Positions 1 through 64,000 of a stretch of DNA of 64,000 nt are shown piece by piece. Every line of letters starts with the position of its first letter. Positions within the stretch are counted from its first letter, which is position 1. The DNA comes from Thermoplasmata archaeon (lineage in GTDB: Archaea; Thermoplasmatota; Thermoplasmata; Lutacidiplasmatales; UBA184), in NCBI GenBank assembly GCA_049591535.1, contig JBAWFC010000008.1, positions 9,791 to 73,790 on the forward strand. Reading direction: 5' to 3'. The notes beneath the pieces are model-generated. The model did no database searches and had not been told where the DNA came from. It saw nothing but the letters and a program-made list of their open reading frames with translations. The position numbers and the translations under genes were made by a program.

Positions 1-27
1 ACAATGTGGTAGGCGCCGACTTACCGT

Positions 28-510
28 GTGGTAAGCATAACAGTCCCGGCGGCTCTGATTCCATTCATGTCGGCCGTTCGAGTCGCCCTTCCCCTGCTCC
101 ACTGCTACCGGTGCATCTTCTCTTGGAACCCTACGATTTCAGTCGTCCGGATCTGCCCTAGGTGCAAGTCCCCGAATTGGAACATCCCGAAGGTACGCCT
201 TCCCCCGTATGACGGCGGCGGACTCGGGACTCCCGAGATCATAGCGCCGAAGCGCAGACAGATTCGGGCGCTCGTCCGAAGGTACGGGTTCGTCAAGCCA
301 AGAGTCTTTGGCTCAGTGGCGCGGGGGGAGGCCGGCCCGAAGAGCGACGTCGACGTCCTGGTTCGGTCGTGGCGGGGCGATATCCTGGACCGAGTCGCGC
401 TCGCACGGGAGCTCGGGGAGCTCTTGGGAGGCGAGGTCGAGGTGGTTCCGGACCGAGGCTTGAAGTGGTACGCGGAGCCGGAGATACTGGCCCAGGCGGT
501 GCCGCTGTGA
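28..510 (+). CDS. Minimal nucleotidyltransferase (MNT-type, antitoxin-like) with N-terminal 4-Cys zinc-ribbon-like segment
   Basis: The translation carries the minimal-NTase signature FGSVARGEAGPKSDVDVLV (GS-x2-RG ... SD-x-D). Upstream, CYRC-x13-CPRC looks like a zinc ribbon. A HEPN/DUF86-like ORF follows 26 nt later, the classic MNT-HEPN arrangement. The start is uncertain: GTG at 28 or ATG at 67. Confidence 0.6.
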   Translation: MVSITVPAALIPFMSAVRVALPLLHCYRCIFSWNPTISVVRICPRCKSPNWNIPKVRLPPYDGGGLGTPEIIAPKRRQIRALVRRYGFVKPRVFGSVARGEAGPKSDVDVLVRSWRGDILDRVALARELGELLGGEVEVVPDRGLKWYAEPEILAQAVPL

Positions 511-536
511 GCGACGGGTAGAATCGAGATGCCGAA

Positions 537-872
537 ATGCTAGAGGAAATGCGCTGGGCCGTAGCCCACATCGAACGTGAGAGGGTAGTCCTCGACCGGG
601 AGGGGTTCGAGAAGAGCGAGTCCAAGCAGGCCGCCGTCGCCTTTTTCATCATGGCCTTGGGAGACGCCGTCGGAGACGTCTCCAGACGGACGAAGAACGC
701 CAACCCGGACATTCCGTGGGGCGATCTCGCGGGGAGGCGGTACCGACCGGCCCACCGGCCGTGGGAATACCTCTCGCAGGACGCCGCCGACACCGGGCGG
801 TTCCTCAAAGATCGCATGCCGAAGCTCGCACGGCAGATGCGCGGAGTACGGCCGGCACGGGCCCACCCGTGA
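537..872 (+). CDS. HEPN/DUF86-like protein (HepT-type toxin partner of the MNT)
   Basis: The size (111 aa) and position right after the MNT gene fit. The DUF86-like layout includes ...NPDIPWGDLAGRRYRPAH..., which retains an R-x4-H spacing where DUF86 normally has RN-x-(I/L)-x-H. The tail ...RFLKDRMPKLARQM resembles the DUF86 C-terminus. Confidence 0.55.
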   Translation: MLEEMRWAVAHIERERVVLDREGFEKSESKQAAVAFFIMALGDAVGDVSRRTKNANPDIPWGDLAGRRYRPAHRPWEYLSQDAADTGRFLKDRMPKLARQMRGVRPARAHP

Positions 873-929
873 CGCACTTCAGGGGCCGCCTCTCTTCGGC
901 CCAAGTGTGATAGAACCGAGCACGAGTCA

Positions 930-949
930 TCATATGTATATACATATGA
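930..949. repeat. 20-bp perfect palindrome TCATATGTATATACATATGA in a non-coding gap
   Basis: Read directly from the sequence. The core CATATGTATATACATATG (931-948) equals its own reverse complement. It matches 16 of 18 positions of CATATGCATATTCATATG at 2243-2260, which overlaps the vapB start. Confidence 0.9.
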
Positions 950-1585
950 GTAGACGGTCCACGCGTCACGGACATCGACCCGATCGCGATCCTGTCCGAG
1001 TCCGGCGGGGTTGAGCGTCCCGCAGGGGCTGATCAACGACCCTTCGGAGAAGGGCCGGATCGTGAGGCCGACGGCGGAATCGTCCGCAGACTCATGCAAA
1101 GGGATTCTACTATTGTCTGCTAACGTTACATGCGTTACTGAATGGCGTGTTTTGAACAAATGATGAGCCGCAAGCTCCGGAACAGGGGACTGCCCCGTCG
1201 GCCGGACGGGCGAGCGATCGTTGGGATCTCTGCCACCGGTGCTGCTCGAGACTTCCCCAGGCCTGGACGAAAAGGGGGGGTAAACGGGCCCAAAGCGGCC
1301 TTGTGGGGGTTTCTCCTCAAGAGGAGTGGTGTCGGCGCTCCGCCCCACTCGAATGTCGCATAACTGGAGTTATACGCCGCCACCTCGGGAGTGTCGGGAA
1401 CCCACTCGCCTGAGGTCGCCACTTGCACCGACTATACCATCTGTAGGATTGTGTGTAACGTGTCTTCAGATACTATGCATGGCGTCCGGGAAGTCGCCGC
1501 GTGGGGACGGGCTCTCTCGCGTTCCCGGCCCAGCGATCGGGTCCATAGTGCTTCGACTTGGGTCGGGCGCCGGTTGGATTGTGTA

Positions 1586-1612
1586 GTGTCAATCTGTAGT
1601 AATGATTGACAC
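1586..1612 (-). terminator. Inverted repeat (8-bp stem, 11-nt loop) just downstream of vapC; possible terminator hairpin
   Basis: GTGTCAAT (1586-1593) is the exact reverse complement of ATTGACAC (1605-1612). It lies 26 nt past the vapC stop on the minus strand. Its function is inferred only. Confidence 0.25.
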
Positions 1613-1637
1613 GCTATGAATCAGTCTTAGTATGGTA

Positions 1638-2033
1638 TCAATGGGTGAGCCGGACCTTGAAGCGAAAGGGGCTCCCCTTCGGCGGTGAGTGGTCCCTCGT
1701 CGTGATCCACTCCCGGCATCCGGCTGCATCCATCGCTGCCCAGGCGAGAGAGTGGTAGCGAAGAAGGATTTTGTGCGTCGACATCGCCCGTCCCGCGGCG
1801 GAGACAGATTCCGCAGTAACCGGGATGACGGTTAGGCGGCGCCGAAGTCTCAGAAGAGCCGCTTCGCGGCCGGAACGGGAGCGGCTCGGTCCCGCTGCGG
1901 CCACCGCCTGAAGCTCGAACATGTTGATTTCGCACGTGGCGAGCTCCTCTCCACCCAGCTGCTTGAGGAGATCCCGTGAGGTGGGGGTGTCGTGCAGAAT
2001 CGCGAGCAACACGGGGGTGTCCAGGCCCTTCAT
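1638..2033 (-). CDS. vapC: PIN-domain toxin VapC
   Basis: The N-terminus MKGLDTPVLLAIL has the PIN 'lDT' acidic motif. Further conserved acidic positions are MFELQ, AAMDAAG and ITTRD. The ATG at 2031-2033 overlaps the vapB stop (ATGA at 2030-2033). The longer ORF to 2108 is an Arg-rich extension that I discard. Confidence 0.75.
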   Translation of the reverse strand: MKGLDTPVLLAILHDTPTSRDLLKQLGGEELATCEINMFELQAVAAAGPSRSRSGREAALLRLRRRLTVIPVTAESVSAAGRAMSTHKILLRYHSLAWAAMDAAGCREWITTRDHSPPKGSPFRFKVRLTH

Positions 2034-2257
2034 TCGGATCCTTTCCTCGGGCCTCGGCGCATGCGATCGAGCATCTGGAGGTCCCGCGCGGCGCCCGTCG
2101 TCCCCCACGCCCCCCGAACTTCGTTCAACGCCGCTCGCTGGTGAATGATTCGAACGAAGAGTTCCGTGAAGCTTTCGCCGGGCCGTTTCTCTCGCTTTAG
2201 TGCCGCGTAAACGTCCCGTTGGACGGCGATGTTCCGAGACGACATATGCATATTCAT
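2030..2257 (-). CDS. vapB: Archaeal-type VapB antitoxin (COG1753-like)
   Basis: ...SRNIAVQRDVYAALKREKRPGESFTELFVRII... matches the archaeal antitoxin pattern (tIsv.ddvY..L...K...eSFSe.I..L). It is coupled to vapC by an ATGA overlap. Three in-frame ATGs exist, at 2257, 2251 and 2245. A TATA-like TTAATAAG (minus strand, 2268-2275) is centred about 27 nt upstream of the ATG at 2245, which favours that leaderless start. Confidence 0.65.
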   Translation of the reverse strand: MNMHMSSRNIAVQRDVYAALKREKRPGESFTELFVRIIHQRAALNEVRGAWGTTGAARDLQMLDRMRRGPRKGSE

Positions 2258-2260
2258 ATG
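2243..2260. promoter_or_regulatory. Imperfect palindrome CATATGCATATTCATATG spanning the vapB start codons; candidate operator
   Basis: Read directly. The two CATATG half-sites are inverted. The element is 16/18 identical to the perfect palindrome at 931-948. Its position at the TSS/start of a TA operon fits autoregulation, but that role is inferred. Confidence 0.45.
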
Positions 2261-2613
2261 TGTATTTCTTATTAAGGGTTGTGGCTGAGGACGATCACGA
2301 CGCGGTGTGCGCCTGCCGGGGGCCCGTCGACTCCGCAGGCGCCGGACGATGCCACTACCGGGGACGGATGTCGAACCACCGACCCGTCACTCGCCCAAGC
2401 AATGCACCTCCGTCCCACGTGTGCTCCGTGGCCCCAAACCGAGCGCTGCGATCCCGGACGATCCTCGCTCTGCTCGCCATCTGAACTGCAAGGTCGGAAC
2501 GCGCTCGCGGGTCCGCGTTCGCAGCTGAGTAGGGATGCACCGGCTGCCGCCCCGACCGCAGACCGGACGTTCAGAGAGGATTAGTAGGCGCGCGAGGGTG
2601 GCTGCGAGATCCG

Positions 2614-3768
2614 ATGACCGCCGAAATTACCGTCTCCGCGCAGCCGGACCAGAGCGCCGATTTCGGGCCCACCACGCCGGGCACGAGGAGTTCGGGTCTG
2701 AAGGAGGCGCTCGATTCCTTGGCGGGGAAGGGCGGAAAGGTTCGACTGCGACCCGGTCTCTTCGTTACGGACGTTCCCCTATGTCTCCCGATGCACGTAA
2801 CGCTCGAGGGAGCCGGATACGAGAAGACGAACGACCGCTTCTCCGCGATCGAGGCGAGTGCCCAATTTCCGTCCGGCGTGGGATTGCTCTCCGGCCCGCC
2901 CGCTACCAGCGGATCCCACTCGAGGGCGATTCACGTTCGAGATCTGTCGCTGCTTCGGGTCGCTCGCGCCGATGGACCCGTGATCGACTTCACCAACGTG
3001 GACCACTCCACCATCGAACGCGTCGAGACCCAGGGCGGTACCGTAGGGATCCTGCTGGGATGGAACGGCCCCCCGAATCCCGACGGTGCCGACGCTCCGG
3101 GAGAAGTGCGTGGTCAAACGATCCGCGTCGTCAATGCGAGTTCGGATGGGATCTTCTGGAAGTATCGTACGCAAGAGCTCTGGGACCGAGTCGAGATCCT
3201 TGGGCGACGCGTCCCCCCCCAAAACGCACTCCACTTCTTCGGCTCCAACAAGGTTCAGGTTTCCGTAGCGCAGCTCACCCAGTACACTCGAGCGGGCGTC
3301 CTCTTCGAGTCGGACGGGAGCCCCCCCAACATCGGATGCGTCGTGACGAACCTCTTCGCAAACACTCGCAACGGCGGCACCGATATCGTGGAGCAGGGCC
3401 CGAGTCGAGCTTGCGGGGTCTTCGGCGGGGCCGCGTTGTCTCCTTCACCGTTTCAAACCCGGGGCGGGCTCTGGATACGGAACGTACGGGGTGTGAACGA
3501 CCTTGGGATGATCCCGACCATGACCCCTCCTCTCCCCGCGATCGGCGCTCCGGTCCAGAATCGATTGCCGTTTCCCGTGGAGGTCTACGCGGCGGGCGGC
3601 TCGGTCGAACGGGTCGAGGTCCTCGACAACGCTGCGAAGGTCGCTCCGACACTGATTCTCGGACGCCCCGCCCCGCTCCAGGGTCACATTGCCACCGTCA
3701 ACCCCGGCGAGTCGGTCCGGGTAATCGGCAGTGCTCCCCCGACCTGGTGGGCTTGGCGAGCGACGTAG
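2614..3768 (+). CDS. Right-handed parallel beta-helix protein (pectate-lyase-3/tailspike-like), no signal peptide
   Basis: The N-terminal pattern LKEALDSLAGKGGKVRLRPGLFVTDVPLCLPMHVTLEGAG matches the Pectate_lyase_3-type start (l..Ai..a...GG.v.lP.G.Y......l.l...vtl.G.G). Periodic hydrophobic/Gly/Asn-rich rungs follow. GC3 is high in this frame. The overlapping Arg-rich 473-aa ORF (2535..3956) is rejected. Confidence 0.55.
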   Translation: MTAEITVSAQPDQSADFGPTTPGTRSSGLKEALDSLAGKGGKVRLRPGLFVTDVPLCLPMHVTLEGAGYEKTNDRFSAIEASAQFPSGVGLLSGPPATSGSHSRAIHVRDLSLLRVARADGPVIDFTNVDHSTIERVETQGGTVGILLGWNGPPNPDGADAPGEVRGQTIRVVNASSDGIFWKYRTQELWDRVEILGRRVPPQNALHFFGSNKVQVSVAQLTQYTRAGVLFESDGSPPNIGCVVTNLFANTRNGGTDIVEQGPSRACGVFGGAALSPSPFQTRGGLWIRNVRGVNDLGMIPTMTPPLPAIGAPVQNRLPFPVEVYAAGGSVERVEVLDNAAKVAPTLILGRPAPLQGHIATVNPGESVRVIGSAPPTWWAWRAT

Positions 3769-4005
3769 CCCCAACGCTCCCCTTTCGTCTGCCCGGGCCG
3801 CCACGACGAGCGCCCAGGGGCCGGAGGGCGCGACCGGTCGAGAGGCGTTTGTTCCTCAGGGCCCATCGATGGGCGCTCCCCTCGGTCGCTCCGTCAGCTA
3901 TAAGGCGCACCTCCGCCCGAACTAGGACCGAGAGACGGCGAAGATGGGTGAGCTGAGTCGCTGCTTCCTTGGTTCCGCGTCGCGCTTGCCCCACCCGGAG
4001 GGCGC

Positions 4006-6573
4006 GTGAGTCCGTCGGGAGACGAGGCCCCCGAATGGTGGCCCGAGGAGCCGGTTCGCCCCGCGCCACGGCCTCCCGCCGGTGCCTCGGGGGGGCTTTC
4101 GACTGAGCCGGCGCCGGCCAGCACGGACGGGGGCGGCCCTGCCGCCGAAGCAGTCCCGGGGGGAGAGGCCGTGGGTGCCCGCGAGGAGTCGACGGCCCCG
4201 GGCAGCCCCGCCGCCGCTCCCTCCCGATGGGCCAGGCCCCTTGGGGCGATTCGACAATGGCTCGCCGATCCGGACCGGGAGGTCCATCTGGTCGTCGCGG
4301 CGCTCCTCGCCGCGTTGTTCACCGTCCTGCTCGTTTGGAAGGCGGACGGGGGGCTACTCTTCGTCTCCGACTTTCACGGCCTCTACTATCCGGGTGGGCT
4401 CGCTGTCGATCCCTCGACCGATCAGCTCCTCCTGGCGCTTTCGGCGGCGCTGATCCCGGGCGATATCTACGCCGCTCAGTCACTCTGGATCCTCCTCACG
4501 ACCTTCCTGGTGCTGTACTGGGTGCAGCGGTTCACCTACGATCTGTTCCGACCGGCGGTCGTACCGGCCGCGGCGTTGCTCGCGTCGATGCTTGCCGCCC
4601 CTCTCTATCTTGTGAATCCCTACACGATCACCTGGGGCGTGGTCACGATCATGGCGAATGTGACGCTCTCCGCCGGACTCTTCTTCCTGGTGATGCGCCA
4701 GTTGCTTCGGCTCGGGAGGAGTCTCTGGGCGTGTCGGAGCTACCCGTACCGCGATGCCGTCATCCTGGGGATCAGTGTGGGGCTCTATGCGTTCTTTCCC
4801 TCGTTTCCCAACGTGATTCGTGCCTTGCTGATCATCGTCGGAGGCACCGCGCTGATCTTCCTCGCGGCCGCCGTGCTGGTTCGACACGCTCCCGGTCGGA
4901 AGTGGCGCGCCTACTCCGCGTCCCTCCTTCGCGTGGTCCTCATCTCGGCGCCGGTGAGCCTCGTCATACTTTCGGACGCACTCTACAGCTTTCTGACCTC
5001 CAACCTCGCGAACGCAGCTGCGATCTCGACGGTTCAGAAGGCCTACGCGCCCCGGCTGACGCACACGTCCTACAATACGCTCGGTTTTGTCTCCCGGCTG
5101 CTCAGCCGCATCGAGTTCAACAATTACTCCTACGCGTCCTCGTTCAGCACGGATCCCTGGGTGCTGTTGGCCTCCTACTCCTGGGTCTTGGCGGGTCTCC
5201 TGATCCCGATCGCCTTCCTGATCGTCGCGAGGGTCCCCCGGGCGAGGTCTCTCTTCGCAGTGTTGGGGATCATGGTCGTATCGCTCATCTGGAGCACCGG
5301 GCTGAACCCGCCGTTCGGAGCGATCAACGGCGTCATTCTCAACCCGTTCCCCTTGGTGGGAACGGTGATCCCCCCATTCTACTTGGAGCTCGACTTTCTC
5401 GTCCGCCTCTACCCCTGTTTTGCAGGATTCGTCGTCGCCGTCCTCATCTTTCGGACGCGGTGGCGACCGAGGCCATGGTCGGCATGGCTCGCCGAGACGC
5501 TGTGGGGCCCTTCGGCTTCCCGTGTCGCGTTGGCGCCCTCTCGCGGCGGGCCGGCCCGGGTCCGACTGGTCACGGTGATCCCCGCCGTCGTGCTGATCGG
5601 ACTGCTGATGGCGGCTCCCTACCCCCTGTACAACGGGACCGCGCTGGGCCTTCCGGGGGAGCCGAACTACGGATATCACGTCCCCGGGGAGTATTCGCTC
5701 GTGCACTCGGAGTATCTCCACGGCTCGGGGGATACGACGCTCCTGCTCCCCGGATTGACCTCGTACATCAACACGACCTGGGGGTACAACGGCGGAACGT
5801 TGCTCTACGACGAGATCTTCTATCCCACCCCCGTGATCACCCCCAGCTATTTTGGTCACTACGGGATCTACGTGAACAGCTCGGCAGCCGCTTACGCGAA
5901 CCTGACCCAGCCCCTTCTTCCATCGCCGATTCTCACGAACCTCGATGCGCAGATCGGAGGCCCCACCTTTCCCCATCCCACCAATGGTTCGACCTACACG
6001 ACCTACCTGTTCAACGTGACGCCGACGAAGGGTCTGGACCTCAGCCCATATCAGTGGGTGACGGTCAACGTGACGTCCACCAACGAGGCGCTGCTAGTCC
6101 AGGCGCTGGCCGCAGGGACGATGACGTTCGGGCTGCGTACGTCATCTGGAATCGGTAACTTGCCGGGATTATATTCCGTGGCGCCGGCCTACAATAGCAT
6201 CGTGACCCCGACTTCCAATGGGTTCTCCATTTCGATGCTGGTCGGCCAACCGGACGGCAAGGCGACCTACAACTCTTCGATGGTCAATTTCCTGCTACTT
6301 CGATTCCCGGGACTCGACGCGAAGGCCAATATCACGTTCGCGATCACCGGGGTCGCGGGGTCGCGCAGCTCGACGCTCGTGCCGGGATGGGTGACCCTCG
6401 CCCAGCAGTTCGGGGTCCGCTACATCCTGGTCGACCGGTCGGTGTTGGCGGGTACCGTGAGCCACCCCGCGTATGGTGAACTGGTCCTCACCGACCTCGC
6501 GAGCTTCGGGCTGTCGAAACCGGTCTACAACGGCACGGACCTCACGCTGGCGACGCTCGATCCCGGCGAGTAG
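4006..6573 (+). CDS. Large polytopic membrane protein (about 14 predicted TM helices) with sequon-rich extracytoplasmic C-terminal domain; putative GT-C-like glycosyltransferase of a different family from the 28-39 kb paralogues
   Basis: The protein is 855 aa. It has a Pro/Ala-rich N-tail, then long hydrophobic segments to about residue 560. The soluble C-terminal domain has many N-x-S/T sites (NGT, NTT, NSS, NLT, NGS, NVT ...). GGAGGG lies 3 nt upstream of the GTG at 4006. Confidence 0.7.
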   Translation: MSPSGDEAPEWWPEEPVRPAPRPPAGASGGLSTEPAPASTDGGGPAAEAVPGGEAVGAREESTAPGSPAAAPSRWARPLGAIRQWLADPDREVHLVVAALLAALFTVLLVWKADGGLLFVSDFHGLYYPGGLAVDPSTDQLLLALSAALIPGDIYAAQSLWILLTTFLVLYWVQRFTYDLFRPAVVPAAALLASMLAAPLYLVNPYTITWGVVTIMANVTLSAGLFFLVMRQLLRLGRSLWACRSYPYRDAVILGISVGLYAFFPSFPNVIRALLIIVGGTALIFLAAAVLVRHAPGRKWRAYSASLLRVVLISAPVSLVILSDALYSFLTSNLANAAAISTVQKAYAPRLTHTSYNTLGFVSRLLSRIEFNNYSYASSFSTDPWVLLASYSWVLAGLLIPIAFLIVARVPRARSLFAVLGIMVVSLIWSTGLNPPFGAINGVILNPFPLVGTVIPPFYLELDFLVRLYPCFAGFVVAVLIFRTRWRPRPWSAWLAETLWGPSASRVALAPSRGGPARVRLVTVIPAVVLIGLLMAAPYPLYNGTALGLPGEPNYGYHVPGEYSLVHSEYLHGSGDTTLLLPGLTSYINTTWGYNGGTLLYDEIFYPTPVITPSYFGHYGIYVNSSAAAYANLTQPLLPSPILTNLDAQIGGPTFPHPTNGSTYTTYLFNVTPTKGLDLSPYQWVTVNVTSTNEALLVQALAAGTMTFGLRTSSGIGNLPGLYSVAPAYNSIVTPTSNGFSISMLVGQPDGKATYNSSMVNFLLLRFPGLDAKANITFAITGVAGSRSSTLVPGWVTLAQQFGVRYILVDRSVLAGTVSHPAYGELVLTDLASFGLSKPVYNGTDLTLATLDPGE

Positions 6574-6610
6574 TTTCCCCCGTACATCCGCCCCGAGTCC
6601 CCCGTCGCAA

Positions 6611-6637
6611 TTCCCCGGCGCATCGCTTCCCGGGGAA
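6611..6637. terminator. GC-rich inverted repeat (8-bp stem, 11-nt loop) in a convergent intergenic region
   Basis: TTCCCCGG (6611-6618) is the reverse complement of CCGGGGAA (6630-6637). It lies between the 3' ends of 4006..6573 (+) and 6773..8290 (-). A terminator role is inference. Confidence 0.25.
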
Positions 6638-6772
6638 CGCTACGCAGCAGTACACGGCCCGTGCGGACATAGCCGGTCCGGAGCCGGCGAAGGGCCCGGC
6701 CGCCCCCGCCCGTAGGCCGTGTCCTGCGGCGGATATCGGACGGGGAGCCGCGGAGTCGGCCGCCCGAACGGG

Positions 6773-8290
6773 TCAGTACCCCCAGGAGCTTAGCCGATCG
6801 TCCACCGTGGCCTCGCTCGGAGGGGTGCCGCTCCGAGTCGGAATCCTCTCCGCGAGGCGCTTCACTTCCTGAACGAGGGCAGCAGTGGAGGGGTCTGAGT
6901 CGGCGAGCGGGACCTCTCCGTCGGTCCCGAGCATCCGTAGATGGAACGACGAGATGCGCCGGCGCTCAAGGTCCAGGACGACCTTCGAATCCCCGTCGTA
7001 TCCCACGGCGAATGCGTGGTCCCAGAACCGACGGCGTTCCGGGGAGCACGCGCGAGCGGCACCGCTGGAGTAGTCGAATCCATCGCCCATGGCGAGGACG
7101 GGTTCGCTTCGTTCCGCGCTCACGAGCCTCATCAAAGACCTCCCGCTCGGAAACGCCGACGGCAGGTGCGCCATCTCGAGGAACGTGGGAGCGACGTCGA
7201 TGAGGCTCGCCCACCCCGTCGCGACCTGGCCGCCCCTACGGTCGCCCGGCAGTCGGAGGACCAGCGGGATCCTCAGTAACTGCTCCGAGACCCCGAGCGA
7301 GTGGAACAGGAACCCCTTCTCGAGGAACTCCTGCCCGTGGTCGCTCGTCAGGACCAGGACCGTGTTCTCCCACCGGCCCGCCTCCCGGAACGAGGAGACG
7401 ACCTCCGCCACGCGGCGGTCCAGCGTCCGGAACGTCTCTTGATACATCGAGTGGAGTGCCGCGATCTCCTTCGGATTGGGCGTCCAATGTCCGGCGAGGA
7501 ACCCCGCCTGATCGGTCCGCTGCCGCGTCCGACCCAGGAACGAACCCAGCGACTCGGTCGGTCCCCGGCTCGGATAGTACGGCTCGTGAGTGTCGTGGAA
7601 GTTGATGAAGCAGAACACGGGGGCATCGGCCGGTTGGTCCATGACCCAGCGTCGTACGGTCGGCTCGACCCAGGGGGCCGAAACGTAGTGGAACCGAGCC
7701 CCCGGAGCGCGAAGGTGGGAGGCGACGTGATTCGCGAGGTTGAGGGTCCATGGGTACCGCATCAGGCTCGTGGTCGCCTGCCCGGCCATTCGCCACCATC
7801 GACCCTCGGGGGCCCGCAGGGTCCTCCCTACCGCGATGCCGTGGGAAGGAAGGGTCTGACCGGGGACGTGGATCATCTTCTCCCACCAATCCCCCCAGGC
7901 AACGGACCCGAATCCGCGGGTCATACCGAAGTTCGGGCTGACGAACCCGTTCGAGGAGGCGCTCAGCGTGCGGTACCCCGCCGCGCTGAGCCGTTCGGAA
8001 AGCGTGGACACGTTCCCGGGGAGGTCGCTCGTCCCCCGCCGGTTCACTCCGTGCTCCCAGGGGTACAGTCCGGTGAAGAGGCTGGCGTGGCTCGGGATCG
8101 TCCACGGTGCCGGGGCGACCGATTTCGGAAAAACGATACTGTGGGATTCGAGCTCCTGCGTGAACGGCATCGGGACTCCGCCCGGATGTCCTACCCCAGG
8201 GAAGTCCGCCCATCGCGCCGCATCGAGCACGATGATGAGGAAGTTCGGCCTCGCCCCGGGCCCCGGGGTCACGTCGGTGGTCACGGCCAC
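6773..8290 (-). CDS. Sulfatase-fold (alkaline-phosphatase superfamily) enzyme with Thr in the nucleophile position; cytoplasmic (no signal peptide)
   Basis: It has the sulfatase-family layout: NFLIIVLDAAR (metal-binding Asp) and LTSDHGQEF. The C-x-P-x-R formylglycine motif is replaced by W-T-I-P-S-H-ASLFTGLYPWEHG, with the Thr codon at 8099-8101. The C-terminus is ...DDRLSSWGY. Confidence 0.85.
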   Translation of the reverse strand: MAVTTDVTPGPGARPNFLIIVLDAARWADFPGVGHPGGVPMPFTQELESHSIVFPKSVAPAPWTIPSHASLFTGLYPWEHGVNRRGTSDLPGNVSTLSERLSAAGYRTLSASSNGFVSPNFGMTRGFGSVAWGDWWEKMIHVPGQTLPSHGIAVGRTLRAPEGRWWRMAGQATTSLMRYPWTLNLANHVASHLRAPGARFHYVSAPWVEPTVRRWVMDQPADAPVFCFINFHDTHEPYYPSRGPTESLGSFLGRTRQRTDQAGFLAGHWTPNPKEIAALHSMYQETFRTLDRRVAEVVSSFREAGRWENTVLVLTSDHGQEFLEKGFLFHSLGVSEQLLRIPLVLRLPGDRRGGQVATGWASLIDVAPTFLEMAHLPSAFPSGRSLMRLVSAERSEPVLAMGDGFDYSSGAARACSPERRRFWDHAFAVGYDGDSKVVLDLERRRISSFHLRMLGTDGEVPLADSDPSTAALVQEVKRLAERIPTRSGTPPSEATVDDRLSSWGY

Positions 8291-8436
8291 GATCGCGTTC
8301 TCCTCACGACCGCGAACTCCGCCTCAGTCGGCCCTCCACGCTTCCGCTTCTTCATGAGCCTATCCGAGGACCGAGCTTCGGACCCCGTTCGAATCCGGTC
8401 GCACCCGGACCTTCTGACCTCCGCGCCGAGCGTATT

Positions 8437-9894
8437 TCAATTCTTGCGCGCGTGGTCGGACGGCCGGTCGACGGGGCCGGAGGCGCGGGGTAGGGGGGGC
8501 CGGCCGAGGAGGAGCAGCTCGCGGACGGCCGTTTCCGCCCGGCCGAGCCGCTCGCGGTACGCCGCCGCGGACCGTGGGCCCGCGCGTCGCACCATCTCGA
8601 CGGCCGCGTCGAACGCGGCTCCCATGCCCACTGCGTCCCCGACGGGGAAGGGCGAGACGCGGACGTCGAGCGCGGTCGCGAGCTCCCCGAGCTGTGGCAG
8701 GTCCGGCGCCACGACAACCAACCCCGCGAGGGCGCCGATGGTCATCACGCCCGAGAGTCCACCGGTGGCGCGATAGGGGAGGACCAGCAGGTCGCTCGCG
8801 AGGAACAGATCGAAGACCCGTTCCTCTGGCACCGGACCGACGAACCGAGTTCGGTCCGATGCAAACTCCCGTCGCGCCGCGTCGAACGTGGCCTGATACT
8901 CCGGGAACGCGGGATTCACCGCGCCGGCAACGGTCACCCGGGTGCCGGGCGAGCCCCGGACGCGCCCTGCGATGGCGCGAAGAAACCCAACGAGGTCCTT
9001 TTGCGGTCCCCAGAAGCCGAAGAACAGGACGCGTACTTCGGCGTTGGGAGCTTCCGACGGCGGGGCGGATTCGTCGGGGTGCGCCTGGGCCGCAGGATAG
9101 ATCCCTTCCATGTACGGCAGCGTGAGCGATTTCACGGCGAGTCCCAGATTTCGCTCGATCGCGATCCGCTGGCTCTCGAGAGGCACGACCGTGGTTACGT
9201 GTCGGATCAGGAACCCCTCCAGAATTCGTGCGAGCCGGACCTCAATCGAGCCCTGAGCGTACCCGAGTCGCTGCACGTCCTGGGTCTCGACCAGATTGTG
9301 GACGTAGGCGAGAGTGGGCTTTCCGGAAAACCGGCGGACGAACACCGGCAGGACCAGCCCCAGCGCGTTCACCAAGGGACGGCGGCCGAACGATGTTACG
9401 TAGATGTTAAAGATGAACAAGTCCGTGTGAGGCGTCGCCCTCAGCATGCGGAGCAGCGTGCCGACCAACGTCCCGAGCCGGTCGTACTCCCACGTGGGAT
9501 GGAGAACCACCCGGGACGAGTCGAATCCGGGCGGAAGTCTCGAGTTCGTGTTGACGAACAGGTCGACGCGGCCGACGTCGGGATCTCGGCTCAGAACCCA
9601 TACCAGAGAGGTCGACACCGAGCCCAACCGCTCCGACCTCGGGTAGAAGCTCGAGAAGAACGCGATCCGGAGCGGCGCCCGCGGGGAGCCGACGGGAGTC
9701 CCGTCTCGAGAGGTCGCTCGCCCCGGACCGCTCTCCTGGTTCAACGACGCACGCACCGCCCCTTCTCGCGCCCGGGCGACCCCGTTTCGCGGCCTCCTCC
9801 CTCTGACGCAGCCGTCCTTTACCTTGCCGGTATTAGATGTCCCGTCGCTTGCGCGACGACGGAGGCGAGGTCGAGCGGGGGGTTGGCACCCCAA
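8437..9894 (-). CDS. GT-B fold (GT4-like) glycosyltransferase, divergent
   Basis: The core starts at LRIAFFSSFYP. The C-terminal half follows the GT4 pattern (VLFFGFWGPQKD..., FVGPVPEERVFDLFLASDLLVLPY...), but the usual E-x7-E acidic residues are not obvious. The first ~75 aa are Arg-rich and probably not translated. An alternative in-frame GTG start lies at 9756. Confidence 0.75.
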   Translation of the reverse strand: MGCQPPARPRLRRRASDGTSNTGKVKDGCVRGRRPRNGVARAREGAVRASLNQESGPGRATSRDGTPVGSPRAPLRIAFFSSFYPRSERLGSVSTSLVWVLSRDPDVGRVDLFVNTNSRLPPGFDSSRVVLHPTWEYDRLGTLVGTLLRMLRATPHTDLFIFNIYVTSFGRRPLVNALGLVLPVFVRRFSGKPTLAYVHNLVETQDVQRLGYAQGSIEVRLARILEGFLIRHVTTVVPLESQRIAIERNLGLAVKSLTLPYMEGIYPAAQAHPDESAPPSEAPNAEVRVLFFGFWGPQKDLVGFLRAIAGRVRGSPGTRVTVAGAVNPAFPEYQATFDAARREFASDRTRFVGPVPEERVFDLFLASDLLVLPYRATGGLSGVMTIGALAGLVVVAPDLPQLGELATALDVRVSPFPVGDAVGMGAAFDAAVEMVRRAGPRSAAAYRERLGRAETAVRELLLLGRPPLPRASGPVDRPSDHARKN

Positions 9895-9935
9895 TCGAGA
9901 CGCCGATCGATGACCCCGGCCCCGTTTTGAGTGGG

Positions 9936-9942
9936 TTTATAA
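9936..9942 (+). promoter_or_regulatory. TATA-like box TTTATAA centred 27 nt upstream of the TTG start at 9966 (leaderless-type promoter)
   Basis: Read directly. It is the only AT-rich heptamer in the 71-bp divergent intergenic region, and its spacing to the start codon matches the archaeal TATA-to-TSS distance. Confidence 0.5.
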
Positions 9943-9965
9943 GCAATGACGTATAGCCGGGACTC

Positions 9966-10793
9966 TTGAAGCCCGGAATCAGCCTGATCGTGCCCGCCTG
10001 GAACGAGGAGGAGCGTATCCCGGCGACGCTCGCCAGATACGTAGAGACTCTCAAGTCGTACGGGGAACCGTACGAGATCATCGTCGTTGTGGACGGGGTG
10101 ACCGACCGGACCGCGGCGATTGCCCGGGGGATGGCGGACCAAGGGGTACGGGTTCTCGAGTACACGGCGCAGCTGGGGAAGGGCGGCGCCGTGGTCAGCG
10201 GACTGGCGGCCGCCCGGTACGACAAGGCCGGGTATTTCGATGCGGACGCGCCGGTCTCTCCGGAGGACATGCATCGACTCATCCGGGCCGTGGAACGGGT
10301 CGATTGCGCGATTGCCTCCCGCCGCATGCGTGGCAGCATCTCGAGCGGTCGTTCCCCCCTGGCTCGACGGTTGTTCCGAGTGTGTTTCAATATCCTCGCC
10401 CGCGTCGTCCTCGACCTGCCCTTCCGGGACACCCAGTGCGGGGCGAAAATGTTCCGGACCGCGGCGGTACGTCCGGTGCTGGGTCGGGTCAAACTTCGTG
10501 GGTGGGCGTTCGACGCCGCGATGCTGTTCGAGCTGCGGCGCCGCGGGGCCTCCTTCGAGCAGATTCCCGTCGCATGGAAGCACGACACCGGCAGCAAGCT
10601 GCCGCTCGCGGAGCAGGTGCCGGTGATGTTCCTTTCGGTGTTCTTCATTCGGATCGTCAATCACCGAGTGATTCATCGGCTGCCTCCGAAGGTCACGTGG
10701 TGGTTTGCGTCGAACTTCATGAAGCGCAGCACGGAGTCGACACAATCGCTGGAGGCGTCCCTTGCCGGACAGCCCCAGCGACCGTTCCCCTGA
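9966..10793 (+). CDS. GT2 dolichyl/polyprenyl-phosphate hexosyltransferase-like (AglD/Dpm1/ALG5-type)
   Basis: ISLIVPAWNEEERI ... VVVDGVTDRT ... YFDADAP (D-x-D) ... RDTQCGAKMF ... WAFDAAMLFEL is the classic Dol-P-sugar-synthase GT2 pattern. A C-terminal hydrophobic helix (VPVMFLSVFFIRIV) follows. The start codon is TTG. Confidence 0.85.
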   Translation: MKPGISLIVPAWNEEERIPATLARYVETLKSYGEPYEIIVVVDGVTDRTAAIARGMADQGVRVLEYTAQLGKGGAVVSGLAAARYDKAGYFDADAPVSPEDMHRLIRAVERVDCAIASRRMRGSISSGRSPLARRLFRVCFNILARVVLDLPFRDTQCGAKMFRTAAVRPVLGRVKLRGWAFDAAMLFELRRRGASFEQIPVAWKHDTGSKLPLAEQVPVMFLSVFFIRIVNHRVIHRLPPKVTWWFASNFMKRSTESTQSLEASLAGQPQRPFP

Positions 10794-11473
10794 GGCGCTT
10801 CCCAGACGACCCACGAGCCGGTGGGTACGAGGTTCCCCGCTCACCGGGGTGTGGTTCCGGTGGACTCGATCCTCAAGATCCGGCGGCTGCCGCCCTGGCT
10901 ACGCGACCCATTTCGATGCCCCGCGCGCGACGGATCGCGGAGTGGGCCGAGGTCGGCGGGAGCCGCAACGGCAGGGCCAAGGGACACCGATCGACTCGCG
11001 ACGGAGATCGGGGGAGGCTCACGGACGCTCCGCTCCGGCGACCGTCTCGGTGGGTCGTTTCTGTGCCGGAGGAGCTCGAGGGGGCTGGGGTGCGGTTCCC
11101 CGAATCGGCGCGGGTCGAGCCCCCGTCACAAACCCTAAGTACCCGACCCGAGACATTTCTACCGTACGGCGTACGACGAGCCGCCCCGGAGTACACGTCG
11201 TGGCCGTTCCTATCAAGTTCGTCCGGAGAGACCGCATGGGACCGTCCGCTTCGCTGCAGCAGCCACCGCCCGGGGTGAGAACAGTCGGCCGGCGACGGGA
11301 GTGCCCTCCCCCCGCGATGGCTCCCCCCGACCGAACAGCGCGGAACGATCCGATGGGGGCGCGCCCTGCGGTCCGCGGTCCGGCGCGTTCGCACGGACCG
11401 CCCCGACCTCCCTCCGCCGCGCGGGGCGCGAGAGGCCCCGACCACGGCTCGCGCGAGACGCTACCCCGCCGCG

Positions 11474-13012
11474 ATGGGGCGTAGGATGACCGCAGGAGGA
11501 TCCGCGATCGGGAACTCCCCGGCCTCGCACCGGCACCCGAACGTCGTCGTCGTGGTACTGGATTGTATGCGTTCGATCGACTTTGCCGGCGGCTCCGACC
11601 CGGTGCCCGGCCTTCCGGCCTCGGAGAAGCTCCGGACGGAGTCCATGATATTTCCTCAGGCCGTCGCGCCCAGCCCGTGGACGATCCCGTCCCACGCAAG
11701 CCTCTTTACCGGGCTCTACCCCTGGGAACACCGAACGCACTATCGGGCAAGCCTGCTCATGGACCCCTCGGTGCCCACGTTGGCGGGCGCCTTTTCGGAT
11801 GCCGGCTATTCGTCCATCGCACTCTCGGCAAACGGCTTCGTCAGCCCGGACTTCCGCCTCACCAACGGGTTCGAAGCGGTCGGATGGGGAGACTGGTGGG
11901 AGCGCTACTTCCGCGTGCCGACGCGGACGCTGCCTCCCCGGGCGGAGCGGCTAGCTCCCACCCAACGGCTCCCGAGTGGCGCCCTGTGGCGGTCAATGAC
12001 GACGCGGGTGTCCTACACCCATCGCCTACCAGGCGCGTGGGACCTCTTGAACCGGGTTGCCCATCAGGTCCGCTGGCGGGGCGACCCACGGGCCCTGGCC
12101 GTCTCGCCGTGGATCGAGCCGACCCTGGACCGGTGGCTGACCGGTAAGCCCGTCGAGACGCCGGTCTTCTGCTTCGTGAACTACATGGAGACGCACGAGC
12201 CGTACCTCACCGACCCGGCGGTGGTCTCTCGCCTCGCGGCCTGGCTCCCGTACGCGGGCCAGCGCATCGACCGCACGAGCATCCTGACCGGAGACTGGAA
12301 GGCCAGCGCCGAGGACTTCCGGAGAATACGCGAGCTCTACCGCCAGTCCGTGCGACTGGCCGACCAGCGCCTCGGAGCCCTCATCGACGTGCTGAAGCGT
12401 ACGAATCGATGGGACAACACGGTGCTTGTGATCGTCGGCGACCACGGACAGGCGATCGGAGAGCATGGATTCCTCTTCCACGGGATCCAGCCGTGGGAGT
12501 CGATTCTGAGGGTTCCCCTCTGGTATCGCCGCCCGGACGGCCGGTTCGCCGGGACGATCGGTCAAGGGACCGCGAGCCTGGTCGATGTCGCCCCGACGGT
12601 CCTGGCGGACGCCGGGCTCGCTCCTGCGAGGGTCCAGTCCGGTGTACACCTCGGATCGCTCGCGGAGTCGCGCCGTGAGGGACCCGCCTACTCCGTGAGC
12701 GACGGGGTCCATCGGACCTCGATCGTCGGCGGCCAGGAGCGCTCCGAGGGGGTGATCCGCCTGGACCGCGTGTGGGTGACGGCCTTTCAGGGAGACCTGA
12801 AGATCGTCTGGGACTGCGGTCTCGGTCGAGCGACCGCCTACGACCTCCGGCGGGACCCGGGCGAGACGCTCGACGTGTTCGACGAGGGGTCGCCCGACAT
12901 GCTCCGACTCGCGTCCGAGGCCCGCCACCGAGCGGAACTGATGCAGAGCTCGGAGGCCGTGACGGAGTCGGTCGAGGTCGACGAGCGACTGCGATCGTGG
13001 GGATACACGTGA
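11474..13012 (+). CDS. Sulfatase-fold enzyme, paralogue 2, Thr nucleophile position; cytoplasmic
   Basis: NVVVVVLDCMRS, W-T-I-P-S-H-ASLFTGLYPWEH (Thr codon 11681-11683), IVGDHGQAIGEHG, and C-terminus ...DERLRSWGYT. It clearly aligns with 6773..8290. Confidence 0.85.
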   Translation: MGRRMTAGGSAIGNSPASHRHPNVVVVVLDCMRSIDFAGGSDPVPGLPASEKLRTESMIFPQAVAPSPWTIPSHASLFTGLYPWEHRTHYRASLLMDPSVPTLAGAFSDAGYSSIALSANGFVSPDFRLTNGFEAVGWGDWWERYFRVPTRTLPPRAERLAPTQRLPSGALWRSMTTRVSYTHRLPGAWDLLNRVAHQVRWRGDPRALAVSPWIEPTLDRWLTGKPVETPVFCFVNYMETHEPYLTDPAVVSRLAAWLPYAGQRIDRTSILTGDWKASAEDFRRIRELYRQSVRLADQRLGALIDVLKRTNRWDNTVLVIVGDHGQAIGEHGFLFHGIQPWESILRVPLWYRRPDGRFAGTIGQGTASLVDVAPTVLADAGLAPARVQSGVHLGSLAESRREGPAYSVSDGVHRTSIVGGQERSEGVIRLDRVWVTAFQGDLKIVWDCGLGRATAYDLRRDPGETLDVFDEGSPDMLRLASEARHRAELMQSSEAVTESVEVDERLRSWGYT

Positions 13013-13182
13013 GCGCCCCGCATCGGTACTGAGTCACAGTTCACCGGGGCACCGGCGGGCAAGCATCCCCGCGTCGCGAGCGCCGGCGAGACCGCGACGA
13101 CCCCCAGCTCGGAGACCGACGGGCGGGCGAGGGAGACTCCCGCCGCGCGGGCCCCCAGACGCAGCGATCGCGGTCGAGCCGC

Positions 13183-14754
13183 TTACCCGGTGAATTCCCC
13201 CGGTTGGCCGAACCGGCGAAGGAACTTCTCCACCCCGGGAAGCTGCCGGCCGAGGACCCGCTCCGCCATTCGGACGGCGACCAGGTCTCCTTCGAGCACG
13301 CTTCGCGTGACGAGGATCGCGGCGAGGAAGACCAGGACGCCGACGATGTACATCGGGAACACGATCCACGCCGGAAAGTGGTACAGGCTCACGACGACGA
13401 ACAGGGGTATACCGGCGGCCAGCGAAAGGGCGAGCGGGAACACGAAGCTTCGGTGCAGGGGCCCAATCCGATGCGACCGGTGGAGCGCCAGGGCGCCCGC
13501 CGCAGGATACGCGATGCGTGCGATCGACCACGCGATCGCCGCGCCGATCAGGCCGTAGGTCGGAATGAGCGCGAAACTGAGGACGACGTTCGAGATCGCC
13601 GACACCGCGGTCGCGAAGAGGAGCGGTCGGGTCATCGCCATCCCCGCGAGCGCCGCGTTCACCGGGCCGAAGGCGACCGAGACCAGCGCGCACCCCGAGA
13701 CGATCGTCAGCGCCTCGGCGCCCGGAATGTAGGCACGTCCGAAGATCGCGCCGATCGACTCCCGGGGGAGCAGACCGAAGACCAGGAACATCGGGACCGT
13801 GAACACGAGCACCCACCGCCCGGCCGTCACGTACGCAGTGCGGATGCCGGCGAAGTCCTTGCTACCGGTCAGTCGGGCGGCGACGGGCATGAAGATGAAC
13901 GTCACTGACCCCGCCGCGATCAGGATCAGTCGACCGATGGTCATGATCGCCGAGTAGATCCCCACCTGGGCCTCGGGGCGGAACGCCCCCAGGATCAGCG
14001 TGTCCGCGTAGCCCGTCACGTAGGCGAGGGTCGTCACGCCCCAGAGCGACAACGAGAGCAGCCAGAGTCCGCTCGGAAGGTCCCTCGCCCGCGGGGCCGG
14101 GGGCACGTGTCGCTCAAAGCGCGCCCAGGCGTAGATGACGAGGGCCCCAAAGGCCACGAAGTTCGACGCCACCCAGGCGATCAGGGCGGCGGTCAGTTCG
14201 AGGTGGAAGTAGAACAGGATGAACACGAAGACCAGGAATGCCGCGGGCTGAAGGCCCTGGTTCAGGATCGCGTAGGGGACGGTGTCCTCGAACCCTTGGA
14301 AAATGGACGCGATGAACGTGCAGAGCAGCGAGAGTCCGATCGTCACGGAGAACATCTGGAAGACGACGATCAGGGTCGCCGGATCCGTCGGGGTGAAAAG
14401 CTCCGCCAGCGGCTGGGCGAGCAGATAGACCGAAAGCGACGTAACCACCGCGGCGGCCCCCGTTACCCATGCGGTCCAGGCGACGAGTCGCCGACGCACG
14501 GCGGGGTCCGGGTTCTCCGCGAGAGTTCGGGCGACCGCCTGGTGCAACCCCAGCAACGCGACGAGCGAAAGGAGCCCGGCGAACGACAGTCCGAGGTTGA
14601 AATCCCCGAACGCCGTGAGGGAGAGCCGCCGGGCGATCGCCACGCGGCTGATGAAGTTGAGCAGCAGCAGCAGGAAGGTCCCGACGACCATCGTCGCCGT
14701 TCCCCGGCCCAGGGAATCGATGGCCGAGCGACCCGCCTTAGAACTCCCTGCCAC
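13183..14754 (-). CDS. MOP-superfamily polysaccharide/oligosaccharide flippase (Wzx/RfbX/AglR-like)
   Basis: The protein is 523 aa and hydrophobic throughout (about 14 TM segments). Its N-terminus ...GRGTATMVVGTFLLLLLNFISRVAIARRLSLTAFGDFNL is typical of polysaccharide-biosynthesis (Polysacc_synt) flippases. Confidence 0.8.
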   Translation of the reverse strand: MAGSSKAGRSAIDSLGRGTATMVVGTFLLLLLNFISRVAIARRLSLTAFGDFNLGLSFAGLLSLVALLGLHQAVARTLAENPDPAVRRRLVAWTAWVTGAAAVVTSLSVYLLAQPLAELFTPTDPATLIVVFQMFSVTIGLSLLCTFIASIFQGFEDTVPYAILNQGLQPAAFLVFVFILFYFHLELTAALIAWVASNFVAFGALVIYAWARFERHVPPAPRARDLPSGLWLLSLSLWGVTTLAYVTGYADTLILGAFRPEAQVGIYSAIMTIGRLILIAAGSVTFIFMPVAARLTGSKDFAGIRTAYVTAGRWVLVFTVPMFLVFGLLPRESIGAIFGRAYIPGAEALTIVSGCALVSVAFGPVNAALAGMAMTRPLLFATAVSAISNVVLSFALIPTYGLIGAAIAWSIARIAYPAAGALALHRSHRIGPLHRSFVFPLALSLAAGIPLFVVVSLYHFPAWIVFPMYIVGVLVFLAAILVTRSVLEGDLVAVRMAERVLGRQLPGVEKFLRRFGQPGEFTG

Positions 14755-14949
14755 CTAGGAAACTCCCATCCGGGGCTGGCCAGATCTCGGATAATACGGT
14801 TGTGGAGACTTCGTCCTCCGGAGGGGCCCCGCCCGGGAGTTCGGGCCCGGGTCGACCGCCGGCGAGAGCGCGTCCGGCCGGGGAATGGGTCGGATGCTCT
14901 CCGAGTGGACGCGCCGCATCGTTCCTCCTCGTAGTGCCCAGCCGACGCG

Positions 14950-16854
14950 TCATCCGGCGAGCGGTGCGGGCGCCTCCGCCGAGGGATCGGGTTCGGGGGT
15001 CGCAGTCGTCGTGGGACCTGCGGTCGCGGTCGATGGCCGATCCGACCCGGCGGGAGGCCGTCGGTGCACCCACCAATACAGCGCGACCACCGCGATGACC
15101 AGCGCCGCGGCTCCGACCAACGCGTATTTGATGAGCTTCGAGAAGGGCCCCGTCCCTTTCGCGGGGGCCGTCGCGGGCGGACCGGCGGTCACGCTTACCG
15201 TCTCCCGTGACACGGTGACGTTTCCGGCAGCGTCGGTCACGTTCACGAAGACGGAATAGTTTCCGGCGCGCTCGAAGACGTGGGCGGGGTCGGAAACTGC
15301 CGCCGTACCGCCGTCCCCGAACTGCCAGACATAGGTGTAGGGTGGGAGCCCGCCGGTGGCGGTGACGTCGAACATCTCGTCGAGGGGAGTAGGTCCGGTA
15401 GGTTCCGAGTCGGACGCAGTGGCGTTGAGCGCGACGTCAAAGGCGTACAGCGTACCGTCCGAGGAGCCCGCATATACTTCCCCTCTCGCGACCGACGGAG
15501 GCACGTCGAAATCGCCCGTGGCGTTGAACTGGTGGTCCAGCGACCCGTTCTGCCCGTTCAGAAACAGCAGGGAACTTCCGTCGGGAACGACGACGACCCC
15601 GTTGACCCACAGTGGGGCTGCGCGCGCGCCGGGCGTCGTGCCGCGGAGGTCCACGCTCCATCGGGTGGTACCGTTGCTGGGGTAAAGGTCCCGGATCGAG
15701 GAGTTCTCGACGGTCCCGTTCACAAAGGACCCCGGGATGATCACGTAGAGTTGTCCCCCTCCCCAGGCCGCCGACATATCGTCCGCGTTGTTCGTCGAGC
15801 AACAGATGGCCTGCGACCACGCCAACGAAAAGTTCGACTGGTAGAGCGCGTAGATCGTCCCGTTCTGGTCCGCAGCAACCACCATCGCGTTCGCCCCGTT
15901 CGATGCGATGAGCGTCGGAGTTCCTCCAAAGCCGCCGTCGGCGATCGCCGCCGGGGAGGGGATCTGCCAGCCGTGGACCAGGGCGAGCGTCGTCGCGTTG
16001 AGCTCGATCACGGCGTCACTGTAGACTGAGGTGTTATTGCCGTACCGATTGCCGGTGGTGAGGAAGAGGGCGTTGGTGGCGGGATTCAGCGCCGGCGACC
16101 CCATGACGCTGGATCCGTTCTGGTCCGGAGCGCTCGTGTCGAACGAGCCGACCTCGGCGTGCGTTTTCGTTGAGAATGCGGCGAGCCCAGAGAGGACCGC
16201 GGGCCGACCGCATTCGCTGGCGATCCCGACGTACACTTCGCCATTGTACAGCAGCGGGCTCGACCAGTCGTAGAATCCCTCGGCGGGCGTACCGCCGAGG
16301 GTCGCATTCCAGAGCAGGTCCCCGGAGGCGTTCAGTGCAACGAGACCGTAACCGGGACCGGAAACGTAGATCTTCGATCCCGAGGTCGTCGCGGTCGAGC
16401 TCACGCCGAGTGCGCCCCCGCCGCACGCCGGGTCGCTCGAATCCTGTCCCAGAGGGGCGTGCCACTCCGTCTTCCCACTGAGCGTGTTCAGGGCGTACTC
16501 GTTTCCGTTCTGGGCGCCGAAGAACACGCTGTCGTTCTGCGTCACCGCCTCGGACGTGATCGGGCTCCCCACCGCGGTCTCCCACAGAAGGTGGACCGAG
16601 CTCGCGTTGGACTGGTTGAGGATCTCCTCCTGGGTGACCGACCCCGTCCGCTGGATCGACCCGAGGTACGTGGCGAAATTGCTTCCCGGTGGGATCGGGA
16701 CCGGCTCCGACGCCGCCAGAATCCCGTCCCGCGCCGTCGGTGTCGAAGCGAGTCCGCGGACCGCGGAGAGGCAGAGCAGGGTCACGACCAGGAGGGTCGG
16801 CATCAGGCCGGGGGCGAAGCCGGCGACCTGCCTCCATCGGCGACGCGAACTCAC
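14950..16854 (-). CDS. Secreted PQQ-like beta-propeller protein with PKD domain and C-terminal TM anchor
   Basis: It has a signal/anchor (LLVVTLLCLSAVRGLAS) and repeated propeller blades ending in ...YALN / ...IYALY / ...LYAFD. A PKD module follows (FDVTATGGLPPYTYVWQFGDGG...NYSVFVNVTDAAGN). The C-terminal TM is ALVGAAALVIAVVALYWWVHRR. Confidence 0.8.
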   Translation of the reverse strand: MSSRRRWRQVAGFAPGLMPTLLVVTLLCLSAVRGLASTPTARDGILAASEPVPIPPGSNFATYLGSIQRTGSVTQEEILNQSNASSVHLLWETAVGSPITSEAVTQNDSVFFGAQNGNEYALNTLSGKTEWHAPLGQDSSDPACGGGALGVSSTATTSGSKIYVSGPGYGLVALNASGDLLWNATLGGTPAEGFYDWSSPLLYNGEVYVGIASECGRPAVLSGLAAFSTKTHAEVGSFDTSAPDQNGSSVMGSPALNPATNALFLTTGNRYGNNTSVYSDAVIELNATTLALVHGWQIPSPAAIADGGFGGTPTLIASNGANAMVVAADQNGTIYALYQSNFSLAWSQAICCSTNNADDMSAAWGGGQLYVIIPGSFVNGTVENSSIRDLYPSNGTTRWSVDLRGTTPGARAAPLWVNGVVVVPDGSSLLFLNGQNGSLDHQFNATGDFDVPPSVARGEVYAGSSDGTLYAFDVALNATASDSEPTGPTPLDEMFDVTATGGLPPYTYVWQFGDGGTAAVSDPAHVFERAGNYSVFVNVTDAAGNVTVSRETVSVTAGPPATAPAKGTGPFSKLIKYALVGAAALVIAVVALYWWVHRRPPAGSDRPSTATAGPTTTATPEPDPSAEAPAPLAG

Positions 16855-17110
16855 AGATCTTCCCTGCCGCCGGTTCTCGTGAATTACGGGCCGCCCACCA
16901 CCTCGCGTCCGGGGTATAAGCCTTCGGTTCCTCTCCGTCGGGTGGATACGTACTTATGCGCGTTCGGAGCCGCCCGGACGGCCCCTCGGCACCGGGCCCG
17001 GAGCCGCGGACGCCGTCGGGTCCGGGGTCCGACTTCGAGACCGGACCCCACCACTACTGCTTCGCCGGGCGGCCCCAGCGTGCGGGCGATCGCTACGAGT
17101 CTCCGCCCGG

Positions 17111-17863
17111 CTATCCGAATCGGCCGGTGACGTAGTTCTCGGTGAGCTTCTCCTTCGGCGAATGAAAGATCGTGGTCGTGGTCCCCGATTCCACGAGCTT
17201 GCCCAGGTAGAAGAACGCGGTCGAGTCGGCCACGCGCACCGCCTGGGCAAGGTTGTGGGTGACGATCACCACGGTGTATCGTGCCTTCAAGTCGCGGATC
17301 AGGGCCTCGATCTTGTTCGTGGCGATAGGGTCGAGGGCGGAGCACGGTTCGTCCATCAGGAGGACCTCCGGTTTCACGGCAAGAGCGCGCGCGATGCATA
17401 GCCGCTGTTGTTGACCCCCGGAGAGACTCGTCCCGGGGGCGTCGACGTTGTCCTGGACCTCCTCCCACAGTCCCACGAGCTGCAGCGCCTCCACGATCCC
17501 GGCGTCCAATTCCTCCCGCCGGCGAATGCCCAGGAGGCGGAGTCCTGCGGCGACGTTGTCGTAGATGGACATGTTGGGGAATGGAGTCGGGCGCTGGAAG
17601 ACCATCCCGACGCGGAACCGGACCGCCACCACGTCCTGGGTACGGAGATCCTCCCCGTCCAGGTACACCCCTCCGGTGACCCGGGCTCGCGGCGTCTCCT
17701 CGTGCAGCCGGTTCAGGCAACGCAGAAATGTGGACTTGCCGCATCCCGAGGGTCCGATGATCGCGGTCACCTCGTTATCGGAGATATCGAGCGAAATGTC
17801 GTACAGCGCCTGCCGGCGTCCGTACCAGGCGCTCAGCTCCTCCGTACGCACCTTCACCGCCAT
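17111..17863 (-). CDS. pstB: Phosphate ABC transporter ATP-binding protein PstB
   Basis: Walker [13 protein letters not shown] signature [15 protein letters not shown] and Walker B LLMDEP are present. The PstB-typical C-terminus TGRFG and its position after the pst permease gene also fit. Confidence 0.95.
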
Positions 17864-17867
17864 GGCG

Positions 17868-19883
17868 TCAGGCCCCCTCGGCCAGGTCGAGGGGGGACTT
17901 GACCGCGAGCCGGGCAGCCAGACCGATGACGAGGACCATGAGCAGGAGCACGAGGGTCGCGCCCCATGCGTCGGTCTGCAAGTTCGCGTACTCCGAATTG
18001 AAGTTCAGATAGATGAACGGCGTCATCGCGGCGGTCTGGGTATTCAGGTTCGTAAACCAGTACCGGCTACCGCCGGCGGTGAGCAGCAAGGCCGCCGTGT
18101 CGCCGGAGGCACGGGAGACACCGAGCAGGATCCCCGTCACAACGGCACTTCGCGCGCAACCGAGAACGACCCGGAGGGTTACGCGATGGCGCGGAAACCC
18201 GAGGGCGAGCCCGGCCTCGCGAACGTCGTGAGAGACGGTTCGCAGGGACTCTTCAGTGGCCCGGGTGATGATGGGAATCATCACCACGCCCAGGGCGACG
18301 CCGCCCGACAAGGCGCTCAACGCCGAGTAGTGGTCGACGTAGAGGAAGAGCACGAAAATGAAGAGACCGATCAGGATCGTTGGCACTCCGGTCATCACGT
18401 CGGTCAAGAAGCTGATCGCACGAGCGAACCGGCTCCTTCCGTACTCGGAGAGGTAGATCCCCCCGAGCAGACCGACCGGGACGGCAATCAATGCCCCCAG
18501 GCCGAGCATGATTAAGGTCCCCTGGATCTCGGGACCGATTCCCCCGAGAGAACAACTGGTCCCCGGTCGGGGGTTGCAGCCGTTGGGCTGGAGGGAAGTG
18601 TAGAACGACGGCTGAACGACCGCTGCCCCCCCATAATGTGCCGCGGTTACGATGACGCTCGCCAGGGGGAGGAGGGCGAGAACCAGGCAGGCTCCCGCCA
18701 GTACGACGACCGTCCACTGCGTGATCCGACGACGTCGAAGGTGGGGCACCGCTGCCGAAATCGGTCGCCCTTCGGATGCGGAGAGCGGCGCACCGGGCCG
18801 CCCGACCGGTGAAGCCAGCGCAGGGTGTCGTCGCCGCCGCCGGACCCCTCCCCATCGGGCGCCCGAAGACTCCTCTGCGGCTCGGTCCCGAATTCTCCAG
18901 AGGATCACGCGGGCGAGTGCGTTGACCCCGACCGTGATCGCCAGGAGCACGAGCCCGAGTTCGACGAGGGCGTCGAGCTGCAGGCCGGCACCGACCTCAC
19001 CGAAGCTGCCCGCGATCCAGCTGGAGAGCGTGACGCCCTGGGAGAAGAGCGTACCGGGAAGAATGTAGATGTTGCCGATGACCATCGTGACCGCGATGGT
19101 TTCTCCCAGGGCGCGGCCCAGCCCAAGGATGACCCCCGCCGCGATTCCCGAGCGGGCGGGTCCGATGACTGCGAGGCGAGTGGCTTCCCAGCGCGTGGCG
19201 CCGAGGCTTAGGGCAGATTCTCTGTGGATGCGTGGAACCGCGAGCAAGGCCTCTCGGGAAACGGCGGCGATGGTCGGGAGGATCATCACCGAGAGGACGA
19301 TCGTCGCGGTGAAGAGGTCGAGACCGGTCGGCTCGGAGGAGAAGGGGTAGCCGCCCGAGGTCAACTTCGCGAGGCCCGGCTCGACGACCGAGCGCATGAG
19401 GGGGACGAGTACGATGAAGGCCCAGAACCCATAGACCACGGAAGGGACCGCCGCCGACAGGTCGAGGAGGTAGCCCAGCGGCTTGCGGAGCCGGCGCGGT
19501 GCTACCTCCGAGAGGAAGACGGCCACGCCCACGGCGAGCGGGACCGCGATGAGGAGCGCGAGCGCGCTCGTCAGCAGCGTTCCGCCGATCGCGGGGGCCG
19601 CCCCGTAGATGTTGCGAACGCCGTCCCAGTCCGAGCCGGTCAGGAACCCGAACCCGAATCGGGTGATCGACGGCCACGAATCCACGACTAGGACCGCGAC
19701 GAGCGCCGCGACCAAGACGAGGATCCCGGTGGCGACCGCAGCGGCCCCGACATGAAAGGCGGTGCCCAAGCGACGGAGGAACCGCACCCGCCGGGGGCGT
19801 TCCGGGTGCCGGGGAGCGTGGGCTACTCCGTTCGCCGGAACGGCGGTTCCCCCCTCACCCACACGCGGGGATGGCCTCTCCAT
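17868..19883 (-). CDS. pstCA: Fused phosphate ABC permease PstC-PstA (single 671-aa ORF)
   Basis: It contains two complete permease modules, each with an EAA-type loop ([13 protein letters not shown] and [13 protein letters not shown]). They are joined by an Arg/Pro-rich linker of about 55 aa. No stop or frame change occurs between the halves. Confidence 0.9.
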
Positions 19884-21126
19884 TAAAGGTCATCGTTTGA
19901 ATTCCGGCCTGGTCGATCGCAACGACCGCCGCCGGCAACGCAACGTAGTACAGGCCGGTGGAGTTCGAGTACGTCTGACCGACGGTAATCGCCCAGCTGA
20001 CGAACTGGACCAGCACCTGGGCCTTGTCGAGCGTCGGCGCGTACCCCTTGTCGGCGGCCTGGTAAACGTACAGGTAGATGAACGTCGCCAGCGGATAGTC
20101 CTCCGTTCCCTGCGCGTTGACCATGCTGACGTTGAACCAGCTCCCGTCGGAGGCGGGGAGGGCGGTCGTCGCCGTCTTGTCGGAGATCGCGGACGCGGTG
20201 CTCGCGAGCGTAGGCACGACGAAGGTCCCCTTCGGGTTCTGGACAGCCGCGTAGCCCGGCGGCGTGCTCGCGAGAAGCAGGTCTGTAAGGTCGCTGTAGC
20301 CGATGCTGTAGGTCGTCGTCTCGACGGTGGAGAGGACCGCGCTGTTTCCCTTCGCGGCCGTCTGCATCGGCGCGGAGGGCCAGCTGATCGAGATCCCCTG
20401 CCCGGGCCCGCCACCCGAAATGTTCCATGCACTGCTATCGTCCGAAAGGAAGTTCGTCAGTACGTACGTCGTCCCCGCGGCGTCGGACCGGTGGACCGTA
20501 TCGATCGTGGCATTCGGGAGGTCGACCCCCGCGTTGTTCGCCCGGATCGCCGAGTCGTTCCAGTTGGTGATCGTCCCCAGGTAGATGTCGGCAATGATGC
20601 CGCCGGTCAAGTTCACGTGGCCCGTGACCCCCGGGAGGTTGTAGATGATCGCGAGCGCCCCGGCCGTGACGGGGAGAGTGAGCGCCGTTCCGGGAAGCGC
20701 CGCGACGTCCGCCGACGTGAGCGGTTCGTCCGCTATCGCGAAATCGACCAGCGGAGGGTGCTCTGAAAAGTCGGTGATCCCAGTACCGGAGCCCGCGCCC
20801 GGGTAGTTCACCTGGTTGGAGGTTTGCTGCTGGAAGGAGGTTTCCCACTGGTCCATGAGAGGGATGGCAATCTGCGCGCCGTTCCCTTGGAGCGTCGTCC
20901 CCGTCGAACAGGTCCCCGGCTTCGACGACGAGGCAGTGAACCAGTTCTCCTCGTACCCCACCGCGACGGCCGCGACCACAAGGATCAACACGGCCAGCAG
21001 GGCAAAGATCCCGGCCCGGCTCTTCGAGCGCTTGATGGGCGGCATCAATGCGCCGCCGGAGGACGAGGCCACGGGCGCGGCGGGCGGAGCGCTCACGGGC
21101 GGCTCCTCCCGTCGGGGCCGAGACAC
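19855..21126 (-). CDS. pstS: Phosphate-binding protein PstS (membrane-anchored/lipobox-less, archaeal style)
   Basis: The N-terminal TM is IFALLAVLILVVAAVAV. The PstS-like core includes GAGSGTGITDF, DFAIADEPLT and YPLATFIYLYVY. It lies upstream of pstCA-pstB. The start is either GTG at 21126 or ATG at 21045. Confidence 0.85.
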   Translation of the reverse strand: MSRPRREEPPVSAPPAAPVASSSGGALMPPIKRSKSRAGIFALLAVLILVVAAVAVGYEENWFTASSSKPGTCSTGTTLQGNGAQIAIPLMDQWETSFQQQTSNQVNYPGAGSGTGITDFSEHPPLVDFAIADEPLTSADVAALPGTALTLPVTAGALAIIYNLPGVTGHVNLTGGIIADIYLGTITNWNDSAIRANNAGVDLPNATIDTVHRSDAAGTTYVLTNFLSDDSSAWNISGGGPGQGISISWPSAPMQTAAKGNSAVLSTVETTTYSIGYSDLTDLLLASTPPGYAAVQNPKGTFVVPTLASTASAISDKTATTALPASDGSWFNVSMVNAQGTEDYPLATFIYLYVYQAADKGYAPTLDKAQVLVQFVSWAITVGQTYSNSTGLYYVALPAAVVAIDQAGIQTMTFNGEAIPACG

Positions 21127-21423
21127 GATCCGAGGGTCGCTTCTCGCTGCGGACGGGTGCGCATGGCGGCGTATAACATGGGGGCCCCCAAAAAAGGACC
21201 GGGAGATAAACCCACGGAGTGGCGTACGATTCGAAACGCCTCACAGAATCTGCGTGGATTCGAGGTCCGGTCGTCAGAGTTGACCGGCCCGGGCCCCTCG
21301 ACGAGGGCCAATAGTGGTCCACGCCTCGCGGCTTCGGGCGCGCCGGCCCGAAACCCGCGCCGGTCGACGCACCCCTTCCGGCTGCGTACGAACGGTCCAG
21401 CCGCCGCAGCGCCGGGTGGAAAC

Positions 21424-21429
21424 GTATTT
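21424..21429 (+). promoter_or_regulatory. TATA-like GTATTT centred ~28 nt upstream of the cysC ATG (21455)
   Basis: Read directly (AACGTATTTGG). The spacing is consistent with a leaderless transcript. Confidence 0.4.
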
Positions 21430-21454
21430 GGTCCGGTGAGCACGGTGCCGGAAG

Positions 21455-22006
21455 ATGCCCGAAGCCGCTGGCGCCGAGAGAGAAGGATTCGTCGTCTGGA
21501 TGGAGGGCCTATCGGGCGCGGGCAAGACGACGCTCTCGCGCGAGGTATCGACGCGGGTCCGGGGGATGGGGTGGAAATCGGAGGTACTCGACGGGGACGA
21601 GGTCCGCCGCATGTTTTCTCCCGAGCTCGGTTTCTCGAGGAGCGACCGGGAGTTCCATGCCCGTCGAGTGAGCTATGTCGCGAGACTCCTCGCCCGCAAC
21701 GGAGTAGCGGTCCTTGTCGCGATGATCACTCCGTACGAGACGTCGCGCCAGGCGGCGCGATCCGAGGTCGCCGCCCGGTTCACCGAAGTGTGGTTGAAGT
21801 GCCCCCTCGAAGTCTGTCGGAGCCGGGACCCGAAGGGGATCTACAAGCGGACCCAGGAGGGCGGTGTGAAGAAAATGACCGGTGTCGACGATCCGTTTGA
21901 GGAGCCTCTGAACCCGGATCTCGTGGTGGACACCTCCACGGATCCCGTGGGGAAGAGCGTGGAGCGGATTTTGGACCACTTGTGGATGGTTCACTTTCTT
22001 GGCTAA
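21455..22006 (+). CDS. cysC: Adenylylsulfate (APS) kinase, copy 1
   Basis: P-loop GLSGAGKTT, LDGDEVRR, LGFSRSDRE, ITPYETSR, RDPKGIYKR and MTGVDDPFEEP together form the full APS-kinase motif set. Confidence 0.85.
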   Translation: MPEAAGAEREGFVVWMEGLSGAGKTTLSREVSTRVRGMGWKSEVLDGDEVRRMFSPELGFSRSDREFHARRVSYVARLLARNGVAVLVAMITPYETSRQAARSEVAARFTEVWLKCPLEVCRSRDPKGIYKRTQEGGVKKMTGVDDPFEEPLNPDLVVDTSTDPVGKSVERILDHLWMVHFLG

Positions 22007-22075
22007 GGTAGGATGGGTGGCCGTCCCCGTCGACCCAAGCGTGGAAACCAGCGCTCCCGGCGCTCTTCTTGTCGG

Positions 22076-22612
22076 CTACGCTCGCGCAGGCCACCCGAGG
22101 CGTTCCAGTTCGGAGAGGACAAACTCCGCGCACTGCGCCGGAGTTCGTCCGACCGTCTCCACGCGGATGTCGGGAGCCGTGGGGACTTCGTACGGGTCGT
22201 CCACGCCGGTCATGTCGTGGACTAGGCCCTGATGGGCCTTCTTGTAGAGCCCCTTGACGTCGCGCTGCTCGCAGACGTCGATCGGAGTCGTCACGTAGAT
22301 CTCGACGAATCGGCCGATCTCGGATCGGGCACGGGCCCGGGACGTCGCGTAGGGCGAGATGAGCGCCACGATTGGGATCGCCCCGTTCCGAGCAAGGACC
22401 TTGGCGACGTACGTCACGCGGCCCGCGTGCGCTTCCCTCGCCTTTCGATCAAATCCAAGGTCCGAACTGAGACCCTGGCGGACCTCGTCTCCATCGAGTA
22501 GTTCGACGTTCCAGCCTCGCGCCCGCAGTAGCGGGGTGAGTTCCCGAGCAATCGTCGTCTTGCCGGCGGAGGGAAGCCCGGTGAGCCAGAGGCAGTATCC
22601 CTGGTGAGTCAT
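22076..22612 (-). CDS. cysC: Adenylylsulfate (APS) kinase, copy 2
   Basis: P-loop GLPSAGKTT, LDGDEVRQ, LGFDRKAREAH, ISPYATSR, RDVKGLYKKA and MTGVDDPYEVP are present. It is convergent with copy 1. Confidence 0.9.
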   Translation of the reverse strand: MTHQGYCLWLTGLPSAGKTTIARELTPLLRARGWNVELLDGDEVRQGLSSDLGFDRKAREAHAGRVTYVAKVLARNGAIPIVALISPYATSRARARSEIGRFVEIYVTTPIDVCEQRDVKGLYKKAHQGLVHDMTGVDDPYEVPTAPDIRVETVGRTPAQCAEFVLSELERLGWPARA

Positions 22613-22763
22613 GGTGGTCAGACACCGCCGCGCACGCGCTTCTGCATATCAAGCTTACTTGCGCTCCGGCGTAGCGCAACGGCCTGCCGAAAGACGGTCA
22701 ACGGTGGGAAGGGGCATCACGGCGTTGAGGCCGGATGCCCCGAAAGGGTTCGATTACTCCCGC

Positions 22764-23699
22764 TTAGCGGTATCCGTGCCAAGTAATCGTAAAGTCCGAC
22801 TTCCCGAAGAAGTAGCTGGACAGCGGTCCCGTCTTCTGGATCGTCTTTCCGCTAACGCCCCCGATCTGGTCGATGACGTAGTTGGTGACGTGCGACCCGT
22901 GGCTGCCGATTCCCGCGAACGTAGAACCAACGGTGTCCGCGCACGCGTAGAAGGTCGTGGTCCCGTAGTCGCTCAGCTTCGCGATTCCCCCGTTGACGCC
23001 TGGGGCCTCGGAGATGCACTCGGCCGAGCCGTCTACTCCGGTCTCGCAGCCATTCGAGTCGCAGACGGTGGGGTTCCCCGTGACCTGGAACGACGCGGCC
23101 TGATCGTCGGTGTCTCCGACCTGCAGCGTGTAGATTCCCGCCACTCCATTGTAGGACGCCGCCGGGTTGTAGAGGATGTAGGCCTGGAGGAAGTCTCCCG
23201 CGCCGACCGTCGACACGAGTTGAACGCTGTTGTACGGGTAGAACTCCCACCAGTCGTAGTACACCGGCGTCGCACCGGGAGACGAGCAGTAGGAAAGCGA
23301 TCCGGCTTGCTCCACCGTGCCGGTGCCGTATCCGTCGATCCCAACCCACGAGACCTGGTAGGTGAACCCGGAGGTCTCACCGCACGTTACGGTGGGGACG
23401 TTCCACTCCGCCGTGACCTCGTAAATGCTGCCGGAGGTCGCCGTATTGGCGTACCCGGCCCAGTTTCCGCTGTTCACGTGCTGGGCTGCCTGAACGGGTC
23501 CCCGCTGCATGGAGGCATGCATGGACGCCGTGATCGCTGCCAAGTTCGCCGAGATCGAATTCTCCTTCTCAGTGGTCTGGGCCGCCGGTGTCGCATGTAG
23601 TGCCGCTCCGGCAGCGACCACCGCAAAGCCGACCGACAAGACCATCGTTGCCGCTAGCACCAGCGAAGCTGCTACGCTCCACCAGCCCTTCGTCTGCAT
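22764..23699 (-). CDS. Secreted glutamic peptidase, family G1 (eqolisin / former A4)
   Basis: An N-terminal TM/signal is present. The G1 hallmarks are in order: NSGNWAGY, ...YQVSWVGIDGY... (the catalytic Gln region) and ...GSAECISEAP... (the position of the catalytic Glu, AEWIVE-like). The size and beta-sandwich-like composition also fit. Confidence 0.7.
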   Translation of the reverse strand: MQTKGWWSVAASLVLAATMVLSVGFAVVAAGAALHATPAAQTTEKENSISANLAAITASMHASMQRGPVQAAQHVNSGNWAGYANTATSGSIYEVTAEWNVPTVTCGETSGFTYQVSWVGIDGYGTGTVEQAGSLSYCSSPGATPVYYDWWEFYPYNSVQLVSTVGAGDFLQAYILYNPAASYNGVAGIYTLQVGDTDDQAASFQVTGNPTVCDSNGCETGVDGSAECISEAPGVNGGIAKLSDYGTTTFYACADTVGSTFAGIGSHGSHVTNYVIDQIGGVSGKTIQKTGPLSSYFFGKSDFTITWHGYR

Positions 23700-23717
23700 A
23701 AGTGCGGATATACATCC

Positions 23718-23726
23718 CTATATTTA
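23718..23726 (-). promoter_or_regulatory. TATA-like box (minus strand TAAATATAG) ~23-27 nt upstream of the peptidase ATG at 23699
   Basis: Read directly. It is an AT-rich island in an otherwise GC-rich spacer. Confidence 0.4.
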
Positions 23727-23924
23727 GTAGCCGGGCCTAGTCGTGACCGCGAAGCTACGGGACGCCCGTAGGTACCCGCTAACCTACGGGACCTCTGGAT
23801 TTTCCCATAGACTTCGGGAGACGGGCCCGTGCGCCCCCGTGCTCGGCCGTCTTCGACCATCCACGAGCCGTCGCGCATCAAACTCGGCCAGGGAAATCGC
23901 TCGGTCCGGCCGATGAGGGATTCG

Positions 23925-25334
23925 CTAACGGAAATGCGCGATAGGTCGTCCTTGAACGTTCGCGGGGACTGGAATCCCCATCAAGGATAGGATCGTCGGA
24001 CCGACGTCGATCAACTTCTCGGTCGGGCCGCGGACTCCCACCCCAGCCGCCGGGTTCGTGATCGAGTAGACCCCGTCGAACGAGTGCACCGAGTCGTCCG
24101 GTCCCGTGTCGTTCTCCGATAGGTAGAGCGTGTCGTAGCCCACGGTCCCGGCGGAGCGCCACGCCACGTTCCCGAAATAGACCATCATGTCGGGCGCATC
24201 GCCGCGAACTTCGTGGTAGACGCTCCGGGGAAGGCGCACATCGGGCTGGAGGGACACGCCGTCCGGCCCGCAGATCTTCCGCAGATCCCCCGTCAGTTGG
24301 GCCTCGAACTTGGGCAGATCCTTGGGGCGGATGACCCCTTCGGGCTCGCGGTCCTTGACGTTGTAGAAGATACGGGCGTAGTACCCGCCCGCGCCCCACG
24401 CCCGCGTCTTCGCCCAGTCGATGGCCGCCTTTTCGATCTGGGTCCCCGCCGGGGGCCGGGGCCCCTTGAGCGTGAGGTACCCCTTCTGGATCAGCCACTC
24501 GTTGATGCAGAAACCGCCGGCCATCGCCTGGCTGCCGTGGTCCGAGAGAAGGAGGATGCGCACGTCGTCGGCGACGCCGTCGGTCAGCGACCCGATCTCC
24601 GCGTCGAGCATCGAATAATACCCCTCCACGATCTCGCGGTACTTCGGGTTCTCCTCATAGCGCGGGTGTTTCGTGTCGAAATACTTCCAGAACGTATGGT
24701 GCAGGCGGTCCGGTCCGATCTCGTGGAGGGCAAAGAAGTCCCACTTCTCCTTCGCCCAGAGATGACGGGCGACCGCGAAGTGCTTCTTCGTCATCTGGGT
24801 GAGCTGGGCGCCGATCCGGTCGCGGTCCTCGGCGCGGAATGTCACGTCGAACTCGTAGTCGCCGGCCACTTGCTGGATCTCGTCCTTGAGGGTCGGGGGA
24901 AAAACGAAGTCCGTCGCCTTGTCCGGCGTCAGGAAATCGGAGATGTAGACGCCGTTCACCCGGGGCGGAGGGTATCCGGGCGGCATTCCGATGATACAGA
25001 CCCGCTTTCCCGCGCGCGAGAGATGGTCCCAGACCAGCGGCTGGAGGAGAGTGCGGGACGAGGGAATGTACGTCTCCCAGTAGGTGCCCGGCCGGCGGTG
25101 TCGGAACCCGTAGATGCCCAGCGTGCCGGGGTCCATTCCCGACCACATGACCGCCCAGGCGGGTACGGTGATCGGAGGGTCGGTACTGAGGAGCGTTCCG
25201 AAGGTCGATCGTTTGAGGAGTTCCTGGACGTGGGGCATCCGCGGAAGGAATCGGTCGAACAGCAGGCCGGGGGGAACGGAGTCGAGACCGATGGCGAGCA
25301 CTCGCGTCGGGGGGGAACCCATGACCGCCCCCAC
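23925..25334 (-). CDS. Alkaline-phosphatase-superfamily protein, type I phosphodiesterase/NPP-like (COG3379-type), cytoplasmic
   Basis: VLAIGLDSVPPG (metal-binding Asp), DPPITVPAWAVMWSGMDPG (Thr nucleophile position), LLLSDHGSQ and a conserved C-terminal half are present. There is no signal peptide. Confidence 0.85.
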   Translation of the reverse strand: MGAVMGSPPTRVLAIGLDSVPPGLLFDRFLPRMPHVQELLKRSTFGTLLSTDPPITVPAWAVMWSGMDPGTLGIYGFRHRRPGTYWETYIPSSRTLLQPLVWDHLSRAGKRVCIIGMPPGYPPPRVNGVYISDFLTPDKATDFVFPPTLKDEIQQVAGDYEFDVTFRAEDRDRIGAQLTQMTKKHFAVARHLWAKEKWDFFALHEIGPDRLHHTFWKYFDTKHPRYEENPKYREIVEGYYSMLDAEIGSLTDGVADDVRILLLSDHGSQAMAGGFCINEWLIQKGYLTLKGPRPPAGTQIEKAAIDWAKTRAWGAGGYYARIFYNVKDREPEGVIRPKDLPKFEAQLTGDLRKICGPDGVSLQPDVRLPRSVYHEVRGDAPDMMVYFGNVAWRSAGTVGYDTLYLSENDTGPDDSVHSFDGVYSITNPAAGVGVRGPTEKLIDVGPTILSLMGIPVPANVQGRPIAHFR

Positions 25335-25477
25335 GAAGACTCGCTCATAACCCTGACGCGGGAGCGGTAGGGCCCGATCCGGTCGGTGTACCGCCCGCGT
25401 CGATTCCGCGCCCGCCCCCGGCCCGATGGGGGGCCACAGGGTAATAGGCCCGCCATAGTTGCCGTAGGAGGAGCTAC

Positions 25478-26878
25478 TTGGCGGGGACCGGCGTGCGTCG
25501 ACGACTGTTGGTGATCGGTCTCGACGGGGTGCCTCCCGAGTTTCTCTTCGACCGGATGCGTCCGGTCATGCCGACCACGGCCCGGCTGCTCGACCGGTCG
25601 CTCCGGGCCCCGCTGCGGACCACCGACCCCCCGCTCTCGATCCCGGCGTGGCCGGTGATGTTCTCCGGTGTCGACCCCGGAACGCTGGGGTTCTACGGTT
25701 TCCGGCATCGGAAGGATCACTCGTACACCGAGACGTACGTCCCGACCTCGACCCAGATGCCGGTCCCCAGCGTCTGGCAGACGGTGTCGTCCGCGGGCCG
25801 GCGGGTGGCCGTGATCGGGATGCCGATGGGATACCCCCCGCCGATCGTCAACGGGCTGTTCGTCTCCGACTTCCTCACTCCGCCGGGAAGTCGGCCGTTC
25901 ACGTCGCCGCCCGAACTCGGCGGGGAGCTCGAAGCCAAGTACGGCCCCTATCCGTTCGACGTGGTCTTCCGTTCGAACGAGCGCGAGCGGCTGCTCGGCG
26001 AGATACTCCGGATGACCGAAACGCGGTTCCGCATCGCGGCGGACCTAGTGGCCCGCGAGCCGTGGGACCTGTTCGGAGTGCACGAGATCGGTTCCGACCG
26101 CCTCAACCACGCCTACTGGAAGTGCTTTGACGACCGGCATCCGGACTTCGTCCCCGGGAACCCGCACGCGGGGGCCGCTCGGAAGTTCTACGAGGTGCTC
26201 GACCGGGGGATCGCGGGTCTTCTCGCGGCCGCCGGCCCCGAGGCCGCGGTCCTCATCGTCTCCGACCACGGCAGCATGGCCATGCGCGGATGCTTCTGCA
26301 TCAACCAGTGGCTCGCCGAGAAGGGGTACCTCGTCCTCCGTTCACCGCCCGCTCCCGGGACTCCGCTCGAGAAGGCCGACGTCGACTGGGACCGGACGAC
26401 GGTCTGGGGCTCGGGGGGGTACTACGCACGGATCTTCTTCAATATCCGGGGCCGCGAGGCGCGCGGGATCGTGGCGCTCGACCAGGTGCCGGCCCTCCGT
26501 CGCCACCTCGAGGACGACCTCCAGCGGATCCCGGCCCCGGACGGAGAGATGCTGGACGTCGACCTGCTCGACCCCGCGTCGCTCTATCACGAAGTGCGGG
26601 GCGACGCGCCCGACCTCATGCTCTACTTCGGGGACCTGAAGTGGCGGTCCGCGGGAACGATGGGCTACCCTTCGCTCTTCCTTCGGGAGAACGACACCGG
26701 ACCGGACGACGCGGTGCACAGCTGGAACGGCGTGTTCGTCTGGTACGACCCCGAGCGGGAGGGACCGGCGGGGGAGCTGCCGACCCAGCAGATACGGGAC
26801 GTCGCGCCGACGATCCTCGAGTATCTCGGGGTCCCGCTCCCCGCGCACCTGCAGGGCCGACCGATCGTCCGGAGCTGA
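25478..26878 (+). CDS. Alkaline-phosphatase-superfamily protein, NPP-like (COG3379-type), paralogue; cytoplasmic
   Basis: LLVIGLDGVPPE, DPPLSIPAWPVMFSGVDPG (Ser at the nucleophile position) and LIVSDHGSM are present. It aligns along its whole length with 23925..25334. The start is TTG, preceded by GGAGGAG (25463-25469). Confidence 0.85.
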   Translation: MAGTGVRRRLLVIGLDGVPPEFLFDRMRPVMPTTARLLDRSLRAPLRTTDPPLSIPAWPVMFSGVDPGTLGFYGFRHRKDHSYTETYVPTSTQMPVPSVWQTVSSAGRRVAVIGMPMGYPPPIVNGLFVSDFLTPPGSRPFTSPPELGGELEAKYGPYPFDVVFRSNERERLLGEILRMTETRFRIAADLVAREPWDLFGVHEIGSDRLNHAYWKCFDDRHPDFVPGNPHAGAARKFYEVLDRGIAGLLAAAGPEAAVLIVSDHGSMAMRGCFCINQWLAEKGYLVLRSPPAPGTPLEKADVDWDRTTVWGSGGYYARIFFNIRGREARGIVALDQVPALRRHLEDDLQRIPAPDGEMLDVDLLDPASLYHEVRGDAPDLMLYFGDLKWRSAGTMGYPSLFLRENDTGPDDAVHSWNGVFVWYDPEREGPAGELPTQQIRDVAPTILEYLGVPLPAHLQGRPIVRS

Positions 26879-26900
26879 AACCGACCGGCCGCCGGGGTCG

Positions 26901-28391
26901 CTAGTCGTATCCCCACGAACGCAGCCGCGCGTCGAGTGCGACCTCGGGAGCCGCGGGGCGGCTCGACGCCTCGCTCTGGCGGGCGGCCTCCTGCGCCTCG
27001 TACGGCCGGAAGACGTCGTCCCGAACCTTCTGCGCCTCGACGCCGACGAGCCGCGTCGCCGGCACGAGGTCCGGGTCCCCCGAGACCTTCCAGCGGAGGA
27101 CTTCCCCCGAAGCGAGGTCGAGAACGAACTTCTCGTCGCCCCGGTACGCCGCCAACTGGCGGCGGTTCCACGGCTGGTCCACGCGGATCCCACGGAGCGA
27201 GCGGTTCGGGTCGGAGGCCGGACCGCCCTCGCAGAAGACGGTCCCCGAATCCGGAGCCGTCACGGAGAACGGGAACGGGGCGTGGCCCGCGTCGTCGTAG
27301 GGCACGCCGCCGGAGGCGACCGCCTTGATCCACGAATCGAGCTCGCAGAGGCTCACCCAGCGATCGACGCGCCGCGGCACCGAGAGGTTCGCCGGGGGCG
27401 ACACCACGAGCGGCACCCGGGTGATCGAGTCGGTCGCCCCGCACCCGTGGAAGACGTTGCCGCTCTCGCCGAAAGATTGGCCGTGGTCGGCGGTGACGAC
27501 GACCATCGTCCGGTCCCGCTCTCCGTGCTGCTCGAGCAGCGCGAGCAGCCGGCCGATCTTGGCGTCGGCCTCTTCGATCGAGCGGACGTACCCCGCGACG
27601 AGCGCGTCCCAGTCGACGTGGTCCTGCAGGCCCGGGACCGCGAGCAGGTAGAACCGGGGGGTGTGCATGTAGGCCCGGCCGAGAAGCCCGGGGGTGTGGC
27701 CGTTGTCCACGAGCTCGTACGGTTCGTGGACGTTCACGAAGTTGAGGAACGAGTAGAACGGCCGGTCCGTCGCCCGCTCCCGGAGCCAGTCCCCGAAGTA
27801 GCCGAGTGTGAACTCCCCGCAGACGTCCGCCTTGTAGGCGACCTCCTGCGGATGGTTCAGCATCGTGAGCGGGGCGACCAGGGGAGGGAGCTTCTCGACG
27901 AGCTTGAGCACCCGCCGGGAGTAGAGGAAGTTCGCGTGCCCGAGGAGGCTGTTCGCCACCGTCCGTTGCTCGTCGGAGATCCCGATCCGTCGGGATCGGC
28001 GGAGGTCGAACCCTTCCTCCATCCCGTACCCGCCGACGAGATGGACCATCTCGCTGAACATCGCGGTCTCGTACCCGGAGCGCTTGAGGCGCGTCGCGGT
28101 CGTGTCGGGGAACGGGACGCCTCGACGGAACGTCCGGAGACCGTGCACGTTGGGGTAAGAGCCGGTGAAGATCGAGATGTGCGAGGGAACGGTCCAGTTG
28201 GCGGGGGCGACCGCTCGGGGGAACGCGGTCCCCTGCGCCGCGAGCGCGTCGATCACGGGAGTCCGCGCGACCCGGTCGCCCTCACTCGTCCGGAAGTTCT
28301 TCGCGCGAGCGCAGTCGAGGATGATGGTGACGATGTTGGGGGAACGACCTCCGCCCGAGGAGGGCGGAGACCCGCTGGAGGGACCCGTCAT
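26901..28391 (-). CDS. Sulfatase-fold enzyme, paralogue 3, Thr nucleophile position; last gene of the coupled operon
   Basis: NIVTIILDCARA, W-T-V-P-S-H-ISIFTGSYPNVHG (Thr codon 28191-28193), VTADHGQSFGESG, and C-terminus ...DARLRSWGYD. I prefer the ATG at 28389-28391 because it forms an ATGA overlap with the upstream stop. The longest ORF starts at 28409. Confidence 0.85.
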   Translation of the reverse strand: MTGPSSGSPPSSGGGRSPNIVTIILDCARAKNFRTSEGDRVARTPVIDALAAQGTAFPRAVAPANWTVPSHISIFTGSYPNVHGLRTFRRGVPFPDTTATRLKRSGYETAMFSEMVHLVGGYGMEEGFDLRRSRRIGISDEQRTVANSLLGHANFLYSRRVLKLVEKLPPLVAPLTMLNHPQEVAYKADVCGEFTLGYFGDWLRERATDRPFYSFLNFVNVHEPYELVDNGHTPGLLGRAYMHTPRFYLLAVPGLQDHVDWDALVAGYVRSIEEADAKIGRLLALLEQHGERDRTMVVVTADHGQSFGESGNVFHGCGATDSITRVPLVVSPPANLSVPRRVDRWVSLCELDSWIKAVASGGVPYDDAGHAPFPFSVTAPDSGTVFCEGGPASDPNRSLRGIRVDQPWNRRQLAAYRGDEKFVLDLASGEVLRWKVSGDPDLVPATRLVGVEAQKVRDDVFRPYEAQEAARQSEASSRPAAPEVALDARLRSWGYD

Positions 28392-30814
28392 CCTTCGAGG
28401 ATCGTCCACTCGGCGTTCTGGTACTTGACGGAGAACTGGAAGACGGCCTCGTAGAACGTCGCGGTCGAGACGAACCCCGCCTGGTTCGGCAGCAGGAGGA
28501 AATGGATGTTGTGCTGGGCGAGGAACGTCGAGGTGTTCAGGACCGACGGGAGCACGATCGCGGGGTTGCTCGCGTCGTCCGTCGTGATCTCGAACGAGAC
28601 GGAGAACGGCTGGCCCGGGTGCGGGTTGTCGAACGTCATTTCCGCGTTGTTTGGTTCCCCCGATGTGATATTAGGCGTTCCCTCGGGGGCCGGGGTCGGG
28701 GTGACCCAACTTCGGATCGCGTAGTTCCCCGGCAGCTGGCCGAGCACCCCCGAGTCGTTCCACTCGAGGGCGCCCCCGGTCCACCAGTCTCCCGTCGCCG
28801 AGGGCGCGTGGAGGAACGAGTCCCCCGTGGGCGGTCCGGCGAGCGTGAGGTTGAACTGGGAGACGTTGGCGCCGTGGACCGGCGTGACCGTGACATTGAC
28901 CCACGTCGCGCCGCCCGCCGCGGTCGTCCCCAGCTCGGCGACGTCGAACCGTGGCGTGGAGTAGGTGAGGAGGGCCGAGTTCCCTGCCGGACCCGGCACG
29001 GCGAGCTGGGCGGCGTAGGGCCCGAGGTACGCCGGGGTCTCGGTGTAGTTTCCGCCCGAGGAACCGTTCGCGTAGATCGACTCGGGGACGACGTCGAGGA
29101 GCGGAAACGGGACCCCCTCGATGAACGCGCTGTACATCGGCGCCTGCGGCAGCGCCGTCGTGTTGAAGCCGGAGTAGGAGAGGGCCTGCACGTTGTTCGA
29201 CACCGCGGTCAGGGAGTTGAGGGCGAGATACGTCTCCTCGGCGTTGACGATCTGCCAGGACTCGAAGAGCAGCCAGGTCGGGCCGATGTCGAACGCGCCG
29301 CGGTCCGTGAGCGCCTCGCTCCACCGCACGGCGCCCTGGGTGGTCAGGATCGAACCGGACCGGCCGTTGGCGTTCAGCCACTGCGTCGCCTCGAGAAAGT
29401 AGGAGTCGTGGTCGGACCCGATCTCGGTCCGCTCGTTGCTCAGCACCGCGGGGACCGTGACGTTGGCGACGAAGAGCACGAGCACGACGAGCACCGCGAC
29501 GAGGGCGTACGCCTCGCGGGAGATCGTCCGACGCCGGCTGCGCCCGTTCGCCGGGGCGGGCGGAGCCATCCCGGGCGCTGGGGCCGGCCGGAGGCGCGGG
29601 GCGAGCACCCCCTCGAGGGAGAGGCAGAGGAGGAGGAGCACCGGAAACGTCAGGAAGTAAACGAATCGCGTGTAGTCGGTGTCGACGTGGACGACGTATC
29701 CGGCGACCGGGACGCCGCACGCCGCCAGCAGGCTCGCCGCGGCGATGTAGTGCCGGAGGTCGACGCGATGGGGGCGCCAACGGGCGGCGGTCGCGAGCAG
29801 GGCGAGGACCCCGAGGCCGGCGGTGACGAGGACCGCCACCGCGATCCAGGGACCCATCGTCACGCCGGCGGCGGCGGGAACGAGCATCGGCCCGCTGTTC
29901 AGCGGCCGGAAGATCTCCCCGATGTTGTCGATCAGGTACGCCGCGGGGTTCGACGCGATGTATCCCGGAACCTGGATCCGGAGGTACTTCGTGAGCTGCT
30001 CGTAGGCGACGACCGTCACTCCCAACACGATGAGCCCGGCGACGTTCGCCTTCGAGACGATCGTGCCCCACCAGCGACGGTCGGTGAGGACGAGGAGGAA
30101 CGCCGACACGACGACGGTCGCGGCGAACACCGCGAACGTCAGGTCGTGAGTGAGGTAGATCAAGCTCGCCACCCCGTAGAACAGGAGCCCGTCCCGGAGG
30201 GTCCGCGTGCGGAGGAACAGCAGCAACAGGACCAGTGCCTCGTTGAACAGGACGAACGCGAGGAAGTTCGGGTACCCTCCCCAGAACAGGATGGAGAGGG
30301 TCGTACCGTTGAGGACCATGAGCCCGACGAACAGCAACTGGAACGGACCGTGGACGAGGTACCGCCGGGCCACGTGGACCGTGGTGAGCCCGAACGCGAA
30401 CAGGAGCGCGCCGCCGAAGACGAAGTCGGCGGTGAGCGGGCTCCCGGTCAGGAGGACCGCGACCCCGAGGAGCGGAAAGATCCCCGGATTGTACAGGAAC
30501 GGTGAGCCGACGGCGTCCACGGGAGGGTGCGCCAGACCGACCCAGGCGAACGAGCGCTGGACCCAGTCTCCGCTGTCAACGCCGGGGGGCACCGGCGCCA
30601 TCCCGTAGGCGAGTTCGACGATCACGACCGAGACCACGACGAGGAGGAGTCCGAGCGCGAGGTACGCGCGCGAAGCCGAGGTCTCCGGGGGAGGGAGCGG
30701 CCGTTCCGGGACCTGTTCTCCCCGCCAGGCCGACACCAGCCACGACCGCGCGCCCCCCGCCGGGCGGGCCGGCGGCGGAGGGTACGAGTCGGGCTCCGGG
30801 TTCACGCTCGCCAC
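28388..30814 (-). CDS. GT-C-like polytopic membrane protein, paralogue B (~808 aa)
   Basis: The multi-TM N-terminal half carries VPPGVDSGDW after TM1 (Asp codon 30575-30577), FWGGYPNF, LTHDLTF and HVDTDYTRF. The sequon-rich extracytoplasmic C-terminal half ends in ...YQNAEWTILEG. The tool ORF extends to 31435, but that part overlaps the upstream gene. Candidate GTG starts at 30814 or 30805 overlap the upstream TGA (30802-30804). Confidence 0.75.
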   Translation of the reverse strand: MASVNPEPDSYPPPPARPAGGARSWLVSAWRGEQVPERPLPPPETSASRAYLALGLLLVVVSVVIVELAYGMAPVPPGVDSGDWVQRSFAWVGLAHPPVDAVGSPFLYNPGIFPLLGVAVLLTGSPLTADFVFGGALLFAFGLTTVHVARRYLVHGPFQLLFVGLMVLNGTTLSILFWGGYPNFLAFVLFNEALVLLLLFLRTRTLRDGLLFYGVASLIYLTHDLTFAVFAATVVVSAFLLVLTDRRWWGTIVSKANVAGLIVLGVTVVAYEQLTKYLRIQVPGYIASNPAAYLIDNIGEIFRPLNSGPMLVPAAAGVTMGPWIAVAVLVTAGLGVLALLATAARWRPHRVDLRHYIAAASLLAACGVPVAGYVVHVDTDYTRFVYFLTFPVLLLLCLSLEGVLAPRLRPAPAPGMAPPAPANGRSRRRTISREAYALVAVLVVLVLFVANVTVPAVLSNERTEIGSDHDSYFLEATQWLNANGRSGSILTTQGAVRWSEALTDRGAFDIGPTWLLFESWQIVNAEETYLALNSLTAVSNNVQALSYSGFNTTALPQAPMYSAFIEGVPFPLLDVVPESIYANGSSGGNYTETPAYLGPYAAQLAVPGPAGNSALLTYSTPRFDVAELGTTAAGGATWVNVTVTPVHGANVSQFNLTLAGPPTGDSFLHAPSATGDWWTGGALEWNDSGVLGQLPGNYAIRSWVTPTPAPEGTPNITSGEPNNAEMTFDNPHPGQPFSVSFEITTDDASNPAIVLPSVLNTSTFLAQHNIHFLLLPNQAGFVSTATFYEAVFQFSVKYQNAEWTILEG

Positions 30815-33402
30815 AGGATCTTCCACTCCGGGTTCGAGTAGGCGGGGGCGAACTGGAACTCGCTCTCGTAGTAGGCAAAGATCCGCCCCATTCCGGGGGT
30901 GTTCACGAGCACGAGGAAGTGGATATTGTTCTGGGCGAGGAACGCGTTCGTGTCGAAGTACGTCGGGAACGTGGTGGCCGGGTTGCTCGTTCCGGGGGTG
31001 GACATCGTGAGGGATACCGAGAGCGCCCCGTGGACCGTGGGGTTGCTGAACGTGAGGTGGTAGCCCACGCCGCCGATGAGGTTCGAGAACTTTCCGATCG
31101 GGACCGCGGAGAGCAGGACCTGGGTCGTGAGGGTCCTCGGGCTCGGGAGCTGGCCGATCTTCGCCGAGGTCTGCCACGTGATCAGGTTGGCGCTCCGCGA
31201 AAGGCTTGCGATCGTTCCCCGCTGGGCGAGCGGGGTGGGTTCCGGCTGGGTCAGGTTCAGGCTCACCCGGGTGATCTCGACCGAACTGTCTGCGGGCGTG
31301 ACCGTGATCGCGTCGCTCGCTTGACTCCCGGGACCCACGGAGGTGCTCACGTTCAGTAGGAAGTTCTGGGTCCGGTAGGCGAAGCTGAGGGTGGGGACCG
31401 GGGACGCGCTGTAGGCCACCGCGGACGGCGACCACGTCGCAGGGTCGTAGACGATGTTCTGGGCCCCGCTCGTGTTGTTGAAGTTCACGTCGAACTGGGT
31501 CGCGTTGATTCGCAGGATCGGCACAACCACCCCCTCGACGAACACGGCGTACCCCGGGGTGTTATTCAGGGAGTTCGAAGAGGTGCCGCCCATCGTCGCG
31601 GCCACGAGGTTGTTCGATATCGTGTAGTGCGAGTTGACCGCGAAGTAGCTTTCGAGGTCGCTCAGTACCTGCCAGCCGTAGAAGTGGAGCCAGGTGGGCC
31701 CGTACGTGAACGCGTTGCGATCGGAGAGCGCCTGGACCCAGCGCTGGGTGTCGCTCGTATCGGCGAGCACCGCTCCCGAGGATCCGTTCGAGCGCAGCCA
31801 TTGCATCGCCTCGACGAAGCCCGAGTTGTGAGTGGAGCTGGCGTAGGTGCTCTCCGAGAGCTGGACGGTCGGGACGGAGACTCCCACGAAGACCGCGACG
31901 AGGACGAGTGCGACCCCGGCCCGGATCGCCCACCAGCTCGGGGTCCGGTCCGGGCTCCATCGCGGGGCGACGGTCGCGTGACCTTCGGCCGAGCCGTCGA
32001 CGGCGCCGCCGGGGACCACGGCCGCGACGGCCGGGCCCGGTGCCATCCAGGGCCGGAGGAAGCGTTCGACCACGATCGTCGCCGTCAGGCCGAGGGGAAG
32101 GACGAAGAACAGCGTGAACCGTGCGTAGTCGGTATCCACGTGGGCGAGCCAGCCACCGACCGGCAGGAGGCACGCCGCGACCAGCGACGCGAGCGCGAGG
32201 GTGAGCCGCGGGGGAACCCAGCCGGACCTCGACCGGCGGACGAGGAGCATCGTCACGAACGTCGCGGCGGCGACGGCTACGAGGATTTCGGTCATCAGCG
32301 CGGAGTCGAGCGCGATCGCCGGCCCGATCGGCCACCAGAACGGGGCGTACCCGAGCGGATGGAACAGCTCTCCGAGGTTGTCGAGCACATAGGCGGCCGG
32401 GTTCGTCGAAAGGTAGCCCGGGTGCGGGATCGCGAGGGAGTCTGTGGCGAGGGTGTACGCGGCCACCGTCGCGCCGAGCAGGAGCAGGCCGCACAGGTTC
32501 GCCCACGAGAAGATCAGGCGCAGCCACCGTCGATCCTGGGCCAGAAGGAACGCACCCGCCACGAGCAGGGTTCCGAGCAAGACGACGAAGGTGAGGTCGT
32601 GGGTCAGGAACACGAGCGACGCGAAGGCGTAGAACAGCAGGCCGTCCCGCATCGACCGGGTACGGGTGAACGCGAGCAGGAAGACGAGGGCCTCGTTGAA
32701 CAGGACGAGCGCGAGGAGGTTCGGATATCCTCCCCAGAACATCACCTGCAAGACGGCCCCATTGAAGAGAATGAGCCCGACGAACAGGACCTGGAACGGT
32801 CCCGTAAGGAGGTAGCGCCGGGCGACGTGGATGGTCGTGAGCCCGAACAGCGCCAGCAGGATCCCCGCGAAGACGTAGGCGGTCGTGATCGGGTTTCCGG
32901 TCGCGAGGAGTACGGCCCCGAGGAGCGGGAACGTGAGCGGCGGGTACAGGAGCGGCTGAAGCGTCGGGTCGGCGCTGGGGAACGGCAGCCCGACGAACGA
33001 CTTCGAGAGGGTGATCCAGTGGGCGGGGTCCACCCCCGGAGGGATGGCAGAGTTCGCCGGCAGGGATCCGACGAACCCCCAGTACATCAACGCGACCGCC
33101 GCACCGACGATAACGAGGCACGGGAGAAGGTACCATCGCGTCACTTTCCCGGAGCCGGAACTGGCGACGGGACGGTTCGGTGGGGGGATGCTCGGCCCCG
33201 GAGAATCGGGGGATGCGGAGGGTCCCGGGGTGGGCGGAACGACGGCGGCAGCAACAGGTGGCATTGATACCGGACCGGCCGGCGGCGCCCGAGGCTGCTG
33301 GGGAAGTAATACGGTTTGCGCACCGAGGGAAATCGTGCGTGCGCGGACGGGTTCGATGGTCCCGTCCCTCCGGACCGGGATCGAGTCCGAAGCGGGGGTC
33401 AC
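30802..33402 (-). CDS. GT-C-like polytopic membrane protein, paralogue A (866 aa)
   Basis: IPPGVDPAHW (Asp codon 33028-33030), FWGGYPNL, LTHDLTF and HVDTDYARF are present, and the C-terminus is ...YSNPEWKILWRA. The GTG start at 33400-33402 overlaps the GT4 stop (GTGA). Confidence 0.8.
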   Translation of the reverse strand: MTPASDSIPVRRDGTIEPVRARTISLGAQTVLLPQQPRAPPAGPVSMPPVAAAVVPPTPGPSASPDSPGPSIPPPNRPVASSGSGKVTRWYLLPCLVIVGAAVALMYWGFVGSLPANSAIPPGVDPAHWITLSKSFVGLPFPSADPTLQPLLYPPLTFPLLGAVLLATGNPITTAYVFAGILLALFGLTTIHVARRYLLTGPFQVLFVGLILFNGAVLQVMFWGGYPNLLALVLFNEALVFLLAFTRTRSMRDGLLFYAFASLVFLTHDLTFVVLLGTLLVAGAFLLAQDRRWLRLIFSWANLCGLLLLGATVAAYTLATDSLAIPHPGYLSTNPAAYVLDNLGELFHPLGYAPFWWPIGPAIALDSALMTEILVAVAAATFVTMLLVRRSRSGWVPPRLTLALASLVAACLLPVGGWLAHVDTDYARFTLFFVLPLGLTATIVVERFLRPWMAPGPAVAAVVPGGAVDGSAEGHATVAPRWSPDRTPSWWAIRAGVALVLVAVFVGVSVPTVQLSESTYASSTHNSGFVEAMQWLRSNGSSGAVLADTSDTQRWVQALSDRNAFTYGPTWLHFYGWQVLSDLESYFAVNSHYTISNNLVAATMGGTSSNSLNNTPGYAVFVEGVVVPILRINATQFDVNFNNTSGAQNIVYDPATWSPSAVAYSASPVPTLSFAYRTQNFLLNVSTSVGPGSQASDAITVTPADSSVEITRVSLNLTQPEPTPLAQRGTIASLSRSANLITWQTSAKIGQLPSPRTLTTQVLLSAVPIGKFSNLIGGVGYHLTFSNPTVHGALSVSLTMSTPGTSNPATTFPTYFDTNAFLAQNNIHFLVLVNTPGMGRIFAYYESEFQFAPAYSNPEWKILWRA

Positions 33403-34649
33403 GGGCCGCCCGGGGGGCCCAACTCGACCCCGAGTTCCTGGAGCAAGCGCGCGTAGTCCGCGGCGACGTCCGTCCAGGTACGAATGGCGGACGGAACCGA
33501 GGGGCGTGGGGCGTCCAGCATCCGGTCCATCGCCTCCGCGAGCTCCGCCGGGCGGCCCGGCGGGACCAGGAGCCCGCGAACGCCGTCATGCGGCACGTTC
33601 TCGGAGGTCCCGGGGAGGTCCGTCCCGACGACGGGGACGCCGCACGCCGCGGCCTCTTCGAGCGCCGTCGCCGTCGACTCGAGCACACTCACGGAAGGGA
33701 CGACGACGAGGTCGGAGTCGCGGTAGAGGTTTCCCAGCTCGGGGTCGGGGACGAACCCGAGGAATTCGACCCGGTCTCGTAGCCCCAGCGCATCGACCTG
33801 ACGTTCGAGCGATGCCTTCGAAGGTCCGCGTCCCGCGATGCGGAGGTCGAACTCTCGCCCCCTCGACCGCAGGCGGGCGCTCGCGTCGAGCAGGATCGGG
33901 ACGCCCTTGTACGGGACCAATCGCCCGACGAACAGGATCCGCTTCCTTCCGGACGGGTCGGGGGTCCGGCGGACGGCGGTCCCCGAGGACGCCTCGGACC
34001 CGATCCCGAGGCGGGCCGGGTCGACCCCCTTCGGGATCACCCGCACCTTGTCGAGGTGATGCGAAAGCACGGGGGATGCCTCCGCATAGCCTCGGCTGTT
34101 GGAGACGATCGCGTCGCAGCCGTCGAGGGCCGGGTGGGCAGAAAATCGCCGGTACATCCGAGTCACCGTCCCCGCTCCCGGGCCTCCCTCGGCCGCCCCG
34201 AGGTCGGCATCCATGTGGTAGGTCAGAACGGCCGGGGCGCCGGCGCGGTGGGCCGTACGAACGGCGGGAGCCTCGACCATCGGGAACGGCATGTGGAGGT
34301 TGAGGGCTCGACTCCGCCGGATCTCGGCCCAGAGGCGACGTCGGGAGCCCGGCCCGAGGAGGAGGGGCCGTTGCCATGCCTCCCACGCCCGCAGCCGGGT
34401 CACTCGGGCGGCCCCGACGTCAAGGGCCGATGCCCCGGGGTCCCACCGGACGGTCGTCGTGAGGACCTGGGTCGGCGCTCGGGTGGCGAAATCCTGGGCC
34501 AGCCGGTACGCGTACTCCTCGGTGCCGCCGCGATAGGAGGGGGGGAGAGGTACCACCACGGTCACCGGGCGGGCCGGCCCTGCGGTAATCCCGTCCGCCA
34601 TTCTTCCGCCAAACCCCACTAGGTCAAGAGAACGGCGGAGCGACGGCAC
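33399..34649 (-). CDS. GT4 family glycosyltransferase (GT-B)
   Basis: The canonical GT4 C-terminal region is present: ILFVGRLVPYKGV ... FLGFVPDPEL ... DLVVVPSVSVLESTATALEEAAACGVPVVGTDLPG. The start is ATG at 34649 or at 34601. Confidence 0.85.
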   Translation of the reverse strand: MPSLRRSLDLVGFGGRMADGITAGPARPVTVVVPLPPSYRGGTEEYAYRLAQDFATRAPTQVLTTTVRWDPGASALDVGAARVTRLRAWEAWQRPLLLGPGSRRRLWAEIRRSRALNLHMPFPMVEAPAVRTAHRAGAPAVLTYHMDADLGAAEGGPGAGTVTRMYRRFSAHPALDGCDAIVSNSRGYAEASPVLSHHLDKVRVIPKGVDPARLGIGSEASSGTAVRRTPDPSGRKRILFVGRLVPYKGVPILLDASARLRSRGREFDLRIAGRGPSKASLERQVDALGLRDRVEFLGFVPDPELGNLYRDSDLVVVPSVSVLESTATALEEAAACGVPVVGTDLPGTSENVPHDGVRGLLVPPGRPAELAEAMDRMLDAPRPSVPSAIRTWTDVAADYARLLQELGVELGPPGGP

Positions 34650-34774
34650 TCTTTCGCCCTACCGGAGGTCACGCGCGGGGAGGTTCGGTGTCGAGGGTTC
34701 CGCACCGAAACCCGAGAGCGGCGACGCGACTTCCGGGACGATTCGACCACCGGCTGTGGCCGCGAAATTCGTCG

Positions 34775-36229
34775 TTAGGCCGGGGGGATGCCGCCCGCCG
34801 AGCCGGGGTCGCCGTCCGCGGTCACGCCCTCGGAGCCGGCCCGCCAGGAGGAACGGAAGAACGAGGGGTCCCGCCGCTCTCGAAGTACCGTGTAGTTCGT
34901 GTGGGCGACGTTGGCGGCGATCAGCGTCACGTCCCGTTGGGCCGCGAACTGCGCGATGGAGGAGCTGAGGATCCGTAGGGAGCTCAGGGGCCGGTCCGAG
35001 CTTCTCTCGAGTCGGTACGCCTGCGACCGGGAGGTTCCGCCGTCCGGCGGCTCGGGGGCCGCGTCGGGGGTGTTCTCCATGTCCACGTAGAGCATTCGTT
35101 GCCCGGACGGCATCCGGATCGTGCACGTGGGGCCCGGCCGGCGCAGAGAGCCGCGAGGCAGGGTGATCACGATCGACCACGGCTGGCCGTCGGGAGCCGG
35201 AGGTGATGGGGGGGCGGGCGACTCGGAGGCGGGGTGGGCGGCTTCGTTCGGTGGGCTCGGGATGACCGCGACCGTCATCTCAGGGTTGGCGAGGGTGAGG
35301 CGCTGCGCGAGCTCGGAGACGCCCTCGGATCCCCCGGCGGGGGCGGAGACGAACACGCGACGGCTGTTGAGCGCGAAGAGGACCGACTGAAGGTCCCGCA
35401 TCGTCGGCGCCGGGAGTGTCGGCGACGTGACCGAGTAGGCTCCGGGGGTCGGACCGGTGCCCGCCGCGGGGGGCCGGGAGTATCGGAGGATCGACAGCAA
35501 GATGCGGGCGCCGTCCTGGAAGGCGTGGAGCTTCGCCACGCCCACCCGGCTCCGGTACAGGACCGGGACCTGGGAGATCGAGAGTCCACGGCGGAACGCC
35601 TTGACAAAGATCTCCGCTTCGATGTCGAACCCTTCGGACTCGATCGGAGTCTGCTCGAGGGTCGAGGTGCGAATTCCCCAGAGCCCGCTGCAGACATCGA
35701 GGATCGGGCCCTTCGCGAAGTATCCGGCGAGCAAGTTGAGGACGCTGTTTCCCAGCCGGTGGATCAGTCCCTTCAGCTCGCTCATGGCGTGGCGGTCCGG
35801 TCGACGGACGCCGATCACGAGGTCGGACCCCGCGTCGAGCAGGGTCGCCATGGACGGAAGCGCGGCCCCGGGGTACGTGAAGTCCGCGTCCATCACGATC
35901 ACGTAGGGGATCCCGCGGTCGGTCGCCCAAGCCATCCCTTCCCGGACCGCGGCTCCCTTGCCCTTGCCCTGCTGGACGAAGAAGGTGGTCCCGAGCGACC
36001 GGGCAACGGAGGGGGTCCGGTCGGTCGAATGCCCGTCCACGACGACGACCGTAGGGTCGAACCCGAGGTTTCGGAGTTCCGCGATCGGGAGGTCCCCGAG
36101 AGTGGCCCGGAGTCCCTCTTCCTCGTTAAGGGTCGGAATGACTACGGCCAAGCGCGCGGGCGCGATGACCGTTCGACCCTCCATGGTTATACATCCCCCA
36201 GAGCGAGGTTGACTCCCCATCGCTTCCAT
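34775..36229 (-). CDS. GT2 glycosyltransferase with ~230-aa uncharacterised C-terminal extension
   Basis: The GT2 core is LAVVIPTLNEEEGL ... VVVDGHSTDRT ... VIVMDADFTYP (D-x-D) ... DVCSGLWGIR. After ~residue 255 comes a Pro-rich linker, then a domain I do not recognise (...RVFVSAPAGGSEGVSELAQRL...RMLYVDMEN...). Confidence 0.8.
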   Translation of the reverse strand: MEAMGSQPRSGGCITMEGRTVIAPARLAVVIPTLNEEEGLRATLGDLPIAELRNLGFDPTVVVVDGHSTDRTPSVARSLGTTFFVQQGKGKGAAVREGMAWATDRGIPYVIVMDADFTYPGAALPSMATLLDAGSDLVIGVRRPDRHAMSELKGLIHRLGNSVLNLLAGYFAKGPILDVCSGLWGIRTSTLEQTPIESEGFDIEAEIFVKAFRRGLSISQVPVLYRSRVGVAKLHAFQDGARILLSILRYSRPPAAGTGPTPGAYSVTSPTLPAPTMRDLQSVLFALNSRRVFVSAPAGGSEGVSELAQRLTLANPEMTVAVIPSPPNEAAHPASESPAPPSPPAPDGQPWSIVITLPRGSLRRPGPTCTIRMPSGQRMLYVDMENTPDAAPEPPDGGTSRSQAYRLERSSDRPLSSLRILSSSIAQFAAQRDVTLIAANVAHTNYTVLRERRDPSFFRSSWRAGSEGVTADGDPGSAGGIPPA

Positions 36230-36310
36230 GCCTTAAACCTGTTCCTCTCCAAAAGTAGGGGTGTGTATGCATCCCCATGGGTGCGCTTCGGTCCCCAGTC
36301 GATGTAACGC

Positions 36311-38992
36311 GTGTGTGCCGTCGTGACACGGGACGCGGCTCCTCTCTCGGAAACCCGTCGACCGGCAGCGCTCCGGACGCGTTTTCGGGAGCTAGCTTTA
36401 TACTCCGAACCCAGCATCGGTCGGCCCCTCGGGGGACCGGAGGTAAGTGTCGCACAGGTGTCGGTGCCTTCATCTGTTCGGGGGGGGCACTATTCGCTAG
36501 TGTCCGCCGTTTTGGAACCGACTCCGGCGCCCACCCCGGGGCCCGGTTCGGACGAAGGATCCCGGGCGGGCACCCCCGAGAATGACCCCCGACCCGGCTG
36601 GGCGACCCAGTTCTCCACGTACCTGGGGACGCGCGACGGGGCCAGCTGGGCGGTCGCGGTGTTCATTTCGGGCGCGATCTCTATCGGGCTGGCCGTCGTG
36701 ATCTTCCAGTACCCGATCCCGCCGGGCGGGGACCCAGGGACCTGGCTGTCGACGAGCTATGCGTACATCGGACGCTCGTACCCGTCCCAGGTCTTTCCCC
36801 TCGCCTACCCTCCGGTCATGTTCGTGCCCTTGGGTCTCGCCGTCCTCGTCGGCGGTGGGCCGATCGGGGGCGCGCAGCTGTTCGCGCCGCTCCTGTACTT
36901 TGCGCTCGGCCTGTCGATCTTCGCCCTCGCGATCAATGTGCTGAAAAGCCGTCTCGTCGCCCTCGTCGTGCTCTCGTTCATCGTCCTCGATCCGCAGCTG
37001 CTCCAGATGGTGTTCTGGGGGGCGTATCCGAACCTGTTCGGATTCCTCCTGATGAACCTCGCCTTTGTCGGTCTCCTCACGATGGGACGCGGTGCCGTCT
37101 CGCGAGGCGCCCTGATCTTCTGGCTCTTCGCGACGCTCACCGTCCTGACCCATTCTCTGACCGCGCTGGTCCTGGCCGGGGGCACCGGACTGTTCCTGCT
37201 CCTCGCCTGGGCGATGCCGGTCCCGTCAACGGAGACCCTGGTATACCAGGCAAAACGCAACGAGGTCGATGTCCCGAAGGTGATCCCCCGCGGCCTCTTC
37301 TTCACGAAGGGGGGCCGCTACGGCTTCGTCGGGTTCGTCATCGCGGTCTCCGCGTACTACTTCCTCACCGCGCTCGCCCACGTCCCCCACCCGGACTACT
37401 TCGTCTCGAGCGCGCTCGCGTTCCGGACGATCGGCCTCGGCGGCGTGCTGACGGCCGTCCTTCCCGGGATCCTGATCGTGGCCCTGGGCGCCGTGTACGT
37501 CCTCACCGTGCTGGTCATCGTCGTCCTGCTGACGTACTCCGGGCTCTACCTCTACCGCCTGAAGTACCTCACGACCCCGGTCCTGCTTCTGATCGCGATC
37601 GGGGTGGTCGTCCTCACCGTGCCCATCATCGGCTGGATGTTCAAGATCGTCACGGACTACCGCCGGTTCGGCTACTTCCTCCTCATCCCCCTCGGCCTCA
37701 CGTTCGGTTACATCATCGACCGGGGTTGGATCTCGGCCGGTGGTCCCCGCGAGCGCGGCCGAGCGAATGCGGCGTCGAACGCTCCCCCGATGCCCCCGAC
37801 GGTTCGGCGATGGATGGGACGGGCCCGTCACCCGCGGCGCATCATCTCTCTCGCCCTCATCGCGTTCGTGCTGACCCTCCTCTTGGCGGTCAGTATCACG
37901 GCGCCCGAGATGAACAAGTACGAGATCACGTTCACGCGGGTCGGGCACGACCAGTACTTCCTCGACGCGCTCAGCGCGATCACCCATTCGGGGCTCCCGG
38001 GAGGCATCCTGACCGTCGCGGGGGCCGACAAATGGGCGCGGGCGATCACCGGTCGCAACGCGTTCGCGCCGTACACCCAAACGGACTACCTGTTCTACGA
38101 GAGTCAGATTCTCGATTCGGAGCTCGCCTACTACGCCCTCAACTACCATTATGCGGTCACGAACGGGCTCGTGTCGGCGGGGATCAAGGGTACCCAGGCG
38201 CAGTACACACTCGGGATCCCGTCGTACGGTATCTATTCGGTGGGGACGTACCGCTCCATCCTCAAGATCCCCCCCCAGATGGTCGAGGTGGAGCTGATCG
38301 GGGCGACCAACCACACGGCCTACCACGAGAACATGACGACCAACCCGACGGTGGACGTTCCCCCCACGTCGGGCGGAGGGCCGCTCGAGGTCGTCTACAC
38401 GGAATCGGACTTCGTCTTCACCGAGAGCATGGTCGTGGCACCGACGACCCCGTATCTGTACCTCGCCTTCCACGTGCAGGCGACGGGCGCCGACCTGGTC
38501 CGAGCGTTGAATATGACCCTCCTTCCGTCCAACACCACCAGCGCGCGGATCCTCCCGACCCCCGTCGCCGGTAACTTCAGTTGGGACACGGTCACCGCCA
38601 ACATCGGGCCGCTGACGCGAGGGAACGTGACGCCGGCGTCGGCGCTCGTGGGGATCACCCAAGACCTCCCGATCACCGACCTCACCGGCTCTCCCGCCGT
38701 CCTGCTCTCCTACACGTCGGCGAGCACGAACGGGAGTCTCTCGGTGGCCGGCCAGTTGACGTTGACGACGCCGGCGGCGTCCACGATCTTCAACGTCGTG
38801 CCACCCGTGATCGACACACCGCAGATCTTCACCCAGCTCGGCGTCGGCTTCGTGCTGATGCGGAACTCGACCTATCCACCGATCCCGGCTCCGGGTGCGG
38901 CGTACCCGCAGGAAGCGTCGTACTACCAAGCCGAGTACGGTGCCCAGGTGATCTACCAGAACCCAGAGTGGACCGTGCTCACGGTCCCGTAA
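36311..38992 (+). CDS. GT-C-like polytopic membrane protein, paralogue C (start probably near 36458)
   Basis: IPPGGDPGTW (Asp codon 36731-36733), FWGAYPNL, LTHSLTA and IVTDYRRFGYF are present. The C-terminal extracytoplasmic domain ends in ...YQNPEWTVLTVP. It is transcribed divergently from the GT2 gene. Confidence 0.8.
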   Translation: MCAVVTRDAAPLSETRRPAALRTRFRELALYSEPSIGRPLGGPEVSVAQVSVPSSVRGGHYSLVSAVLEPTPAPTPGPGSDEGSRAGTPENDPRPGWATQFSTYLGTRDGASWAVAVFISGAISIGLAVVIFQYPIPPGGDPGTWLSTSYAYIGRSYPSQVFPLAYPPVMFVPLGLAVLVGGGPIGGAQLFAPLLYFALGLSIFALAINVLKSRLVALVVLSFIVLDPQLLQMVFWGAYPNLFGFLLMNLAFVGLLTMGRGAVSRGALIFWLFATLTVLTHSLTALVLAGGTGLFLLLAWAMPVPSTETLVYQAKRNEVDVPKVIPRGLFFTKGGRYGFVGFVIAVSAYYFLTALAHVPHPDYFVSSALAFRTIGLGGVLTAVLPGILIVALGAVYVLTVLVIVVLLTYSGLYLYRLKYLTTPVLLLIAIGVVVLTVPIIGWMFKIVTDYRRFGYFLLIPLGLTFGYIIDRGWISAGGPRERGRANAASNAPPMPPTVRRWMGRARHPRRIISLALIAFVLTLLLAVSITAPEMNKYEITFTRVGHDQYFLDALSAITHSGLPGGILTVAGADKWARAITGRNAFAPYTQTDYLFYESQILDSELAYYALNYHYAVTNGLVSAGIKGTQAQYTLGIPSYGIYSVGTYRSILKIPPQMVEVELIGATNHTAYHENMTTNPTVDVPPTSGGGPLEVVYTESDFVFTESMVVAPTTPYLYLAFHVQATGADLVRALNMTLLPSNTTSARILPTPVAGNFSWDTVTANIGPLTRGNVTPASALVGITQDLPITDLTGSPAVLLSYTSASTNGSLSVAGQLTLTTPAASTIFNVVPPVIDTPQIFTQLGVGFVLMRNSTYPPIPAPGAAYPQEASYYQAEYGAQVIYQNPEWTVLTVP
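36396..36403 (+). promoter_or_regulatory. TATA-like CTTTATAC upstream of the third GT-C-like gene
   Basis: Read directly. It lies inside the 5' end of the maximal ORF 36311.., which suggests the true start is downstream, for example the in-frame GTG at 36458 preceded by GGAGG at 36439-36443. Confidence 0.35.
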
Positions 38993-39042
38993 GCCCCGGT
39001 CTGCGTTCCCGGGGCACCGGGCCCCGCGCGCTACCGCATGAT

Positions 39043-39048
39043 GATAAA
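39043..39048 (+). promoter_or_regulatory. TATA-like GATAAA centred ~27 nt upstream of the TTG start at 39072
   Basis: Read directly (ATGATAAAGG). The spacing is of the leaderless type. Confidence 0.4.
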
Positions 39049-39071
39049 GGACCCGCCGCTTCGCGCGGGGG

Positions 39072-41330
39072 TTGAGCGCTGAATCTACTCCGGCGTCTCC
39101 CGCGTTCCGGGGGCGGAAACGAGGCCTCCGCGGCGTTCGCCCCCTCACCGTGATCGCCGCCGTCGTCGCGGTCGCTTTGCTCGCACTCTCCGGCGCGACC
39201 GGGAGGGCGCCGGCCCCCGGCAGCCCCTCGCTCCGAACGAGTGACGCCGCACCCCCCGTCTCTGGCACGACCCCCACGGAGGTGATCGGCGATGGCGGGT
39301 CGATCAGCGTCTCCGCTCCCCGCGCGTCCGTGTTAACGGACACCGTAACGGATCAATCCGGCGGTGACGGGAATCGCAGCTACCAGATCACGCTCCGGGC
39401 TTCGGTGTCGATCCCCGGCGTCGCCGTGGAGGTTGAAACGAACCCGATCGCCCAGTGGGCGCTCCCGAACCAGCTACCGGGCGGTGCGGACAACCTGCCG
39501 CCGCTGGCGATGTGGAGCTGGACCGTGCTTGTCGACGGAGCGCCTCCGGCCGCCCCCTGGAACTCGACCACGGCCACCCCGGCCCTGAGCGGCACCACGA
39601 CCTGGACGAACCAGACGATCGCGGTGATCGGGACCACGAACCCGACGGTCACGGTGCAGGTCGACCCGGACGTGACCGACGGGACGACGACCCCCGGGAC
39701 GGGATTCGTCCTGAACACGCCGGGGGTGGTCGCGGGGATCCCTTCCAACGAGTCCGGGCTCGAAGCGGCGGCCGCCGCGCTCCATCCGCAAGTCGTGCGC
39801 TTCAGCACGGTCCTCGCGGGGACCGCCCTCCCCTGGAACACCCGGTCCGACCAGCCGCAGTACAACTTCACCGGCTTCGACCGGGACGCAGCGTTCGCGG
39901 CTTCGACCGGCGCCCAGATCGTGCTCTCGCTCCCCGTGGGGACGTGGGGAGACGGCAACCTCCTGCCGGCGGGAATGCCTCTCAACACCTCCGTTCAGAT
40001 CTTCGCCTCGACCGGGACCGGCTACTTTCCGCAGGCCGCCGCCTGGGTCGCGCTCGTCGAGGGGATCGTCAACCACACGCTCGCGACCTACGAGAACATC
40101 GAGTACTGGTCGATCGGCAACGAGTTCCCGAACGGGAACCAGACGCTGGTCGAGGGGTACACGCAGCTGTTCGACCTCGCGGCGACGGCGATCCATTCCC
40201 GGTTGCCGGACGCGCGCGTCGGCTCCGACGCGATGATGAACACGACCTACGAGGCGTACTTCGCGACCCACGCGACCGGCGTGGGCTTCCTTTCGTTCCA
40301 CTACTACCCGGGGCTCGGCATCTGTGTGGCGAACGGCACGTACTGCGCGCCGATGTCGCCCGCCAACGGGATCACCGACCCGAGTCTCTTCTCCCACGCG
40401 TCGTACGCGTTCCTGGGAGGATACAACTCCCCCGCCACCGCCCAGGAGCTCTGGTTCAATACGACCGGCACGTGGCTACCGGTACTGAACACCGAGACCA
40501 ACCTCAACCCGTCGGGGGGCAACTCTCCCACCTCGGGTACGGGCACGGACCCGCGCATCCAGACGCTCTTCGGCGCGAGCTGGGTTAGCGTCGTGTTGAT
40601 CGACGGTGCGTTCCAGAACGTTTCTGCGCTTACGTACTTCGCGCTCAGCAGCGGGTGGGGTCGACCGGCGACCGTCACCGAGCCGTACGGCGGGTGGGGG
40701 TTCGGCCTGACGTCCGAGACCGCGAGCGACGCGACCGAGTCGTACGCCCCGTACCTGGCTCTCGAACTGTGGGGAGACTCCATGCCGTACGGGAGCCCCG
40801 GCCTCGTCGCGAACTCCTCGGCCCCGTCCGTGATCGAACCGTACGCCACGTTCGACGGGACGAACCTCTCGGTCTTCGTGGTGAACCGGGTGAACGTCCC
40901 GGTCACCGTCGACCCGAGCGTGACGGTCGCCGGATACCGCCTCGCGTGCGTCTCCACGCTCGACCAGCGCAGCTACCAGGAGATCTACGTCCCCTCGTTG
41001 GGCCAGACCGTGCTCGACTCCGCGTCCGTTGACACGTCCCCGCCGGCGTCCGGGGGCTCCTTCACGCTGGACGGATACGGAGTGGCGACGCTCCGCTACG
41101 TACCGGACGCCGCGGCGAGCTCTCCGTGCGCCCCGCGGGCACTGTCTGCCGGCCCGGACGCTCTCGGGGCGACCGTTCTGCTCGCCTCCGGCACGTTCGT
41201 CGTGAGCGGGTACTTCGTGATGACGTGGTGGGTGCTCCCGACCTGGCCTACCTTCCCGGACCGGCTGCGGCGAGTGGTGGCCGTGCGGATTCCGGATGCG
41301 CTCGGCCGACTCCGACCCCGGAACCGGTGA
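39072..41330 (+). CDS. Membrane-anchored extracellular glycoside-hydrolase-like protein (clan GH-A TIM barrel, GH39-like), copy 1
   Basis: It has a signal/anchor (LTVIAAVVAVALLALSGA) and an N-terminal beta-rich domain. The TIM-barrel-like region has YWSIGNEFPN (a putative acid/base Glu in an NE motif), FLSFHYYPG and LNTETNLN (a putative nucleophile Glu). A C-terminal TM and basic tail follow. Confidence 0.75.
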   Translation: MSAESTPASPAFRGRKRGLRGVRPLTVIAAVVAVALLALSGATGRAPAPGSPSLRTSDAAPPVSGTTPTEVIGDGGSISVSAPRASVLTDTVTDQSGGDGNRSYQITLRASVSIPGVAVEVETNPIAQWALPNQLPGGADNLPPLAMWSWTVLVDGAPPAAPWNSTTATPALSGTTTWTNQTIAVIGTTNPTVTVQVDPDVTDGTTTPGTGFVLNTPGVVAGIPSNESGLEAAAAALHPQVVRFSTVLAGTALPWNTRSDQPQYNFTGFDRDAAFAASTGAQIVLSLPVGTWGDGNLLPAGMPLNTSVQIFASTGTGYFPQAAAWVALVEGIVNHTLATYENIEYWSIGNEFPNGNQTLVEGYTQLFDLAATAIHSRLPDARVGSDAMMNTTYEAYFATHATGVGFLSFHYYPGLGICVANGTYCAPMSPANGITDPSLFSHASYAFLGGYNSPATAQELWFNTTGTWLPVLNTETNLNPSGGNSPTSGTGTDPRIQTLFGASWVSVVLIDGAFQNVSALTYFALSSGWGRPATVTEPYGGWGFGLTSETASDATESYAPYLALELWGDSMPYGSPGLVANSSAPSVIEPYATFDGTNLSVFVVNRVNVPVTVDPSVTVAGYRLACVSTLDQRSYQEIYVPSLGQTVLDSASVDTSPPASGGSFTLDGYGVATLRYVPDAAASSPCAPRALSAGPDALGATVLLASGTFVVSGYFVMTWWVLPTWPTFPDRLRRVVAVRIPDALGRLRPRNR

Positions 41331-41430
41331 ACCGTTCGCTCCGATGGTCTCCCGGGGTCCGTGCGGACGGGCCAGAGGGCGCGCCTTGGTGCGGGCCGCA
41401 GGGACGGTCGAAACGGCCGTAACCTATGGG

Positions 41431-41461
41431 TTATTATACGTATACGCGCGTAGTGTATAAC
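41431..41461 (+). promoter_or_regulatory. AT-rich promoter region (TTATTATACGTATACG ... GTGTATAAC) upstream of 41497
   Basis: Read directly. It is the strongest AT-rich island in the 166-bp spacer and contains the GTATAAC heptamer seen in three other intergenic regions. Confidence 0.4.
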
Positions 41462-41496
41462 AGCGCGACCCAGAATTTTTCTGGGGGTTTGAGGCA

Positions 41497-43827
41497 ATGG
41501 TTTTCCAGTTACGGGGACGTCCGTCTCTCCGGCGGGGCACCGCGATCGTTTCGGTCGTCGCGGTGGCGCTGGTGCTCACGCTTCCGTCGCTCGATGCGAA
41601 GGACAGTTTTTCGCCGTTCCGCTTCCCCGGGCCCGGCGGCGCGAACGACCGGGCGGCGGCAGGGCCGCCGGCGGTGCCGGTGACCGACGGCGAGACGATC
41701 AACATCACCACCCCGATCGCCGCCACCCTCAGTGACTCGATCACCTTCGGCGCGAGTACCGGCTCGAGCCGTAGCTACACGATCCATCTCTCCGTGAACG
41801 CCTCTGATCCCGTCGTCTCCGTCCTTCTGGAAACCTATCCGATCACCCAGTGGGGCCTCCCGAACCAGTTCCCGGGGGGTCCGGACAGCCTTCCGGCGCT
41901 CAACCTCTGGACCTGGAACGTCTCGGACAACGGGATCAACGTGACGTCGTTGTTCACCGCGACCTCCTGGGACCAGCAACTCTCGGGACTCGTCAGCTGG
42001 GTGAACCAGACCGTCTGGGTCCGGGGTACGAGCTCGCCCGACGTCGCCGTCGAGGTCAACCCGACCGAAGCCGACGGCACGACCGCCCCCGGGGATGGAT
42101 TCGTCCTGAACACGCCGGGGGTCGTGGGAGGGGTACCCGCCAACGACTCGACGTTCACCTCGGTGGCGGCGGCGCTGAACCCGGAGATCGTCCGCTTCAG
42201 CACCACGCAGGCGTCGACGAGCGTGAGCTGGAACACGCTCACGAACCAGCCGAAGTACAACTTCACCTACTTCGACAAGCTCGTCAATTTCACCCGCCAG
42301 GTGGGGGGCCAGATCCTGCTCTCCCTACCCGCGGGGACGTGGGGGGACGGCAACCTCTTGCCGACCGGAATGCCCGTCAACGAATCGATCGTCGTCCCCG
42401 GCCCAGGGCAGACCGGCTACTTTCCCAACGATACGGCCTGGACCCAGTACGTGGAGGGGATCGTGAACCACACAATCGCCGCGGGGGAGACCGTCAAGTA
42501 CTGGTCCATCGGGAACGAGTTCCCGACCGACAACCAGTCGCTCGTCGCCGGGTACATCAACCTCTTCAACATCGCCGAGAAGACGATCCACGCGAAGCTC
42601 CCCGGGGCACTCGTCGGTTCGGACGTCATGACGAACACGACGTTCGAATCGTACTTCGCAACCCATGCCCTACGGGTGGGGTTCCTCTCCCTCCACTACT
42701 ACCCGTCCGCCGGCCTCTGCTTCGTCAACGGCACCTACTGCCCGCCGGACGGGTCGCCGAACGGCTCGACGGACGAGTCGCTCCTCTCCCATCCCGCCTA
42801 CGAATACCTGACCACCACGAACTCCCCGGACTACGCCCAATCCCTGTGGCACGCCGACACCGGCCAGTGGTTGCCGATCTTCAACACGGAGACGAACCTC
42901 AACGCCTACGGGGGCTCCTACGGGACGCTCTCGATCGGCACCGACCCCCGACAGCAGACCCTCTTCGGCGCGAGCTGGGCCGCCTCCCTCATGATCGACA
43001 GTGCCCGCCAAAACGTCTCGGGCGTCACGTTCTTCGCGATCAGCAGCGGCTGGGAGGTCCCTGCGACCGCGACCGCCCCGTACGGCGGATTCGGGTTCGG
43101 CCTGACAACGGAGGACGCCAATGACGGGAACACGCTCTACGCCCCGTATCTCGCGCTCAAGCTGTGGGGCCAATCGATCCCCACGGGGGCCCCCGGCCTC
43201 TGGACGAACTCCTCGGCCCCGGTGACGGTCTACAGCTACGCGGCGATGGACGGGGCCAACCTCTCGGTGTTCCTGGTCAACCGGGCGAACGTCCCGGTGT
43301 CGATCCAGCTCATCGTGACGAGCGGGAACTTCTCGCTCGCGTCGCTCTCGACCCTCGACCAGCGCAGCTACGACGAGGTCTACGAGCCGGCCCTGAACCA
43401 GACCGTGATCAAGTCCGACGGGGTGTCCGTGACCCACCCCGCGAACCACTCGACGATCCTCCTCGACGGCTACGGCGTCGCGGTGGCGCACTTCGCCCCG
43501 CCCGCGCCCCGGACCAACCAGACGAACAACGGCACCAGCAATCAGACCGGTCGGGGGAACGGCACCGGAAACGGCACGGGAAACGGTACGGGCTCGGGCG
43601 GTCACCCGGGGAACAACGGAACAACGAACACCACCGTTCCGGGCACGGACGCCCCGCGCTCCGGCTCCACCGTCCCGGCGGGATGGGAGAACCTTCCCTA
43701 CAGCTCGCTCCTGCTGGTCGCGACCGTCCTCGCGTACGGGGTGCTCATCGGCGTGTGGATCGGGTGGTGGCGACCGGTCGTCTGGAAGGCGCGGAACTCC
43801 CCGCGTTCCCGCAGTCGCCGCCGATAG
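41497..43827 (+). CDS. Membrane-anchored extracellular glycoside-hydrolase-like protein (clan GH-A, GH39-like), copy 2
   Basis: It is colinear with copy 1, with YWSIGNEFPT, FLSLHYYPS and FNTETNLN. I count about 29 N-x-S/T sequons by eye. The C-terminal TM is LLLVATVLAYGVLIGVWIGWW plus an RSRSRRR tail. Confidence 0.8.
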   Translation: MVFQLRGRPSLRRGTAIVSVVAVALVLTLPSLDAKDSFSPFRFPGPGGANDRAAAGPPAVPVTDGETINITTPIAATLSDSITFGASTGSSRSYTIHLSVNASDPVVSVLLETYPITQWGLPNQFPGGPDSLPALNLWTWNVSDNGINVTSLFTATSWDQQLSGLVSWVNQTVWVRGTSSPDVAVEVNPTEADGTTAPGDGFVLNTPGVVGGVPANDSTFTSVAAALNPEIVRFSTTQASTSVSWNTLTNQPKYNFTYFDKLVNFTRQVGGQILLSLPAGTWGDGNLLPTGMPVNESIVVPGPGQTGYFPNDTAWTQYVEGIVNHTIAAGETVKYWSIGNEFPTDNQSLVAGYINLFNIAEKTIHAKLPGALVGSDVMTNTTFESYFATHALRVGFLSLHYYPSAGLCFVNGTYCPPDGSPNGSTDESLLSHPAYEYLTTTNSPDYAQSLWHADTGQWLPIFNTETNLNAYGGSYGTLSIGTDPRQQTLFGASWAASLMIDSARQNVSGVTFFAISSGWEVPATATAPYGGFGFGLTTEDANDGNTLYAPYLALKLWGQSIPTGAPGLWTNSSAPVTVYSYAAMDGANLSVFLVNRANVPVSIQLIVTSGNFSLASLSTLDQRSYDEVYEPALNQTVIKSDGVSVTHPANHSTILLDGYGVAVAHFAPPAPRTNQTNNGTSNQTGRGNGTGNGTGNGTGSGGHPGNNGTTNTTVPGTDAPRSGSTVPAGWENLPYSSLLLVATVLAYGVLIGVWIGWWRPVVWKARNSPRSRSRRR
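43555..43593 (+). repeat. In-frame tandem repeat encoding (GNGT)x3 within a sequon-dense stalk
   Basis: The codons ggg aac ggc acc / gga aac ggc acg / gga aac ggt acg ggc were read directly. The flanking sequence encodes NQTNNGTSNQTGR...NNGTTNTT, immediately before the C-terminal TM helix. Confidence 0.8.
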
Positions 43828-43941
43828 GGCGCTCCCGCCGACCGGAACCCTTCTGCCCGACCCGATTCTGGGGGCCGTCCCCGGTCTAAAATACTCGCGC
43901 CGGGCTCTCACGCCGCCAAGGCGTTCCCCGGGCGACCTTCG

Positions 43942-45855
43942 ATGACGACCCTAACCCCCGCGAGGACTCGGCCCGCGTCGACCCTCGCCCGGCCGACCCG
44001 GTACCGATGGGAGATACCGGTCCTCGGCGTGGTCCTGATCTCGCTCGTTCTGACGTCCGCGGGCCCCGTCCTCGGAGAGGGGTCTGCCGGTTCTCCCCCC
44101 GGAGTCCCGGGTCCGATCCGTGGCGGAACCGGATCGGAGCCCCTGCTCGCACCGGCCCCCCCTGGGTGCGCTCCGCCGGGGGCCGAGTCGTCCGAATGCC
44201 GGGAGTCGAGCGTGCCGGCCGCATCGCCCGGGTGGACGAACCTGACCCCGCTGCTCACGGTCTCTCCGCCGGCCCGGAGGGACGGGGCGGTGGCGTACTA
44301 CCCGCCGGGGGGCTCGATCGTCCTCTTCGGAGGGGAGACGGCGAGCCGTACCCTGGGTGACACCTGGTCGTTCTCGAGCGCCAGTTGGACGGACGTCACG
44401 TCCCCGGCTCCGAACGGAACCAATACGCCGAGCGCACGCTTCGGCGCGTCGATGGCGTGGGATCCGACGCTCGGGGCGCTGGTCCTCTTCGGTGGGCACG
44501 GGACTGCATTCGACAACGATACGTGGGAGTGGAACGGGCACTGGAACCTCGTCCCGAGCAGCGGTCCCGCGCCCCCGGCCCGTGACTTCGGGGCGTTCGC
44601 GTTCGACCCGACGATCAACGCCCTCGTCCTCTTCGGCGGGAATTCGCTCGGGGGGCCGCTCGGGGACACCTGGGAGTTCACGTCGAGCGGTTGGCAGAAC
44701 CTCACGTCGGCGCTCGGAGTGGCGCCGAGCGCGCGGTATTCTGCCGGCATCGCGACCGACGTGGCCGACGTCGAGCTGGTCCTCTTCGGGGGATACGGCG
44801 GGCTGGGGTTCGACCACGACACCTGGACGTTCAGCGGCTCCAACTGGACCGAGCTCGCGCCCACCGTCCATCCCGGGGCGCGGAGCGACCCGCAGATGAC
44901 GTACGACAACGTGACGGGGGCGGTCTTGCTGTACGGCGGCGTCAACCCGTCCTCTTCGGGGGCCCGCTGGGGCGACCTGTGGACTTTCTCCGGCGGGAAC
45001 TGGACCGAGCTGTCCGGATCCGAGAACAGCACGCTGCCGGCGCGCTCCGGCGCGAGCTTCGCGGAGCTCCTCACGACCAACGCCCCCGGAGGGGAGATCG
45101 TCCTGTTCGGGGGATGGGAGAACTCGACCCAGGTTCTCGGCGACACCTGGCTCTACGGCGCGACGCTTCCGCTGGGCGCGACCCCCCCGTTCTCTTCCGG
45201 GTACATCTACGATGTAGGCGAAACGATCACGATGTCGGTGGCCGTGGTGGGAGGGACCCCGCCGTACTCCTACACCTGGCTGGGACTCGAGCCGGCGGGC
45301 TGCACGACCTCGGACGCGGCGAGCATCCAGTGCACTCCGTCCCCTTCGGTCGTGACCACGTTCGACGTGAGCTTTGCTGTATCGGTGACCGTGTCCGACC
45401 ACGCGGGGGGCACCACGACGAGCGGCTTGGCCGTCTTCACCATCGCCCCGCGGCCCAAGATCACCGTGTTCGAATCGAACCCGTCGAACCCGACCGAGAA
45501 CTCCCCGTTCACGCTGATCGTTCGGGCCACCGGTGGAACGAATCCGCTCAACTACAGCTACCTCGCGCTCCCTCCGGGATGCGCGTCCTCGGACCTCGCG
45601 ACCCTGCCGTGCCCCGGCACCGACGCGGGGGTGTACACGGTCCTGGTCACCGTGACCGACGCCGCGGGCGAGTCCGTGGAGGGCAATGCGACCGTGGTCG
45701 TGAACGCACCGGCGCCCCCTCCGCCGCCCGTCACCCCGTTCGACATTGCGCTCGGGATCGCGCTCGGCGTGGCGGCCGCCGCGCTCTTCGGCGTCGCGGT
45801 CTACTTCCGACCGAAGTCCCCGGCGCCCCCGACCGCCCCCGGCGGCGGTCCCTGA
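43942..45855 (+). CDS. Secreted Kelch-type beta-propeller protein with two Cys-pair Ig-like repeats and C-terminal TM anchor
   Basis: Six blade signatures are present: LGDTWSFS, DNDTWEWN, LGDTWEFT, DHDTWTFS, WGDLWTFS and LGDTWLYG. Two ~85-aa repeats follow (GGTPPYSYTWLGLEPAGC...C.P, and GGTNPLNYSYLALPPGC...C.G...YTVLVTVTDAAG). The TM helix is ALGIALGVAAAALFGVAVYF. Confidence 0.8.
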   Translation: MTTLTPARTRPASTLARPTRYRWEIPVLGVVLISLVLTSAGPVLGEGSAGSPPGVPGPIRGGTGSEPLLAPAPPGCAPPGAESSECRESSVPAASPGWTNLTPLLTVSPPARRDGAVAYYPPGGSIVLFGGETASRTLGDTWSFSSASWTDVTSPAPNGTNTPSARFGASMAWDPTLGALVLFGGHGTAFDNDTWEWNGHWNLVPSSGPAPPARDFGAFAFDPTINALVLFGGNSLGGPLGDTWEFTSSGWQNLTSALGVAPSARYSAGIATDVADVELVLFGGYGGLGFDHDTWTFSGSNWTELAPTVHPGARSDPQMTYDNVTGAVLLYGGVNPSSSGARWGDLWTFSGGNWTELSGSENSTLPARSGASFAELLTTNAPGGEIVLFGGWENSTQVLGDTWLYGATLPLGATPPFSSGYIYDVGETITMSVAVVGGTPPYSYTWLGLEPAGCTTSDAASIQCTPSPSVVTTFDVSFAVSVTVSDHAGGTTTSGLAVFTIAPRPKITVFESNPSNPTENSPFTLIVRATGGTNPLNYSYLALPPGCASSDLATLPCPGTDAGVYTVLVTVTDAAGESVEGNATVVVNAPAPPPPPVTPFDIALGIALGVAAAALFGVAVYFRPKSPAPPTAPGGGP

Positions 45856-47009
45856 GGGGACGCGGACGGGGCGGTCGGCGAAGGAGCGGGCGGCGTGAAC
45901 TCGACGGGGGGCGGCCGCCGACCGCCGGGTCGGGTCGCCAGCCTGAGGAGCCCGTAGACCACCAGTCCGACCGCTACGGCGACGGCCCCGACGGTCGCCA
46001 CCGCGAGCCACGCGGAGAGCGGGACGTCGAACAGCGTCGGGTTGGAGGTCGTCGCGTTGGCGATCGAGAGCGGGATCACGAACAGGAGGAGGGAGGTCGG
46101 AACCGGCGAGGAGAGGTTCTCAAAGTTCCATACCTGAGCGGTGACCATCTGAGGTCCGGTCCCCGAAGGGATCGAGAGGCCCCAGCAGTAGGGCAACGGG
46201 GTCGACGACGGGATCGTGGCATTCGCGGGCCCGAAGCTTACCTCGGTCGTCGCGTTCTCGACGAGCAGGCTGAATTCGCGACCGAACACCGGCCCCGTCA
46301 GACAGACGTTGAACGACTTCCCCGCGGCGAGGTTGTGGCTGCTCGTAGAGGCCAACTGGGCGTATTGGCCGGGGACCACCGTCTGGATGACCTCGTCGCT
46401 CGACGTGGTCGTGTTCACCGGGGTAACCAAGGTCCACGCCCACTCGAACTCCAACGCGATCGTCCCCCAGGGGTTCTGTGTCGTGACCGCCGCGGTTTGG
46501 GTAGAGAACACGGCCGCCGCCGCCCCGGCTCCCCCACTGCTGTCGAAGAGCGTTTCCGGGGGAACCAACGCGCTGACGTTGCTTGAGAGCACCCAACCCG
46601 GGCCCGTGATGTTCAGGTTCTGGGTCCCCCTCGGGATGGTGAGGGTGCCGTCGGCGACGGGGAACTTCGCCACCCCCCCGGGAACGCGAACGAGGAGCCC
46701 GACGTCGCTCGGGGAGTAGTTCCCTGGGACCACACGGAACTGGAACTGAACGTTCAGCTGGCCGGAAGCGGTGGTAGCATAGCCCGGCCCCTCCTGGAAA
46801 ATCTGAAGATACCCGCTCGGCTGGCTGGCCGCCGAAGGCGCCGCGGCGCCGGTGATGGACGCACGCAGCGGAGTGCCTCCCTCGGGGGCCGCCGGGCTCG
46901 GCGGGGCGGAAGCGGCCGCCGCGAGGGCGGAGCCGACGAGCATGAGCACGAAGGCGAGGGCCACCAGCGGGCGAGTCGGCACGACGTTCAGAGTCCGCGG
47001 GGCGAGCAT
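45801..47009 (-). CDS. Secreted, C-terminally anchored protein of unknown function
   Basis: The ATG at 47007-47009 gives MLAPRTLNVVPTRPLVALAFVLMLVGSALAAAAS (signal-like). The body is beta-rich with about 8 sequons. The C-terminal TM (WLAVATVGAVAVAVGLVVYGLL) is followed by a Pro-rich tail. I recognise no domain. The 3' end overlaps the Kelch gene 3' end by 55 nt (convergent). The upstream part of the tool ORF, to 47501, is discarded. Confidence 0.55.
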   Translation of the reverse strand: MLAPRTLNVVPTRPLVALAFVLMLVGSALAAAASAPPSPAAPEGGTPLRASITGAAAPSAASQPSGYLQIFQEGPGYATTASGQLNVQFQFRVVPGNYSPSDVGLLVRVPGGVAKFPVADGTLTIPRGTQNLNITGPGWVLSSNVSALVPPETLFDSSGGAGAAAAVFSTQTAAVTTQNPWGTIALEFEWAWTLVTPVNTTTSSDEVIQTVVPGQYAQLASTSSHNLAAGKSFNVCLTGPVFGREFSLLVENATTEVSFGPANATIPSSTPLPYCWGLSIPSGTGPQMVTAQVWNFENLSSPVPTSLLLFVIPLSIANATTSNPTLFDVPLSAWLAVATVGAVAVAVGLVVYGLLRLATRPGGRRPPPVEFTPPAPSPTAPSASPQGPPPGAVGGAGDFGRK

Positions 47010-47340
47010 AACGATGACCCCCGCGCCCGGCCCGGGACCGCATCGCACCGGGGCCCGCCGAACGAGGGTGTGCTCGAACGAGGGCAGGAGCGCGTTCCCC
47101 GCGGAGAGGGACCGAGGGCGAACGGGGAAGGGCACGGGCGGGCGGAACGTCCCCCGCGGCGAACGGGACTTGCGCGGGGGGGGCACCCGGGGGTCGCACG
47201 GCGGCCCACCGAAGGTCCCCGGTCCGATCTGGAGCAGCACAGAACCGCCGAAATCCCGCATTCGGTGAGTACGCATCCAAACGTATAACCACCCCACCCG
47301 CTCCGCTCCGCTCAAATACCCGGGCTCGTGACGTAGTACG

Positions 47341-48207
47341 GTGTTCCGGGACGCCATGAAACCGACGTTGCGCGTGTTCGTGGACTTCGACGGGACCCTC
47401 GTCGTACCCAACGTGGCGATCCTCCTGGTCGAGAAGTTCGCCGAGAACGGCGAGATCGTGGCCCACGAGGTCGACCAGCAGCTCCACAGCGGCCAGATCA
47501 CCCTTCGACAGGCGTGGGAGCGTCAGGTCGCCCTGTTGCCTCCGGATCGGTTTGACGAGATGACCCGGTGGGCCGTGGACAATGTACCGATGCGGACGGG
47601 CGCACTCGGGTTCCTTTCCCTACTCGAACGGAACGCGGTACCGACGGCGATCGTCTCGGGGGGGCTCGACTTCTACATCCGCGCGGTATTGGAGCGCGAG
47701 CATCTCGCGGTCCCGTTCGTGTCGGACTCGATCGACCGCTCGGGCCCCGGGGGGATGAAGGTCACCCACCCGTACGGTCACGCGACCTGCCGGTTGTGCG
47801 GGATCTGCAAGGCGCAGGTCGTCCGGTCTCCCACCCCTACCGCCGACCGTACCGTCTTCCTGGGCGACGGGAGCACCGACCGGTACGGCGCGGAGGTGGC
47901 GGACATCGTTTTTGCCCGACACCGGCTCAAAACGTACTGCGAGACGGCGGGGATCCCGTTCTTTCCGTTCGAAGACTTCGACCTCGTCCAGCACCGGTTC
48001 GAACGCTGGTTCAACGGTTCGGAACCGATCCCGGGCCCGCGGGCGATCGGTCGGCCGAATTCTCCCTGCCCCATCTCTGCGGGGCTCGCGCATCCCCCCT
48101 CGCCCGGACCGAGAGCGGCCGCCGGTCGAACCGATGGGATATTTACGCCGCCCGAATCCCTTGTCCACCCGCTCACGGAACGGAACGGGGGGCTGTCGCA
48201 AGGATGA
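47341..48207 (+). CDS. HAD-superfamily phosphatase (MtnX/phosphoserine-phosphatase-like subfamily)
   Basis: Motif I is VFVDFDGTL and motif IV is FLGDGSTDRY. A Cys cluster HATCRLCGICK resembles the MtnX-type CxxC. The start is GTG at 47341 or ATG at 47356. The stop TGA (48205-48207) overlaps the next gene's ATG (48204-48206). Confidence 0.8.
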   Translation: MFRDAMKPTLRVFVDFDGTLVVPNVAILLVEKFAENGEIVAHEVDQQLHSGQITLRQAWERQVALLPPDRFDEMTRWAVDNVPMRTGALGFLSLLERNAVPTAIVSGGLDFYIRAVLEREHLAVPFVSDSIDRSGPGGMKVTHPYGHATCRLCGICKAQVVRSPTPTADRTVFLGDGSTDRYGAEVADIVFARHRLKTYCETAGIPFFPFEDFDLVQHRFERWFNGSEPIPGPRAIGRPNSPCPISAGLAHPPSPGPRAAAGRTDGIFTPPESLVHPLTERNGGLSQG

Positions 48208-51200
48208 CGGGTACATTGGTCGGCAAATGGGGTCCTCGAAGTCGAATGACCGGCGCCTTCGCCCTCATCGGCGTCCTCGCGGTGGCGGTTCTGATGGTCC
48301 TCTCTCCCGCGGCCGCGGCAGGATCGTTCGCGGTCCCCACGTCGCCCGTCGGAACCACCACGCCCGGCCTCGCCGCACCGGGATCTACCGCGGCGTCGGC
48401 CGGCTCGACTTCGGCCCTCCCTCCCCCGACCTCGGCGATCCCTGCCTCACCCACGACCGCCTCCCCGGGCCTCCAGCCGAGGATCGTCCCGCTCGACCTC
48501 CCGGGACCCCATCCCGCCTCCTGGGGACCGGACGCGACCCCGCCCGGGGTCCCCTTCGCGAGCAGCGGGAGCGAGGTCGTCGACGCGGGCTCTATCGTCC
48601 CGGCGAACGCCCCGTCGTTCGCGGGCCCGTGCATCTCCGTCAACCTCTCCTCCGGCGACCCGGACGCGCTCCCGAACGGGTGCGTCGGACACGATGAGCC
48701 GACGATGAGCTTCTACTCCGACAGCCCGTCGAGCGGGAGCAACGTCACGTGGAACGTCACGCTACCCGAAGACCAGTCGGCGACCGCGAACCAGTCCGAC
48801 CTCTACGCTGCGGCGTTCTTCGGACTCGTCGTCTCCGACCCGGCCGCGTGGCTCGGCGAGTGCTACATCGAGGTCCAACTCTACCCCGACTTCAACTGGA
48901 ACTCCCCGTCGACCACCGTCAGCGGGGATTGGGCGGGTGCCGTCGTCGGCTGGCAGGTGAACCCGGCCTCGGGCGACATCGACACCTGCTTTTACAGCAC
49001 GCTCAACGTCACGGGCCACCCGGGGGAATACTTCTCCATGACCCAGGGCGACAATCTCTCCCTCGAGCTCCTCGGCTGGGCGAAGGACCCGACCGGTGAG
49101 AGCGTGACGCTCAGCGACCTCACCAGCGGGGTGAGCGCCAGCGTGACGCTCTACAACGCCACGGGCGGTTTCCCGCTGGATCCGGCCTTCAGCACCAACG
49201 CCTTCTCGAGCGCTCTCCTCTGGACCACCGGGGGCCAGCTACCGATCACCTTCGGCTTCGAGATCGGGCGCGCGGGCCATCCGGGCGGGGTCACGAGCAA
49301 CCCGTACGGGGGGTGCTCGCCGGGTCTTCCCGGTAAACCCTCGACCCCGTGCCCCAGTTACGACCCCCTGAGCTGGGTCAACGACACCCTGAGCCCGTGG
49401 CAGATCGACGTTCCGCAGTACTTCACCGCGACGACCCACAGCACCCCCGTGCAGGTCGGGTTCTCCTCGACGGTCGGTGCCTCGATCTACAACCTCAGCA
49501 ACGGCACGTGCCTCAACCGGATCGGGGGCGGCTACTGTACCTACCCGTGGTTCGGCTACGACTGCACGGAGTCGGCGTTCTCGATCGGCGCCACCGACTT
49601 CCCGGGCGAGGCCAACGATTTCGGGCAGTGGGGCGAGTACCCGACGACCGCTAGTCAGAACCTGCTCGGGTTCGCCACCTTCGCTCCACGGAACTTCTCC
49701 GTTCCGAGCTGCGGCAGCACGGCGACGGTCACGGTCGGTACCTCCGGGCTGAGTGGGGGCAGCGTGGACTTCCTCTCCGAGATCGGGGGATCGTACACCA
49801 AGACGGGCGTCACCGTCGGCCGGTACTCGATCGGAGCGATCTCGCCGGTCGGTGGCGGGTTCGCGGGATGGTCCACGACCGGCTCCGTCTTCGTCGTCTC
49901 GGCGACGAGCCCCTCGACGACCCTTCGCGTGACCGGCACCGGGACCATCACGGCGATGTTCACACCGACGCCGGCCCAGACCCAGGTCTGGTTCAACTCC
50001 ACGACCGCCTTCTCGTCGGTCCAGGTGACCGCGGGAGCGTACTTCACGCCGTCCACCCCGTCGACGACCGTCACGCCCGGAAGCTCGATCTCTCTGAGCG
50101 CGGGAGTCTACGGTGTCCAGGCGTCCCCGGCCCCGGGGACCCTCTTTGAGCGGTGGTCAGTCGTCTCCGGCGGCGCCGGCGCCGCGCTGGCCTCGACCAA
50201 TACCCCGGTCTCCTGGATCGTGGTCATGGGCGGCGCGTCCACGGTCGGGGTCGTGGTCGTGTACGCCGCGACGGCGGCCCAGGTCGTCGTCCGACTTTCC
50301 GGGTTCGGCAACGGGACCGTCTCCCTCGATGGGAACCCGACCGGACCGTACAACCCGACCACCGGGTTCTCGACGACGACGCTCGAGATGGCCCCGGGAA
50401 CGTACCCGGCCGTGGCGAGTCCCTCCGCGGGCTGGACGTTCCTCGGTTGGACCTACAACGTCTCCGCTTCGATGGTCGACTTCAACGCGTCAACGAGCGT
50501 GTCGTTCCTTCCGGGCAACGCGTCGTTGACCGCCGATTTCGGCGCCGACCTGACGACCCTGGTCAGTCCGGGAACGGCCGGCCAGCTGTCGTTCAACGGC
50601 GTCGGTCCGTTGGGGAACGATACGAACACGTCGGTGCTCCGGGGGTCCTACAAGATCGACGCGTTGCCGTTCGGCCTCCAAAAGTTCGAAGGCTGGACCG
50701 TCAGCAACCCCACCAACCTCTCGGTCACCAGCCCCGCGTATCCGATCACCTACGTTCAGGTGAACGGCCCGGGAAACGTGACGGTCGACTACGCGACCTC
50801 CACCGGCCTCACCCTTACTATCGACAACAGCCCCTCCGACGGGGGCAACGTCAGCTTCAACTTCCAGCTCGTCACCGGAGCGTCCACCGTGAACACCTCG
50901 GTGACGACCGGGGCGTACCTGGTCTCGCCGTTGCCGAACGTTGGGTGGGAATTGAACACGAGCCACCCGTGGACCACGAGCGGCCCGATCTCGGAAGTGA
51001 GCGGCATCCTCACGGTCACCGGCACCGACGGCGTGCTGACCGCCAACTGGGTGCAGGTCGGCTACCCCGTGTCGTTCGTCACCGGCTCCGGGGCGGATGT
51101 CAGCGCGCTGTTCAACGGTGTCGCGCCGGCGGTCCGGTCCGGCGGGACGATCCTCCTCCCGGTCGGTAGGTACACGCTCGAGGCCGTGGAAGGGACGAAC

Positions 51201-52550
51201 GCCACGTTCGTCCGGTGGGTCGGGACGCTCAACGTCGCGGTGGGCAACGACCTGCTCGCGAGCACGAACGTCACCGTGCGCGGTCCCGGCGTCCTCTTCG
51301 CGGTGGCCTCGGCGTTCGCCCTCGGGGCGATCACCGCGACTCCCCCGCACGGGGAGATCCACCAGTCCGAGTCGTTCCTCGCCGCCGTGTACGGCAGTCC
51401 GACGAACCCGATCTCCTGGCACGGTCTCCCGACGGGATGCTCGAGCGCGCACGTGAACCCGCTCGTGTGCGTGCCGAGCCAGTTGGGCACGAGCAACATC
51501 ACGGCCTCGATCCTCGGCGCATTCGGAGTCCCGGTCGTGAGTCAGGCGCTCGCGTTCACCGTCGGCAACCACCCCGAGATCTCGGGGTACACTGCGAGCC
51601 GGACCACGCTCGACCTGGGCATGTCGACGACGCTGACCACGACCGTGACGGACGGAACGTCGCCGATCCGTTACTCGTACGCGCCGCTCCCCCAGGGGTG
51701 CGTGTCCCAGAACTCGTCCACGCTCGCGTGCACCCCGAGCGGGGCCGGCAACGTGACGGTCGAGGTTACGGTTACGGACGGGACCGGAGCGGTGCTCACG
51801 TCCAACCTCACGCTCTCCGTGTACCCCGCGCTCAACTTCGTGGGGGTAACGGCGCTCCCTTCGCCCGTCACGGCCAGCGTGCCGTTCAACCTCACCGCCT
51901 TCTCGAGCGGCGGAAGCCCGGCGTTCAGCTATTCCTACCTCGGGCTGCCGTCGTCCTGCTTCTCGTCCAACGTCTCGAAGCTCGCGTGCAAGCCGAGCCT
52001 CCCGGGGACGTACCTCGTGCAGGTCACCCTGTCCGACGCCGCCGGGACGTCCCTGTCCCGGTCGGTCAACGTCAGCGTCAACGCCGTGCCGTCGGTCACG
52101 GTGTTCACCGCGCTCCCCGACCAGGTCACCCTCGGCTCGGCCGTGACGTTCAACGTCACGGCCACGGGAGGTACCGGCGCGCTCCTCTACTCGTACACGG
52201 CGCTCCCCGGCGGCTGCACCGCGACCAACGCTTCGATCGTGACCTGTACGCCAAACGCAACGGGACAGTACACCGTCACGGTCCGAGCCGCCGACTCGTT
52301 CGGGGTCATCAGCGCTCCGGCGTCCACCGTCCTAGTGGTCTCGGCGGCGTCCACCCCCAGCGGATCGAGCTCGTCGACCCCACTCTGGGTCTGGGCGATC
52401 GTCGCGGTGGTGATCGTCGGGATCGTCGTGGGCCTCTTGCTTTGGCGGCGCCAGAGCACGCCGCCGCCCCCTCCCGCCCCGCTGAATCCGCCCGCGGACC
52501 CCCCGACGACCGCGCCCCCGACGCAGTGGAACGAGGGCGGGGGAACCTAG
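48204..52550 (+). CDS. 1448-aa sequon-dense surface (S-layer-like) glycoprotein candidate with C-terminal TM anchor
   Basis: The signal/anchor is FALIGVLAVAVLMVLSPAAAAG. A ~480-aa N-terminal globular region is unrecognised. About six degenerate modules of ~85 aa follow, with an (F/L)-x-(G/R)-W core of the Listeria-Bacteroides/InlB-B-repeat type. Then come four Cys-pair Ig-like repeats, a TM helix (LWVWAIVAVVIVGIVVGLLLW) and a Pro-rich tail. I count about 35 N-x-S/T sequons by eye. The upstream part of the tool ORF (47568-48203) overlaps the HAD gene and is rejected. Confidence 0.85.
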   Translation: MTGTLVGKWGPRSRMTGAFALIGVLAVAVLMVLSPAAAAGSFAVPTSPVGTTTPGLAAPGSTAASAGSTSALPPPTSAIPASPTTASPGLQPRIVPLDLPGPHPASWGPDATPPGVPFASSGSEVVDAGSIVPANAPSFAGPCISVNLSSGDPDALPNGCVGHDEPTMSFYSDSPSSGSNVTWNVTLPEDQSATANQSDLYAAAFFGLVVSDPAAWLGECYIEVQLYPDFNWNSPSTTVSGDWAGAVVGWQVNPASGDIDTCFYSTLNVTGHPGEYFSMTQGDNLSLELLGWAKDPTGESVTLSDLTSGVSASVTLYNATGGFPLDPAFSTNAFSSALLWTTGGQLPITFGFEIGRAGHPGGVTSNPYGGCSPGLPGKPSTPCPSYDPLSWVNDTLSPWQIDVPQYFTATTHSTPVQVGFSSTVGASIYNLSNGTCLNRIGGGYCTYPWFGYDCTESAFSIGATDFPGEANDFGQWGEYPTTASQNLLGFATFAPRNFSVPSCGSTATVTVGTSGLSGGSVDFLSEIGGSYTKTGVTVGRYSIGAISPVGGGFAGWSTTGSVFVVSATSPSTTLRVTGTGTITAMFTPTPAQTQVWFNSTTAFSSVQVTAGAYFTPSTPSTTVTPGSSISLSAGVYGVQASPAPGTLFERWSVVSGGAGAALASTNTPVSWIVVMGGASTVGVVVVYAATAAQVVVRLSGFGNGTVSLDGNPTGPYNPTTGFSTTTLEMAPGTYPAVASPSAGWTFLGWTYNVSASMVDFNASTSVSFLPGNASLTADFGADLTTLVSPGTAGQLSFNGVGPLGNDTNTSVLRGSYKIDALPFGLQKFEGWTVSNPTNLSVTSPAYPITYVQVNGPGNVTVDYATSTGLTLTIDNSPSDGGNVSFNFQLVTGASTVNTSVTTGAYLVSPLPNVGWELNTSHPWTTSGPISEVSGILTVTGTDGVLTANWVQVGYPVSFVTGSGADVSALFNGVAPAVRSGGTILLPVGRYTLEAVEGTNATFVRWVGTLNVAVGNDLLASTNVTVRGPGVLFAVASAFALGAITATPPHGEIHQSESFLAAVYGSPTNPISWHGLPTGCSSAHVNPLVCVPSQLGTSNITASILGAFGVPVVSQALAFTVGNHPEISGYTASRTTLDLGMSTTLTTTVTDGTSPIRYSYAPLPQGCVSQNSSTLACTPSGAGNVTVEVTVTDGTGAVLTSNLTLSVYPALNFVGVTALPSPVTASVPFNLTAFSSGGSPAFSYSYLGLPSSCFSSNVSKLACKPSLPGTYLVQVTLSDAAGTSLSRSVNVSVNAVPSVTVFTALPDQVTLGSAVTFNVTATGGTGALLYSYTALPGGCTATNASIVTCTPNATGQYTVTVRAADSFGVISAPASTVLVVSAASTPSGSSSSTPLWVWAIVAVVIVGIVVGLLLWRRQSTPPPPPAPLNPPADPPTTAPPTQWNEGGGT

Positions 52551-52590
52551 TGTCAAATAGACACGGTCCTCCCCGACCGCGGTACGACCC

Positions 52591-53757
52591 ATGATCCCTG
52601 CACCCCACGGAGGCCGGCTCGTCGATCGCCGCGTGGGGGCAGCCGAGAGAGAACGGCGCGAGGCGGAGGCTCAGGACCTCCCGATGATCTCCCCGTTCAT
52701 CGACCAGGTCTACGACGCCGAGAAGATCGGCATCGGGGCGTACTCGCCGCTCGAGGGATTCCAGGACAGTGCGGCGCTCGAGTCGATCCTCTCCACGAAC
52801 CGTCTCCCGAACGGTCTTCCGTGGACGATGCCGATCCTGCTCGCACCGACCGGGGCCGAGAATCTCGCGGTGGTCGCCCGGATCCGCCCCGGGGATGCCG
52901 TCGGTCTGCGCGACACGGGCGGCCGGCTCTTCGCCGTCCTCCACCTGGAGGAGAAGTTCGGGTACGACAAGAAACGGTTCGCCCAACAGGTCTACGCGAC
53001 GACCGACCCGCAGCACCCCAACGTCGCGGACCTTCTCGCCGCGGGCGATACCGCCCTCGCGGGGCGGATCGACCTGATCCGCCGATTGGAGCTCCCGACG
53101 GGCGCCCTCGAGCTCGACCCGACCGAGACGCGCGATGAGTTCTCGCGCCGGGGATGGAAGAACGTCGCCGCCTACCAGACCCGGAACGTCCCGCACACGG
53201 CCCACGAGTACCTGCAACGGTGCACGCTCGAACGGGAGGACGTCGATGGCCTCCTCATCCATCCGGTGCTCGGTCGGCTCAAGAAGGGCGATTACCGGCC
53301 TCAGGTGATCCTGGAGGCGTACGAGGCGCTCGTGAAGAACTACTACCCCGCCGACCGGGTGCTCCTGGCGTCGCTCAGCATCTCGATGCGCTACGGCGGC
53401 CCGAAGGCCGCGCTGTTCCTCGCGATCGTCCGGAAGAACTACGGCTGCGGACTCTACATCGTCGGCCGGGACCAGGCCGGCGTCGGGAAGTACTACGACC
53501 CGTTCGCCTGCCAGCGGATCTTCGACGAGTTTCCGATCGACGTCTTCCCCCTCAAGTTCGCCGAGACGTACTTCTGCCGCGAGTGCGGCTGGATGGCGAC
53601 CGGCCGCACCTGCTCCCACGGACCGGAGCACCGCCTCGACACGAGCCAGACCCGGATCCGGGAGGCGCTCTCCCGCGGGGAGGCGCTCCCCAAAGAGATC
53701 ATCCGACCCGAGGTCGCGAAGGTCCTCGCCCGGGGCGACGTGTTGCTCAAGGAGTGA
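52591..53757 (+). CDS. sat: Sulfate adenylyltransferase (ATP sulfurylase)
   Basis: QTRNVPHTAHE (Q-x-RN-x-x-H-x-x-H), VGRDQAG (GRDHAG-like) and an N-terminal PUA-like region (GAYSPLEGF) are present, and the length (388 aa) fits. Confidence 0.9.
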   Translation: MIPAPHGGRLVDRRVGAAERERREAEAQDLPMISPFIDQVYDAEKIGIGAYSPLEGFQDSAALESILSTNRLPNGLPWTMPILLAPTGAENLAVVARIRPGDAVGLRDTGGRLFAVLHLEEKFGYDKKRFAQQVYATTDPQHPNVADLLAAGDTALAGRIDLIRRLELPTGALELDPTETRDEFSRRGWKNVAAYQTRNVPHTAHEYLQRCTLEREDVDGLLIHPVLGRLKKGDYRPQVILEAYEALVKNYYPADRVLLASLSISMRYGGPKAALFLAIVRKNYGCGLYIVGRDQAGVGKYYDPFACQRIFDEFPIDVFPLKFAETYFCRECGWMATGRTCSHGPEHRLDTSQTRIREALSRGEALPKEIIRPEVAKVLARGDVLLKE

Positions 53758-54389
53758 ACCCGCACGGGCGACGTCGAGGGGCGCTGCGTCGGGCTCCTCG
53801 CTCGGGGAAGAGCACCCTCCGGCGGGGAGGCACGAGGGAGGGTCAGATCTCTCTGCGACCCTCGGGGCTTTCGCGGCACGAAACCCCAGCGCACCGTCCG
53901 ATCTACGGCGCCGGTCTCGGTGACCTCCTTTCGGCGCACGGACCCGAATACCCGGAGTCGTCGCGGCCTGTGCTCCCAACGAGCCCAAGGACCGCGCTCC
54001 GATGCGGTCCCAAGGACCTCGTCGCTGCCGAGGCCGTTCCCGAGCGTCACGGCTCGGATCTTCGGAACGTCCCAGAGTTCTGATGGGCACCGGCGGGCCG
54101 GCGACGGGACCGGAGTCCACGTGCAGACGCGCCGACCTCATTGCGGCCGCGGGATATCGGCGTCCTTCCCGCGGCGCCCCCGCACCGTTCGGGGGAGCGG
54201 ACTCTTCCGCGTACTTGGAAGCCGGGGGCGGTTCGGTCCGCTTCCCCCGTCCTCGGAGCCTGCCCGGTTCCCCGGGACCGAACGGGCCTGCGGCTCGCCG
54301 AAGCCAACGCGCCTCGGGGAACGTCCGACGGCCTTTTATGCCGGTCTGCCTCGGGGAGGCGCACATCCTGCGCAGGAGATTGGTATATA

Positions 54390-55388
54390 ATGGCAAATCT
54401 CGCATCGCGCACACCGAAGGCGAGCTTCTTTCCGGTCGAGGTCCCCCGGGTCACGCGCCCGCGCTCGACGGGGATCACGCACGTGCTCGACCGTCTGGTC
54501 CCTCTCCACTCGACCGAGTTGGGGTACATCGCTCCGTACATCGATGTCGCGAAGCTCGGCTGGGGGTTGCCTCTCCTCCTCCCTCGAGCCACTGTCCGTG
54601 ATCGGATCAAGACGTACCACGAGTTCTCGATCGAGGTCTCGACCGGTGGGACCCTGCTCGAATACGCGGTCACGCACGACCGGGTGCCGCAGTTGATGGA
54701 CGAAGCGCGGGAGCTCGGGTTCGACATCGTGGAGATCTCGAGCGGGATTATCGAACTCTCCCCGGTCCAGATCGAACGCCTCGCGAAGGCGGCCGAGGAC
54801 CGGAGCCTTGCCTACTTCATCGAGGTCGGGAAGAAGGACACGCACTACCAGCTCTCGCTCAAGGAGACCATCTCCCAGATCGCGCACGCGCGGACCCTCA
54901 AGCCCCGGAAGGTGATCGTCGAAAGCCGCGAGTCCGGCCGCGGGGTGGGGATCTACGACAGCGACGGCGCGATCAAGTGGGACTGGGTCCGTTCGATCCT
55001 CGCCGAGCAGCCGCGGGAGGACCTGATCTTCGAAGCGCCCCAGGAGGGTCAGCAGGTCCAGCTGGTCGGGGAGCTCGGGGCCGATGTCAACCTTGGCAAC
55101 GTCGCGCTGCGCTCCGTCGCGCCACTGGCCAGCGATCGGCTGGGCCTGCGGGGCGAGACGTTCGGGACCATCCGCACCTCGAAGAACGTGAAGGGGCCGC
55201 CGGCGGCGAAGTTCCTGTTCTTCCTGCTCGAGACCTACCGCGGGCTGGACCAGACCCAGCTCGCCCAGATGTCGCGCCTGCCCCGCCGGACGGTGCAGAG
55301 CGCGCTCGAATCGCTGCGCCAGCAGGGACTGGTCCAGGAATCGGTCTCCCTCCACGACTCGCGTCGCCGAGAGTACCGGCTCACCTGA
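54390..55388 (+). CDS. comA: Phosphosulfolactate-synthase (ComA)-like enzyme fused to a C-terminal winged-helix DNA-binding domain
   Basis: The ComA pattern runs throughout the first ~255 aa: TGITHVLD..., DVAKLGWG, FDIVEISSG, FIEVGKKD, VIVESRESGRGVGIYD, LIFEAPQEGQQV and NLGNV...LRGETF. A further ~65 aa follow, ...FLFFLLETYRGLDQTQLAQMSRLPRRTVQSALESLRQQGLVQE..., which is MarR/ArsR-like wHTH. AGGAG lies 11 nt upstream of the ATG. Confidence 0.75.
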   Translation: MANLASRTPKASFFPVEVPRVTRPRSTGITHVLDRLVPLHSTELGYIAPYIDVAKLGWGLPLLLPRATVRDRIKTYHEFSIEVSTGGTLLEYAVTHDRVPQLMDEARELGFDIVEISSGIIELSPVQIERLAKAAEDRSLAYFIEVGKKDTHYQLSLKETISQIAHARTLKPRKVIVESRESGRGVGIYDSDGAIKWDWVRSILAEQPREDLIFEAPQEGQQVQLVGELGADVNLGNVALRSVAPLASDRLGLRGETFGTIRTSKNVKGPPAAKFLFFLLETYRGLDQTQLAQMSRLPRRTVQSALESLRQQGLVQESVSLHDSRRREYRLT

Positions 55389-55506
55389 TCCCATCGGTGG
55401 ACTGACCGCTGGGCGCGCAACGACCGAGAGCTCGCGACCGCTCCCCGCCGGGCGCCTCTCGACCCCGCCCCTCTTTGGATGATGGGATCCCGTGGGAAGG
55501 GAATCG

Positions 55507-55815
55507 TCAAGCCCCTGTCGTCCGCATGAAATGCGCGGGTTCCTGTTGGTCGAGAAGTGCAGCATCCCTGACCAGAGCACAGAACTCGGCCGACCCGGCT
55601 TCCTCGAGCGTACCGAGTCTCACAACTCGACTGGTGCGAGCGGCCCGCTGGAGCAAGGAATGACGTCCGGCGAGCGTGGCGCCCTTCCAGAACCTGACCG
55701 CGACGAAGTTCCTCCACCCACCGTGGGATATCCCCGCCCTGGATAGGTAGGGGCGCCGTACTTGATGACCCGCGTCAAGGCGGGGGCCACAGAGCGGATC
55801 GCCCGTTCGGCGGCG
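55507..55815 (-). pseudogene. DUF1801/YdhG-like gene remnant split by a frameshift
   Basis: One minus-strand frame reads ...AERAIRSVAPALTRVIKYGAPTYP. Another frame continues ...GISHGGWRNFVAVRFWKGATLAGRHSLLQRAARTSRVVRLGTLEEAGSAEFCALVRDAALL...stop at 55507. Together they follow the DUF1801 pattern. The switch lies in the G/C run at ~55731-55745. The N-terminal boundary is unclear. Confidence 0.35.
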
Positions 55816-56163
55816 GCCGGGCTCCCTCCATCGTGCGCCCCGAGCGAACCTCGGCGGCAGGAACCATCGGCGAAGCTGGCCCTGGCTTCGACTGGGAGGG
55901 GCCCGAATTCGGAGTCTCCCGGGAGGCCGCCCCACCCCGACCCGGGCCCGCCGCGCGCCCATCCGAACGTCGTTTCCCAGTGGGGTTCGATCGGCGCCCG
56001 CTCCGGGTCCGCCTGCTGACCCGTCGGCCGCATTGCGTCACGGGTGGTGGTTCGGCGGGTTCCAGGCACCGGTCCCGTCCACGCCGTCGATCGGACGCGA
56101 CCTCGGAACCCTCGTTCCCAAGCGATATCGGCTCGCGGGTCCTCGGCCGGACCGAGCGCGCCA

Positions 56164-57135
56164 GTGAGCAGCGTATCGAGAACCCCGGAGCATCCGCGCG
56201 TCGCGGTCGTCACCGGCGCGACGTCGGGCATCGGGAAGGAGGTCGCCCGCGGGCTCGCCGCGCGGGGCCTCACGACCGTGGTGGTTGGGCGCGGCAAAGA
56301 GCGGTCCGCGGGGGTCGCTCGGGAGCTCTCCGTGGCTACGGGCAATCCCCGGGTAGAGTCGATCCCCGTCCAGGACCTGGCCGTGCGGGCCGAAGTGAGG
56401 CAGCTCTCGACCGAACTGCTGCGCCGATATCCCGAGATCCATCTCCTCGTGAACAACGCCGGGGCATACTTTGCTCGACGTGAACTGACCGCGGACGGTC
56501 TCGAGAGGACCTTCGCGCTCAACGTCCTCGCCCCGTTCGCCCTCACGTCCCTTCTCGCGGACCGAATGCGCGCGAGCGCCCCGGCGCGGGTCGTGCAGGT
56601 GTCGTCCGCGGCCCACCACGGAGCGCGGGTCCCGGTCGGCGACCTCCAGAACGCGACCGGGTACTCCGGGTTCCGCGTGTACGGTCAATCGAAGCTCGAG
56701 CTGCTCCTCCTGACGCGAGAGTTCGCTCGTCGGCTCGCCGGCACCGGGCTCACGGTCAACGCCGTCCACCCCGGGTTCATCCGGTCGGGCTTTGGCCTCA
56801 ACAACGGCGGTGCCGTGGGAGTCGGCATGCGGCTCGCCCAGCTCGCATTCGCCCGGGGTCCCCGATACGGCGCCGGCAACGTGCTCTACGTCGCGGTGGA
56901 CCCGGCGACGATGTCGATCTCGGGGGAGTACTTCTCCCGGCGCCGGGTGGAGCGCGCATCGCGGGCCTCGTACGACATCGCGGGGGCGCGGACGCTCTTC
57001 GAGGCGTGCCAAGCGCTCGCCGGGACCCCCCCACTCCCCGACCCGGCGCCGGCGGATCCTGCGAGGCCGTCGACGCGCCCGGGGTCTCCCGGACCCGTGC
57101 AGGACGGAGCGCCGGCCGGTCCGGCGCCCTCCTAG
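56164..57135 (+). CDS. Short-chain dehydrogenase/reductase (classical SDR, retinol-dehydrogenase-like)
   Basis: VAVVTGATSGIGKE (TGxxxGIG), LVNNAGA and YGQSK (YxxxK) are present. I prefer the in-frame GTG at 56164, just upstream of the Rossmann beta1 strand. The tool ORF starts at 56044. Confidence 0.85.
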   Translation: MSSVSRTPEHPRVAVVTGATSGIGKEVARGLAARGLTTVVVGRGKERSAGVARELSVATGNPRVESIPVQDLAVRAEVRQLSTELLRRYPEIHLLVNNAGAYFARRELTADGLERTFALNVLAPFALTSLLADRMRASAPARVVQVSSAAHHGARVPVGDLQNATGYSGFRVYGQSKLELLLLTREFARRLAGTGLTVNAVHPGFIRSGFGLNNGGAVGVGMRLAQLAFARGPRYGAGNVLYVAVDPATMSISGEYFSRRRVERASRASYDIAGARTLFEACQALAGTPPLPDPAPADPARPSTRPGSPGPVQDGAPAGPAPS

Positions 57136-58145
57136 GGCGACCGAGCCCGCGCGATATCCGCCACGCCCACGAGGGCGGCGTTCTCGCCGAGGCGGGAGAC
57201 GGCGATCCGGGCGTCCGATGCGGGGGGCTGGCATCGGGTCCGCACCGCGGACTCCACGACGCCCGCGAATTCGGGCATCCCCGCGGTGAGTCCGCCGCCG
57301 AGTACGAGGAGCCCCGGATCGAATGCGTTCACGATACTGACGGCGCCGTCCGCGAGGAATCGCTCCGTTTCGCGGACCAGGCGGTTCGCGAGGAGGTCCC
57401 CGGCACGATACGCGTCGAAGACCGTCTGCGCGGTGATCCGTTCGGGCACGCCGGCGCGGGAGACGAGCCCGACGGCCGCGCTCGGGTCCGCCCGGGCCGA
57501 CTCCTGCGCGCGTTCGGCGATCGCCCAGCCCCCGACGTACGCTTCGAGGCATCCGGAGTTCGGGCAATGGCATCGGCGGCCCCCGGAGACGACCGTCAGA
57601 TGGCCCACCTCCCCGAACGCATGGGCTCCGCCCTCGACCAGTTCTCCGCCGAGAACGGCGGAGCCTCCGACCCCGGTACCGAGCGCGAGGAAAAAGAGGT
57701 TCGCGGCGCCGACCCCCTCGCCGTGTCGCCACTCCCCCATCGTCGCCGCGCGCGCGTCGTTGGCCACGACGACGGGGAGGCCGAGTCCCTCGGCCACCCG
57801 GGGCCCGAGCGGTACGTCGCGCCAGCCGAGGTTCGGGGCATGCACGACCCTCCCGGCAGTCGAGTCGACCTGGGCCGCCACGGACACGCCGACCCGGGCG
57901 GGCCGCTCGTCCGTACCGGAAAGGCAGTCCCGTGCGTTGCGGAGGACCGCGCCGATCACCGCCGTGGGGCCGTCGTTCTCGTGAAGCTGGCGGCCGCCGC
58001 TCCGTACGATGGTTCCGTCGGCCGCGATGAGCGCGCTCACGACCTTCGTCGCGCCGAGGTCGATCGCCAGTACGAGGCCGGGCGCCGACGAACGTCGGGG
58101 CGACCTACTCCTCGGGGATCTTGCCGTGCCCTTCGGTCTCGGCAT
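57132..58145 (-). CDS. ROK-family sugar kinase (glucokinase-like)
   Basis: LAIDLGATK (phosphate-1), ALGTGVGG and the ROK zinc motif CHCPNSGCLEAY are present. The 5' end overlaps the GH15 3' end by 41 nt. Confidence 0.85.
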   Translation of the reverse strand: MPRPKGTARSPRSRSPRRSSAPGLVLAIDLGATKVVSALIAADGTIVRSGGRQLHENDGPTAVIGAVLRNARDCLSGTDERPARVGVSVAAQVDSTAGRVVHAPNLGWRDVPLGPRVAEGLGLPVVVANDARAATMGEWRHGEGVGAANLFFLALGTGVGGSAVLGGELVEGGAHAFGEVGHLTVVSGGRRCHCPNSGCLEAYVGGWAIAERAQESARADPSAAVGLVSRAGVPERITAQTVFDAYRAGDLLANRLVRETERFLADGAVSIVNAFDPGLLVLGGGLTAGMPEFAGVVESAVRTRCQPPASDARIAVSRLGENAALVGVADIARARSP

Positions 58146-59970
58146 ACTTGTGCACGACGTCCACGAACGTCGAATGCGACCACGTCAGCGGGGTCGCGCT
58201 CTTGGGTTCTCCCGTCGTCCGGTCGTTCTGCTCCGGGAGCAGCAGCGTCGGGGTCGCGTGCGACGCGACCCACTCGATCAGCTCCCGGCATCGGGGCCGG
58301 TCCCCGAGTCGAAGGCGTGCCTCGGCGAGCCAGAGCGTGCAGACGATCCACGGGTTCTCGCGACCGTAGTACTCGTCCCCCTCGTAGCGGGCAAGCCCTC
58401 CGATCTCCGGGCTCCAGAGCCGTTGCTCGATCACGTCGACGACGGTCCGGGTCCGGGGGTCGTCCCACTCCAGGAGCCCGAGCTTGAGCCCGAGGAGGAT
58501 CGACGCATCCAGGCGCTCGTCTCGCGGGGCCAGGGAGCGGACGAACCGGTGGTTCGCCTCGTCCCAGAACTGGGTCCGCGCGGCGTCGATGATCTCCCGC
58601 GAGGCCGTTCGCCACCCCGTCGGGTCCTTGCCGATCTCCTCGGCCACGCGCGCCGCGCGCTCGAGGGCGTGGCCTACCGCCGCGGTCGAGTAGGCGTGGA
58701 TACCGAGGCGTTCCTCCCACAGGTCGAAGCTCGGCGCCGGAAGACCCGTGGTCCGGTCTCGGAACTCCGCGAGAAAGTTCGCCGCCCCTTTGACGAGCGG
58801 CCAGACGTCGAGCAGGACGTCCGGGTCGGCCCCGCGCTTAAAGTGGTGCCAGACCGCCGCGATGACACTCGCCGTCTGGTCGATCTGCAGCGACGGGGGC
58901 GGGTGCCACGTGCTTCCGATCGCCCCGTCGGGAAAGTGTCGGTGGAAGAACGACCCGTTGGGCTCCTGGCATTGTCTCGCGAACGAGAGAAACCGGGACG
59001 CGTTCTCGTACAGGCCGGCTTCGTCCATCGCCTTCGATATGTACGCCCCGTCCCGCCACCAGCAGAAATTGTAGGTGTCCCCCGCCGCGACGAGGGAACT
59101 CGTGTCGGGAGAGGCGATGATCGCGCCGTTGGCGCCGGTGGCGTGCCGCATCATGAGCACGCTCGACCGGTAGACCTGGCGCGCGAGGTCGCTCAACCCC
59201 GAGGGAGGGTGAGGCAACCGGCGCTGGACCCAGGTGTCCCAAAACGCTTCGGATTCCCGGACGAATCGAAGCGAGCCGCCGTCCCGGACGTAGTTTCGGA
59301 CCTGGTGGACGGCGGGGAGGCTGCGGCCGGCGGCTAGGAACAGGCGCACCTCGGTGTCGCGGTCCGGCACCGGCTCGAGGTCCCACTCCATGACGCTGTC
59401 GGCCGCCCCGTGGGCGACCGGGCGACCCTCGAGCCGACCGTCCTCGGCGTCGACGTAGGTCCCCTTGAGGCCCTTCAGCGTGTGCTCGCCGCAGACGGCC
59501 CGGGCGTACGCCGGGTCCGAGAAAAACTCGAAGAAGTAGCCCCGCTTGTAGTGGACCAGCGACGGTACCGTGGCGTCGACGAACGCGGTATCCTGGTACA
59601 TCGACTCCGCGATCTGGAACGCGTGGTAGGCGAACAGACGGATCGGGCGGGCCGGGTTGGCGCGGAGGCGGAACACCCGCGCGATCAGGTCGTGGTTCGG
59701 ATGGACGTGGTCCCGGACGGAGAGGGTCAGTCCGTGGCCGGTCCAGACCGAGTCCGGAAGATGACCGCCGCCGTACGGATTCTGCCGGATCTCGTACCCG
59801 TTCCCGCGGCGTAGCCAGGCGAACTTGCCTCCCCCGACGTCGAAGACGCCGAGCCGCATCTCCCGCAGGTGCTGGAACTGTCCCGGGAACGGGTAGAACA
59901 GTTCGTTCCACTCCCCGTTCTGGTTGACGGTCAGGAGTATCCGGCCATTGCCCGTCAGCAGGGTGATCAA
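58105..59970 (-). CDS. GH15 family glycoside hydrolase (archaeal glucoamylase/trehalase type)
   Basis: The (alpha/alpha)6-barrel motifs are YNFCWWRDGAY, SFDLWEERLG (the general-acid Glu region) and LPEQ... An N-terminal beta-sandwich typical of prokaryotic GH15 is also present. Confidence 0.9.
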   Translation of the reverse strand: MITLLTGNGRILLTVNQNGEWNELFYPFPGQFQHLREMRLGVFDVGGGKFAWLRRGNGYEIRQNPYGGGHLPDSVWTGHGLTLSVRDHVHPNHDLIARVFRLRANPARPIRLFAYHAFQIAESMYQDTAFVDATVPSLVHYKRGYFFEFFSDPAYARAVCGEHTLKGLKGTYVDAEDGRLEGRPVAHGAADSVMEWDLEPVPDRDTEVRLFLAAGRSLPAVHQVRNYVRDGGSLRFVRESEAFWDTWVQRRLPHPPSGLSDLARQVYRSSVLMMRHATGANGAIIASPDTSSLVAAGDTYNFCWWRDGAYISKAMDEAGLYENASRFLSFARQCQEPNGSFFHRHFPDGAIGSTWHPPPSLQIDQTASVIAAVWHHFKRGADPDVLLDVWPLVKGAANFLAEFRDRTTGLPAPSFDLWEERLGIHAYSTAAVGHALERAARVAEEIGKDPTGWRTASREIIDAARTQFWDEANHRFVRSLAPRDERLDASILLGLKLGLLEWDDPRTRTVVDVIEQRLWSPEIGGLARYEGDEYYGRENPWIVCTLWLAEARLRLGDRPRCRELIEWVASHATPTLLLPEQNDRTTGEPKSATPLTWSHSTFVDVVHKYAETEGHGKIPEE

Positions 59971-60180
59971 GGTACGGGCCCCTCGACCGAGCCCCGGGCG
60001 CTCGACATCTGGGAGAACGCGGGAGCGCCGCCGTGTATAACACCTCGGTTCGAATCGAGACCGGGCTCCGGCCGCGGGCCGGCCGCGGCCTCCGCGCCGG
60101 CGCCCCGAAGGCCCGGTTCCGGGGGCGCGAGTGGACCGCTGGCATTAATACCGGAACCGGCGGAAGTCGCCTCGGGCGCG

Positions 60181-61494
60181 ATGCCGGAACTGGTCCTCCT
60201 GAACAATCTCTGGGTACTGATCGCCGCCCTTCTGGTCTTCTCGATGACCGTAGCGGTCGGGTTCCTCGAGGTAGGCGAACTGGGGGAGTCCGTCTACCGG
60301 AGCCTCCTCAAGACCCTCCTGATCAGCGGCCTCGCGATCGTCATCATGGCCGTCGTCGGGTTCAACATCGGGTTCGCTCCGACCTACGCGGGAGTGATCG
60401 GCCAGCCGTTCTACGCCCCGGGATTCTTCCTCGGCGGGTTCAACCCGAACTACGCGTCGACCTTCGGAAGCCCCTGGTGGTCGATGACCCCGTCGTACTT
60501 CAACACGGGGCTCTACTCGGGGACCTACTTCCTCTTCGAGGCCGCGTTCGCCTCGGTCACGTTGGCGCTGGTCGGGGTCGTCGTGCTCCGCAAGATGAAG
60601 CTGACCTCGTTCGCGCTGTATTCCGTAGTCTACTTCCTCGTCATTTGGACGGTCCCGGCCGCGTGGATCTGGAACCCCACGGGCTGGCTGGCCCGTATCG
60701 GAATGGTCGATTTCGCGGGTGGATTGGTGGTGCACGGAGCGGCCGGTGCCGCCGGGCTGGCCATCTTAGTACAGATATGGCGGGAGGAGCGAGCGAGGGG
60801 ATGCACAACCTCTCCGGCGACTCCCGTGCGACCCCGCCCCGGATGGCTGGCCCTCTCCGTCCTGCTGCTGTGGATGGGGTGGTTCGGATTCAACCCGGGG
60901 AGCGTGCTCCAGTTCAACACCGAGGCGATCGTCGTCGTGCTCACCACCTTCATCGCCGCCTCCGCGTCGATGCTCTCGTTCCTCGCGGTCCAGTACTACC
61001 GGGGTCGAACGCTCGCGGACCTCGCGACGGGAGTGAACGGCACCCTGATGGGTTTGATCATCATCACCCCACTGGCGGGGTTCGTCAGCCCCGCGAGCGC
61101 GCTGATCCTGGGACTGGTCGGTGGCCCGCTCTTCGCCCTCGCCGAGGGCAGGTTCGCACGGCTGAAGTGGCTGTCCGACCCGGTCGGGCTGCTTCCCGGT
61201 CACCTGGTCGGCGGGCTGTTCGGTGTCCTCATGATCCCGTTCTTCGCCCAGCGCGCGTTCGCGTCGGGCGCCGGCTATCCGAATCTCCCGAACGGCGTGT
61301 TCTTCGGTGGGGGAATGCCGGCGATCCACCAGTTGGGGGTGGAGCTGCTCGGCATCGTAGCCGTCATGGCCGTCGTCTTCACGATCTCGTTCGTCGTGGT
61401 GGCGACCATCGCAAAGGCGAGTCACGGGATCACGACTTCCGCGGCCGACCCGGGCACGACGGAACCGACCCCTGCCTCCGACGTCATGTCGTAG
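60181..61494 (+). CDS. amt: Ammonium transporter (Amt family)
   Basis: About 11 TM segments are present. The Amt signatures are VDFAGGLVVHGAAGAAGLA and GWFGFNPGS, with a conserved His in ...LPGHLVGGLFG. I take the ATG at 60181. The upstream ORF part is Arg/Pro-rich. Confidence 0.9.
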   Translation: MPELVLLNNLWVLIAALLVFSMTVAVGFLEVGELGESVYRSLLKTLLISGLAIVIMAVVGFNIGFAPTYAGVIGQPFYAPGFFLGGFNPNYASTFGSPWWSMTPSYFNTGLYSGTYFLFEAAFASVTLALVGVVVLRKMKLTSFALYSVVYFLVIWTVPAAWIWNPTGWLARIGMVDFAGGLVVHGAAGAAGLAILVQIWREERARGCTTSPATPVRPRPGWLALSVLLLWMGWFGFNPGSVLQFNTEAIVVVLTTFIAASASMLSFLAVQYYRGRTLADLATGVNGTLMGLIIITPLAGFVSPASALILGLVGGPLFALAEGRFARLKWLSDPVGLLPGHLVGGLFGVLMIPFFAQRAFASGAGYPNLPNGVFFGGGMPAIHQLGVELLGIVAVMAVVFTISFVVVATIAKASHGITTSAADPGTTEPTPASDVMS

Positions 61495-61684
61495 ACGGAC
61501 ATCGCGCGGCCGTGCCTCGCGCTGCAGCGAGCCCCGAGGGATCCCGGGGACGGCGTTGCGCCGCGGCCCTCGGGTCGGCGACTCGTTCGACTGAAGACGA
61601 CCGGTCCGCAGGAACCAAGCCTTCATATGGCGGGAGTGACGGTCGCCTCCACGACGGGCTGACTGCGCGTCGCACGAGATCCCC

Positions 61685-62098
61685 GTGACGAGTACCACCA
61701 CCACGACCTACAGCGCCCCTGTGACGTCCTCGCGTCCTCTGGGAGTGGCCATCCTGGCCATCCTGATCGGGCTCTACGGGTTCGTCCTGTTCTTGCTGGG
61801 ACTCCTGGTCGCAGTGGGTTCGACCGTCTTCGCCGCGGTGGGGGGCGGCAACCTCCTCGGCTCCATCGGAGTCTCGGGCGCGATCGGAGGCGTCATCATT
61901 CTGATCATCGGGCTCATCATCTTGGGTCTCGCGGTGGGCCTCTGGCACCTACGTACGTGGGCGCTCGTGCTCACGATCCTGTTCCTCATCCTCGAGATGG
62001 TGATCTACGGACTGGGACGCGACTTCATCTCGTTCGGATTCATCGTCGCCGTCCTCCTGTTCATCTACCTGATCGCGGTCAGTCGACACTTCTCCTAG
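61685..62098 (+). CDS. Small integral membrane protein (4 predicted TM helices), unknown function
   Basis: The protein is 137 aa with a GTG start. It has four long hydrophobic stretches (e.g. GVAILAILIGLYGFVLFLLGLLVAV and VIILIIGLIILGLAVGLW). GC3 is high in this frame. I recognise no domain. Confidence 0.5.
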   Translation: MTSTTTTTYSAPVTSSRPLGVAILAILIGLYGFVLFLLGLLVAVGSTVFAAVGGGNLLGSIGVSGAIGGVIILIIGLIILGLAVGLWHLRTWALVLTILFLILEMVIYGLGRDFISFGFIVAVLLFIYLIAVSRHFS

Positions 62099-62155
62099 CG
62101 CGGACCGCCCGTTCCGTTCGGGGCCGGTCGCCCGCCCCGCGCGGGTCGAGACCGT

Positions 62156-63349
62156 TCACTTCAGGATCGGGACGCCGAGCCGCTCGAGCGCTCTCCGTCG
62201 AAGGTCCGAGAGCGCGTTCATATAGTTCGCGTAGGCATCGTACGGGCTGTCGTAGCTCGAGAAGTACTGGTGAACCCCTTGGTCCGCCCCGTGCCCGCTG
62301 ACGTACATGTAGTAGAAGTGGTCGGAGGTCAGCAGCTTCCTCCAGTCGGTGAGGATTCCCGGGTCGTTCGCCTGCCGGACCACGACCCCGACCTTCTTCA
62401 CCGCCTCGAACGCCGAGCGCTGTAGGTCGTTCCCGAGCCACGCCCCGAGGTCCCGGTTCTGGTCCGCCCAACTCATGGTGTACGGCACGGACAGGGGGGC
62501 CCGCGGCGGCCCCTGGATCGCCTCGTCCACTGTCGCCCAGCCGAGCCCGGCTTCGTGGTGCACGGCTTCGGGGAGGGCGCTCAGGAAGTTGAGGATCCCC
62601 GTTTGGGCGGAGTGGTGTTCCCCGAACGTTTCGAAATCCATGAAGAGCCCGACGAGTTCCCCGGGGGTGGCGGCGAGCCAGCGGGCGTACTTCTCCGCGG
62701 TCAACGGGTACTCGTTCCACTCCCGGGAGGAGAACCGGAACCCGACGTCGTCGCTCAACGGATAGTGCCGGAGGAGGAGCATGACCGTCGGGGCGGGGGC
62801 GGCGCAGTACCGGTACGTCGGCGGGTTGCCGCGCAGCATGCCTTCCCACCCCTCCGCGAGCATCCCGTGGAACCGCTGCGCTTCCGCGAATCGTGCGAGG
62901 TCGTCGGAGTACGCGAGCTCCGTCATGCGGAGGACCTTGGGGTCGGTCCCGAACTCCGTACGGAGCATGGCGCGATGCATCGCGACCTCTTCGGTGAGCT
63001 CCGGTGGGGGAACCAGAAAGGCGAGCGAGTGGTAGTACGTCTCCCCGAGGAGCGCCGCACGACCGGTGCGTACGATAGCCCGGAGACGGTCGAGCACGTC
63101 GGGAGCGGCGGCCTTGGCCTGTTCGACGAACGTTCCGGTGATCGAGATGCTCACGCGGAACTCGGGATGGGTCTCGAGGGACGAGAGGAGACGGTCGAGC
63201 GTCGGTCGGTAGCATCGTTCGGCGATCCCCCGGAAGATGCCGAGGTTCCGGTCGATGTCGAAGTACGAACGCCCGGAGCCGAGGTCGAGGTAGCGGAACC
63301 GGGCGAGTCGCCACGGCTGGTGCATGTGGAGGTAGAGTACGATCTTCAA
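62156..63349 (-). CDS. GH57 family glycoside hydrolase (alpha-amylase/branching-enzyme-like)
   Basis: (M)KIVLYLHMHQPWR is the typical GH57 N-terminus, and ...DFETFGEH... is also present. I prefer the TTG start at 63347-63349 because it overlaps the upstream TGA (TTGA at 63346-63349). The tool ORF extends to 63418. Confidence 0.85.
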   Translation of the reverse strand: MKIVLYLHMHQPWRLARFRYLDLGSGRSYFDIDRNLGIFRGIAERCYRPTLDRLLSSLETHPEFRVSISITGTFVEQAKAAAPDVLDRLRAIVRTGRAALLGETYYHSLAFLVPPPELTEEVAMHRAMLRTEFGTDPKVLRMTELAYSDDLARFAEAQRFHGMLAEGWEGMLRGNPPTYRYCAAPAPTVMLLLRHYPLSDDVGFRFSSREWNEYPLTAEKYARWLAATPGELVGLFMDFETFGEHHSAQTGILNFLSALPEAVHHEAGLGWATVDEAIQGPPRAPLSVPYTMSWADQNRDLGAWLGNDLQRSAFEAVKKVGVVVRQANDPGILTDWRKLLTSDHFYYMYVSGHGADQGVHQYFSSYDSPYDAYANYMNALSDLRRRALERLGVPILK

Positions 63350-64000
63350 GGGCCCCGACCCCGGGTCCCCATCGCTTCGAGATACACGCCGACCGTCTCC
63401 CGCGCCCGTTCGGGCCATCCCTCCCGAAGGGCCTCCCAGCGCCCCTGTTCTCCCATCGCGGCGCGCAGCGTGGGGTACTCGAGCAATTCCGCGATCCGGC
63501 TCGCGAACTCCTCGGCGTCCCAGAAGTCGACGCGGAACGCCCCCGAGCCGATCTCGGCGACGCCGCTCGTCTTCGAGACGATGGTGGGGACTCCGGCGGC
63601 CATCGCCTCGAGCGCGGCGATGCCGAACGGCTCGACGACCGACGGGAGGACGAAGACGGAACTCCCGGCGAGCAGCAGCTCGCGCTCGTCGTCGGTCACC
63701 TTGCCCAGGAACATGACGTGGTCCCCGATCCCGAGGGAGGCCGCGAGGTGGATCAGGCGCGAGTACTCCGGCCCTTCCCCCGCGACGACGAACAAGACGT
63801 CGGGGAATGTCGGGACGAGGCGCGCGGCGGCCCGGAGGTACGTGTCCACGCCCTTCATCGCCGCCAGTCGACCGACGTAGAGGACGACCCGCTTCGTCGG
63901 GTCGATCCGTTCCAGTCGTTGGCTGGGGCGTACCGCGTTGTAGATCACCCGGACCTTCTGAGGGTCCGCGTGGTACCGGTCGATCAGCTGCTGGCGCAGG
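63346..64000 (-). CDS. GT4/GT5-type glycosyltransferase (glycogen-synthase-like), 5' end beyond the window
   Basis: The C-terminal GT-B half reads VLYVGRLAAMKGV ... FLGKVTDDE ... VFVLPSVVEPFGIAALEAMAAGVPTIVS. The frame stays open upstream of the first Met (...LRQQLIDRYHADPQKVRVIYNAV) to the window edge. Confidence 0.8.
   Translation of the reverse strand, partial: LRQQLIDRYHADPQKVRVIYNAVRPSQRLERIDPTKRVVLYVGRLAAMKGVDTYLRAAARLVPTFPDVLFVVAGEGPEYSRLIHLAASLGIGDHVMFLGKVTDDERELLLAGSSVFVLPSVVEPFGIAALEAMAAGVPTIVSKTSGVAEIGSGAFRVDFWDAEEFASRIAELLEYPTLRAAMGEQGRWEALREGWPERARETVGVYLEAMGTRGRGP

Follow-up and report, generated by a model that had tools for sequence, protein, structure and literature searches.

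Three proteins, A, B and C, encoded in a 64,000-nucleotide stretch of DNA from a Thermoplasmata archaeon (hereafter the window) combine the fold of sulfatases with a threonine at the position of the formylglycine nucleophile and with a common C-terminal tail. They cannot be formylglycine (type I, S1) sulfatases, and on balance they are most likely sulfotransferases that use PAPS to modify lipid-linked glycans, perhaps via a sulfo-threonine intermediate. An earlier note on this DNA had considered phosphoryl chemistry far more likely; this judgement does not hold, because it had weighed phosphoryl transfer against the hydrolysis of sulfate esters and left out sulfuryl transfer, which is favoured by the four lines of evidence presented below.

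Sulfatase fold and nucleophile position

The three proteins, the codons of the threonines in question and the C-terminal tails are located as follows:

6773..8290, minus strand: protein A, 505 aa, sulfatase fold, Thr64 at the nucleophile position, 38% identity to B
8099..8101, minus strand: ACG codon of Thr64 of A, in W-T-I-P-S-H
6776..6796, minus strand: C-terminal tail RLSSWGY of A
11474..13012, plus strand: protein B, 512 aa, sulfatase fold, Thr70
11681..11683, plus strand: ACG codon of Thr70 of B, opposite the formylglycine Cys in alignments with solved sulfatases
12986..13006, plus strand: RLRSWGY tail at the C-terminus of B, before one last Thr
26901..28391, minus strand: protein C, 496 aa, sulfatase fold, Thr67, 27% identity to B
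28191..28193, minus strand: ACC codon of Thr67 of C, in W-T-V-P-S-H
26907..26927, minus strand: RLRSWGY tail at the C-terminus of C, before one last Asp

Reading frames, threonine codons and the shared RL(R/S)SWGY ending were all found exactly where the earlier note had placed them. The longest open reading frame of C extends to a GTG at 28409; the ATG at 28391 is the more plausible start because it overlaps with the upstream stop codon. In the translated reading frames the first beta-strand (NxxxxxLD) begins at residues 15–24 and nothing hydrophobic precedes it in A, B or C, which leaves no room for a signal peptide, as had been claimed. Transmembrane segments were not found in any of the three, and all are predicted from their sequences to be cytoplasmic.

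A, B and C match the sulfatase family PF00884 over their full length (97–112 bits versus a cutoff of 25) and the family PF01663 more weakly (46–57 bits), in two short stretches. The N-terminal one of these carries the motif and corresponds to PF01663 profile positions 2–62, so that the proposed resemblance to the T-F-P-N-H nucleophile motif of nucleotide pyrophosphatases/phosphodiesterases (NPP) was borne out. In alignments made with phmmer and with the profile, 'spWTiPSHaslFTG' lies opposite 'tglCsPSRaamFTG' of 6pt4 and opposite 'sSPLCAPARASFMAG' of the choline sulfatase 6fny. The nucleophile column is indeed occupied by the said threonine, and comparison with 6pt4, 6fny and 2vqr places Thr in the column of the formylglycine Cys and His in that of the Arg. 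Since Thr and His replace the nucleophile and the Arg of C/S-x-P-x-R, the earlier denial of a formylglycine sulfatase identity stands, and a formylglycine-generating enzyme is neither needed nor possible.

An AlphaFold2 model of B (pLDDT 91.5, pTM 0.92) matches S1 sulfatases: the top 50 PDB matches listed by Foldseek are all sulfatases or phosphonate-monoester-hydrolase-type proteins (PMH), the best being choline sulfatase (6g5z/6fny), PMH (4uph/2w8s) and carrageenan sulfatase (6pt4), with E values of about 1e-23 and TM scores of about 0.6. LtaS, EptA and NPP, with which a comparison had also been envisaged, are absent from these 50, and for this reason the structural matches favour sulfuryl transfer. 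The type I sulfatases, especially the cytoplasmic BetC and PMH (6fny, 6g5z, 2vqr, 2w8s, 4uph), thus provide the best matches in both fold and sequence, and A, B and C share with type I sulfatases the two-subdomain architecture with an alpha/beta sulfatase fold and a C-terminal subdomain, and with BetC and PMH the single Asp (D-Q/D-C instead of D-D), the D-H-G metal motif and the absence of a signal peptide. They differ from type I sulfatases by T-x-P-S-H in place of C/S-x-P-x-R and by the additional conserved WGY/LGY tail, and all cationic sulfate binders are replaced: the Arg of CxPxR by H74 (B numbering), the Lys/His pair of GKxH by A119/G121 in A-N-G, and the second Lys by H336.

These replacements speak against a sulfotransferase. 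The loss of the sulfatase Arg and of both Lys residues, together with a Thr and several His, is the signature of the phosphoryl-transferring members of the alkaline phosphatase superfamily, which are typified by a Thr nucleophile, an Asp/Asp-His metal site and extra conserved His residues. LtaS, EptA/MCR-1 and OpgB, likewise members of PF00884 with a Thr and metal nucleophile, are transferases that modify envelope glycoconjugates via a covalent Thr intermediate; A, B and C appear to have a comparable Thr and metal site and conserved His residues at comparable positions. H336 follows D323 by 13 residues, a spacing that we take to be that of the second-site His in MCR-1. Both the D...D-H metal site and the motif T-x-P-x-H-x-x-(L/I)-x-TG-x-(Y)P are shared by A, B and C with NPP, and the PF01663 match on the motif stretch and weak NCBIfam matches to EptA/MCR/LtaS around the DHG region point the same way. 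The threonine could accordingly serve as a phospho-acceptor, either for the addition of phosphoglycerol, phosphoethanolamine, phosphocholine or sugar phosphate to lipid-linked glycans or for the hydrolysis of a polyprenyl-diphosphate or nucleotide by-product. We consider this rather unlikely. The catalytic domains of LtaS, EptA and OpgB are extracytoplasmic, use lipid donors and follow an N-terminal multi-span membrane domain, whereas A, B and C lack such a domain and are predicted to be soluble and cytoplasmic. The best matches in structure and sequence are true sulfatases, LtaS appearing only at E values of about 1e-3; sequence similarity to LtaS/EptA-type proteins is marginal (E 1e-3 to 1e-5) and confined to the DHG region. 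The match to NPP is limited to two short stretches, the fold as a whole and the C-terminal subdomain resemble those of sulfatases, and separate genes close by (23925–26878) code for true PF01663 proteins.

Conservation of the family and relation to Agl30 and Agl31

Of the best 120 homologs in the database, 118 carry W-T-[IVL]-P-[SAG]-H and nearly all end in [RL]L.[SA]WGY plus 0–1 residue, and for this reason the tail shared by A, B and C is not a matter of chance. An alignment of 67 sequences has D30, R33, T70, P72, H74, N236, H241, D323, H324, H336, L506, W509, G510 and Y511 (B numbering) as invariant residues, and the set in haloarchaeal relatives corresponds closely. A survey of the kind suggested in the earlier note revealed T-x-P-(S/A)-H combined with L-x-x-(L/W)GY at no fewer than 543 genomic loci. 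The archaeal ones belong to Thermoplasmata and Halobacteria, the bacterial ones to several phyla, among them Chloroflexota, Acidobacteriota, Planctomycetota and Spirochaetota. Outside Thermoplasmata, in Halobacteria and the bacterial phyla, the tail reads LGY instead of WGY; haloarchaeal relatives encoded in glycosyltransferase/Wzy clusters have W[TS]LPSH and a RL.DLGY tail. The L-x-x-(W/L)-G-Y tail is a signature of the family, and our guess is that it has a role in oligomerisation or in docking to the membrane or a membrane-protein partner.

An invariant tail could also be the docking peptide of a catalytically dead sulfatase-fold scaffold that binds lipid-linked glycans or organises an assembly complex, and the missing canonical nucleophile and cationic residues would fit such a role. 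We nevertheless judge it very improbable: archaeal and bacterial members have kept Thr70, three His and the metal ligands D30, D323 and H324 without exception despite an identity of only 25–30% (the value for A, B and C versus the haloarchaeal relatives), a pattern that points to selection for a functional active site.

Agl30 (VNG1056C) and Agl31 (VNG1057C) are sulfatase-fold proteins of the N-glycosylation cluster of Halobacterium salinarum and were identified by genetics as N-glycan sulfotransferases (Zaretsky et al., mBio 2025, PMC11980604). Deletion of either gene abolishes sulfation of the DolP-bound tetrasaccharide, expression in Haloferax volcanii leads to sulfation, and Agl31 is soluble (PMC11980604). 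The evidence is genetic; the paper gives no in vitro activity, donor or mechanism, and the words 'threonine', 'formylglycine' and 'PAPS' are absent from it (PMC11980604). The reverse cloning primers published for the two genes (PMC11980604) translate to ...HLEDLGYL and ...LEELGYT, and all 13 database proteins ending in HLEDLGYL contain WT[LF]PSH. The tail of Agl30 and Agl31, deduced by us from these primers and not a published criterion, is therefore L-x-x-LGY plus 0–1 residue, compared with RL(R/S)SWGY plus 0–1 in A, B and C, which have Trp in place of the Leu. Neither VNG1056C nor VNG1057C is among the matches listed in our homology searches, and the primer sequences had no match in the genome and metagenome collections scanned. 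The H. salinarum type strain 91-R6, presumably the genome that represents the species in the scanned collection, has a different N-glycosylation cluster.

We regard Agl30 and Agl31 as the closest characterised relatives of A, B and C, a homology based on fold family, tail and context and not on aligned sequences. Both sets are archaeal proteins with the sulfatase/alkaline phosphatase-like fold whose nearest solved structures are S1 sulfatases, both lie within glycan-assembly clusters with several paralogs each, and A, B and C are predicted to be soluble and cytoplasmic, like the soluble, cytosolic Agl31; they differ in origin, Halobacteria as opposed to Thermoplasmata. As sulfotransferases with the same L-x-x-LGY-type tail, Agl30 and Agl31 favour sulfuryl transfer for A, B and C, and as the sole functionally tested proteins of this kind they argue against phospho-group chemistry.

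Glycan-assembly and sulfate-activation genes

The glycan-gene context described earlier was found again, including the position of C as the terminal gene of a coupled operon:

4006..6573, plus strand: 855 aa membrane protein, 9–10 transmembrane segments, convergent with A
8437..9894, minus strand: GT1-family glycosyltransferase, directly upstream of A
9966..10793, plus strand: GT2 glycosyltransferase, upstream of B
13183..14754, minus strand: Polysacc_synt protein (Wzx/AglR-type flippase), convergent with B
21455..22006, plus strand: APS (adenylyl-sulfate) kinase 1, PAPS-making, TIGR00455, 196.9 bits versus a cutoff of 138.7
22076..22612, minus strand: APS kinase 2, convergent with APS kinase 1, PF01583, E 1.3e-55
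23925..25334, minus strand: PF01663 (NPP-type) protein 1, T-V-P-A-W motif
25478..26878, plus strand: PF01663 (NPP-type) protein 2, S-I-P-A-W motif, adjoins C
28388..30805, minus strand: membrane protein of about 805 aa, about 10 transmembrane segments, stop codon overlapping the ATG of C (ATGA)
30802..33402, minus strand: 866 aa membrane protein, about 10 transmembrane segments, weak PTPS_related match
33399..34649, minus strand: GT4 glycosyltransferase, coupled to the 866 aa membrane protein by a GTGA overlap
34775..36229, minus strand: GT2 glycosyltransferase, gene upstream of and co-directional with the GT4 gene
52591..53757, plus strand: ATP sulfurylase, PUA_2 and ATP-sulfurylase domains

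The genes for the GT4 enzyme, the two membrane proteins and C are joined by start–stop overlaps (GTGA/GTGA/ATGA), and the GT2 gene at 34775..36229 is probably the first gene of the operon. The two membrane proteins are paralogs (40% identity), and the gene for a membrane protein of similar size (872 aa) with a weak PMT_2 match was found at a related locus. As PTPS_related and PMT_2 both belong, we believe, to the Pfam GT-C clan, the 866 aa protein may be a GT-C-type glycosyltransferase. Orthologs of the 855 aa membrane protein are encoded directly upstream of B orthologs at two loci (L009/L010), and in other Thermoplasmata relatives of the PF01663 pair occur near sulfatase-like genes, several of them beside Sat or CysC.

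The window contains two APS kinases and an ATP sulfurylase (Sat), while no match to a canonical sulfotransferase or Sulfotransfer Pfam family was obtained among the window ORFs scanned, and this combination favours sulfuryl transfer by A, B and C. Sat adjoins a gene for a ComA-type phosphosulfolactate synthase and may for this reason serve another pathway. Sat or CysC lie no more than 10 kb from relatives at loci L004, L009, L010, L011, L027, L066 and L073; at L066 the gene order is C ortholog (57% identity), NPP-like gene, Sat. For Thermoplasmata, the count within 10 kb is six of 39 loci versus at most 1.2 expected (Poisson P ≤ 0.0016, the loci being not all independent); the other 33 of the 39 have neither gene within this distance, as is the case for all 41 haloarchaeal and bacterial loci. 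PF04185 phosphoesterases and one HAD phosphatase are encoded near relatives of A, B and C, and a PstSCAB operon is also located within the window. These genes could be cited in support of phospho-group chemistry; however, PstS was found within 10 kb at none of the 80 related loci, so that its adjacency looks coincidental, and no genes for CDP-alcohol or phospho-donor pathways were seen. Proximity of Sat or CysC at six of 39 loci, set against PstS at none of 80, is a further reason to favour sulfuryl transfer. Sulfated N-glycans are known from Thermoplasma (review PMC11625862).

Linkage to Sat and CysC would also suit hydrolases of sulfur metabolites, i.e., formylglycine-independent sulfatases (using Thr or metal-bound water) that trim cytoplasmic glycan intermediates, or hydrolases of APS, PAPS or PAP that regulate sulfation. 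The overall sulfatase fold agrees with this, as does an equivalent of the general-acid His retained in an H-E-P-Y motif (equivalence by motif position, not by alignment), and superfamily members such as PMH, AP and NPP often show promiscuous activity as sulfatases and phosphatases. Such a function is still improbable: the loss of all three cationic sulfate binders argues against efficient hydrolysis of sulfate esters, the three to five glycosyltransferase-coupled paralogs present per glycan island fit substrate-specific decorators better than housekeeping hydrolases, and deletion of agl30 or agl31 removes sulfation and does not increase it.

Proposed sulfuryl transfer

As sulfotransferases, A, B and C would decorate lipid-linked (dolichol-phosphate-bound) glycans during their assembly by the GT1, GT2 and GT4 enzymes at the inner face of the membrane; the later steps would fall to the flippase and to the large membrane proteins, which may be of the GT-C type. 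PAPS would be supplied by the ATP sulfurylase and the two APS kinases of the island. The paralogs would differ in the sugar or position that they sulfate, as Agl30 and Agl31 do in H. salinarum. A divalent metal bound by D30, D323 and H324 (B numbering) may activate Thr70, which could either be sulfated by PAPS, giving a covalent sulfo-threonine from which the sulfuryl group moves on to a sugar hydroxyl in a ping-pong reaction like that of LtaS/EptA with phospho-threonine, or position the donor for direct transfer. The Arg, His and Lys with which hydrolytic sulfatases bind and protonate sulfate esters would be represented by the invariant residues H74, H241 and H336, either replaced or retained. 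The exchange of formylglycine for Thr would remove the aldehyde-hydrate elimination step behind the irreversible hydrolysis by sulfatases, as expected if the enzyme has to leave its own product intact. The second half-reaction would be chemically demanding because sulfo-threonine is a low-energy alkyl sulfate. The fold, the Thr in the nucleophile column, the conserved motif and tail, the predicted cytoplasmic location, the coupling within the operon and the linkage to sulfate-activation genes are results of the analysis, while donor, acceptor, covalent intermediate and what the tail does are inferred.

With more reserve we suggest that the entire family defined by T-x-P-(S/A)-H and L-x-x-(L/W)GY could form a class of sulfotransferases that is both widespread and new in its mechanism, in which a sulfatase scaffold bearing Thr in place of formylglycine works as a transferase. 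To our knowledge, all canonical sulfotransferases have a PAPS-binding Rossmann-like fold, which would here be replaced by a covalent sulfo-threonine or by metal-templated direct transfer. If true, many of the 'missing' sulfotransferases of sulfated prokaryotic glycans would be accounted for, and thousands of genes annotated as 'sulfatase' or 'arylsulfatase A' would have the opposite function. Agl7 (HVO_2046) of Haloferax volcanii is also annotated as sulfatase-like and may be related.

Active site and predicted fold of proteins A, B and C

The window has a G+C content of 67.6%, and the closest database relatives of its proteins stem from metagenome-assembled Thermoplasmata archaea. Three open reading frames for sulfatase-like proteins, described in an earlier note, were found as described there, and the threonine codons of their nucleophile motifs lie where that note had placed them:

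6773–8290, minus strand: protein A, 505 aa, sulfatase fold
11474–13012, plus strand: protein B, 512 aa, sulfatase fold
26901–28391, minus strand: protein C, 496 aa, sulfatase fold

Protein B shares 38% identity with A and 27% with C. All three match PF00884 (Sulfatase) above the Pfam threshold over the full domain length (97–112 bits), while the match to PF01663, the family of nucleotide pyrophosphatase/phosphodiesterase (NPP)-like proteins, is weaker and confined to two short stretches, one of them the N-terminal stretch with the nucleophile motif. No NCBIfam model reached its cutoff with any of the three. In a phmmer search against PDB sequences, 'SPWTIPSHASLFTG' of protein B pairs with 'TGLCSPSRAAMFTG' of the carrageenan sulfatase 6pt4, and the C84S and C84A mutants of this enzyme (6pt6 and 6ptk) have serine or alanine in the same column. 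With a profile built from A1, our 67-sequence alignment of close homologs, the same stretch of B pairs with 'SSPLCAPARASFMAG' of choline sulfatase and with the corresponding motif of phosphonate monoester hydrolase (PMH). These alignments thus put threonine in the formylglycine position and histidine in the position of the motif arginine. Moreover, A-N-G stands in these alignments where sulfatases have their Lys/His pair (G-K-x-H), and an invariant histidine (L-F-H) takes the place of the second sulfate-binding lysine (W-F-K-M), while the D-H-G metal motif and the single N-terminal aspartate of choline sulfatase and PMH are kept. The earlier note was therefore correct in stating that A, B and C are not formylglycine sulfatases.

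The motif W-T-[IVL]-P-[SAG]-H is present in 118 of the 120 best homologs, and L-x-[SA]-W-G-Y, followed by at most one residue, forms the C-terminal end of nearly all of them. Invariant columns in A1 (numbering of protein B) are D30, R33, W69, T70, P72, H74, G80, P83, G111, N236, H241, D323, H324, G325, H336, P348, L506, W509, G510 and Y511. Motif and tail are therefore real and under strong selection. An AlphaFold2 model of B calculated with A1 as input is confident (pLDDT 91.5, pTM 0.92), and the top 50 Foldseek matches of this model in the PDB are solely S1 sulfatases and PMHs, led by a cytoplasmic choline sulfatase (E about 3e-23, TM about 0.6). LtaS appeared only in sequence searches and only as a marginal match (E about 1e-3). 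The scaffold as modelled is therefore sulfatase-like, and not LtaS-, EptA- or NPP-like, despite the NPP-like nucleophile motif.

The cationic triad of sulfatases is gone from the active site, which in this respect resembles phosphoryl-transfer members. This speaks for phospho-transfer by A, B and C, in line with the earlier note, which had considered phosphoryl chemistry far more likely; that step, however, overlooked sulfuryl transfer. Set against the archaeal precedent and the genomic links described below, phospho-transfer appears rather improbable to us.

Probable relationship to the haloarchaeal sulfotransferases Agl30 and Agl31

The closest characterised relatives of the three proteins are probably the N-glycan sulfotransferases Agl30 (VNG1056C) and Agl31 (VNG1057C) of Halobacterium salinarum. 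Both had been annotated as members of the arylsulfatase family or as proteins with an alkaline-phosphatase domain, and their best structural matches are the sulfatases 5G2U and 6HHM (PMC11980604). Deletion of either gene leads to the loss of one sulfate, deletion of both to the loss of both sulfates save for basal residual sulfation, and the normally unsulfated glycan of Haloferax volcanii becomes sulfated when Agl30 or Agl31 is expressed (PMC11980604). The evidence is genetic, and threonine, formylglycine and PAPS are not mentioned in that work (PMC11980604). Its primer table, on the other hand, reveals the C-termini: the reverse complement of the gene-specific part of rev-pRV-1057 (CTG GAG GAG TTG GGG TAC ACG) gives L-E-E-L-G-Y-T for Agl31, and rev-pRV-1056 gives H-L-E-D-L-G-Y-L for Agl30 (PMC11980604). 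As decoded from these published primers, an L-x-x-LGY tail is common to both proven sulfotransferases, and Agl31 has one residue beyond it, exactly as B has beyond its own tail.

Exact scans of genome contigs and metagenome contigs with the Agl30 and Agl31 primers gave no match. We take the H. salinarum genome in the scanned collection to be that of the type strain 91-R6. The N-glycosylation cluster of this strain differs from that of NRC-1/R1 (PMC7002104), which would account for the lack of matches in the genome contigs. The N-termini MAESGSD and MAGNLRG were absent among the listed matches of three homology searches. The queries were a six-sequence profile of haloarchaeal plasmid homologs, a 36-sequence haloarchaeal profile, run against 1.84 billion representatives, and P0250, a protein whose last eight residues are identical to those of Agl30. 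A statement on the protein family of Agl7 (HVO_2046) was not found in the literature text searched.

Haloarchaeal relatives retrieved from plasmids by tblastn reside in glycosyltransferase (GT) clusters, exemplified by three paralogs on pNG700 of Haloarcula marismortui; they share 25–30% identity in alignments that reach the tail, and combine W-[TS]-L-P-S-H with RL-x-DLGY(L). A profile of these proteins retrieved 120 proteins from haloarchaea, all of which have an LGY tail and 104 of which contain WTLPSH, and each of the 13 collected proteins that end like Agl30 in HLEDLGYL contains WT[LF]PSH. When one genome per GTDB species was scanned, relatives were encoded in at least 543 loci, the best 80 of which comprise 39 from Thermoplasmata, about 18 from Halobacteria, one from Methanobacteriota and about 22 from bacteria; most of these 80 combine the threonine motif with an RL-x-x-LGY-type tail. 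Fold family, C-terminal tail, genomic context and the haloarchaeal intermediates are the grounds on which A, B and C would belong to one family with Agl30 and Agl31, and enzymes of this type may constitute a large conserved family extending well beyond haloarchaea.

Some bacterial relatives with the threonine motif (L042, L053 and L081 versus L058 and L061) have lipoprotein-like or signal-like N-termini, and the LGY tail is missing in several of them and kept in others with signal-like N-termini. A cytoplasmic location is therefore not a uniform trait of the family outside archaea.

Sulfate activation genes and proposed function

Genes for sulfate activation and NPP-like proteins lie in the same island, as does a phosphate transporter operon:

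17111–21126, minus strand: phosphate ABC transporter PstSCAB (PstS is TIGR00975 above cutoff)
21455–22006, plus strand: APS kinase paralog
22076–22612, minus strand: APS kinase paralog, tail-to-tail with the preceding gene
23925–25334, minus strand: full-length PF01663 (NPP-type) protein of the pair adjoining C, T/S-[VI]-P-A-W motif
25478–26878, plus strand: second protein of this pair, divergently encoded, T/S-[VI]-P-A-W motif
54141–55388, plus strand: ComA ((2R)-phospho-3-sulfolactate synthase) with a C-terminal MarR/TrmB-type winged helix, adjoining the ATP sulfurylase gene

The APS kinase genes, whose products are about 50% identical as estimated from matches to one common homolog, have the PstSCAB operon on one side and the alkaline-phosphatase-superfamily gene cluster on the other; the ATP sulfurylase (Sat) gene lies at 52.6 kb, next to the ComA–MarR fusion. 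Canonical sulfotransferase families had no match among the window's open reading frames scanned.

Linkage was surveyed with the window's proteins by tblastn within 10 kb of the relatives in the best 80 of at least 543 loci. Sat is present in five of them (L009, L010, L011, L027, L066), and a sixth (L073) has APS kinase. These six loci, all from Thermoplasmata, fall into at least five distinct gene arrangements. In 607 kb of Thermoplasmata flanking sequence, at most about 1.2 sulfate-activation genes would be expected and six were observed (Poisson P(≥6) ≤0.0016, a figure that overstates independence, L009 and L010 being syntenic). NPP-like proteins are encoded in 12 of the 80 loci. In L066, a C ortholog (57% identity) is directly followed by an NPP-like gene and then Sat, and L004, L009 and L010 share the order NPP-like, Sat, GT2, GT2, a membrane protein of the 855 aa type encoded beside A, and a B ortholog. 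PstS and ComA were found in none of the 80 loci. The PstSCAB operon was therefore rejected as a marker of phosphate-related function, and its adjacency in the window is probably coincidental.

The best-supported reading, which we judge somewhat probable, is that A, B and C are glycan sulfotransferases akin to Agl30 and Agl31. Four observations together favour it: the fold is of the sulfatase type, archaeal sulfotransferases with the same tail are a precedent, genes for PAPS formation occur both in the island and close to relatives, and no canonical sulfotransferase was found among the open reading frames scanned. With threonine in place of formylglycine, the aldehyde-hydrate elimination that drives hydrolysis would be lost, and a metal-activated threonine alkoxide could ferry the sulfuryl group from PAPS to a sugar hydroxyl, the sulfuryl-carrying threonine being modelled by analogy on the phosphothreonine of LtaS and EptA. 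The NPP-like pair could recycle PAP or represent a second kind of PAPS- or APS-using enzyme.

Two other roles for Sat and APS kinase were set aside: sulfur assimilation, as genes for PAPS reductase and sulfite reductase were not observed in the window, and supply of the adjacent ComA, as in other genomes Sat adjoins NPP-like and GT genes and ComA is absent from all 80 loci. The ComA fusion is carried by an apparently non-methanogenic Thermoplasmata archaeon. Relatives of the NPP-like pair adjoin Sat or APS kinase and sulfatase-like genes in L004, L009, L010, L011, L066 and L073; a search of PDB sequences returned no relative of the NPP-like protein.

Archaea commonly carry sulfated surface glycans, and to our knowledge no enzyme sulfating archaeal glycans had been identified before the genetic work on Agl30 and Agl31 in 2025. 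The window offers testable features, namely threonine in the formylglycine position, histidine for arginine and lysine, and the invariant C-terminal tail, and the family is genomically linked to PAPS synthesis and a co-occurring NPP-like enzyme. If the proposed function holds true, it would represent a second structural solution to biological sulfation, in which one nucleophile swap turned a hydrolase scaffold into a transferase, and it would correct the 'sulfatase' annotation of very many genes, which matters when degradation of sulfated polysaccharides is inferred from sulfatase counts in metagenomes.

Glycan assembly and other genes of the island

A GT1-family gene lies upstream of gene A, which converges with the gene for an 855 aa protein with 9–10 transmembrane segments. 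B is preceded by a GT2 gene and faces a flippase gene (Wzx/Polysacc_synt) in convergent orientation. C closes an operon with the order GT2, GT4, 866 aa membrane protein, membrane protein of about 805 aa, C, in which the overlaps GTGA, GTGA and ATGA join the genes from GT4 to C. Four large membrane proteins of about 800–890 aa, each with about ten transmembrane segments, are encoded:

4006–6573, plus strand
28388–30805, minus strand
30802–33402, minus strand
36311–38992, plus strand

None of the four yielded anything above threshold against Pfam, NCBIfam or PDB sequences. The 866 aa protein has a weak PTPS_related match and no match among PDB sequences, and a similar-sized 872 aa gene in a related locus has a weak PMT_2 match; we take both families to belong to the Pfam GT-C clan. 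Each of the four has a C-terminal soluble domain of about 300 aa, and three are paralogs, two of which end in an E-W-(K/T)-I-L-like sequence. Large membrane-protein genes also adjoin sulfatase-like genes in some related loci. In the phosphate transporter operon, the 671 aa permease, a fusion in which two stretches match BPD_transp_1, is probably PstC-PstA, and the ABC ATPase is probably PstB.

Much of the remaining island is filled by likely surface proteins, which have a hydrophobic, signal-like segment at the N-terminus and a transmembrane anchor segment at the C-terminus:

14950–16854, minus strand
39072–41330, plus strand
41497–43827, plus strand
43942–45855, plus strand
47568–52550, plus strand

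Two of them are paralogs of about 760 aa that share 52% identity and match no family; the others are a Kelch propeller protein, a PKD-containing protein of 1660 aa and a PQQ/PKD protein. In L005 and L006, too, Kelch proteins are encoded near sulfatase-like genes. The other genes are:

22764–23699, minus strand: Peptidase_A4 (scytalidoglutamic peptidase family), between the APS kinase and NPP-like genes
28–510, plus strand; 537–872, plus strand; 1638–2108, minus strand: toxin–antitoxin-type genes at the left edge

Peptidase_A4 proteins are known mainly from fungi and acidophiles. The toxin–antitoxin-type genes encode an MNT-like nucleotidyltransferase with a HepT-like RNase, and a PIN-domain protein.

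Follow-up and report, generated by a model that had tools for sequence, protein, structure and literature searches.

What does a gene cluster that combines two glycosyltransferases, two membrane protein paralogs and a sulfatase-like enzyme do for its host? The cluster lies in a 64-kb stretch of DNA (the window) from a Thermoplasmata archaeon (Lutacidiplasmatales-type; genome 68% GC). The host is an uncultured, cell-wall-less archaeon of acid soil, and the sequences of the families discussed all derive from MAGs. Five long open reading frames run on the minus strand from 36229 to 26901, all with the high GC3 typical of coding sequence. The conserved cluster most likely makes and attaches surface sugars, probably sulfated ones. 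It may best be read as a known logic, dolichyl-phosphate (Dol-P) glycosylation with sulfatase-fold sulfotransferases, to which a new membrane GT-C family paired to a sulfatase-like enzyme would be added. As the original prediction held, the exact gene set had no match among described pathways, but its implication of a lack of precedent does not stand: archaeal N-glycosylation is already known to combine an AglJ-like Dol-P-hexose synthase with sulfotransferases of the sulfatase fold (Agl30/Agl31; PMC11980604).

Gene content and conservation of the cluster

The glycan island occupies roughly 4-54 kb of the window, about 50 kb (Table 1), and the block of 26.9-45.9 kb proposed earlier is too small. 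The strongest context for the cluster consists of genes that the original prediction had overlooked, all in the window: ATP sulfurylase and two APS kinases for sulfate activation, the additional Thr-type sulfatase-fold proteins S2 and S3, two phosphodiesterase-like genes and a flippase. The third paralog and the anchored glycosidase-like and Kelch proteins that it had placed on the divergently transcribed side were all upheld. The surface proteins beside the cluster have 11-35 sequons each and TM anchors. The two glycoside-hydrolase-like neighbors are 52% identical to each other and contain the motifs IGNEFP and NTETNLN; the first of them weakly matched the GH39 beta-xylosidase 4ekj (0.01). 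A gene for ComA phosphosulfolactate synthase adjoins the ATP sulfurylase gene, and a bona fide PstSCAB phosphate transporter is encoded a few kb off in the window (PstS 238.7 bits, cutoff 205).

Table 1. Features of the window considered in this study.
Feature	Coordinates	Strand	Details
S3, third Thr-type sulfatase-fold protein	6773..8290	-	Pfam Sulfatase 4e-32; WTIPSH; C-terminal RLSSWGY
S2, second Thr-type sulfatase-fold protein	11474..13012	+	Pfam Sulfatase 9e-29; WTIPSH; C-terminal RLRSWGYT
Wzx/AglR-type flippase (Polysacc_synt)	13183..14754	-	Pfam 1e-20
Second APS kinase	21455..22006	+	Pfam APS_kinase 1e-53
APS kinase (PAPS-forming)	22076..22612	-	Pfam APS_kinase 1e-55
PDE2, second NPP-like protein	23925..25334	-	Pfam Phosphodiest 6e-36; motif T-V-P-A-W
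PDE1, NPP-like, alkaline-phosphatase superfamily, cytoplasmic	25478..26878	+	Pfam Phosphodiest 2e-33; motif S-I-P-A-W
S1, sulfatase-fold (alkaline-phosphatase superfamily), predicted cytoplasmic	26901..28391	-	Pfam Sulfatase 1.4e-27; conserved C-terminal RLRSWGYD
GT-C-fold protein B, partner of S1	28388..30814	-	Candidate starts 30805, 30814, 30826, each overlapping the A stop
GT-C-fold protein A	30802..33264	-	Start ATG 33264 (820 aa) or GTG 33144 (780 aa)
GT4 (GT-B), cytoplasmic	33399..34601	-	Pfam Glycos_transf_1 6e-37 and Glyco_transf_4
GT2, Dol-P-hexose-synthase-like	34775..36184	-	Likely start ATG 36184, 469 aa; ORF reaches 36229
GT-C paralog C, divergent	36311..38992	+	True start probably near 36500-36512
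Anchored clan-A glycoside-hydrolase-like protein	39072..41330	+	N-terminal signal/TM, C-terminal TM anchor; 14 sequons
Second anchored glycoside-hydrolase-like paralog	41497..43827	+	29 NxS/T sequons
Anchored Kelch beta-propeller surface protein	43942..45855	+	Pfam Kelch 3e-27; anchors
ATP sulfurylase (sulfate adenylyltransferase)	52591..53757	+	Pfam 1e-78; NCBIfam 422 bits, cutoff 387

The neighborhoods of 41 related loci were compared, and the five-gene order was found to be conserved, with syntenic homologs, in related Thermoplasmata (Lutacidiplasmatales-type) genomes. A B-type GT-C gene lay directly upstream of an S1-type gene in 14 of 14 adjacencies, with a 4-nt overlap in seven genomes, and S2/S3-type copies were co-duplicated with GT-C paralogs. 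Among the loci that extend far enough, most have genes for GT2, PDE and one of the sulfate-activation enzymes (ATP sulfurylase, APS kinase) next to the B/S1 pair; PDE1 adjoins S1 in most loci and PDE2 is kept in nine. An APS kinase also flanks the cluster in five loci, ATP sulfurylase adjoins S1/PDE in seven, and at least 12 loci, many of them rearranged, have one of these enzymes near S1/PDE. Divergent C-type orthologs were present in five loci, the flippase was kept in six, and the Kelch protein was a repeated neighbor of GT-C/sulfatase-fold pairs in many. The conserved core comprises GT2, the B-type GT-C, the sulfatase-fold enzyme, the phosphodiesterase-like proteins and either ATP sulfurylase or an APS kinase. 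Paralog A is accessory, as is GT4, which occurs in four loci, those of the closest relatives only.

Gene starts and translational coupling

The earlier proposal joined all five genes in a single translationally coupled unit, but overlaps, and with them tight coupling, are limited to A, B and S1, at the A/B and B/S1 junctions. For B, in-frame GTG starts are available at 30805, 30814 and 30826, and each of them overlaps the TGA with which A ends (30802-30804). The first 48 codons of B are coding because their GC3 is 0.88, and a 4-nt A/B overlap is also called in three related loci, so the predicted GTG/TGA overlap at 30802-30814 is real. Equally real is the ATGA at 28388-28391, where B and S1 overlap; the same arrangement between a B-type GT-C gene and a sulfatase-fold gene was found in six other loci.

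The third proposed junction, a GTGA at 33399-33402 joining GT4 to A, exists in the sequence but is very probably not a true start. Codons 1-86 of the A ORF have flat GC (0.71/0.70/0.70 at the three positions) vs. a GC3 of 0.91 over the remainder of the gene, and the NCBI annotation of a near-identical A protein begins at V87 (780 aa). The A orthologs are 818-829 aa long, consistent with a start at ATG 33264, and in relatives GT4 and A are separated by 155 nt or by an inserted gene. The listed A ORF was therefore over-extended, and 33265-33402 is probably non-coding. Depending on the start of A, 134-254 nt separate GT4 from A. The spacing between GT2 and GT4 is about 173 nt, from the GT2 stop at 34775 to the likely GT4 start, ATG 34601, which was preferred because 34602-34649 has no GC3 bias. 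In C, GC3 climbs only beyond about codon 90.

Glycosyltransferases and GT-C membrane proteins

The assignments of GT2 and GT4 made earlier were both upheld by Pfam (6e-19 for GT2). The GT2 product has no TM helix and ends in an alpha/beta domain of about 210 aa; its 469-aa form agrees with protein P0156, and the two-domain build is kept in 42 other aligned Thermoplasmata proteins. The top NCBIfam match was AglJ (TIGR04182; 144.6 bits, cutoff 325), and NF041391 (Dol-P-hexose transferase) scored 93.4 bits (cutoff 375), both below the equivalog cutoffs for AglJ/dolichyl-phosphate-hexose synthase. The AF2 model (pLDDT 84) matched DPMS (5mlz, 25% identity, rmsd 3.1), ArnC, GtrB and GpgS in Foldseek, and the DxD motif D99-A-D101 is invariant in the alignment. 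As modeled, GT2 resembles dolichyl-phosphate-hexose synthases, with the predicted GT-A fold of the polyprenyl-phosphate GT2 type.

A and B were confidently modeled as outward-facing GT-C-fold glycosyltransferases, and AlphaFold2 and Foldseek agreed with the GT-C-like assignment made earlier, not with a transporter fold. A is 40% identical to B over 751 aa and 28% identical to C over 796 aa. The model of A (pLDDT 89, pTM 0.87) comprises some 13 long helices and then, from residue 457 to 778, a beta-rich domain, the hydropathy scan gave 10-11 segments in each of A, B and C, and all three are predicted to bear an external beta-sandwich domain. Foldseek matches in the PDB were STT3 (8age_A, 2.3e-7), PglB (6gxc, 4.6e-6), EmbA/B (1.5e-5), DPY19 (1.2e-4), ArnT (3.8e-4) and AftA (1.9e-3), with EmbC also among the matches and TM-scores of 0.3-0.5. 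Asp39 (D39) of the motif PPGVD, in the first outer loop just after TM1, was invariant in 33 sequences, and we infer that it is the catalytic acidic residue. A matched PTPS_related below the cutoff (E 1e-3, 18 bits, cutoff 26.4), B and C had no Pfam match in the GT-C clan, and distant family members reached 31.9 bits for PMT_2 (cutoff 26.1) and 28.9 bits for PTPS_related. The GT-C proteins belong to a small, undescribed family that has no Pfam model and is seen in this lineage only. Their donor would be a polyprenyl-phosphate-linked sugar, a suggestion supported by the conserved neighboring Dol-P-hexose-synthase-like GT2.

Three-component glycosylation with polyprenyl-phosphate sugars employs a GT2 synthase, a flippase and a GT-C transferase (DPM1/PMT, ArnC/ArnT, GtrB/GtrA/Gtr*, CsbB/YfhO). 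The window likewise encodes a DPMS/ArnC/GtrB-like GT2, a flippase and outward-facing GT-C-fold enzymes. Unlike in those systems, GT2 lacks TM helices and bears an extra soluble domain, the GT-C proteins lack a Pfam model and have their own C-terminal beta-sandwich, and the operon includes a cytoplasmic sulfatase-fold enzyme.

Sulfatase-fold enzymes and the proposed pathway

S1 matched Pfam Sulfatase (PF00884) with 97 bits (cutoff 25) and also matched Phosphodiest (3.5e-15). Its top PDB sequence matches were arylsulfatases, the closest being 3ed4 (2e-18), and it has the PF00884 fold of type I sulfatases (sulfatase family S1) and keeps their metal-binding Asp and their DHG motif, of which D302, H303 and G304 are invariant. 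Its W-T-V-P-S-H motif aligned with the sulfatase C/S-x-P-x-R, and among 120 homologs surveyed, the Thr and His of T-x-P-S-H were present in 107 of the 107 in which the motif was located (it was not located in 13). The alignment with 3ed4 and this survey confirmed the predicted Thr-for-Cys exchange. Because the maturation motif is T-V-P-S-H, S1 cannot form formylglycine, and its identity as a type I formylglycine sulfatase was rejected. Read by eye, the 3ed4 alignment suggests that the sulfate-binding lysines of canonical sulfatases are replaced in S1. Unlike type I sulfatases, S1 is linked to biosynthetic genes and is predicted to be cytoplasmic, with neither a TM segment nor a signal peptide detected.

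Agl30 (VNG1056C) and Agl31 (VNG1057C) of Hbt. salinarum were reported in 2025, from deletion and heterologous expression, to be sulfatase-like N-glycan sulfotransferases whose substrate is the dolichyl-phosphate-linked glycan (Zaretsky et al., PMC11980604). Going by their description, they are, like S1, sulfatase-like members of the alkaline-phosphatase superfamily encoded within an archaeal glycosylation cluster, and Agl31 is a soluble protein of the cytosol (PMC11980604), where S1 is predicted to reside too. In Halobacterium the cluster is anchored by AglB, whereas a paired GT-C gene is present here; the Thr and His substitutions of S1 are strictly conserved and its gene overlaps that of the GT-C, and nucleophile and sulfate donor are not addressed in PMC11980604. 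The product of the low-salt pathway of Haloferax volcanii (Agl5-Agl15) is a Dol-P-linked glycan bearing sulfate, which has its own flippase, Agl15, and reaches protein independently of AglB (PMC3892788). A sulfated Dol-P glycan and a flippase are also proposed here; no GT-C gene was reported for the low-salt pathway.

With Agl30 and Agl31 acting as N-glycan sulfotransferases in Halobacterium, the region is therefore, on balance, probably the core of an island for surface glycosylation that depends on dolichol phosphate and includes sulfation. On the cytoplasmic side, GT2, and GT4 where present, would put a sugar on dolichyl phosphate. Decoration of this lipid-linked sugar, most likely with sulfate from the APS/PAPS of the neighboring ATP sulfurylase and APS kinases, would fall to the Thr-type sulfatase-fold enzyme and perhaps also to the NPP-like proteins (compare Agl30/Agl31). 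The flippase would carry the lipid-linked sugar across the membrane, and the GT-C enzymes would pass it to lipoglycan or to glycoproteins of the surface. Through their overlapping genes, B and S1 would be produced in fixed proportion; the pair has been duplicated as a unit. Against this reading, the GT-C active site and S1 are on opposite sides of the membrane, which leaves their tight pairing without a mechanistic explanation.

A bolder proposal, which we regard as doubtful, is that the GT-C/Thr-type pair constitutes an unrecognized two-enzyme module. The Thr of S1 would form a covalent sulfo-enzyme from APS/PAPS and sulfate the Dol-P sugar; with no need for AglB, a co-translated GT-C specialized for this sugar would then hand it on to lipoglycan or surface proteins. 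A different sulfated coat decoration would result from each of the duplicated pairs (B with S1; C-like with S2/S3). If true, the module would explain how the sulfatase-fold sulfotransferases described in 2025 work, and the GT-C family would be a candidate for the missing AglB-independent transferases.

An unlikely alternative, yet the one that survives best, is that the Thr-type sulfatase-fold and NPP-like proteins handle phosphoryl groups rather than sulfate. Their role might be to give the lipid-linked glycan a phospho-substituent (such as phosphoglycerol or phosphoethanolamine) or to split nucleotide-activated precursors, and the sulfate-activation genes would serve another route, such as the synthesis of sulfonate sugars or sulfolactate. 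Enzymes with a Thr nucleophile typically transfer phosphoryl rather than sulfuryl groups, and this nucleophile is the hallmark of the phosphoryl-transfer branches of the superfamily (NPP, LtaS, EptA). The Phosphodiest match of S1, the His in place of the Arg of C-x-P-x-R, the apparently altered Lys positions and the ComA gene next to ATP sulfurylase all fit this alternative. Thermoplasmatales N-glycans carry the C-sulfonate sugar sulfofucose (PMC12448462). This sugar is formed from sulfite, and the genes for sulfate activation found here could therefore serve that route instead. However, the nearest solved relatives of S1 are true sulfatases, ATP sulfurylase or APS kinase adjoins S1/PDE in many rearranged loci, neither an SQD1/Agl3-like sulfonate-sugar synthase nor a PAPS reductase was found among the window ORFs scanned, and sulfotransferase activity has been reported for the sulfatase-like Agl30 and Agl31 (PMC11980604).

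It is distinctly improbable that the GT-C proteins are AglB-independent oligosaccharyltransferases, moving a whole (sulfated) glycan rather than single sugars from dolichyl phosphate to Asn of the neighboring surface proteins. STT3/AglB/PglB gave their best Foldseek matches (E 2e-7 to 1e-5) and are built alike, with some 13 TM helices, a C-terminal domain on the outside and an acidic residue in the first of the external loops; the neighboring genes code for anchored proteins rich in sequons, and the sulfated low-salt glycan of Haloferax is moved without AglB by an unidentified enzyme (PMC3892788). Against this, identity to STT3/AglB/PglB was 11-14%, the C-terminal domain resembles a GH65/GH63 beta-sandwich, and TM-scores to STT3/PglB were just 0.37-0.45, with the non-oligosaccharyltransferases Emb, ArnT, DPY19 and AftA about equal. 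Several copies per genome would also better suit elongating or decorating transferases. A canonical STT3/AglB identity was rejected, as A, B and C have no STT3 Pfam match (PF02516) and no WWD/WWDxG motif.

That the alkaline-phosphatase-superfamily genes are scavenging hydrolases for phosphate or sulfate starvation, bystanders of glycosylation, is very improbable: PstSCAB is close by and the sulfatase and NPP families are classically hydrolytic, but the proteins are without a secretion signal, the FGly motif required for sulfatase hydrolysis is missing, PstS was beside the cluster in none of the 41 related loci, and S1, always after a B-type GT-C, and the S2/S3-type copies overlap or co-duplicate with GT-C genes as described above.

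Homologs of S1 on haloarchaeal plasmids lie in glycan clusters; they are 25-30% identical with a common WT[VIL]PSH motif, and one of them, with WTLPSH, adjoins a flippase and glycosyltransferases.

Gene content and gene junctions

Five head-to-tail open reading frames on the minus strand, as described in the original prediction, are present, and their codon-position GC pattern is that of real genes. The GC content of the window is 68%, and a Thermoplasmata MAG encodes near-identical proteins (99% identity for the database protein P0001), with relatives found exclusively in MAGs of Thermoplasmata or 'Candidatus Lutacidiplasmatales' from acid soil and peat. The family assignments made from the sequence alone (GT2, GT4, two GT-C-like membrane paralogs and a Thr-type sulfatase-fold enzyme) were right. 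Elsewhere the window encodes two APS kinases, an ATP sulfurylase, a Wzx-type flippase, additional GT2 and GT4 genes, and membrane-anchored, sequon-rich surface proteins, including two glycosidase-like proteins, a Kelch protein, a PQQ/PKD protein and a 1660-aa PKD protein. Pfam and NCBIfam searches with C, the glycosidase-like proteins, orf566, orf855 and the C-terminal domain of GT2 gave no match. A PDB sequence search with a glycosidase-like protein returned only a marginal match to GH39, and no tRNA genes were found in the window. The orf566 product, which combines hydrophobic segments with a Pro-rich tail, is an uncharacterised conserved neighbourhood member that recurs near Kelch genes and GT-C/sulfatase-fold pairs in many related loci (e.g., L005, L006, L010, L016, L018, L022, and L023).

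Coordinates of the five-gene cluster and of other features of the window
Feature	Position	Strand	Assignment
GT2	34775-36229	-	Pfam/NCBIfam; best NCBIfam models AglJ and Dol-P-hexose transferase, both far under cutoff
GT4	33399-34649	-	Pfam/NCBIfam
Membrane protein A	30802-33402	-	Sole Pfam/NCBIfam match PTPS_related, sub-threshold
Membrane protein B	28388-30814	-	Pfam/NCBIfam: none
Sulfatase-fold S1	26901-28409	-	Pfam/NCBIfam: Sulfatase and Phosphodiest
Membrane protein C	36311-38992	+	GT-C paralog
Sulfatase-fold S2	11474-13012	+	Thr-type
Sulfatase-fold S3	6773-8290	-	Thr-type
PDE1	25478-26878	+	NPP-like
PDE2	23925-25334	-	NPP-like
orf855	4006-6573	+	855 aa
PstS / fused PstC-PstA (671 aa) / PstB	17111-21126	-	Phosphate ABC transporter
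APS kinase	21455-22006	+	
APS kinase	22076-22612	-	
Peptidase A4	22764-23699	-	Secreted, acid-active protease family
orf566	45801-47501	-	566 aa
ATP sulfurylase	52591-53757		
ComA-type protein	54141-55388	+	Phosphosulfolactate synthase type

Translational coupling had been proposed for all five genes, which overstated the case. Every junction among them was read directly from the sequence. B has in-frame GTG codons at 30805 and 30814 that overlap the stop codon of A (TGA, 30802-30804); a third GTG, at 30826, is the NCBI start for the near-identical protein P0011. The N-terminal codons of B are coding-like (GC3 of 0.88), and a 4-nt A/B overlap is also present in the gene calls of three related loci (L001, L004, and L005). 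The ATGA overlap between B and S1 (28388-28391) is likewise real and recurs in L001, L003, L004, L009, L013, and L035. The reported GTGA overlap between GT4 and A (33399-33402) very probably arises from an A frame drawn too far upstream. In codons 1-86, the extended frame lacks codon-position bias (GC of 0.71/0.70/0.70) and the remainder has a GC3 of 0.91; NCBI places the start of the equivalent protein at V87, and orthologs of A, 818-829 aa in length, begin with some 38 residues of Pro/Ser-rich leader, which fits an ATG at 33264. At the GT4-A position, L001 has a 155-nt gap and L003 an extra gene, and GT2 and GT4 are separated by about 173 nt. Only A, B and the sulfatase-fold gene therefore form a tightly coupled unit.

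The extra gene in L003 encodes a PQQ/PKD surface protein (7955-9697), and a phosphoglucomutase/phosphomannomutase gene (5177-6568) lies between GT2 and GT4 in the same locus. These insertions fit a supply of hexose phosphate to the pathway and a weak linkage of GT4 to A. The C frame is also over-extended at its 5' end (36311-36512, plus strand), with coding-like GC3 only past about codon 90; with the candidate starts at 36500 and 36512, C and the GT2 gene are separated by about 270-330 nt of divergent promoter region.

GT-C membrane proteins and the GT2 enzyme

Membrane protein A shares 40% identity with B over 751 residues and 28% identity with C. The AlphaFold2 model of A, built with 33 homologs, is confident (pLDDT 89, pTM 0.87); in it, about 13 transmembrane helices precede a beta-rich domain. 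Foldseek searches of the PDB matched the membrane part exclusively to GT-C glycosyltransferases (STT3, PglB, EmbA/B/C, DPY19, ArnT, and AftA) and the C-terminal part to beta-sandwich domains of GH65 and GH63 enzymes. The catalytic acid of GT-C enzymes sits just past the first helix, and an invariant Asp (in PPGVD) directly follows the first helix in this family. Searching 1.84 billion representatives with a family profile yielded no more than 340 clusters, of which 112 had E <= 1e-30; the remotest members of the family match PMT_2 and PTPS_related, both GT-C families. The A/B/C proteins constitute a small GT-C family that is confined to this lineage and has no dedicated Pfam model; among the abundant archaea of acid soil and peat, some genomes carry five copies or more.

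The likely GT2 product has 469 aa and starts at ATG 36184, as judged from the homologous protein P0156. Its catalytic domain resembles Pyrococcus dolichyl-phosphate-mannose synthase (5mlz; 25% identity, rmsd 3.1 by Foldseek), ArnC, GtrB and GpgS, but the protein lacks the transmembrane helices present in DPMS, ArnC and GtrB. The C-terminal alpha/beta domain (about 210 aa) had no detectable relatives in Pfam/NCBIfam or in a Foldseek search of the whole model, which was dominated by the catalytic domain. The two-domain architecture is kept across 43 aligned Thermoplasmata proteins.

Sulfatase-fold enzymes and conserved gene neighbourhoods

The best solved relatives of S1 are true sulfatases (3ed4, 2e-18). 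At the C/S-x-P-x-R motif of sulfatases, S1 reads T-V-P-S-H, and Thr and His were found in all 107 homologs in which the motif was located (120 examined). The metal-binding Asp and DHG are retained, and no signal peptide or transmembrane segment is predicted in S1. Two further Thr-type genes, S2 and S3, are present in the window, and two cytoplasmic NPP-like genes, PDE1 and PDE2, lie directly downstream of S1; a PDB sequence search with PDE1 gave no match. The Thr-type proteins end near-invariantly in RLRSWGY[D/G/E] (RLRSWGYD in S1, 26901-26924), with an exact LRSWGYD terminus in 75 of 120 homologs and LEELGYL in a haloarchaeal one (L042, 8980-10446). This tail may serve in docking or oligomerisation.

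Comparison of 41 related loci by tblastn showed that, in all 14 adjacencies, the S1-type gene follows immediately after a B-type GT-C gene. Genes of the S2/S3 type have C-like or B-like GT-C partners and are arranged differently, frequently in repeated pairs. Most loci with enough flank have an AglJ-like GT2, NPP-like genes, and ATP sulfurylase or APS kinase beside the B-S1 pair; GT4 and paralog A are restricted to the closest relatives. The two APS kinase genes of the window adjoin on opposite strands, and L001 holds an equivalent pair, 91% and 49% identical to the minus-strand copy. In L025, the S1 match (12298-13802) and the PDE1 match (18300-19689) are each split over two reading frames, through either frameshifts (pseudogenes) or assembly errors. 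Convergent to S3 is orf855, whose C-terminal region contains FGVRYILVDRS and which shows no similarity to the GT-C paralogs by BLASTP. Homologs of orf855 adjoin an S1-like gene in L035 and are also present at other flanking positions in L022 and L019; they may represent another partner family.

Proposed pathway and comparison with known systems

The standard logic of extracytoplasmic glycosylation has three components, a GT2 synthase, a flippase and a GT-C transferase. The best-supported interpretation of the region is a dolichyl-phosphate-dependent surface glycosylation island. The cytoplasmic sulfatase-fold enzymes, and possibly the NPP-like proteins, would modify a lipid-linked sugar, most plausibly by sulfation from APS or PAPS made locally, and the paired GT-C enzymes would then pass the modified sugar on outside the cell. 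Folds, families and synteny are directly supported by the data; we infer the donor, the acceptor, the sulfation step and any physical complex of B with S1.

Archaeal glycan sulfation was linked to sulfatase-fold proteins only very recently. Gene deletion, together with expression in Haloferax, showed that two sulfatase-like alkaline-phosphatase-superfamily proteins of the Halobacterium salinarum N-glycosylation cluster, Agl30 (membrane-associated) and Agl31 (soluble), sulfate the N-glycan (Zaretsky et al., 2025; PMC11980604). That genetic work proposed no mechanism and is silent on the nucleophile, formylglycine, PAPS and the donor (PMC11980604). A haloarchaeal plasmid homolog of S1, adjoining a flippase and glycosyltransferases, likewise reads WTLPSH. 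The present cluster lends itself to clean comparison: its Thr/His active site is strictly conserved, it is linked to ATP sulfurylase and APS kinase, and it suggests a testable chemistry. The main alternative is that the Thr chemistry is phosphoryl rather than sulfuryl; S1 matches both Sulfatase and Phosphodiest models.

It is possible, though less likely, that the GT-C proteins are oligosaccharyltransferases. STT3 and PglB are among the structural matches of A; Pfam and motif searches of A, B and C found neither an STT3 domain nor WWDxG, so they are not AglB. Members of the family are candidate enzymes for glycosyl transfer that does not depend on AglB. Haloferax uses an unknown enzyme, not AglB, to move a sulfated Dol-P-linked glycan (PMC3892788), and our literature search found no description of an AglB-independent transferase or of a GT-C/sulfatase pairing. 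The gene set matches no pathway described in the literature searched; it does, however, follow known archaeal logic. The parts (GT2, GT4, GT-C, and alkaline-phosphatase superfamily) are individually familiar, and all members come from uncultured archaea. The hosts are wall-less and rely on a coat of glycoprotein and lipoglycan; Thermoplasmatales, which have no S-layer, bear a dense surface-protein coat, lipoglycan and sulfofucose-containing N-glycans (PMC12448462). The Lutacidiplasmatales genome paper mentions neither glycosylation nor sulfatases.

Scavenging hydrolysis by the sulfatase-fold and NPP-like proteins is unlikely. A split EptA/LtaS-like enzyme, with a membrane protein anchoring an external sulfatase domain, was rejected because S1 lacks an export signal and the membrane protein retains GT-C hallmarks. 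The phosphate transporter genes lie between the flippase and the APS kinases, and a Pho-regulon explanation was rejected since PstSCAB was not conserved beside the cluster in any of the 41 loci. The ComA-type gene adjoins the ATP sulfurylase gene and encodes a fused C-terminal winged-helix (MarR/TrmB-like) domain in a non-methanogen host, which hints at sulfonate metabolism or regulation tied to the same sulfur-activation genes. The peptidase A4 gene within the island is consistent with an acidophilic lifestyle.

Follow-up and report, generated by a model that had tools for sequence, protein, structure and literature searches.

Three paralogous GT-C-fold membrane proteins of an acid-soil Thermoplasmata archaeon as candidate extracytoplasmic glycosyltransferases

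The stretch of DNA analysed here (64,000 nucleotides; hereafter the window) comes from an uncultured acid-soil archaeon (Thermoplasmata archaeon; genome assembly of 1.97 Mb) and encodes three GT-C-fold membrane proteins, designated A (28388..30814, minus strand, 808 aa), B (30802..33402, minus strand, 866 aa as called) and C (36311..38992, plus strand, 893 aa as called). A and B, both of clade I, belong to a gene string that begins with a GT2 gene (34775..36229, minus strand) and continues with a GT4 gene (33399..34649, minus strand), B, A and a gene encoding a sulfatase-fold protein (26901..28409, minus strand); C, of clade II, is divergent to the GT2 gene. A overlaps the stop of B and, at its own end, the start of the sulfatase-fold gene. 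All three reading frames were open and aligned colinearly from end to end, with 42% identity between A and B and 24–28% between C and either of them, and they are thus the full-length paralogues that an earlier, sequence-only reading had described. In a whole-genome search with B as the query, A was recovered at an E-value of 3.3e-156 and C at 2.7e-35 and 4.4e-24, and no fourth copy was found in the assembly.

Every motif listed by that reading as shared between A, B and C was found in place, namely (I/V)PPG(V/G)D, FWG(G/A)YPN(F/L), LTH(D/S)LT, (VD/IV)TDYxRF, (R/K)W..A(L/I)(T/S)(D/G)R(G/N)AF and N(A/P)EW(T/K)(I/V)L, as were the codons of the candidate catalytic Asp at 30575–30577 (D80 of A), 33028–33030 (D125 of B) and 36731–36733 (D141 of C). 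The start codons of B and C, on the other hand, had probably been called too far upstream. Over the N-terminal 86 codons of B and roughly the N-terminal 100 of C, GC3 was 0.70, compared to 0.89–0.91 in the gene bodies; these N-terminal stretches were disordered in the model, and a near-identical database counterpart of B is 780 aa long. Thus, the GTG at 33144 is the probable start of B, giving 780 aa, and the true start of C is probably near 36500. The N-terminal 45 codons of A were coding-like (GC3 0.89).

An AlphaFold2 model of B (pLDDT 84.4, pTM 0.82) showed 11 TM helices with a beta-sandwich domain at the C-terminal end, the chain starting inside the cell and ending outside it. Lys and Arg together made up 20.1% of the residues of predicted inner loops versus 2.0% of those of outer loops, and 226 of 230 N-glycosylation sequons fell in the C-domains, with 4 elsewhere. 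For each of A, B and C, the predictions show 11 TM helices in an N-in/C-out arrangement, and the large external C-terminal domain that had been proposed was borne out by topology, charge bias and sequon placement. This domain (~350 aa) is conserved in its part next to the membrane and divergent in its sequon-rich beta-sandwich part; in Foldseek searches the latter resembled beta-sandwich domains found in polysaccharide lyases and in enzymes of families GH65 and GH63. Between the paralogues, the distal C-domain was 20–28% identical versus 36–57% for the TM core.

Across 33 homologues, D125, W129, F222, W223, Y226, P227, N228, H268, T424, D425 and R428 (B numbering) were invariant, and D125, H268 and R428 were retained at 90% or above once distant relatives joined the alignment. 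In external loop 1 (EL1), the invariant Asp of PPGxD lies at the start of the first juxtamembrane helix, on the outer membrane face, which also holds all of the other invariant motifs (FWGxYPN, LTH, the NPAAY..DN.GE loop and TDYxR). A cytoplasmic Asp would have contradicted a GT-C assignment; this one is extracytoplasmic as well as invariant. D125 is the candidate catalytic residue of B, and its equivalence with the Asp used in catalysis by STT3, PglB or ArnT is putative.

When the model of B was compared with the PDB using Foldseek, the top matches were STT3 (E 2e-7), PglB, EmbA/B and ArnT, with TM-scores, normalised to the target, of 0.41–0.52 for STT3, PglB and ArnT and 0.21–0.25 for the Emb chains. 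The GT-C fold suggested from sequence was therefore supported by structure comparison, and no transporter fold was found among the matches. By sequence, no Pfam or NCBIfam model reached its cut-off on A, B or C, and the family profile had no PDB matches. The only Pfam family to match any of the three was PF10131 (PTPS_related), a member of GT-C clan CL0111 of unknown function (PMC7801869); it matched B at residues 153–298 (E 0.001, 18.1 bits against a gathering cut-off of 26.4), and the match covered no more than the first ~150 positions of a 621-position profile. Some homologues carried a precomputed PF10131 match, and distant HMMER relatives scored above the Pfam cut-offs for PMT_2 and DUF6541, several of them matching PF10131 just below cut-off. 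To call these proteins an uncharacterised GT-C family, as the sequence-only reading did, is fair, since no curated family scored above threshold.

AglB was the only family for which profile-profile comparison gave a signal above controls. With hhalign, the family profile aligned to Thermoplasmata AglB with a score of 51.5 (P 5e-5) over 187 colinear columns of the TM region (B 207–416 with AglB 220–427), compared to scores of 22–29 for reversed and block-shuffled controls. By fold and by profile, AglB/STT3 is therefore the nearest relative. Like AglB, STT3 and PglB (CAZy GT66, Pfam PF02516), these proteins combine a GT-C(A) module, in which an Asp opens EL1, with a large external domain after the last TM helix, and their acidic long external loop aligns with the AglB loop that bears the S/T-I/V-x-E motif. 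Unlike them, they have 11 rather than 13 TM helices, and their distal C-domain is a beta-sandwich of the GH65/GH63 and lyase type. No WWDxG motif was found in six frames of the whole window, no Pfam STT3 match was found on A, B or C, and the same genome encodes, at another site, a canonical AglB that carries WWDYG. The statement that these proteins are not AglB was thus right as a matter of membership, with AglB/STT3 still the closest kin.

The family is small, with 343 representatives among 1.84 billion proteins, and the named members found were all from Thermoplasmata MAGs, some labelled Lutacidiplasmatales. Its spread within the genus was patchy (4 of 17 genomes, with five candidates scored per genome), and some genomes held up to five or more tandem paralogues. 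A, B and C fell into three separately supported orthogroups, with orthologues in other MAGs that were 46–54% identical; the orthogroup of B was separate from that of A, though both are in clade I, and members of the A orthogroup directly precede a sulfatase-fold gene. A, B and C are therefore old, long-maintained paralogues of a small, previously unclassified GT-C family. Three specificities are plausible from the sequences, given that the paralogues stem from three old orthogroups and diverge most in the distal C-domain.

The neighbouring genes supply candidate partners. The GT2 at 34775..36229 combines a Dol-P-mannose-synthase-like catalytic domain (Pfam PF00535) with a soluble C-terminal domain of ~230 aa; the TM helices of archaeal DPMS are absent, and its sole PDB sequence match was the Pyrococcus furiosus Dol-P-Man synthase 5mlz (E 1.8e-11). 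It is a candidate maker of the lipid-phosphate-sugar donor. The cytoplasmic GT4 (GT-B fold; Pfam PF00534/PF13439) was syntenic in the closest relatives (L013, L024, L029 and L030). Two more distant genes that had been pointed out earlier are both real: a second GT2 (9966..10793, plus strand; PF00535), polyprenyl-phosphate sugar synthase-like with PDB matches to DPMS 5mlz, ArnC and GtrB 5ekp, and a candidate Wzx/MOP-type flippase (13183..14754, minus strand; PF01943 and a weak MatE match), about 14 kb from the paralogues. In 10 of 24 long loci, a homologue of the window's GT2s occurred no more than 5 kb from a family member, and Wzx-like homologues occurred near family genes in L010, L011, L024, L034 and L039. 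The adjoining surface proteins are heavily sequon-rich and anchored, with Thr/Asn-rich stalks.

The strongest contextual signal, missed by the sequence-only reading, is recurrent pairing with sulfatase-fold genes. In other genomes, a sulfatase-fold gene of the 26901..28409 type lay within 700 bp of 23 of 49 family genes, on the same strand except in two cases. The product of 26901..28409 (Pfam PF00884) is soluble, with no TM segment or signal peptide, and carries Thr at the formylglycine position (APANWTVPSH), that is, at the nucleophile position in an alignment to the arylsulfatase 3ed4. Two further soluble Thr-type paralogues are encoded at 6773..8323 (minus strand), homologues of which flank clade II family genes in other genomes, and at 11279..13012 (plus strand). 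Alongside these three sulfatase-fold genes, the window encodes an ATP sulfurylase and two APS kinases. Agl30 and Agl31 of Halobacterium salinarum are sulfatase-like proteins of the alkaline phosphatase superfamily that are encoded in the N-glycosylation cluster, are needed for glycan sulfation and are genetically defined N-glycan sulfotransferases, at least one of which (VNG1057C) is soluble and cytoplasmic (PMC11980604). They are the closest known counterparts of the partner gene, likened by fold and context, and not of the GT-C proteins; no pairing with GT-C genes is reported for the Halobacterium cluster (PMC11980604). By this analogy, the product of 26901..28409 is a candidate glycan sulfotransferase, and given PAPS synthesis and Agl30/31-like enzymes in the island, the product of the island is probably sulfated.

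Two kinds of known system combine such parts. In Haloferax volcanii, AglD, AglR and AglS are a Dol-P-Man synthase, a flippase-associated protein and a Dol-P-Man mannosyltransferase acting outside the cell (PMC3871713). The window has GT2 and Wzx-like parts, and the earlier suggestion of an AglD/AglR/AglS-like logic, in which a GT2 charges dolichyl phosphate and, after flipping, an outward-facing enzyme adds the sugar to a displayed glycan, fits this context, both GT2s matching polyprenyl-phosphate sugar synthases. The likeness drawn is one of logic, and the window differs in having three paralogues, with many orthogroups in the order as a whole. Bacterial three-component systems (GtrA/GtrB/Gtr*, CsbB/YfhO and GT136 ORF12) likewise comprise a GT2 polyprenyl-phosphate sugar synthase, a flippase, which in the GT136 system is of the MATE/MOP type, and a GT-C enzyme, some with an extra carbohydrate-binding domain (PMC11127046). 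Unlike the archaeal set, they use undecaprenyl phosphate, and a pairing with sulfatase-fold enzymes is described for none of them; no sequence similarity to them was detected.

Overall, we consider it moderately probable that A, B and C are GT-C(A)-fold membrane glycosyltransferases, remote relatives of AglB/STT3 without the sequon-binding WWDxG, that add sugars outside the cell to surface glycans. Beyond fold, topology and conservation, we infer their donor, acceptor and activity from context. Against this reading, the model does not account for why a cytoplasmic sulfatase-fold enzyme should be so tightly paired with these proteins. The absence of TM helices from the DPMS-like GT2, the ~14 kb that separate the Wzx-like gene from the paralogues and the patchy spread of the family in the genus also weigh against it, as does the lack of any curated family match above cut-off on A, B or C.

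A number of other roles were weighed. Wall-less Thermoplasma have mannose-rich lipoglycans, and A, B and C could instead elongate or branch a membrane-anchored lipoglycan or exopolysaccharide in the manner of mycobacterial Emb/Aft/Mpt enzymes, each paralogue forming one polymer linkage rather than decorating N-glycans. EmbA/B were among the top structural matches, the C-terminal beta-sandwich looks carbohydrate-binding as in Emb and AftD (PMC11127046), and tandem arrays of five or more paralogues would suit such a role; even so, we regard it as unlikely, as such a polymer is without direct evidence in this lineage, patchy spread in the genus speaks against an essential envelope polymer, and the sequon-rich surface proteins next door fit protein glycan decoration equally well. 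Alternative OST-like enzymes, transferring whole glycans preassembled on dolichyl (pyro)phosphate, rather than single sugars from Dol-P-monosaccharides, to a non-sequon acceptor (protein Ser/Thr, lipid or another glycan), would agree with STT3 and PglB as best structural matches, with the AglB profile signal, with the OST architecture of a TM module followed directly by a large external domain, and with a GT4 and a Wzx-type flippase, which are typical of lipid-linked oligosaccharide assembly. The missing WWDxG and STT3 match, the helix count and the separate canonical AglB make this improbable, as do adjoining GT2s that resemble monosaccharide-phosphate-lipid synthases. We give little credence to PMT/TMTC-type O-glycosyl (O-mannosyl) transfer to the Ser/Thr-rich stalks of the adjoining surface proteins, for which those stalks and the PMT_2 scores of distant relatives speak, as A, B and C had no PMT or PMT_2 match, a whole-genome PMT_2 search was empty, neither MIR nor TPR domains were present and PMT structures were not among the top 50 Foldseek matches. 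Last, A, B and C might have a GT-C-like fold without being glycosyltransferases, acting with the sulfatase-fold partner as scaffolds, transporters or transferases of a non-sugar group such as a phosphorylated or sulfated head group. Two points would fit this: that pairing is a feature of no characterised GT-C system, and PF10131, the nearest Pfam family, is of unknown function. We consider it very improbable all the same, since a strictly invariant Asp, His and Arg at the outer face of a GT-C(A) fold are what catalytic GT-C enzymes show, and since the partner sits in the cytoplasm and the conserved face outside.

If A, B and C are extracytoplasmic glycosyltransferases, a cytoplasmic Dol-P-mannose-synthase-like GT2 would charge dolichyl phosphate with a sugar, and the lipid-linked sugar would be flipped, the Wzx-like protein being the candidate flippase. 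The GT-C enzyme would hold the lipid phosphate through Arg, His and Tyr residues of the outer face (R428, H268), and the EL1 Asp would activate the acceptor hydroxyl, possibly with D425, the D341/E345 loop and a metal ion. The sugar would then pass to a glycan that the beta-sandwich domain holds in place. N-glycans on the very sequon-rich surface proteins of the neighbouring genes may be the acceptors, or else a lipoglycan, and each of the three paralogues would contribute a different addition to the surface glycans of this archaeon.

The window (G+C 62–73%) is part of contig C8 in an archaeal MAG of 1.97 Mb and 90 contigs, and three of its open reading frames, A (28388–30814, minus strand), B (30802–33402, minus strand) and C (36311–38992, plus strand), encode paralogues that a sequence-only reading had assigned to a GT-C-like family distinct from AglB. 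All three frames were open and colinear from end to end, and the proteins aligned over their full length with 42% identity between A and B and 24–28% between C and either of the others. When B was searched against the whole genome, A was recovered with an E-value of 3.3e-156 and C with E-values of 2.7e-35 and 4.4e-24, and no fourth copy was found. The motifs previously quoted for the family were all present in A, B and C, the Asp of the PPGxD motif was encoded at 30575–30577, 33028–33030 and 36731–36733, and WWDxG was absent from every frame of the window, as had been reported. What did not hold was the position of two start codons. The N-terminal stretches of B and C are long, Pro-rich and disordered in the model, GC3 was 0.70 in codons 1–86 of B and approximately codons 1–100 of C compared to 0.89–0.91 in the gene bodies, and B has a near-identical counterpart of 780 aa in the database; the starts were therefore moved downstream, to what are probably the true positions at a GTG at 33144 for B and at ~36500 for C. 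The N-terminus of A was coding-like. With B starting at 33144, the apparent 4-bp overlap with the adjoining GT4 gene (33399–34649, minus strand) disappears.

An AlphaFold2 model of B was built from a 33-sequence alignment and had a mean pLDDT of 84.4 and a pTM of 0.82. In this model, TM1 (residues 89–111; B numbering is used throughout) is followed by an external loop that contains two short helices (125–136 and 157–168) and then by ten further TM helices, the last of which is TM11 (490–520), after which come an alpha/beta segment (~521–600) and a long beta-sandwich (~600–866). The top Foldseek matches in the PDB were STT3 (yeast and human OST), PglB, EmbA/EmbB and ArnT (E 2e-7 to 8e-4), of which STT3 of the yeast/human OST complexes was best (E 2.3e-7); TM-scores normalised to the target were 0.41–0.52 for STT3, PglB and ArnT and 0.21–0.25 for the Emb chains. 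All of these belong to structural class 'A' of the GT-C enzymes, and no transporter fold appeared among the matches of B, so that the GT-C fold proposed earlier was borne out by the model and we regard the assignment of fold and enzyme class as highly probable. A second group of matches (E ~1e-4 to 1e-3, over 230–320 columns) comprised the N-terminal beta-sandwiches of GH65 phosphorylase and GH63 YgjK as well as polysaccharide-lyase sandwich domains, which argues that the distal C-domain is a carbohydrate-enzyme-type sandwich.

Across the 33 sequences, with helix boundaries taken from the model, Lys and Arg made up 20.1% of the predicted cytoplasmic loops versus 2.0% of the external loops, and 226 of 230 N-x-S/T sequons (~7 per protein) fell in the C-domain. 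These two biases place the N terminus inside the cell, the C-domain outside, and the invariant motifs, including the PPGxD Asp (D125), on the outer face; the extracytoplasmic location suggested for this residue was thus upheld. D125 lies 14 residues past TM1, opens helix 125–136 and was invariant in 33 of 33 homologues, as were P122, G123, W129, Y153, P155, F222, W223, Y226, P227, N228, H268, T424, D425, R428, W555, F574, Q578 and W860. When distant relatives (17–20% identity) were added, D125, W129, Y226, P227, H268, R428, W555 and R562 were each still kept in at least 90% of sequences.

The organism has its own AglB with a canonical WWDYG on another contig (G000:C86:10329–11549, minus strand; locus L005), and the relationship of the family to AglB was examined by hhalign against an alignment of 16 Thermoplasmata AglB sequences. 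The two profiles aligned over 187 colinear columns, B 207–416 with AglB 220–427, at a score of 51.5 (probability 67%, P 5e-5), versus scores of 22–29 (P 0.035–0.2) for reversed and block-shuffled AglB alignments. This signal is weak but real, since it stands above the controls and agrees with the Foldseek ranking. In the alignment, the long external loop of the family, 'NPAAY..DN.GE', is matched to the loop of AglB in which 'STVAE', the S/T-I/V-x-E motif of oligosaccharyltransferases, is found. The N-terminal piece containing external loop 1 (EL1) gave no significant hhalign match to AglB, and the post-TM C-terminal piece alone gave a probability of 0.3% in a different register, and a residue-level counterpart of WWDYG is therefore not claimed. 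The hhalign comparison with one AglB sequence was uninformative, and PDB profile searches with the family profile or a widened profile returned nothing significant. Equating 'EAxxWLxxN...RW..AL.DR.AF' with the OST segment 'WLxxN..WWDYG..R' was rejected, as the weak PDB match to the WWDYG region of the P. furiosus AglB C-domain had an E-value of only 3.5, the C-terminal hhalign was not significant and the register differs. Overall, we class the family as GT-C and related to AglB/STT3, but not as AglB. The organism's own AglB sits within an open frame of 2242 aa, and AglB homologues of 1100–1665 aa carry carboxypeptidase-regulatory-like and related Ig-like repeats after the OST part, a C-terminal extension that is unusually large for AglB.

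In the Pfam scan, PF10131 'PTPS_related', a GT-C clan member of unknown function (PMC7801869), matched B at 18.1 bits, below the gathering cut-off of 26.4, and in the whole-genome search it reached 21.7 bits on B only. A and C had no meaningful Pfam match, and none of the three proteins matched NCBIfam, Pfam STT3 (PF02516, at E up to 1) or PMT/PMT_2 (GT39, PF02366/PF13231), with PMT_2 also unmatched in their own genome; nor did the three have a MIR or TPR domain. The family is GT-C by fold and lies outside GT66, PF10131 and PMT/PMT_2; because assignment to each of these failed and the model shows the defining GT-C fold, we consider it a new, uncharacterised family in a known superfamily.

A word-indexed search of 5.8 billion proteins returned 35 relatives, every named one from a 'Thermoplasmata archaeon' MAG, and when 1.84 billion representatives were searched exhaustively with HMMER, 343 were found at E ≤ 1e-3 and 112 at E ≤ 1e-30. 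Distant HMMER relatives were ~700–930 aa long and matched the TM module; among ten scanned against Pfam, PMT_2 and DUF6541 were above cut-off in one each, and PF10131 or DUF6798 fell just under it in several. Related loci on one-genome-per-species contigs came from Thermoplasmata/Thermoplasmatota MAGs in 35 of 35 cases, some of them Candidatus Lutacidiplasmatales and Ca. Lutacidiplasma silvani, from peat and acid soil; several genomes contributed multiple loci, and at least two copies were present in most long loci. A survey of the class, in which five candidates per genome were scored so that counts are lower bounds, found matches in at least 4 of 201 evenly sampled genomes, all in the window's own genus (at least 4 of its 17 listed genomes), and none in 75 other sampled genera. 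This patchy presence is typical of variable surface-glycan islands. The Lutacidiplasmatales genome paper makes no mention of glycosylation, sulfatases or envelope.

A maximum-likelihood tree of 51 family members translated from the loci contained two deep clades (each 100% SH-aLRT), with A and B in clade I, C in clade II, and each of the three in its own well-supported orthogroup. Orthologues in other MAGs were 46–54% identical, above the identity between paralogues, and together with the orthogroups this indicates that the copies arose long ago and have been maintained separately, and are not the product of recent tandem duplication. Identity between paralogues was 36–57% in the TM core (112–300), 33–49% in the membrane-proximal C-segment and 20–28% in the distal sandwich (601–820). 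As a pattern of sequence conservation, a conserved core with a divergent sandwich would be expected if catalysis were shared and the acceptor differed.

B and A lie in a minus-strand string that runs from a GT2 gene (34775–36229) through GT4, B and A to a sulfatase-fold gene (26901–28409), in which A overlaps both B and the sulfatase-fold gene. C is placed divergently to the GT2 and is followed by genes for two GH-like anchored proteins and one Kelch protein. Further out, the window encodes two more sulfatase-fold genes, two NPP-type genes, a second GT4, a second GT2 (9966–10793, plus strand), an ABC transporter gene set and a Wzx-like flippase candidate (13183–14754, minus strand), which is 14 kb away and has counterparts near family genes in 4 of 24 long loci. 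The sole PDB sequence match of the GT2 at 34775 was Pyrococcus Dol-P-Man synthase (E 1.8e-11), and the GT2 at 9966 matched this enzyme, ArnC and GtrB; on these matches, both belong with the polyprenyl-phosphate sugar synthases. Unlike archaeal Dol-P-Man synthase, the GT2 at 34775 has no C-terminal TM helices, and its residues ~250–484 form a soluble ~230-aa domain with no Pfam match that is kept in the close relatives at loci L013, L024, L029 and L030 (443–445 aa align). Two convergent APS kinase genes (21440–22006, plus strand; 22076–22648, minus strand) and an ATP sulfurylase gene (52561–53757, plus strand) indicate a capacity for PAPS synthesis in the island, and a ComA-like phosphosulfolactate synthase with a fused winged-helix domain (54084–55388, plus strand) is also encoded, so that a C-sulfonated compound is possibly made as well.

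Neighbouring surface proteins are very sequon-rich. For an anchored, sequon-rich protein without an assigned family (45801–47522, minus strand), a homologue lies less than 700 bp from 7 of 49 family genes in other genomes, and six of these seven homologues are on the opposite strand. Another gene, at 3952–6573 on the plus strand (ORF of 873 aa; called protein P0227, 800 aa), encodes a polytopic membrane protein with ~9 hydrophobic peaks, the C-terminal domain of which is large and sequon-rich; homologues of this protein occur near family genes in loci L018, L021 and L034. It was considered as a fourth family member and rejected, as there was neither an hhalign link nor a Pfam match; a word-based homologue search with P0227 found only itself, and its AlphaFold2 model from four sequences (pLDDT 44) was unusable.

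The sulfatase-fold paralogues (6773–8323, minus strand; 11279–13012, plus strand; 26901–28409, minus strand) equal the GT-C paralogues in number. None has a TM segment or signal peptide, and all share the C-terminal tail ...RL(R/S)SWGY and the motif AP..WT(V/I)PSH, in which Thr replaces the sulfatase formylglycine Cys/Ser and His replaces Arg. When two sulfatase-like genes of the aglB cluster are deleted in Halobacterium salinarum, specific sulfations of the N-linked tetrasaccharide are lost, and one of the two gene products is soluble (PMC11980604). The three window proteins resemble these genetically defined N-glycan sulfotransferases, Agl30/Agl31, and by this likeness are candidates for a similar role. 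Of the 49 family genes in the 35 loci, 23 had a sulfatase-fold gene less than 700 bp away, which was on the same strand with two exceptions, and 24 adjoined another family member. Among the 24 loci of at least 12 kb, a sulfatase-fold gene was present within 5 kb in 21, two or more family genes in 18, a homologue of the window's GT2s within 5 kb in 10, an NPP gene in nine and ATP sulfurylase in six. Adjacency to a sulfatase-fold gene was clustered on the family tree, requiring nine changes versus 19.6 with shuffled labels, and none of 200 shuffles had as few.

We propose that a dolichyl-phosphate-linked sugar made by a GT2 would be flipped outward and taken by the GT-C enzyme. The DPMS-, GtrB- and ArnC-like GT2 genes nearby suggest, as genomic context, a polyprenyl-phosphate-linked donor, the phosphate of which may be bound via R428 and H268. 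The EL1 Asp may act as catalytic base or metal ligand, as in other enzymes of the GT-C(A) class (described in general in PMC11127046), and the sandwich domain would hold the glycan to which the sugar is transferred. Candidate acceptors would be the N-glycans of the sequon-rich neighbouring surface proteins, a lipoglycan, or protein side chains. This scheme follows the AglD/AglR/AglS logic of Haloferax (PMC3871713) and the bacterial three-component logic of GT2, flippase and GT-C (PMC11127046). Taken in full, including transfer from the putative donor to a surface glycan, we consider it somewhat favoured, and it leaves the sulfatase-fold pairing unexplained. That pairing would be accounted for if each GT-C enzyme and its adjoining sulfatase-fold enzyme were a cognate pair, in which the cytoplasmic partner would sulfate or otherwise esterify the dolichyl-phosphate-linked sugar with PAPS from the island, and the pre-modified sugar would be flipped and installed outside by its own GT-C paralogue. 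As a whole, we think this unlikely; if true, it would constitute a modular route to sulfated surface glycans with no described counterpart, served by an AglB-derived enzyme family that had given up its sequon-binding site.

In the glycosylation of proteins, lipids and polysaccharides, the extracytoplasmic steps are the work of GT-C enzymes, and new families of these continue to be founded on a single characterised member, as GT136 was in 2024. The pairing of a Dol-P-linked sugar with an outward-facing GT-C enzyme is a familiar logic and the organism is from an uncultured lineage without a biochemical handle, and we consider the finding of moderate interest for archaeal and membrane glycobiology. 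What is unusual is the origin of the family near the OST branch, its multiplied orthogroups and its recurrent sulfatase-fold partner. It offers candidate donor-synthase partners and testable residues (D125, H268, D425 and R428), and it is tied genomically to the making of PAPS and to the kind of sulfatase-fold protein for which genetics has shown a role in sulfating archaeal N-glycans. The family is well defined, has a confident model, lies outside the Pfam and NCBIfam models and, within a single order of uncultured archaea from acid soil, has split into many orthogroups; because it is closest to oligosaccharyltransferase with the peptide-binding motif replaced, it provides a case study of the re-use of an OST-like scaffold for other acceptors.
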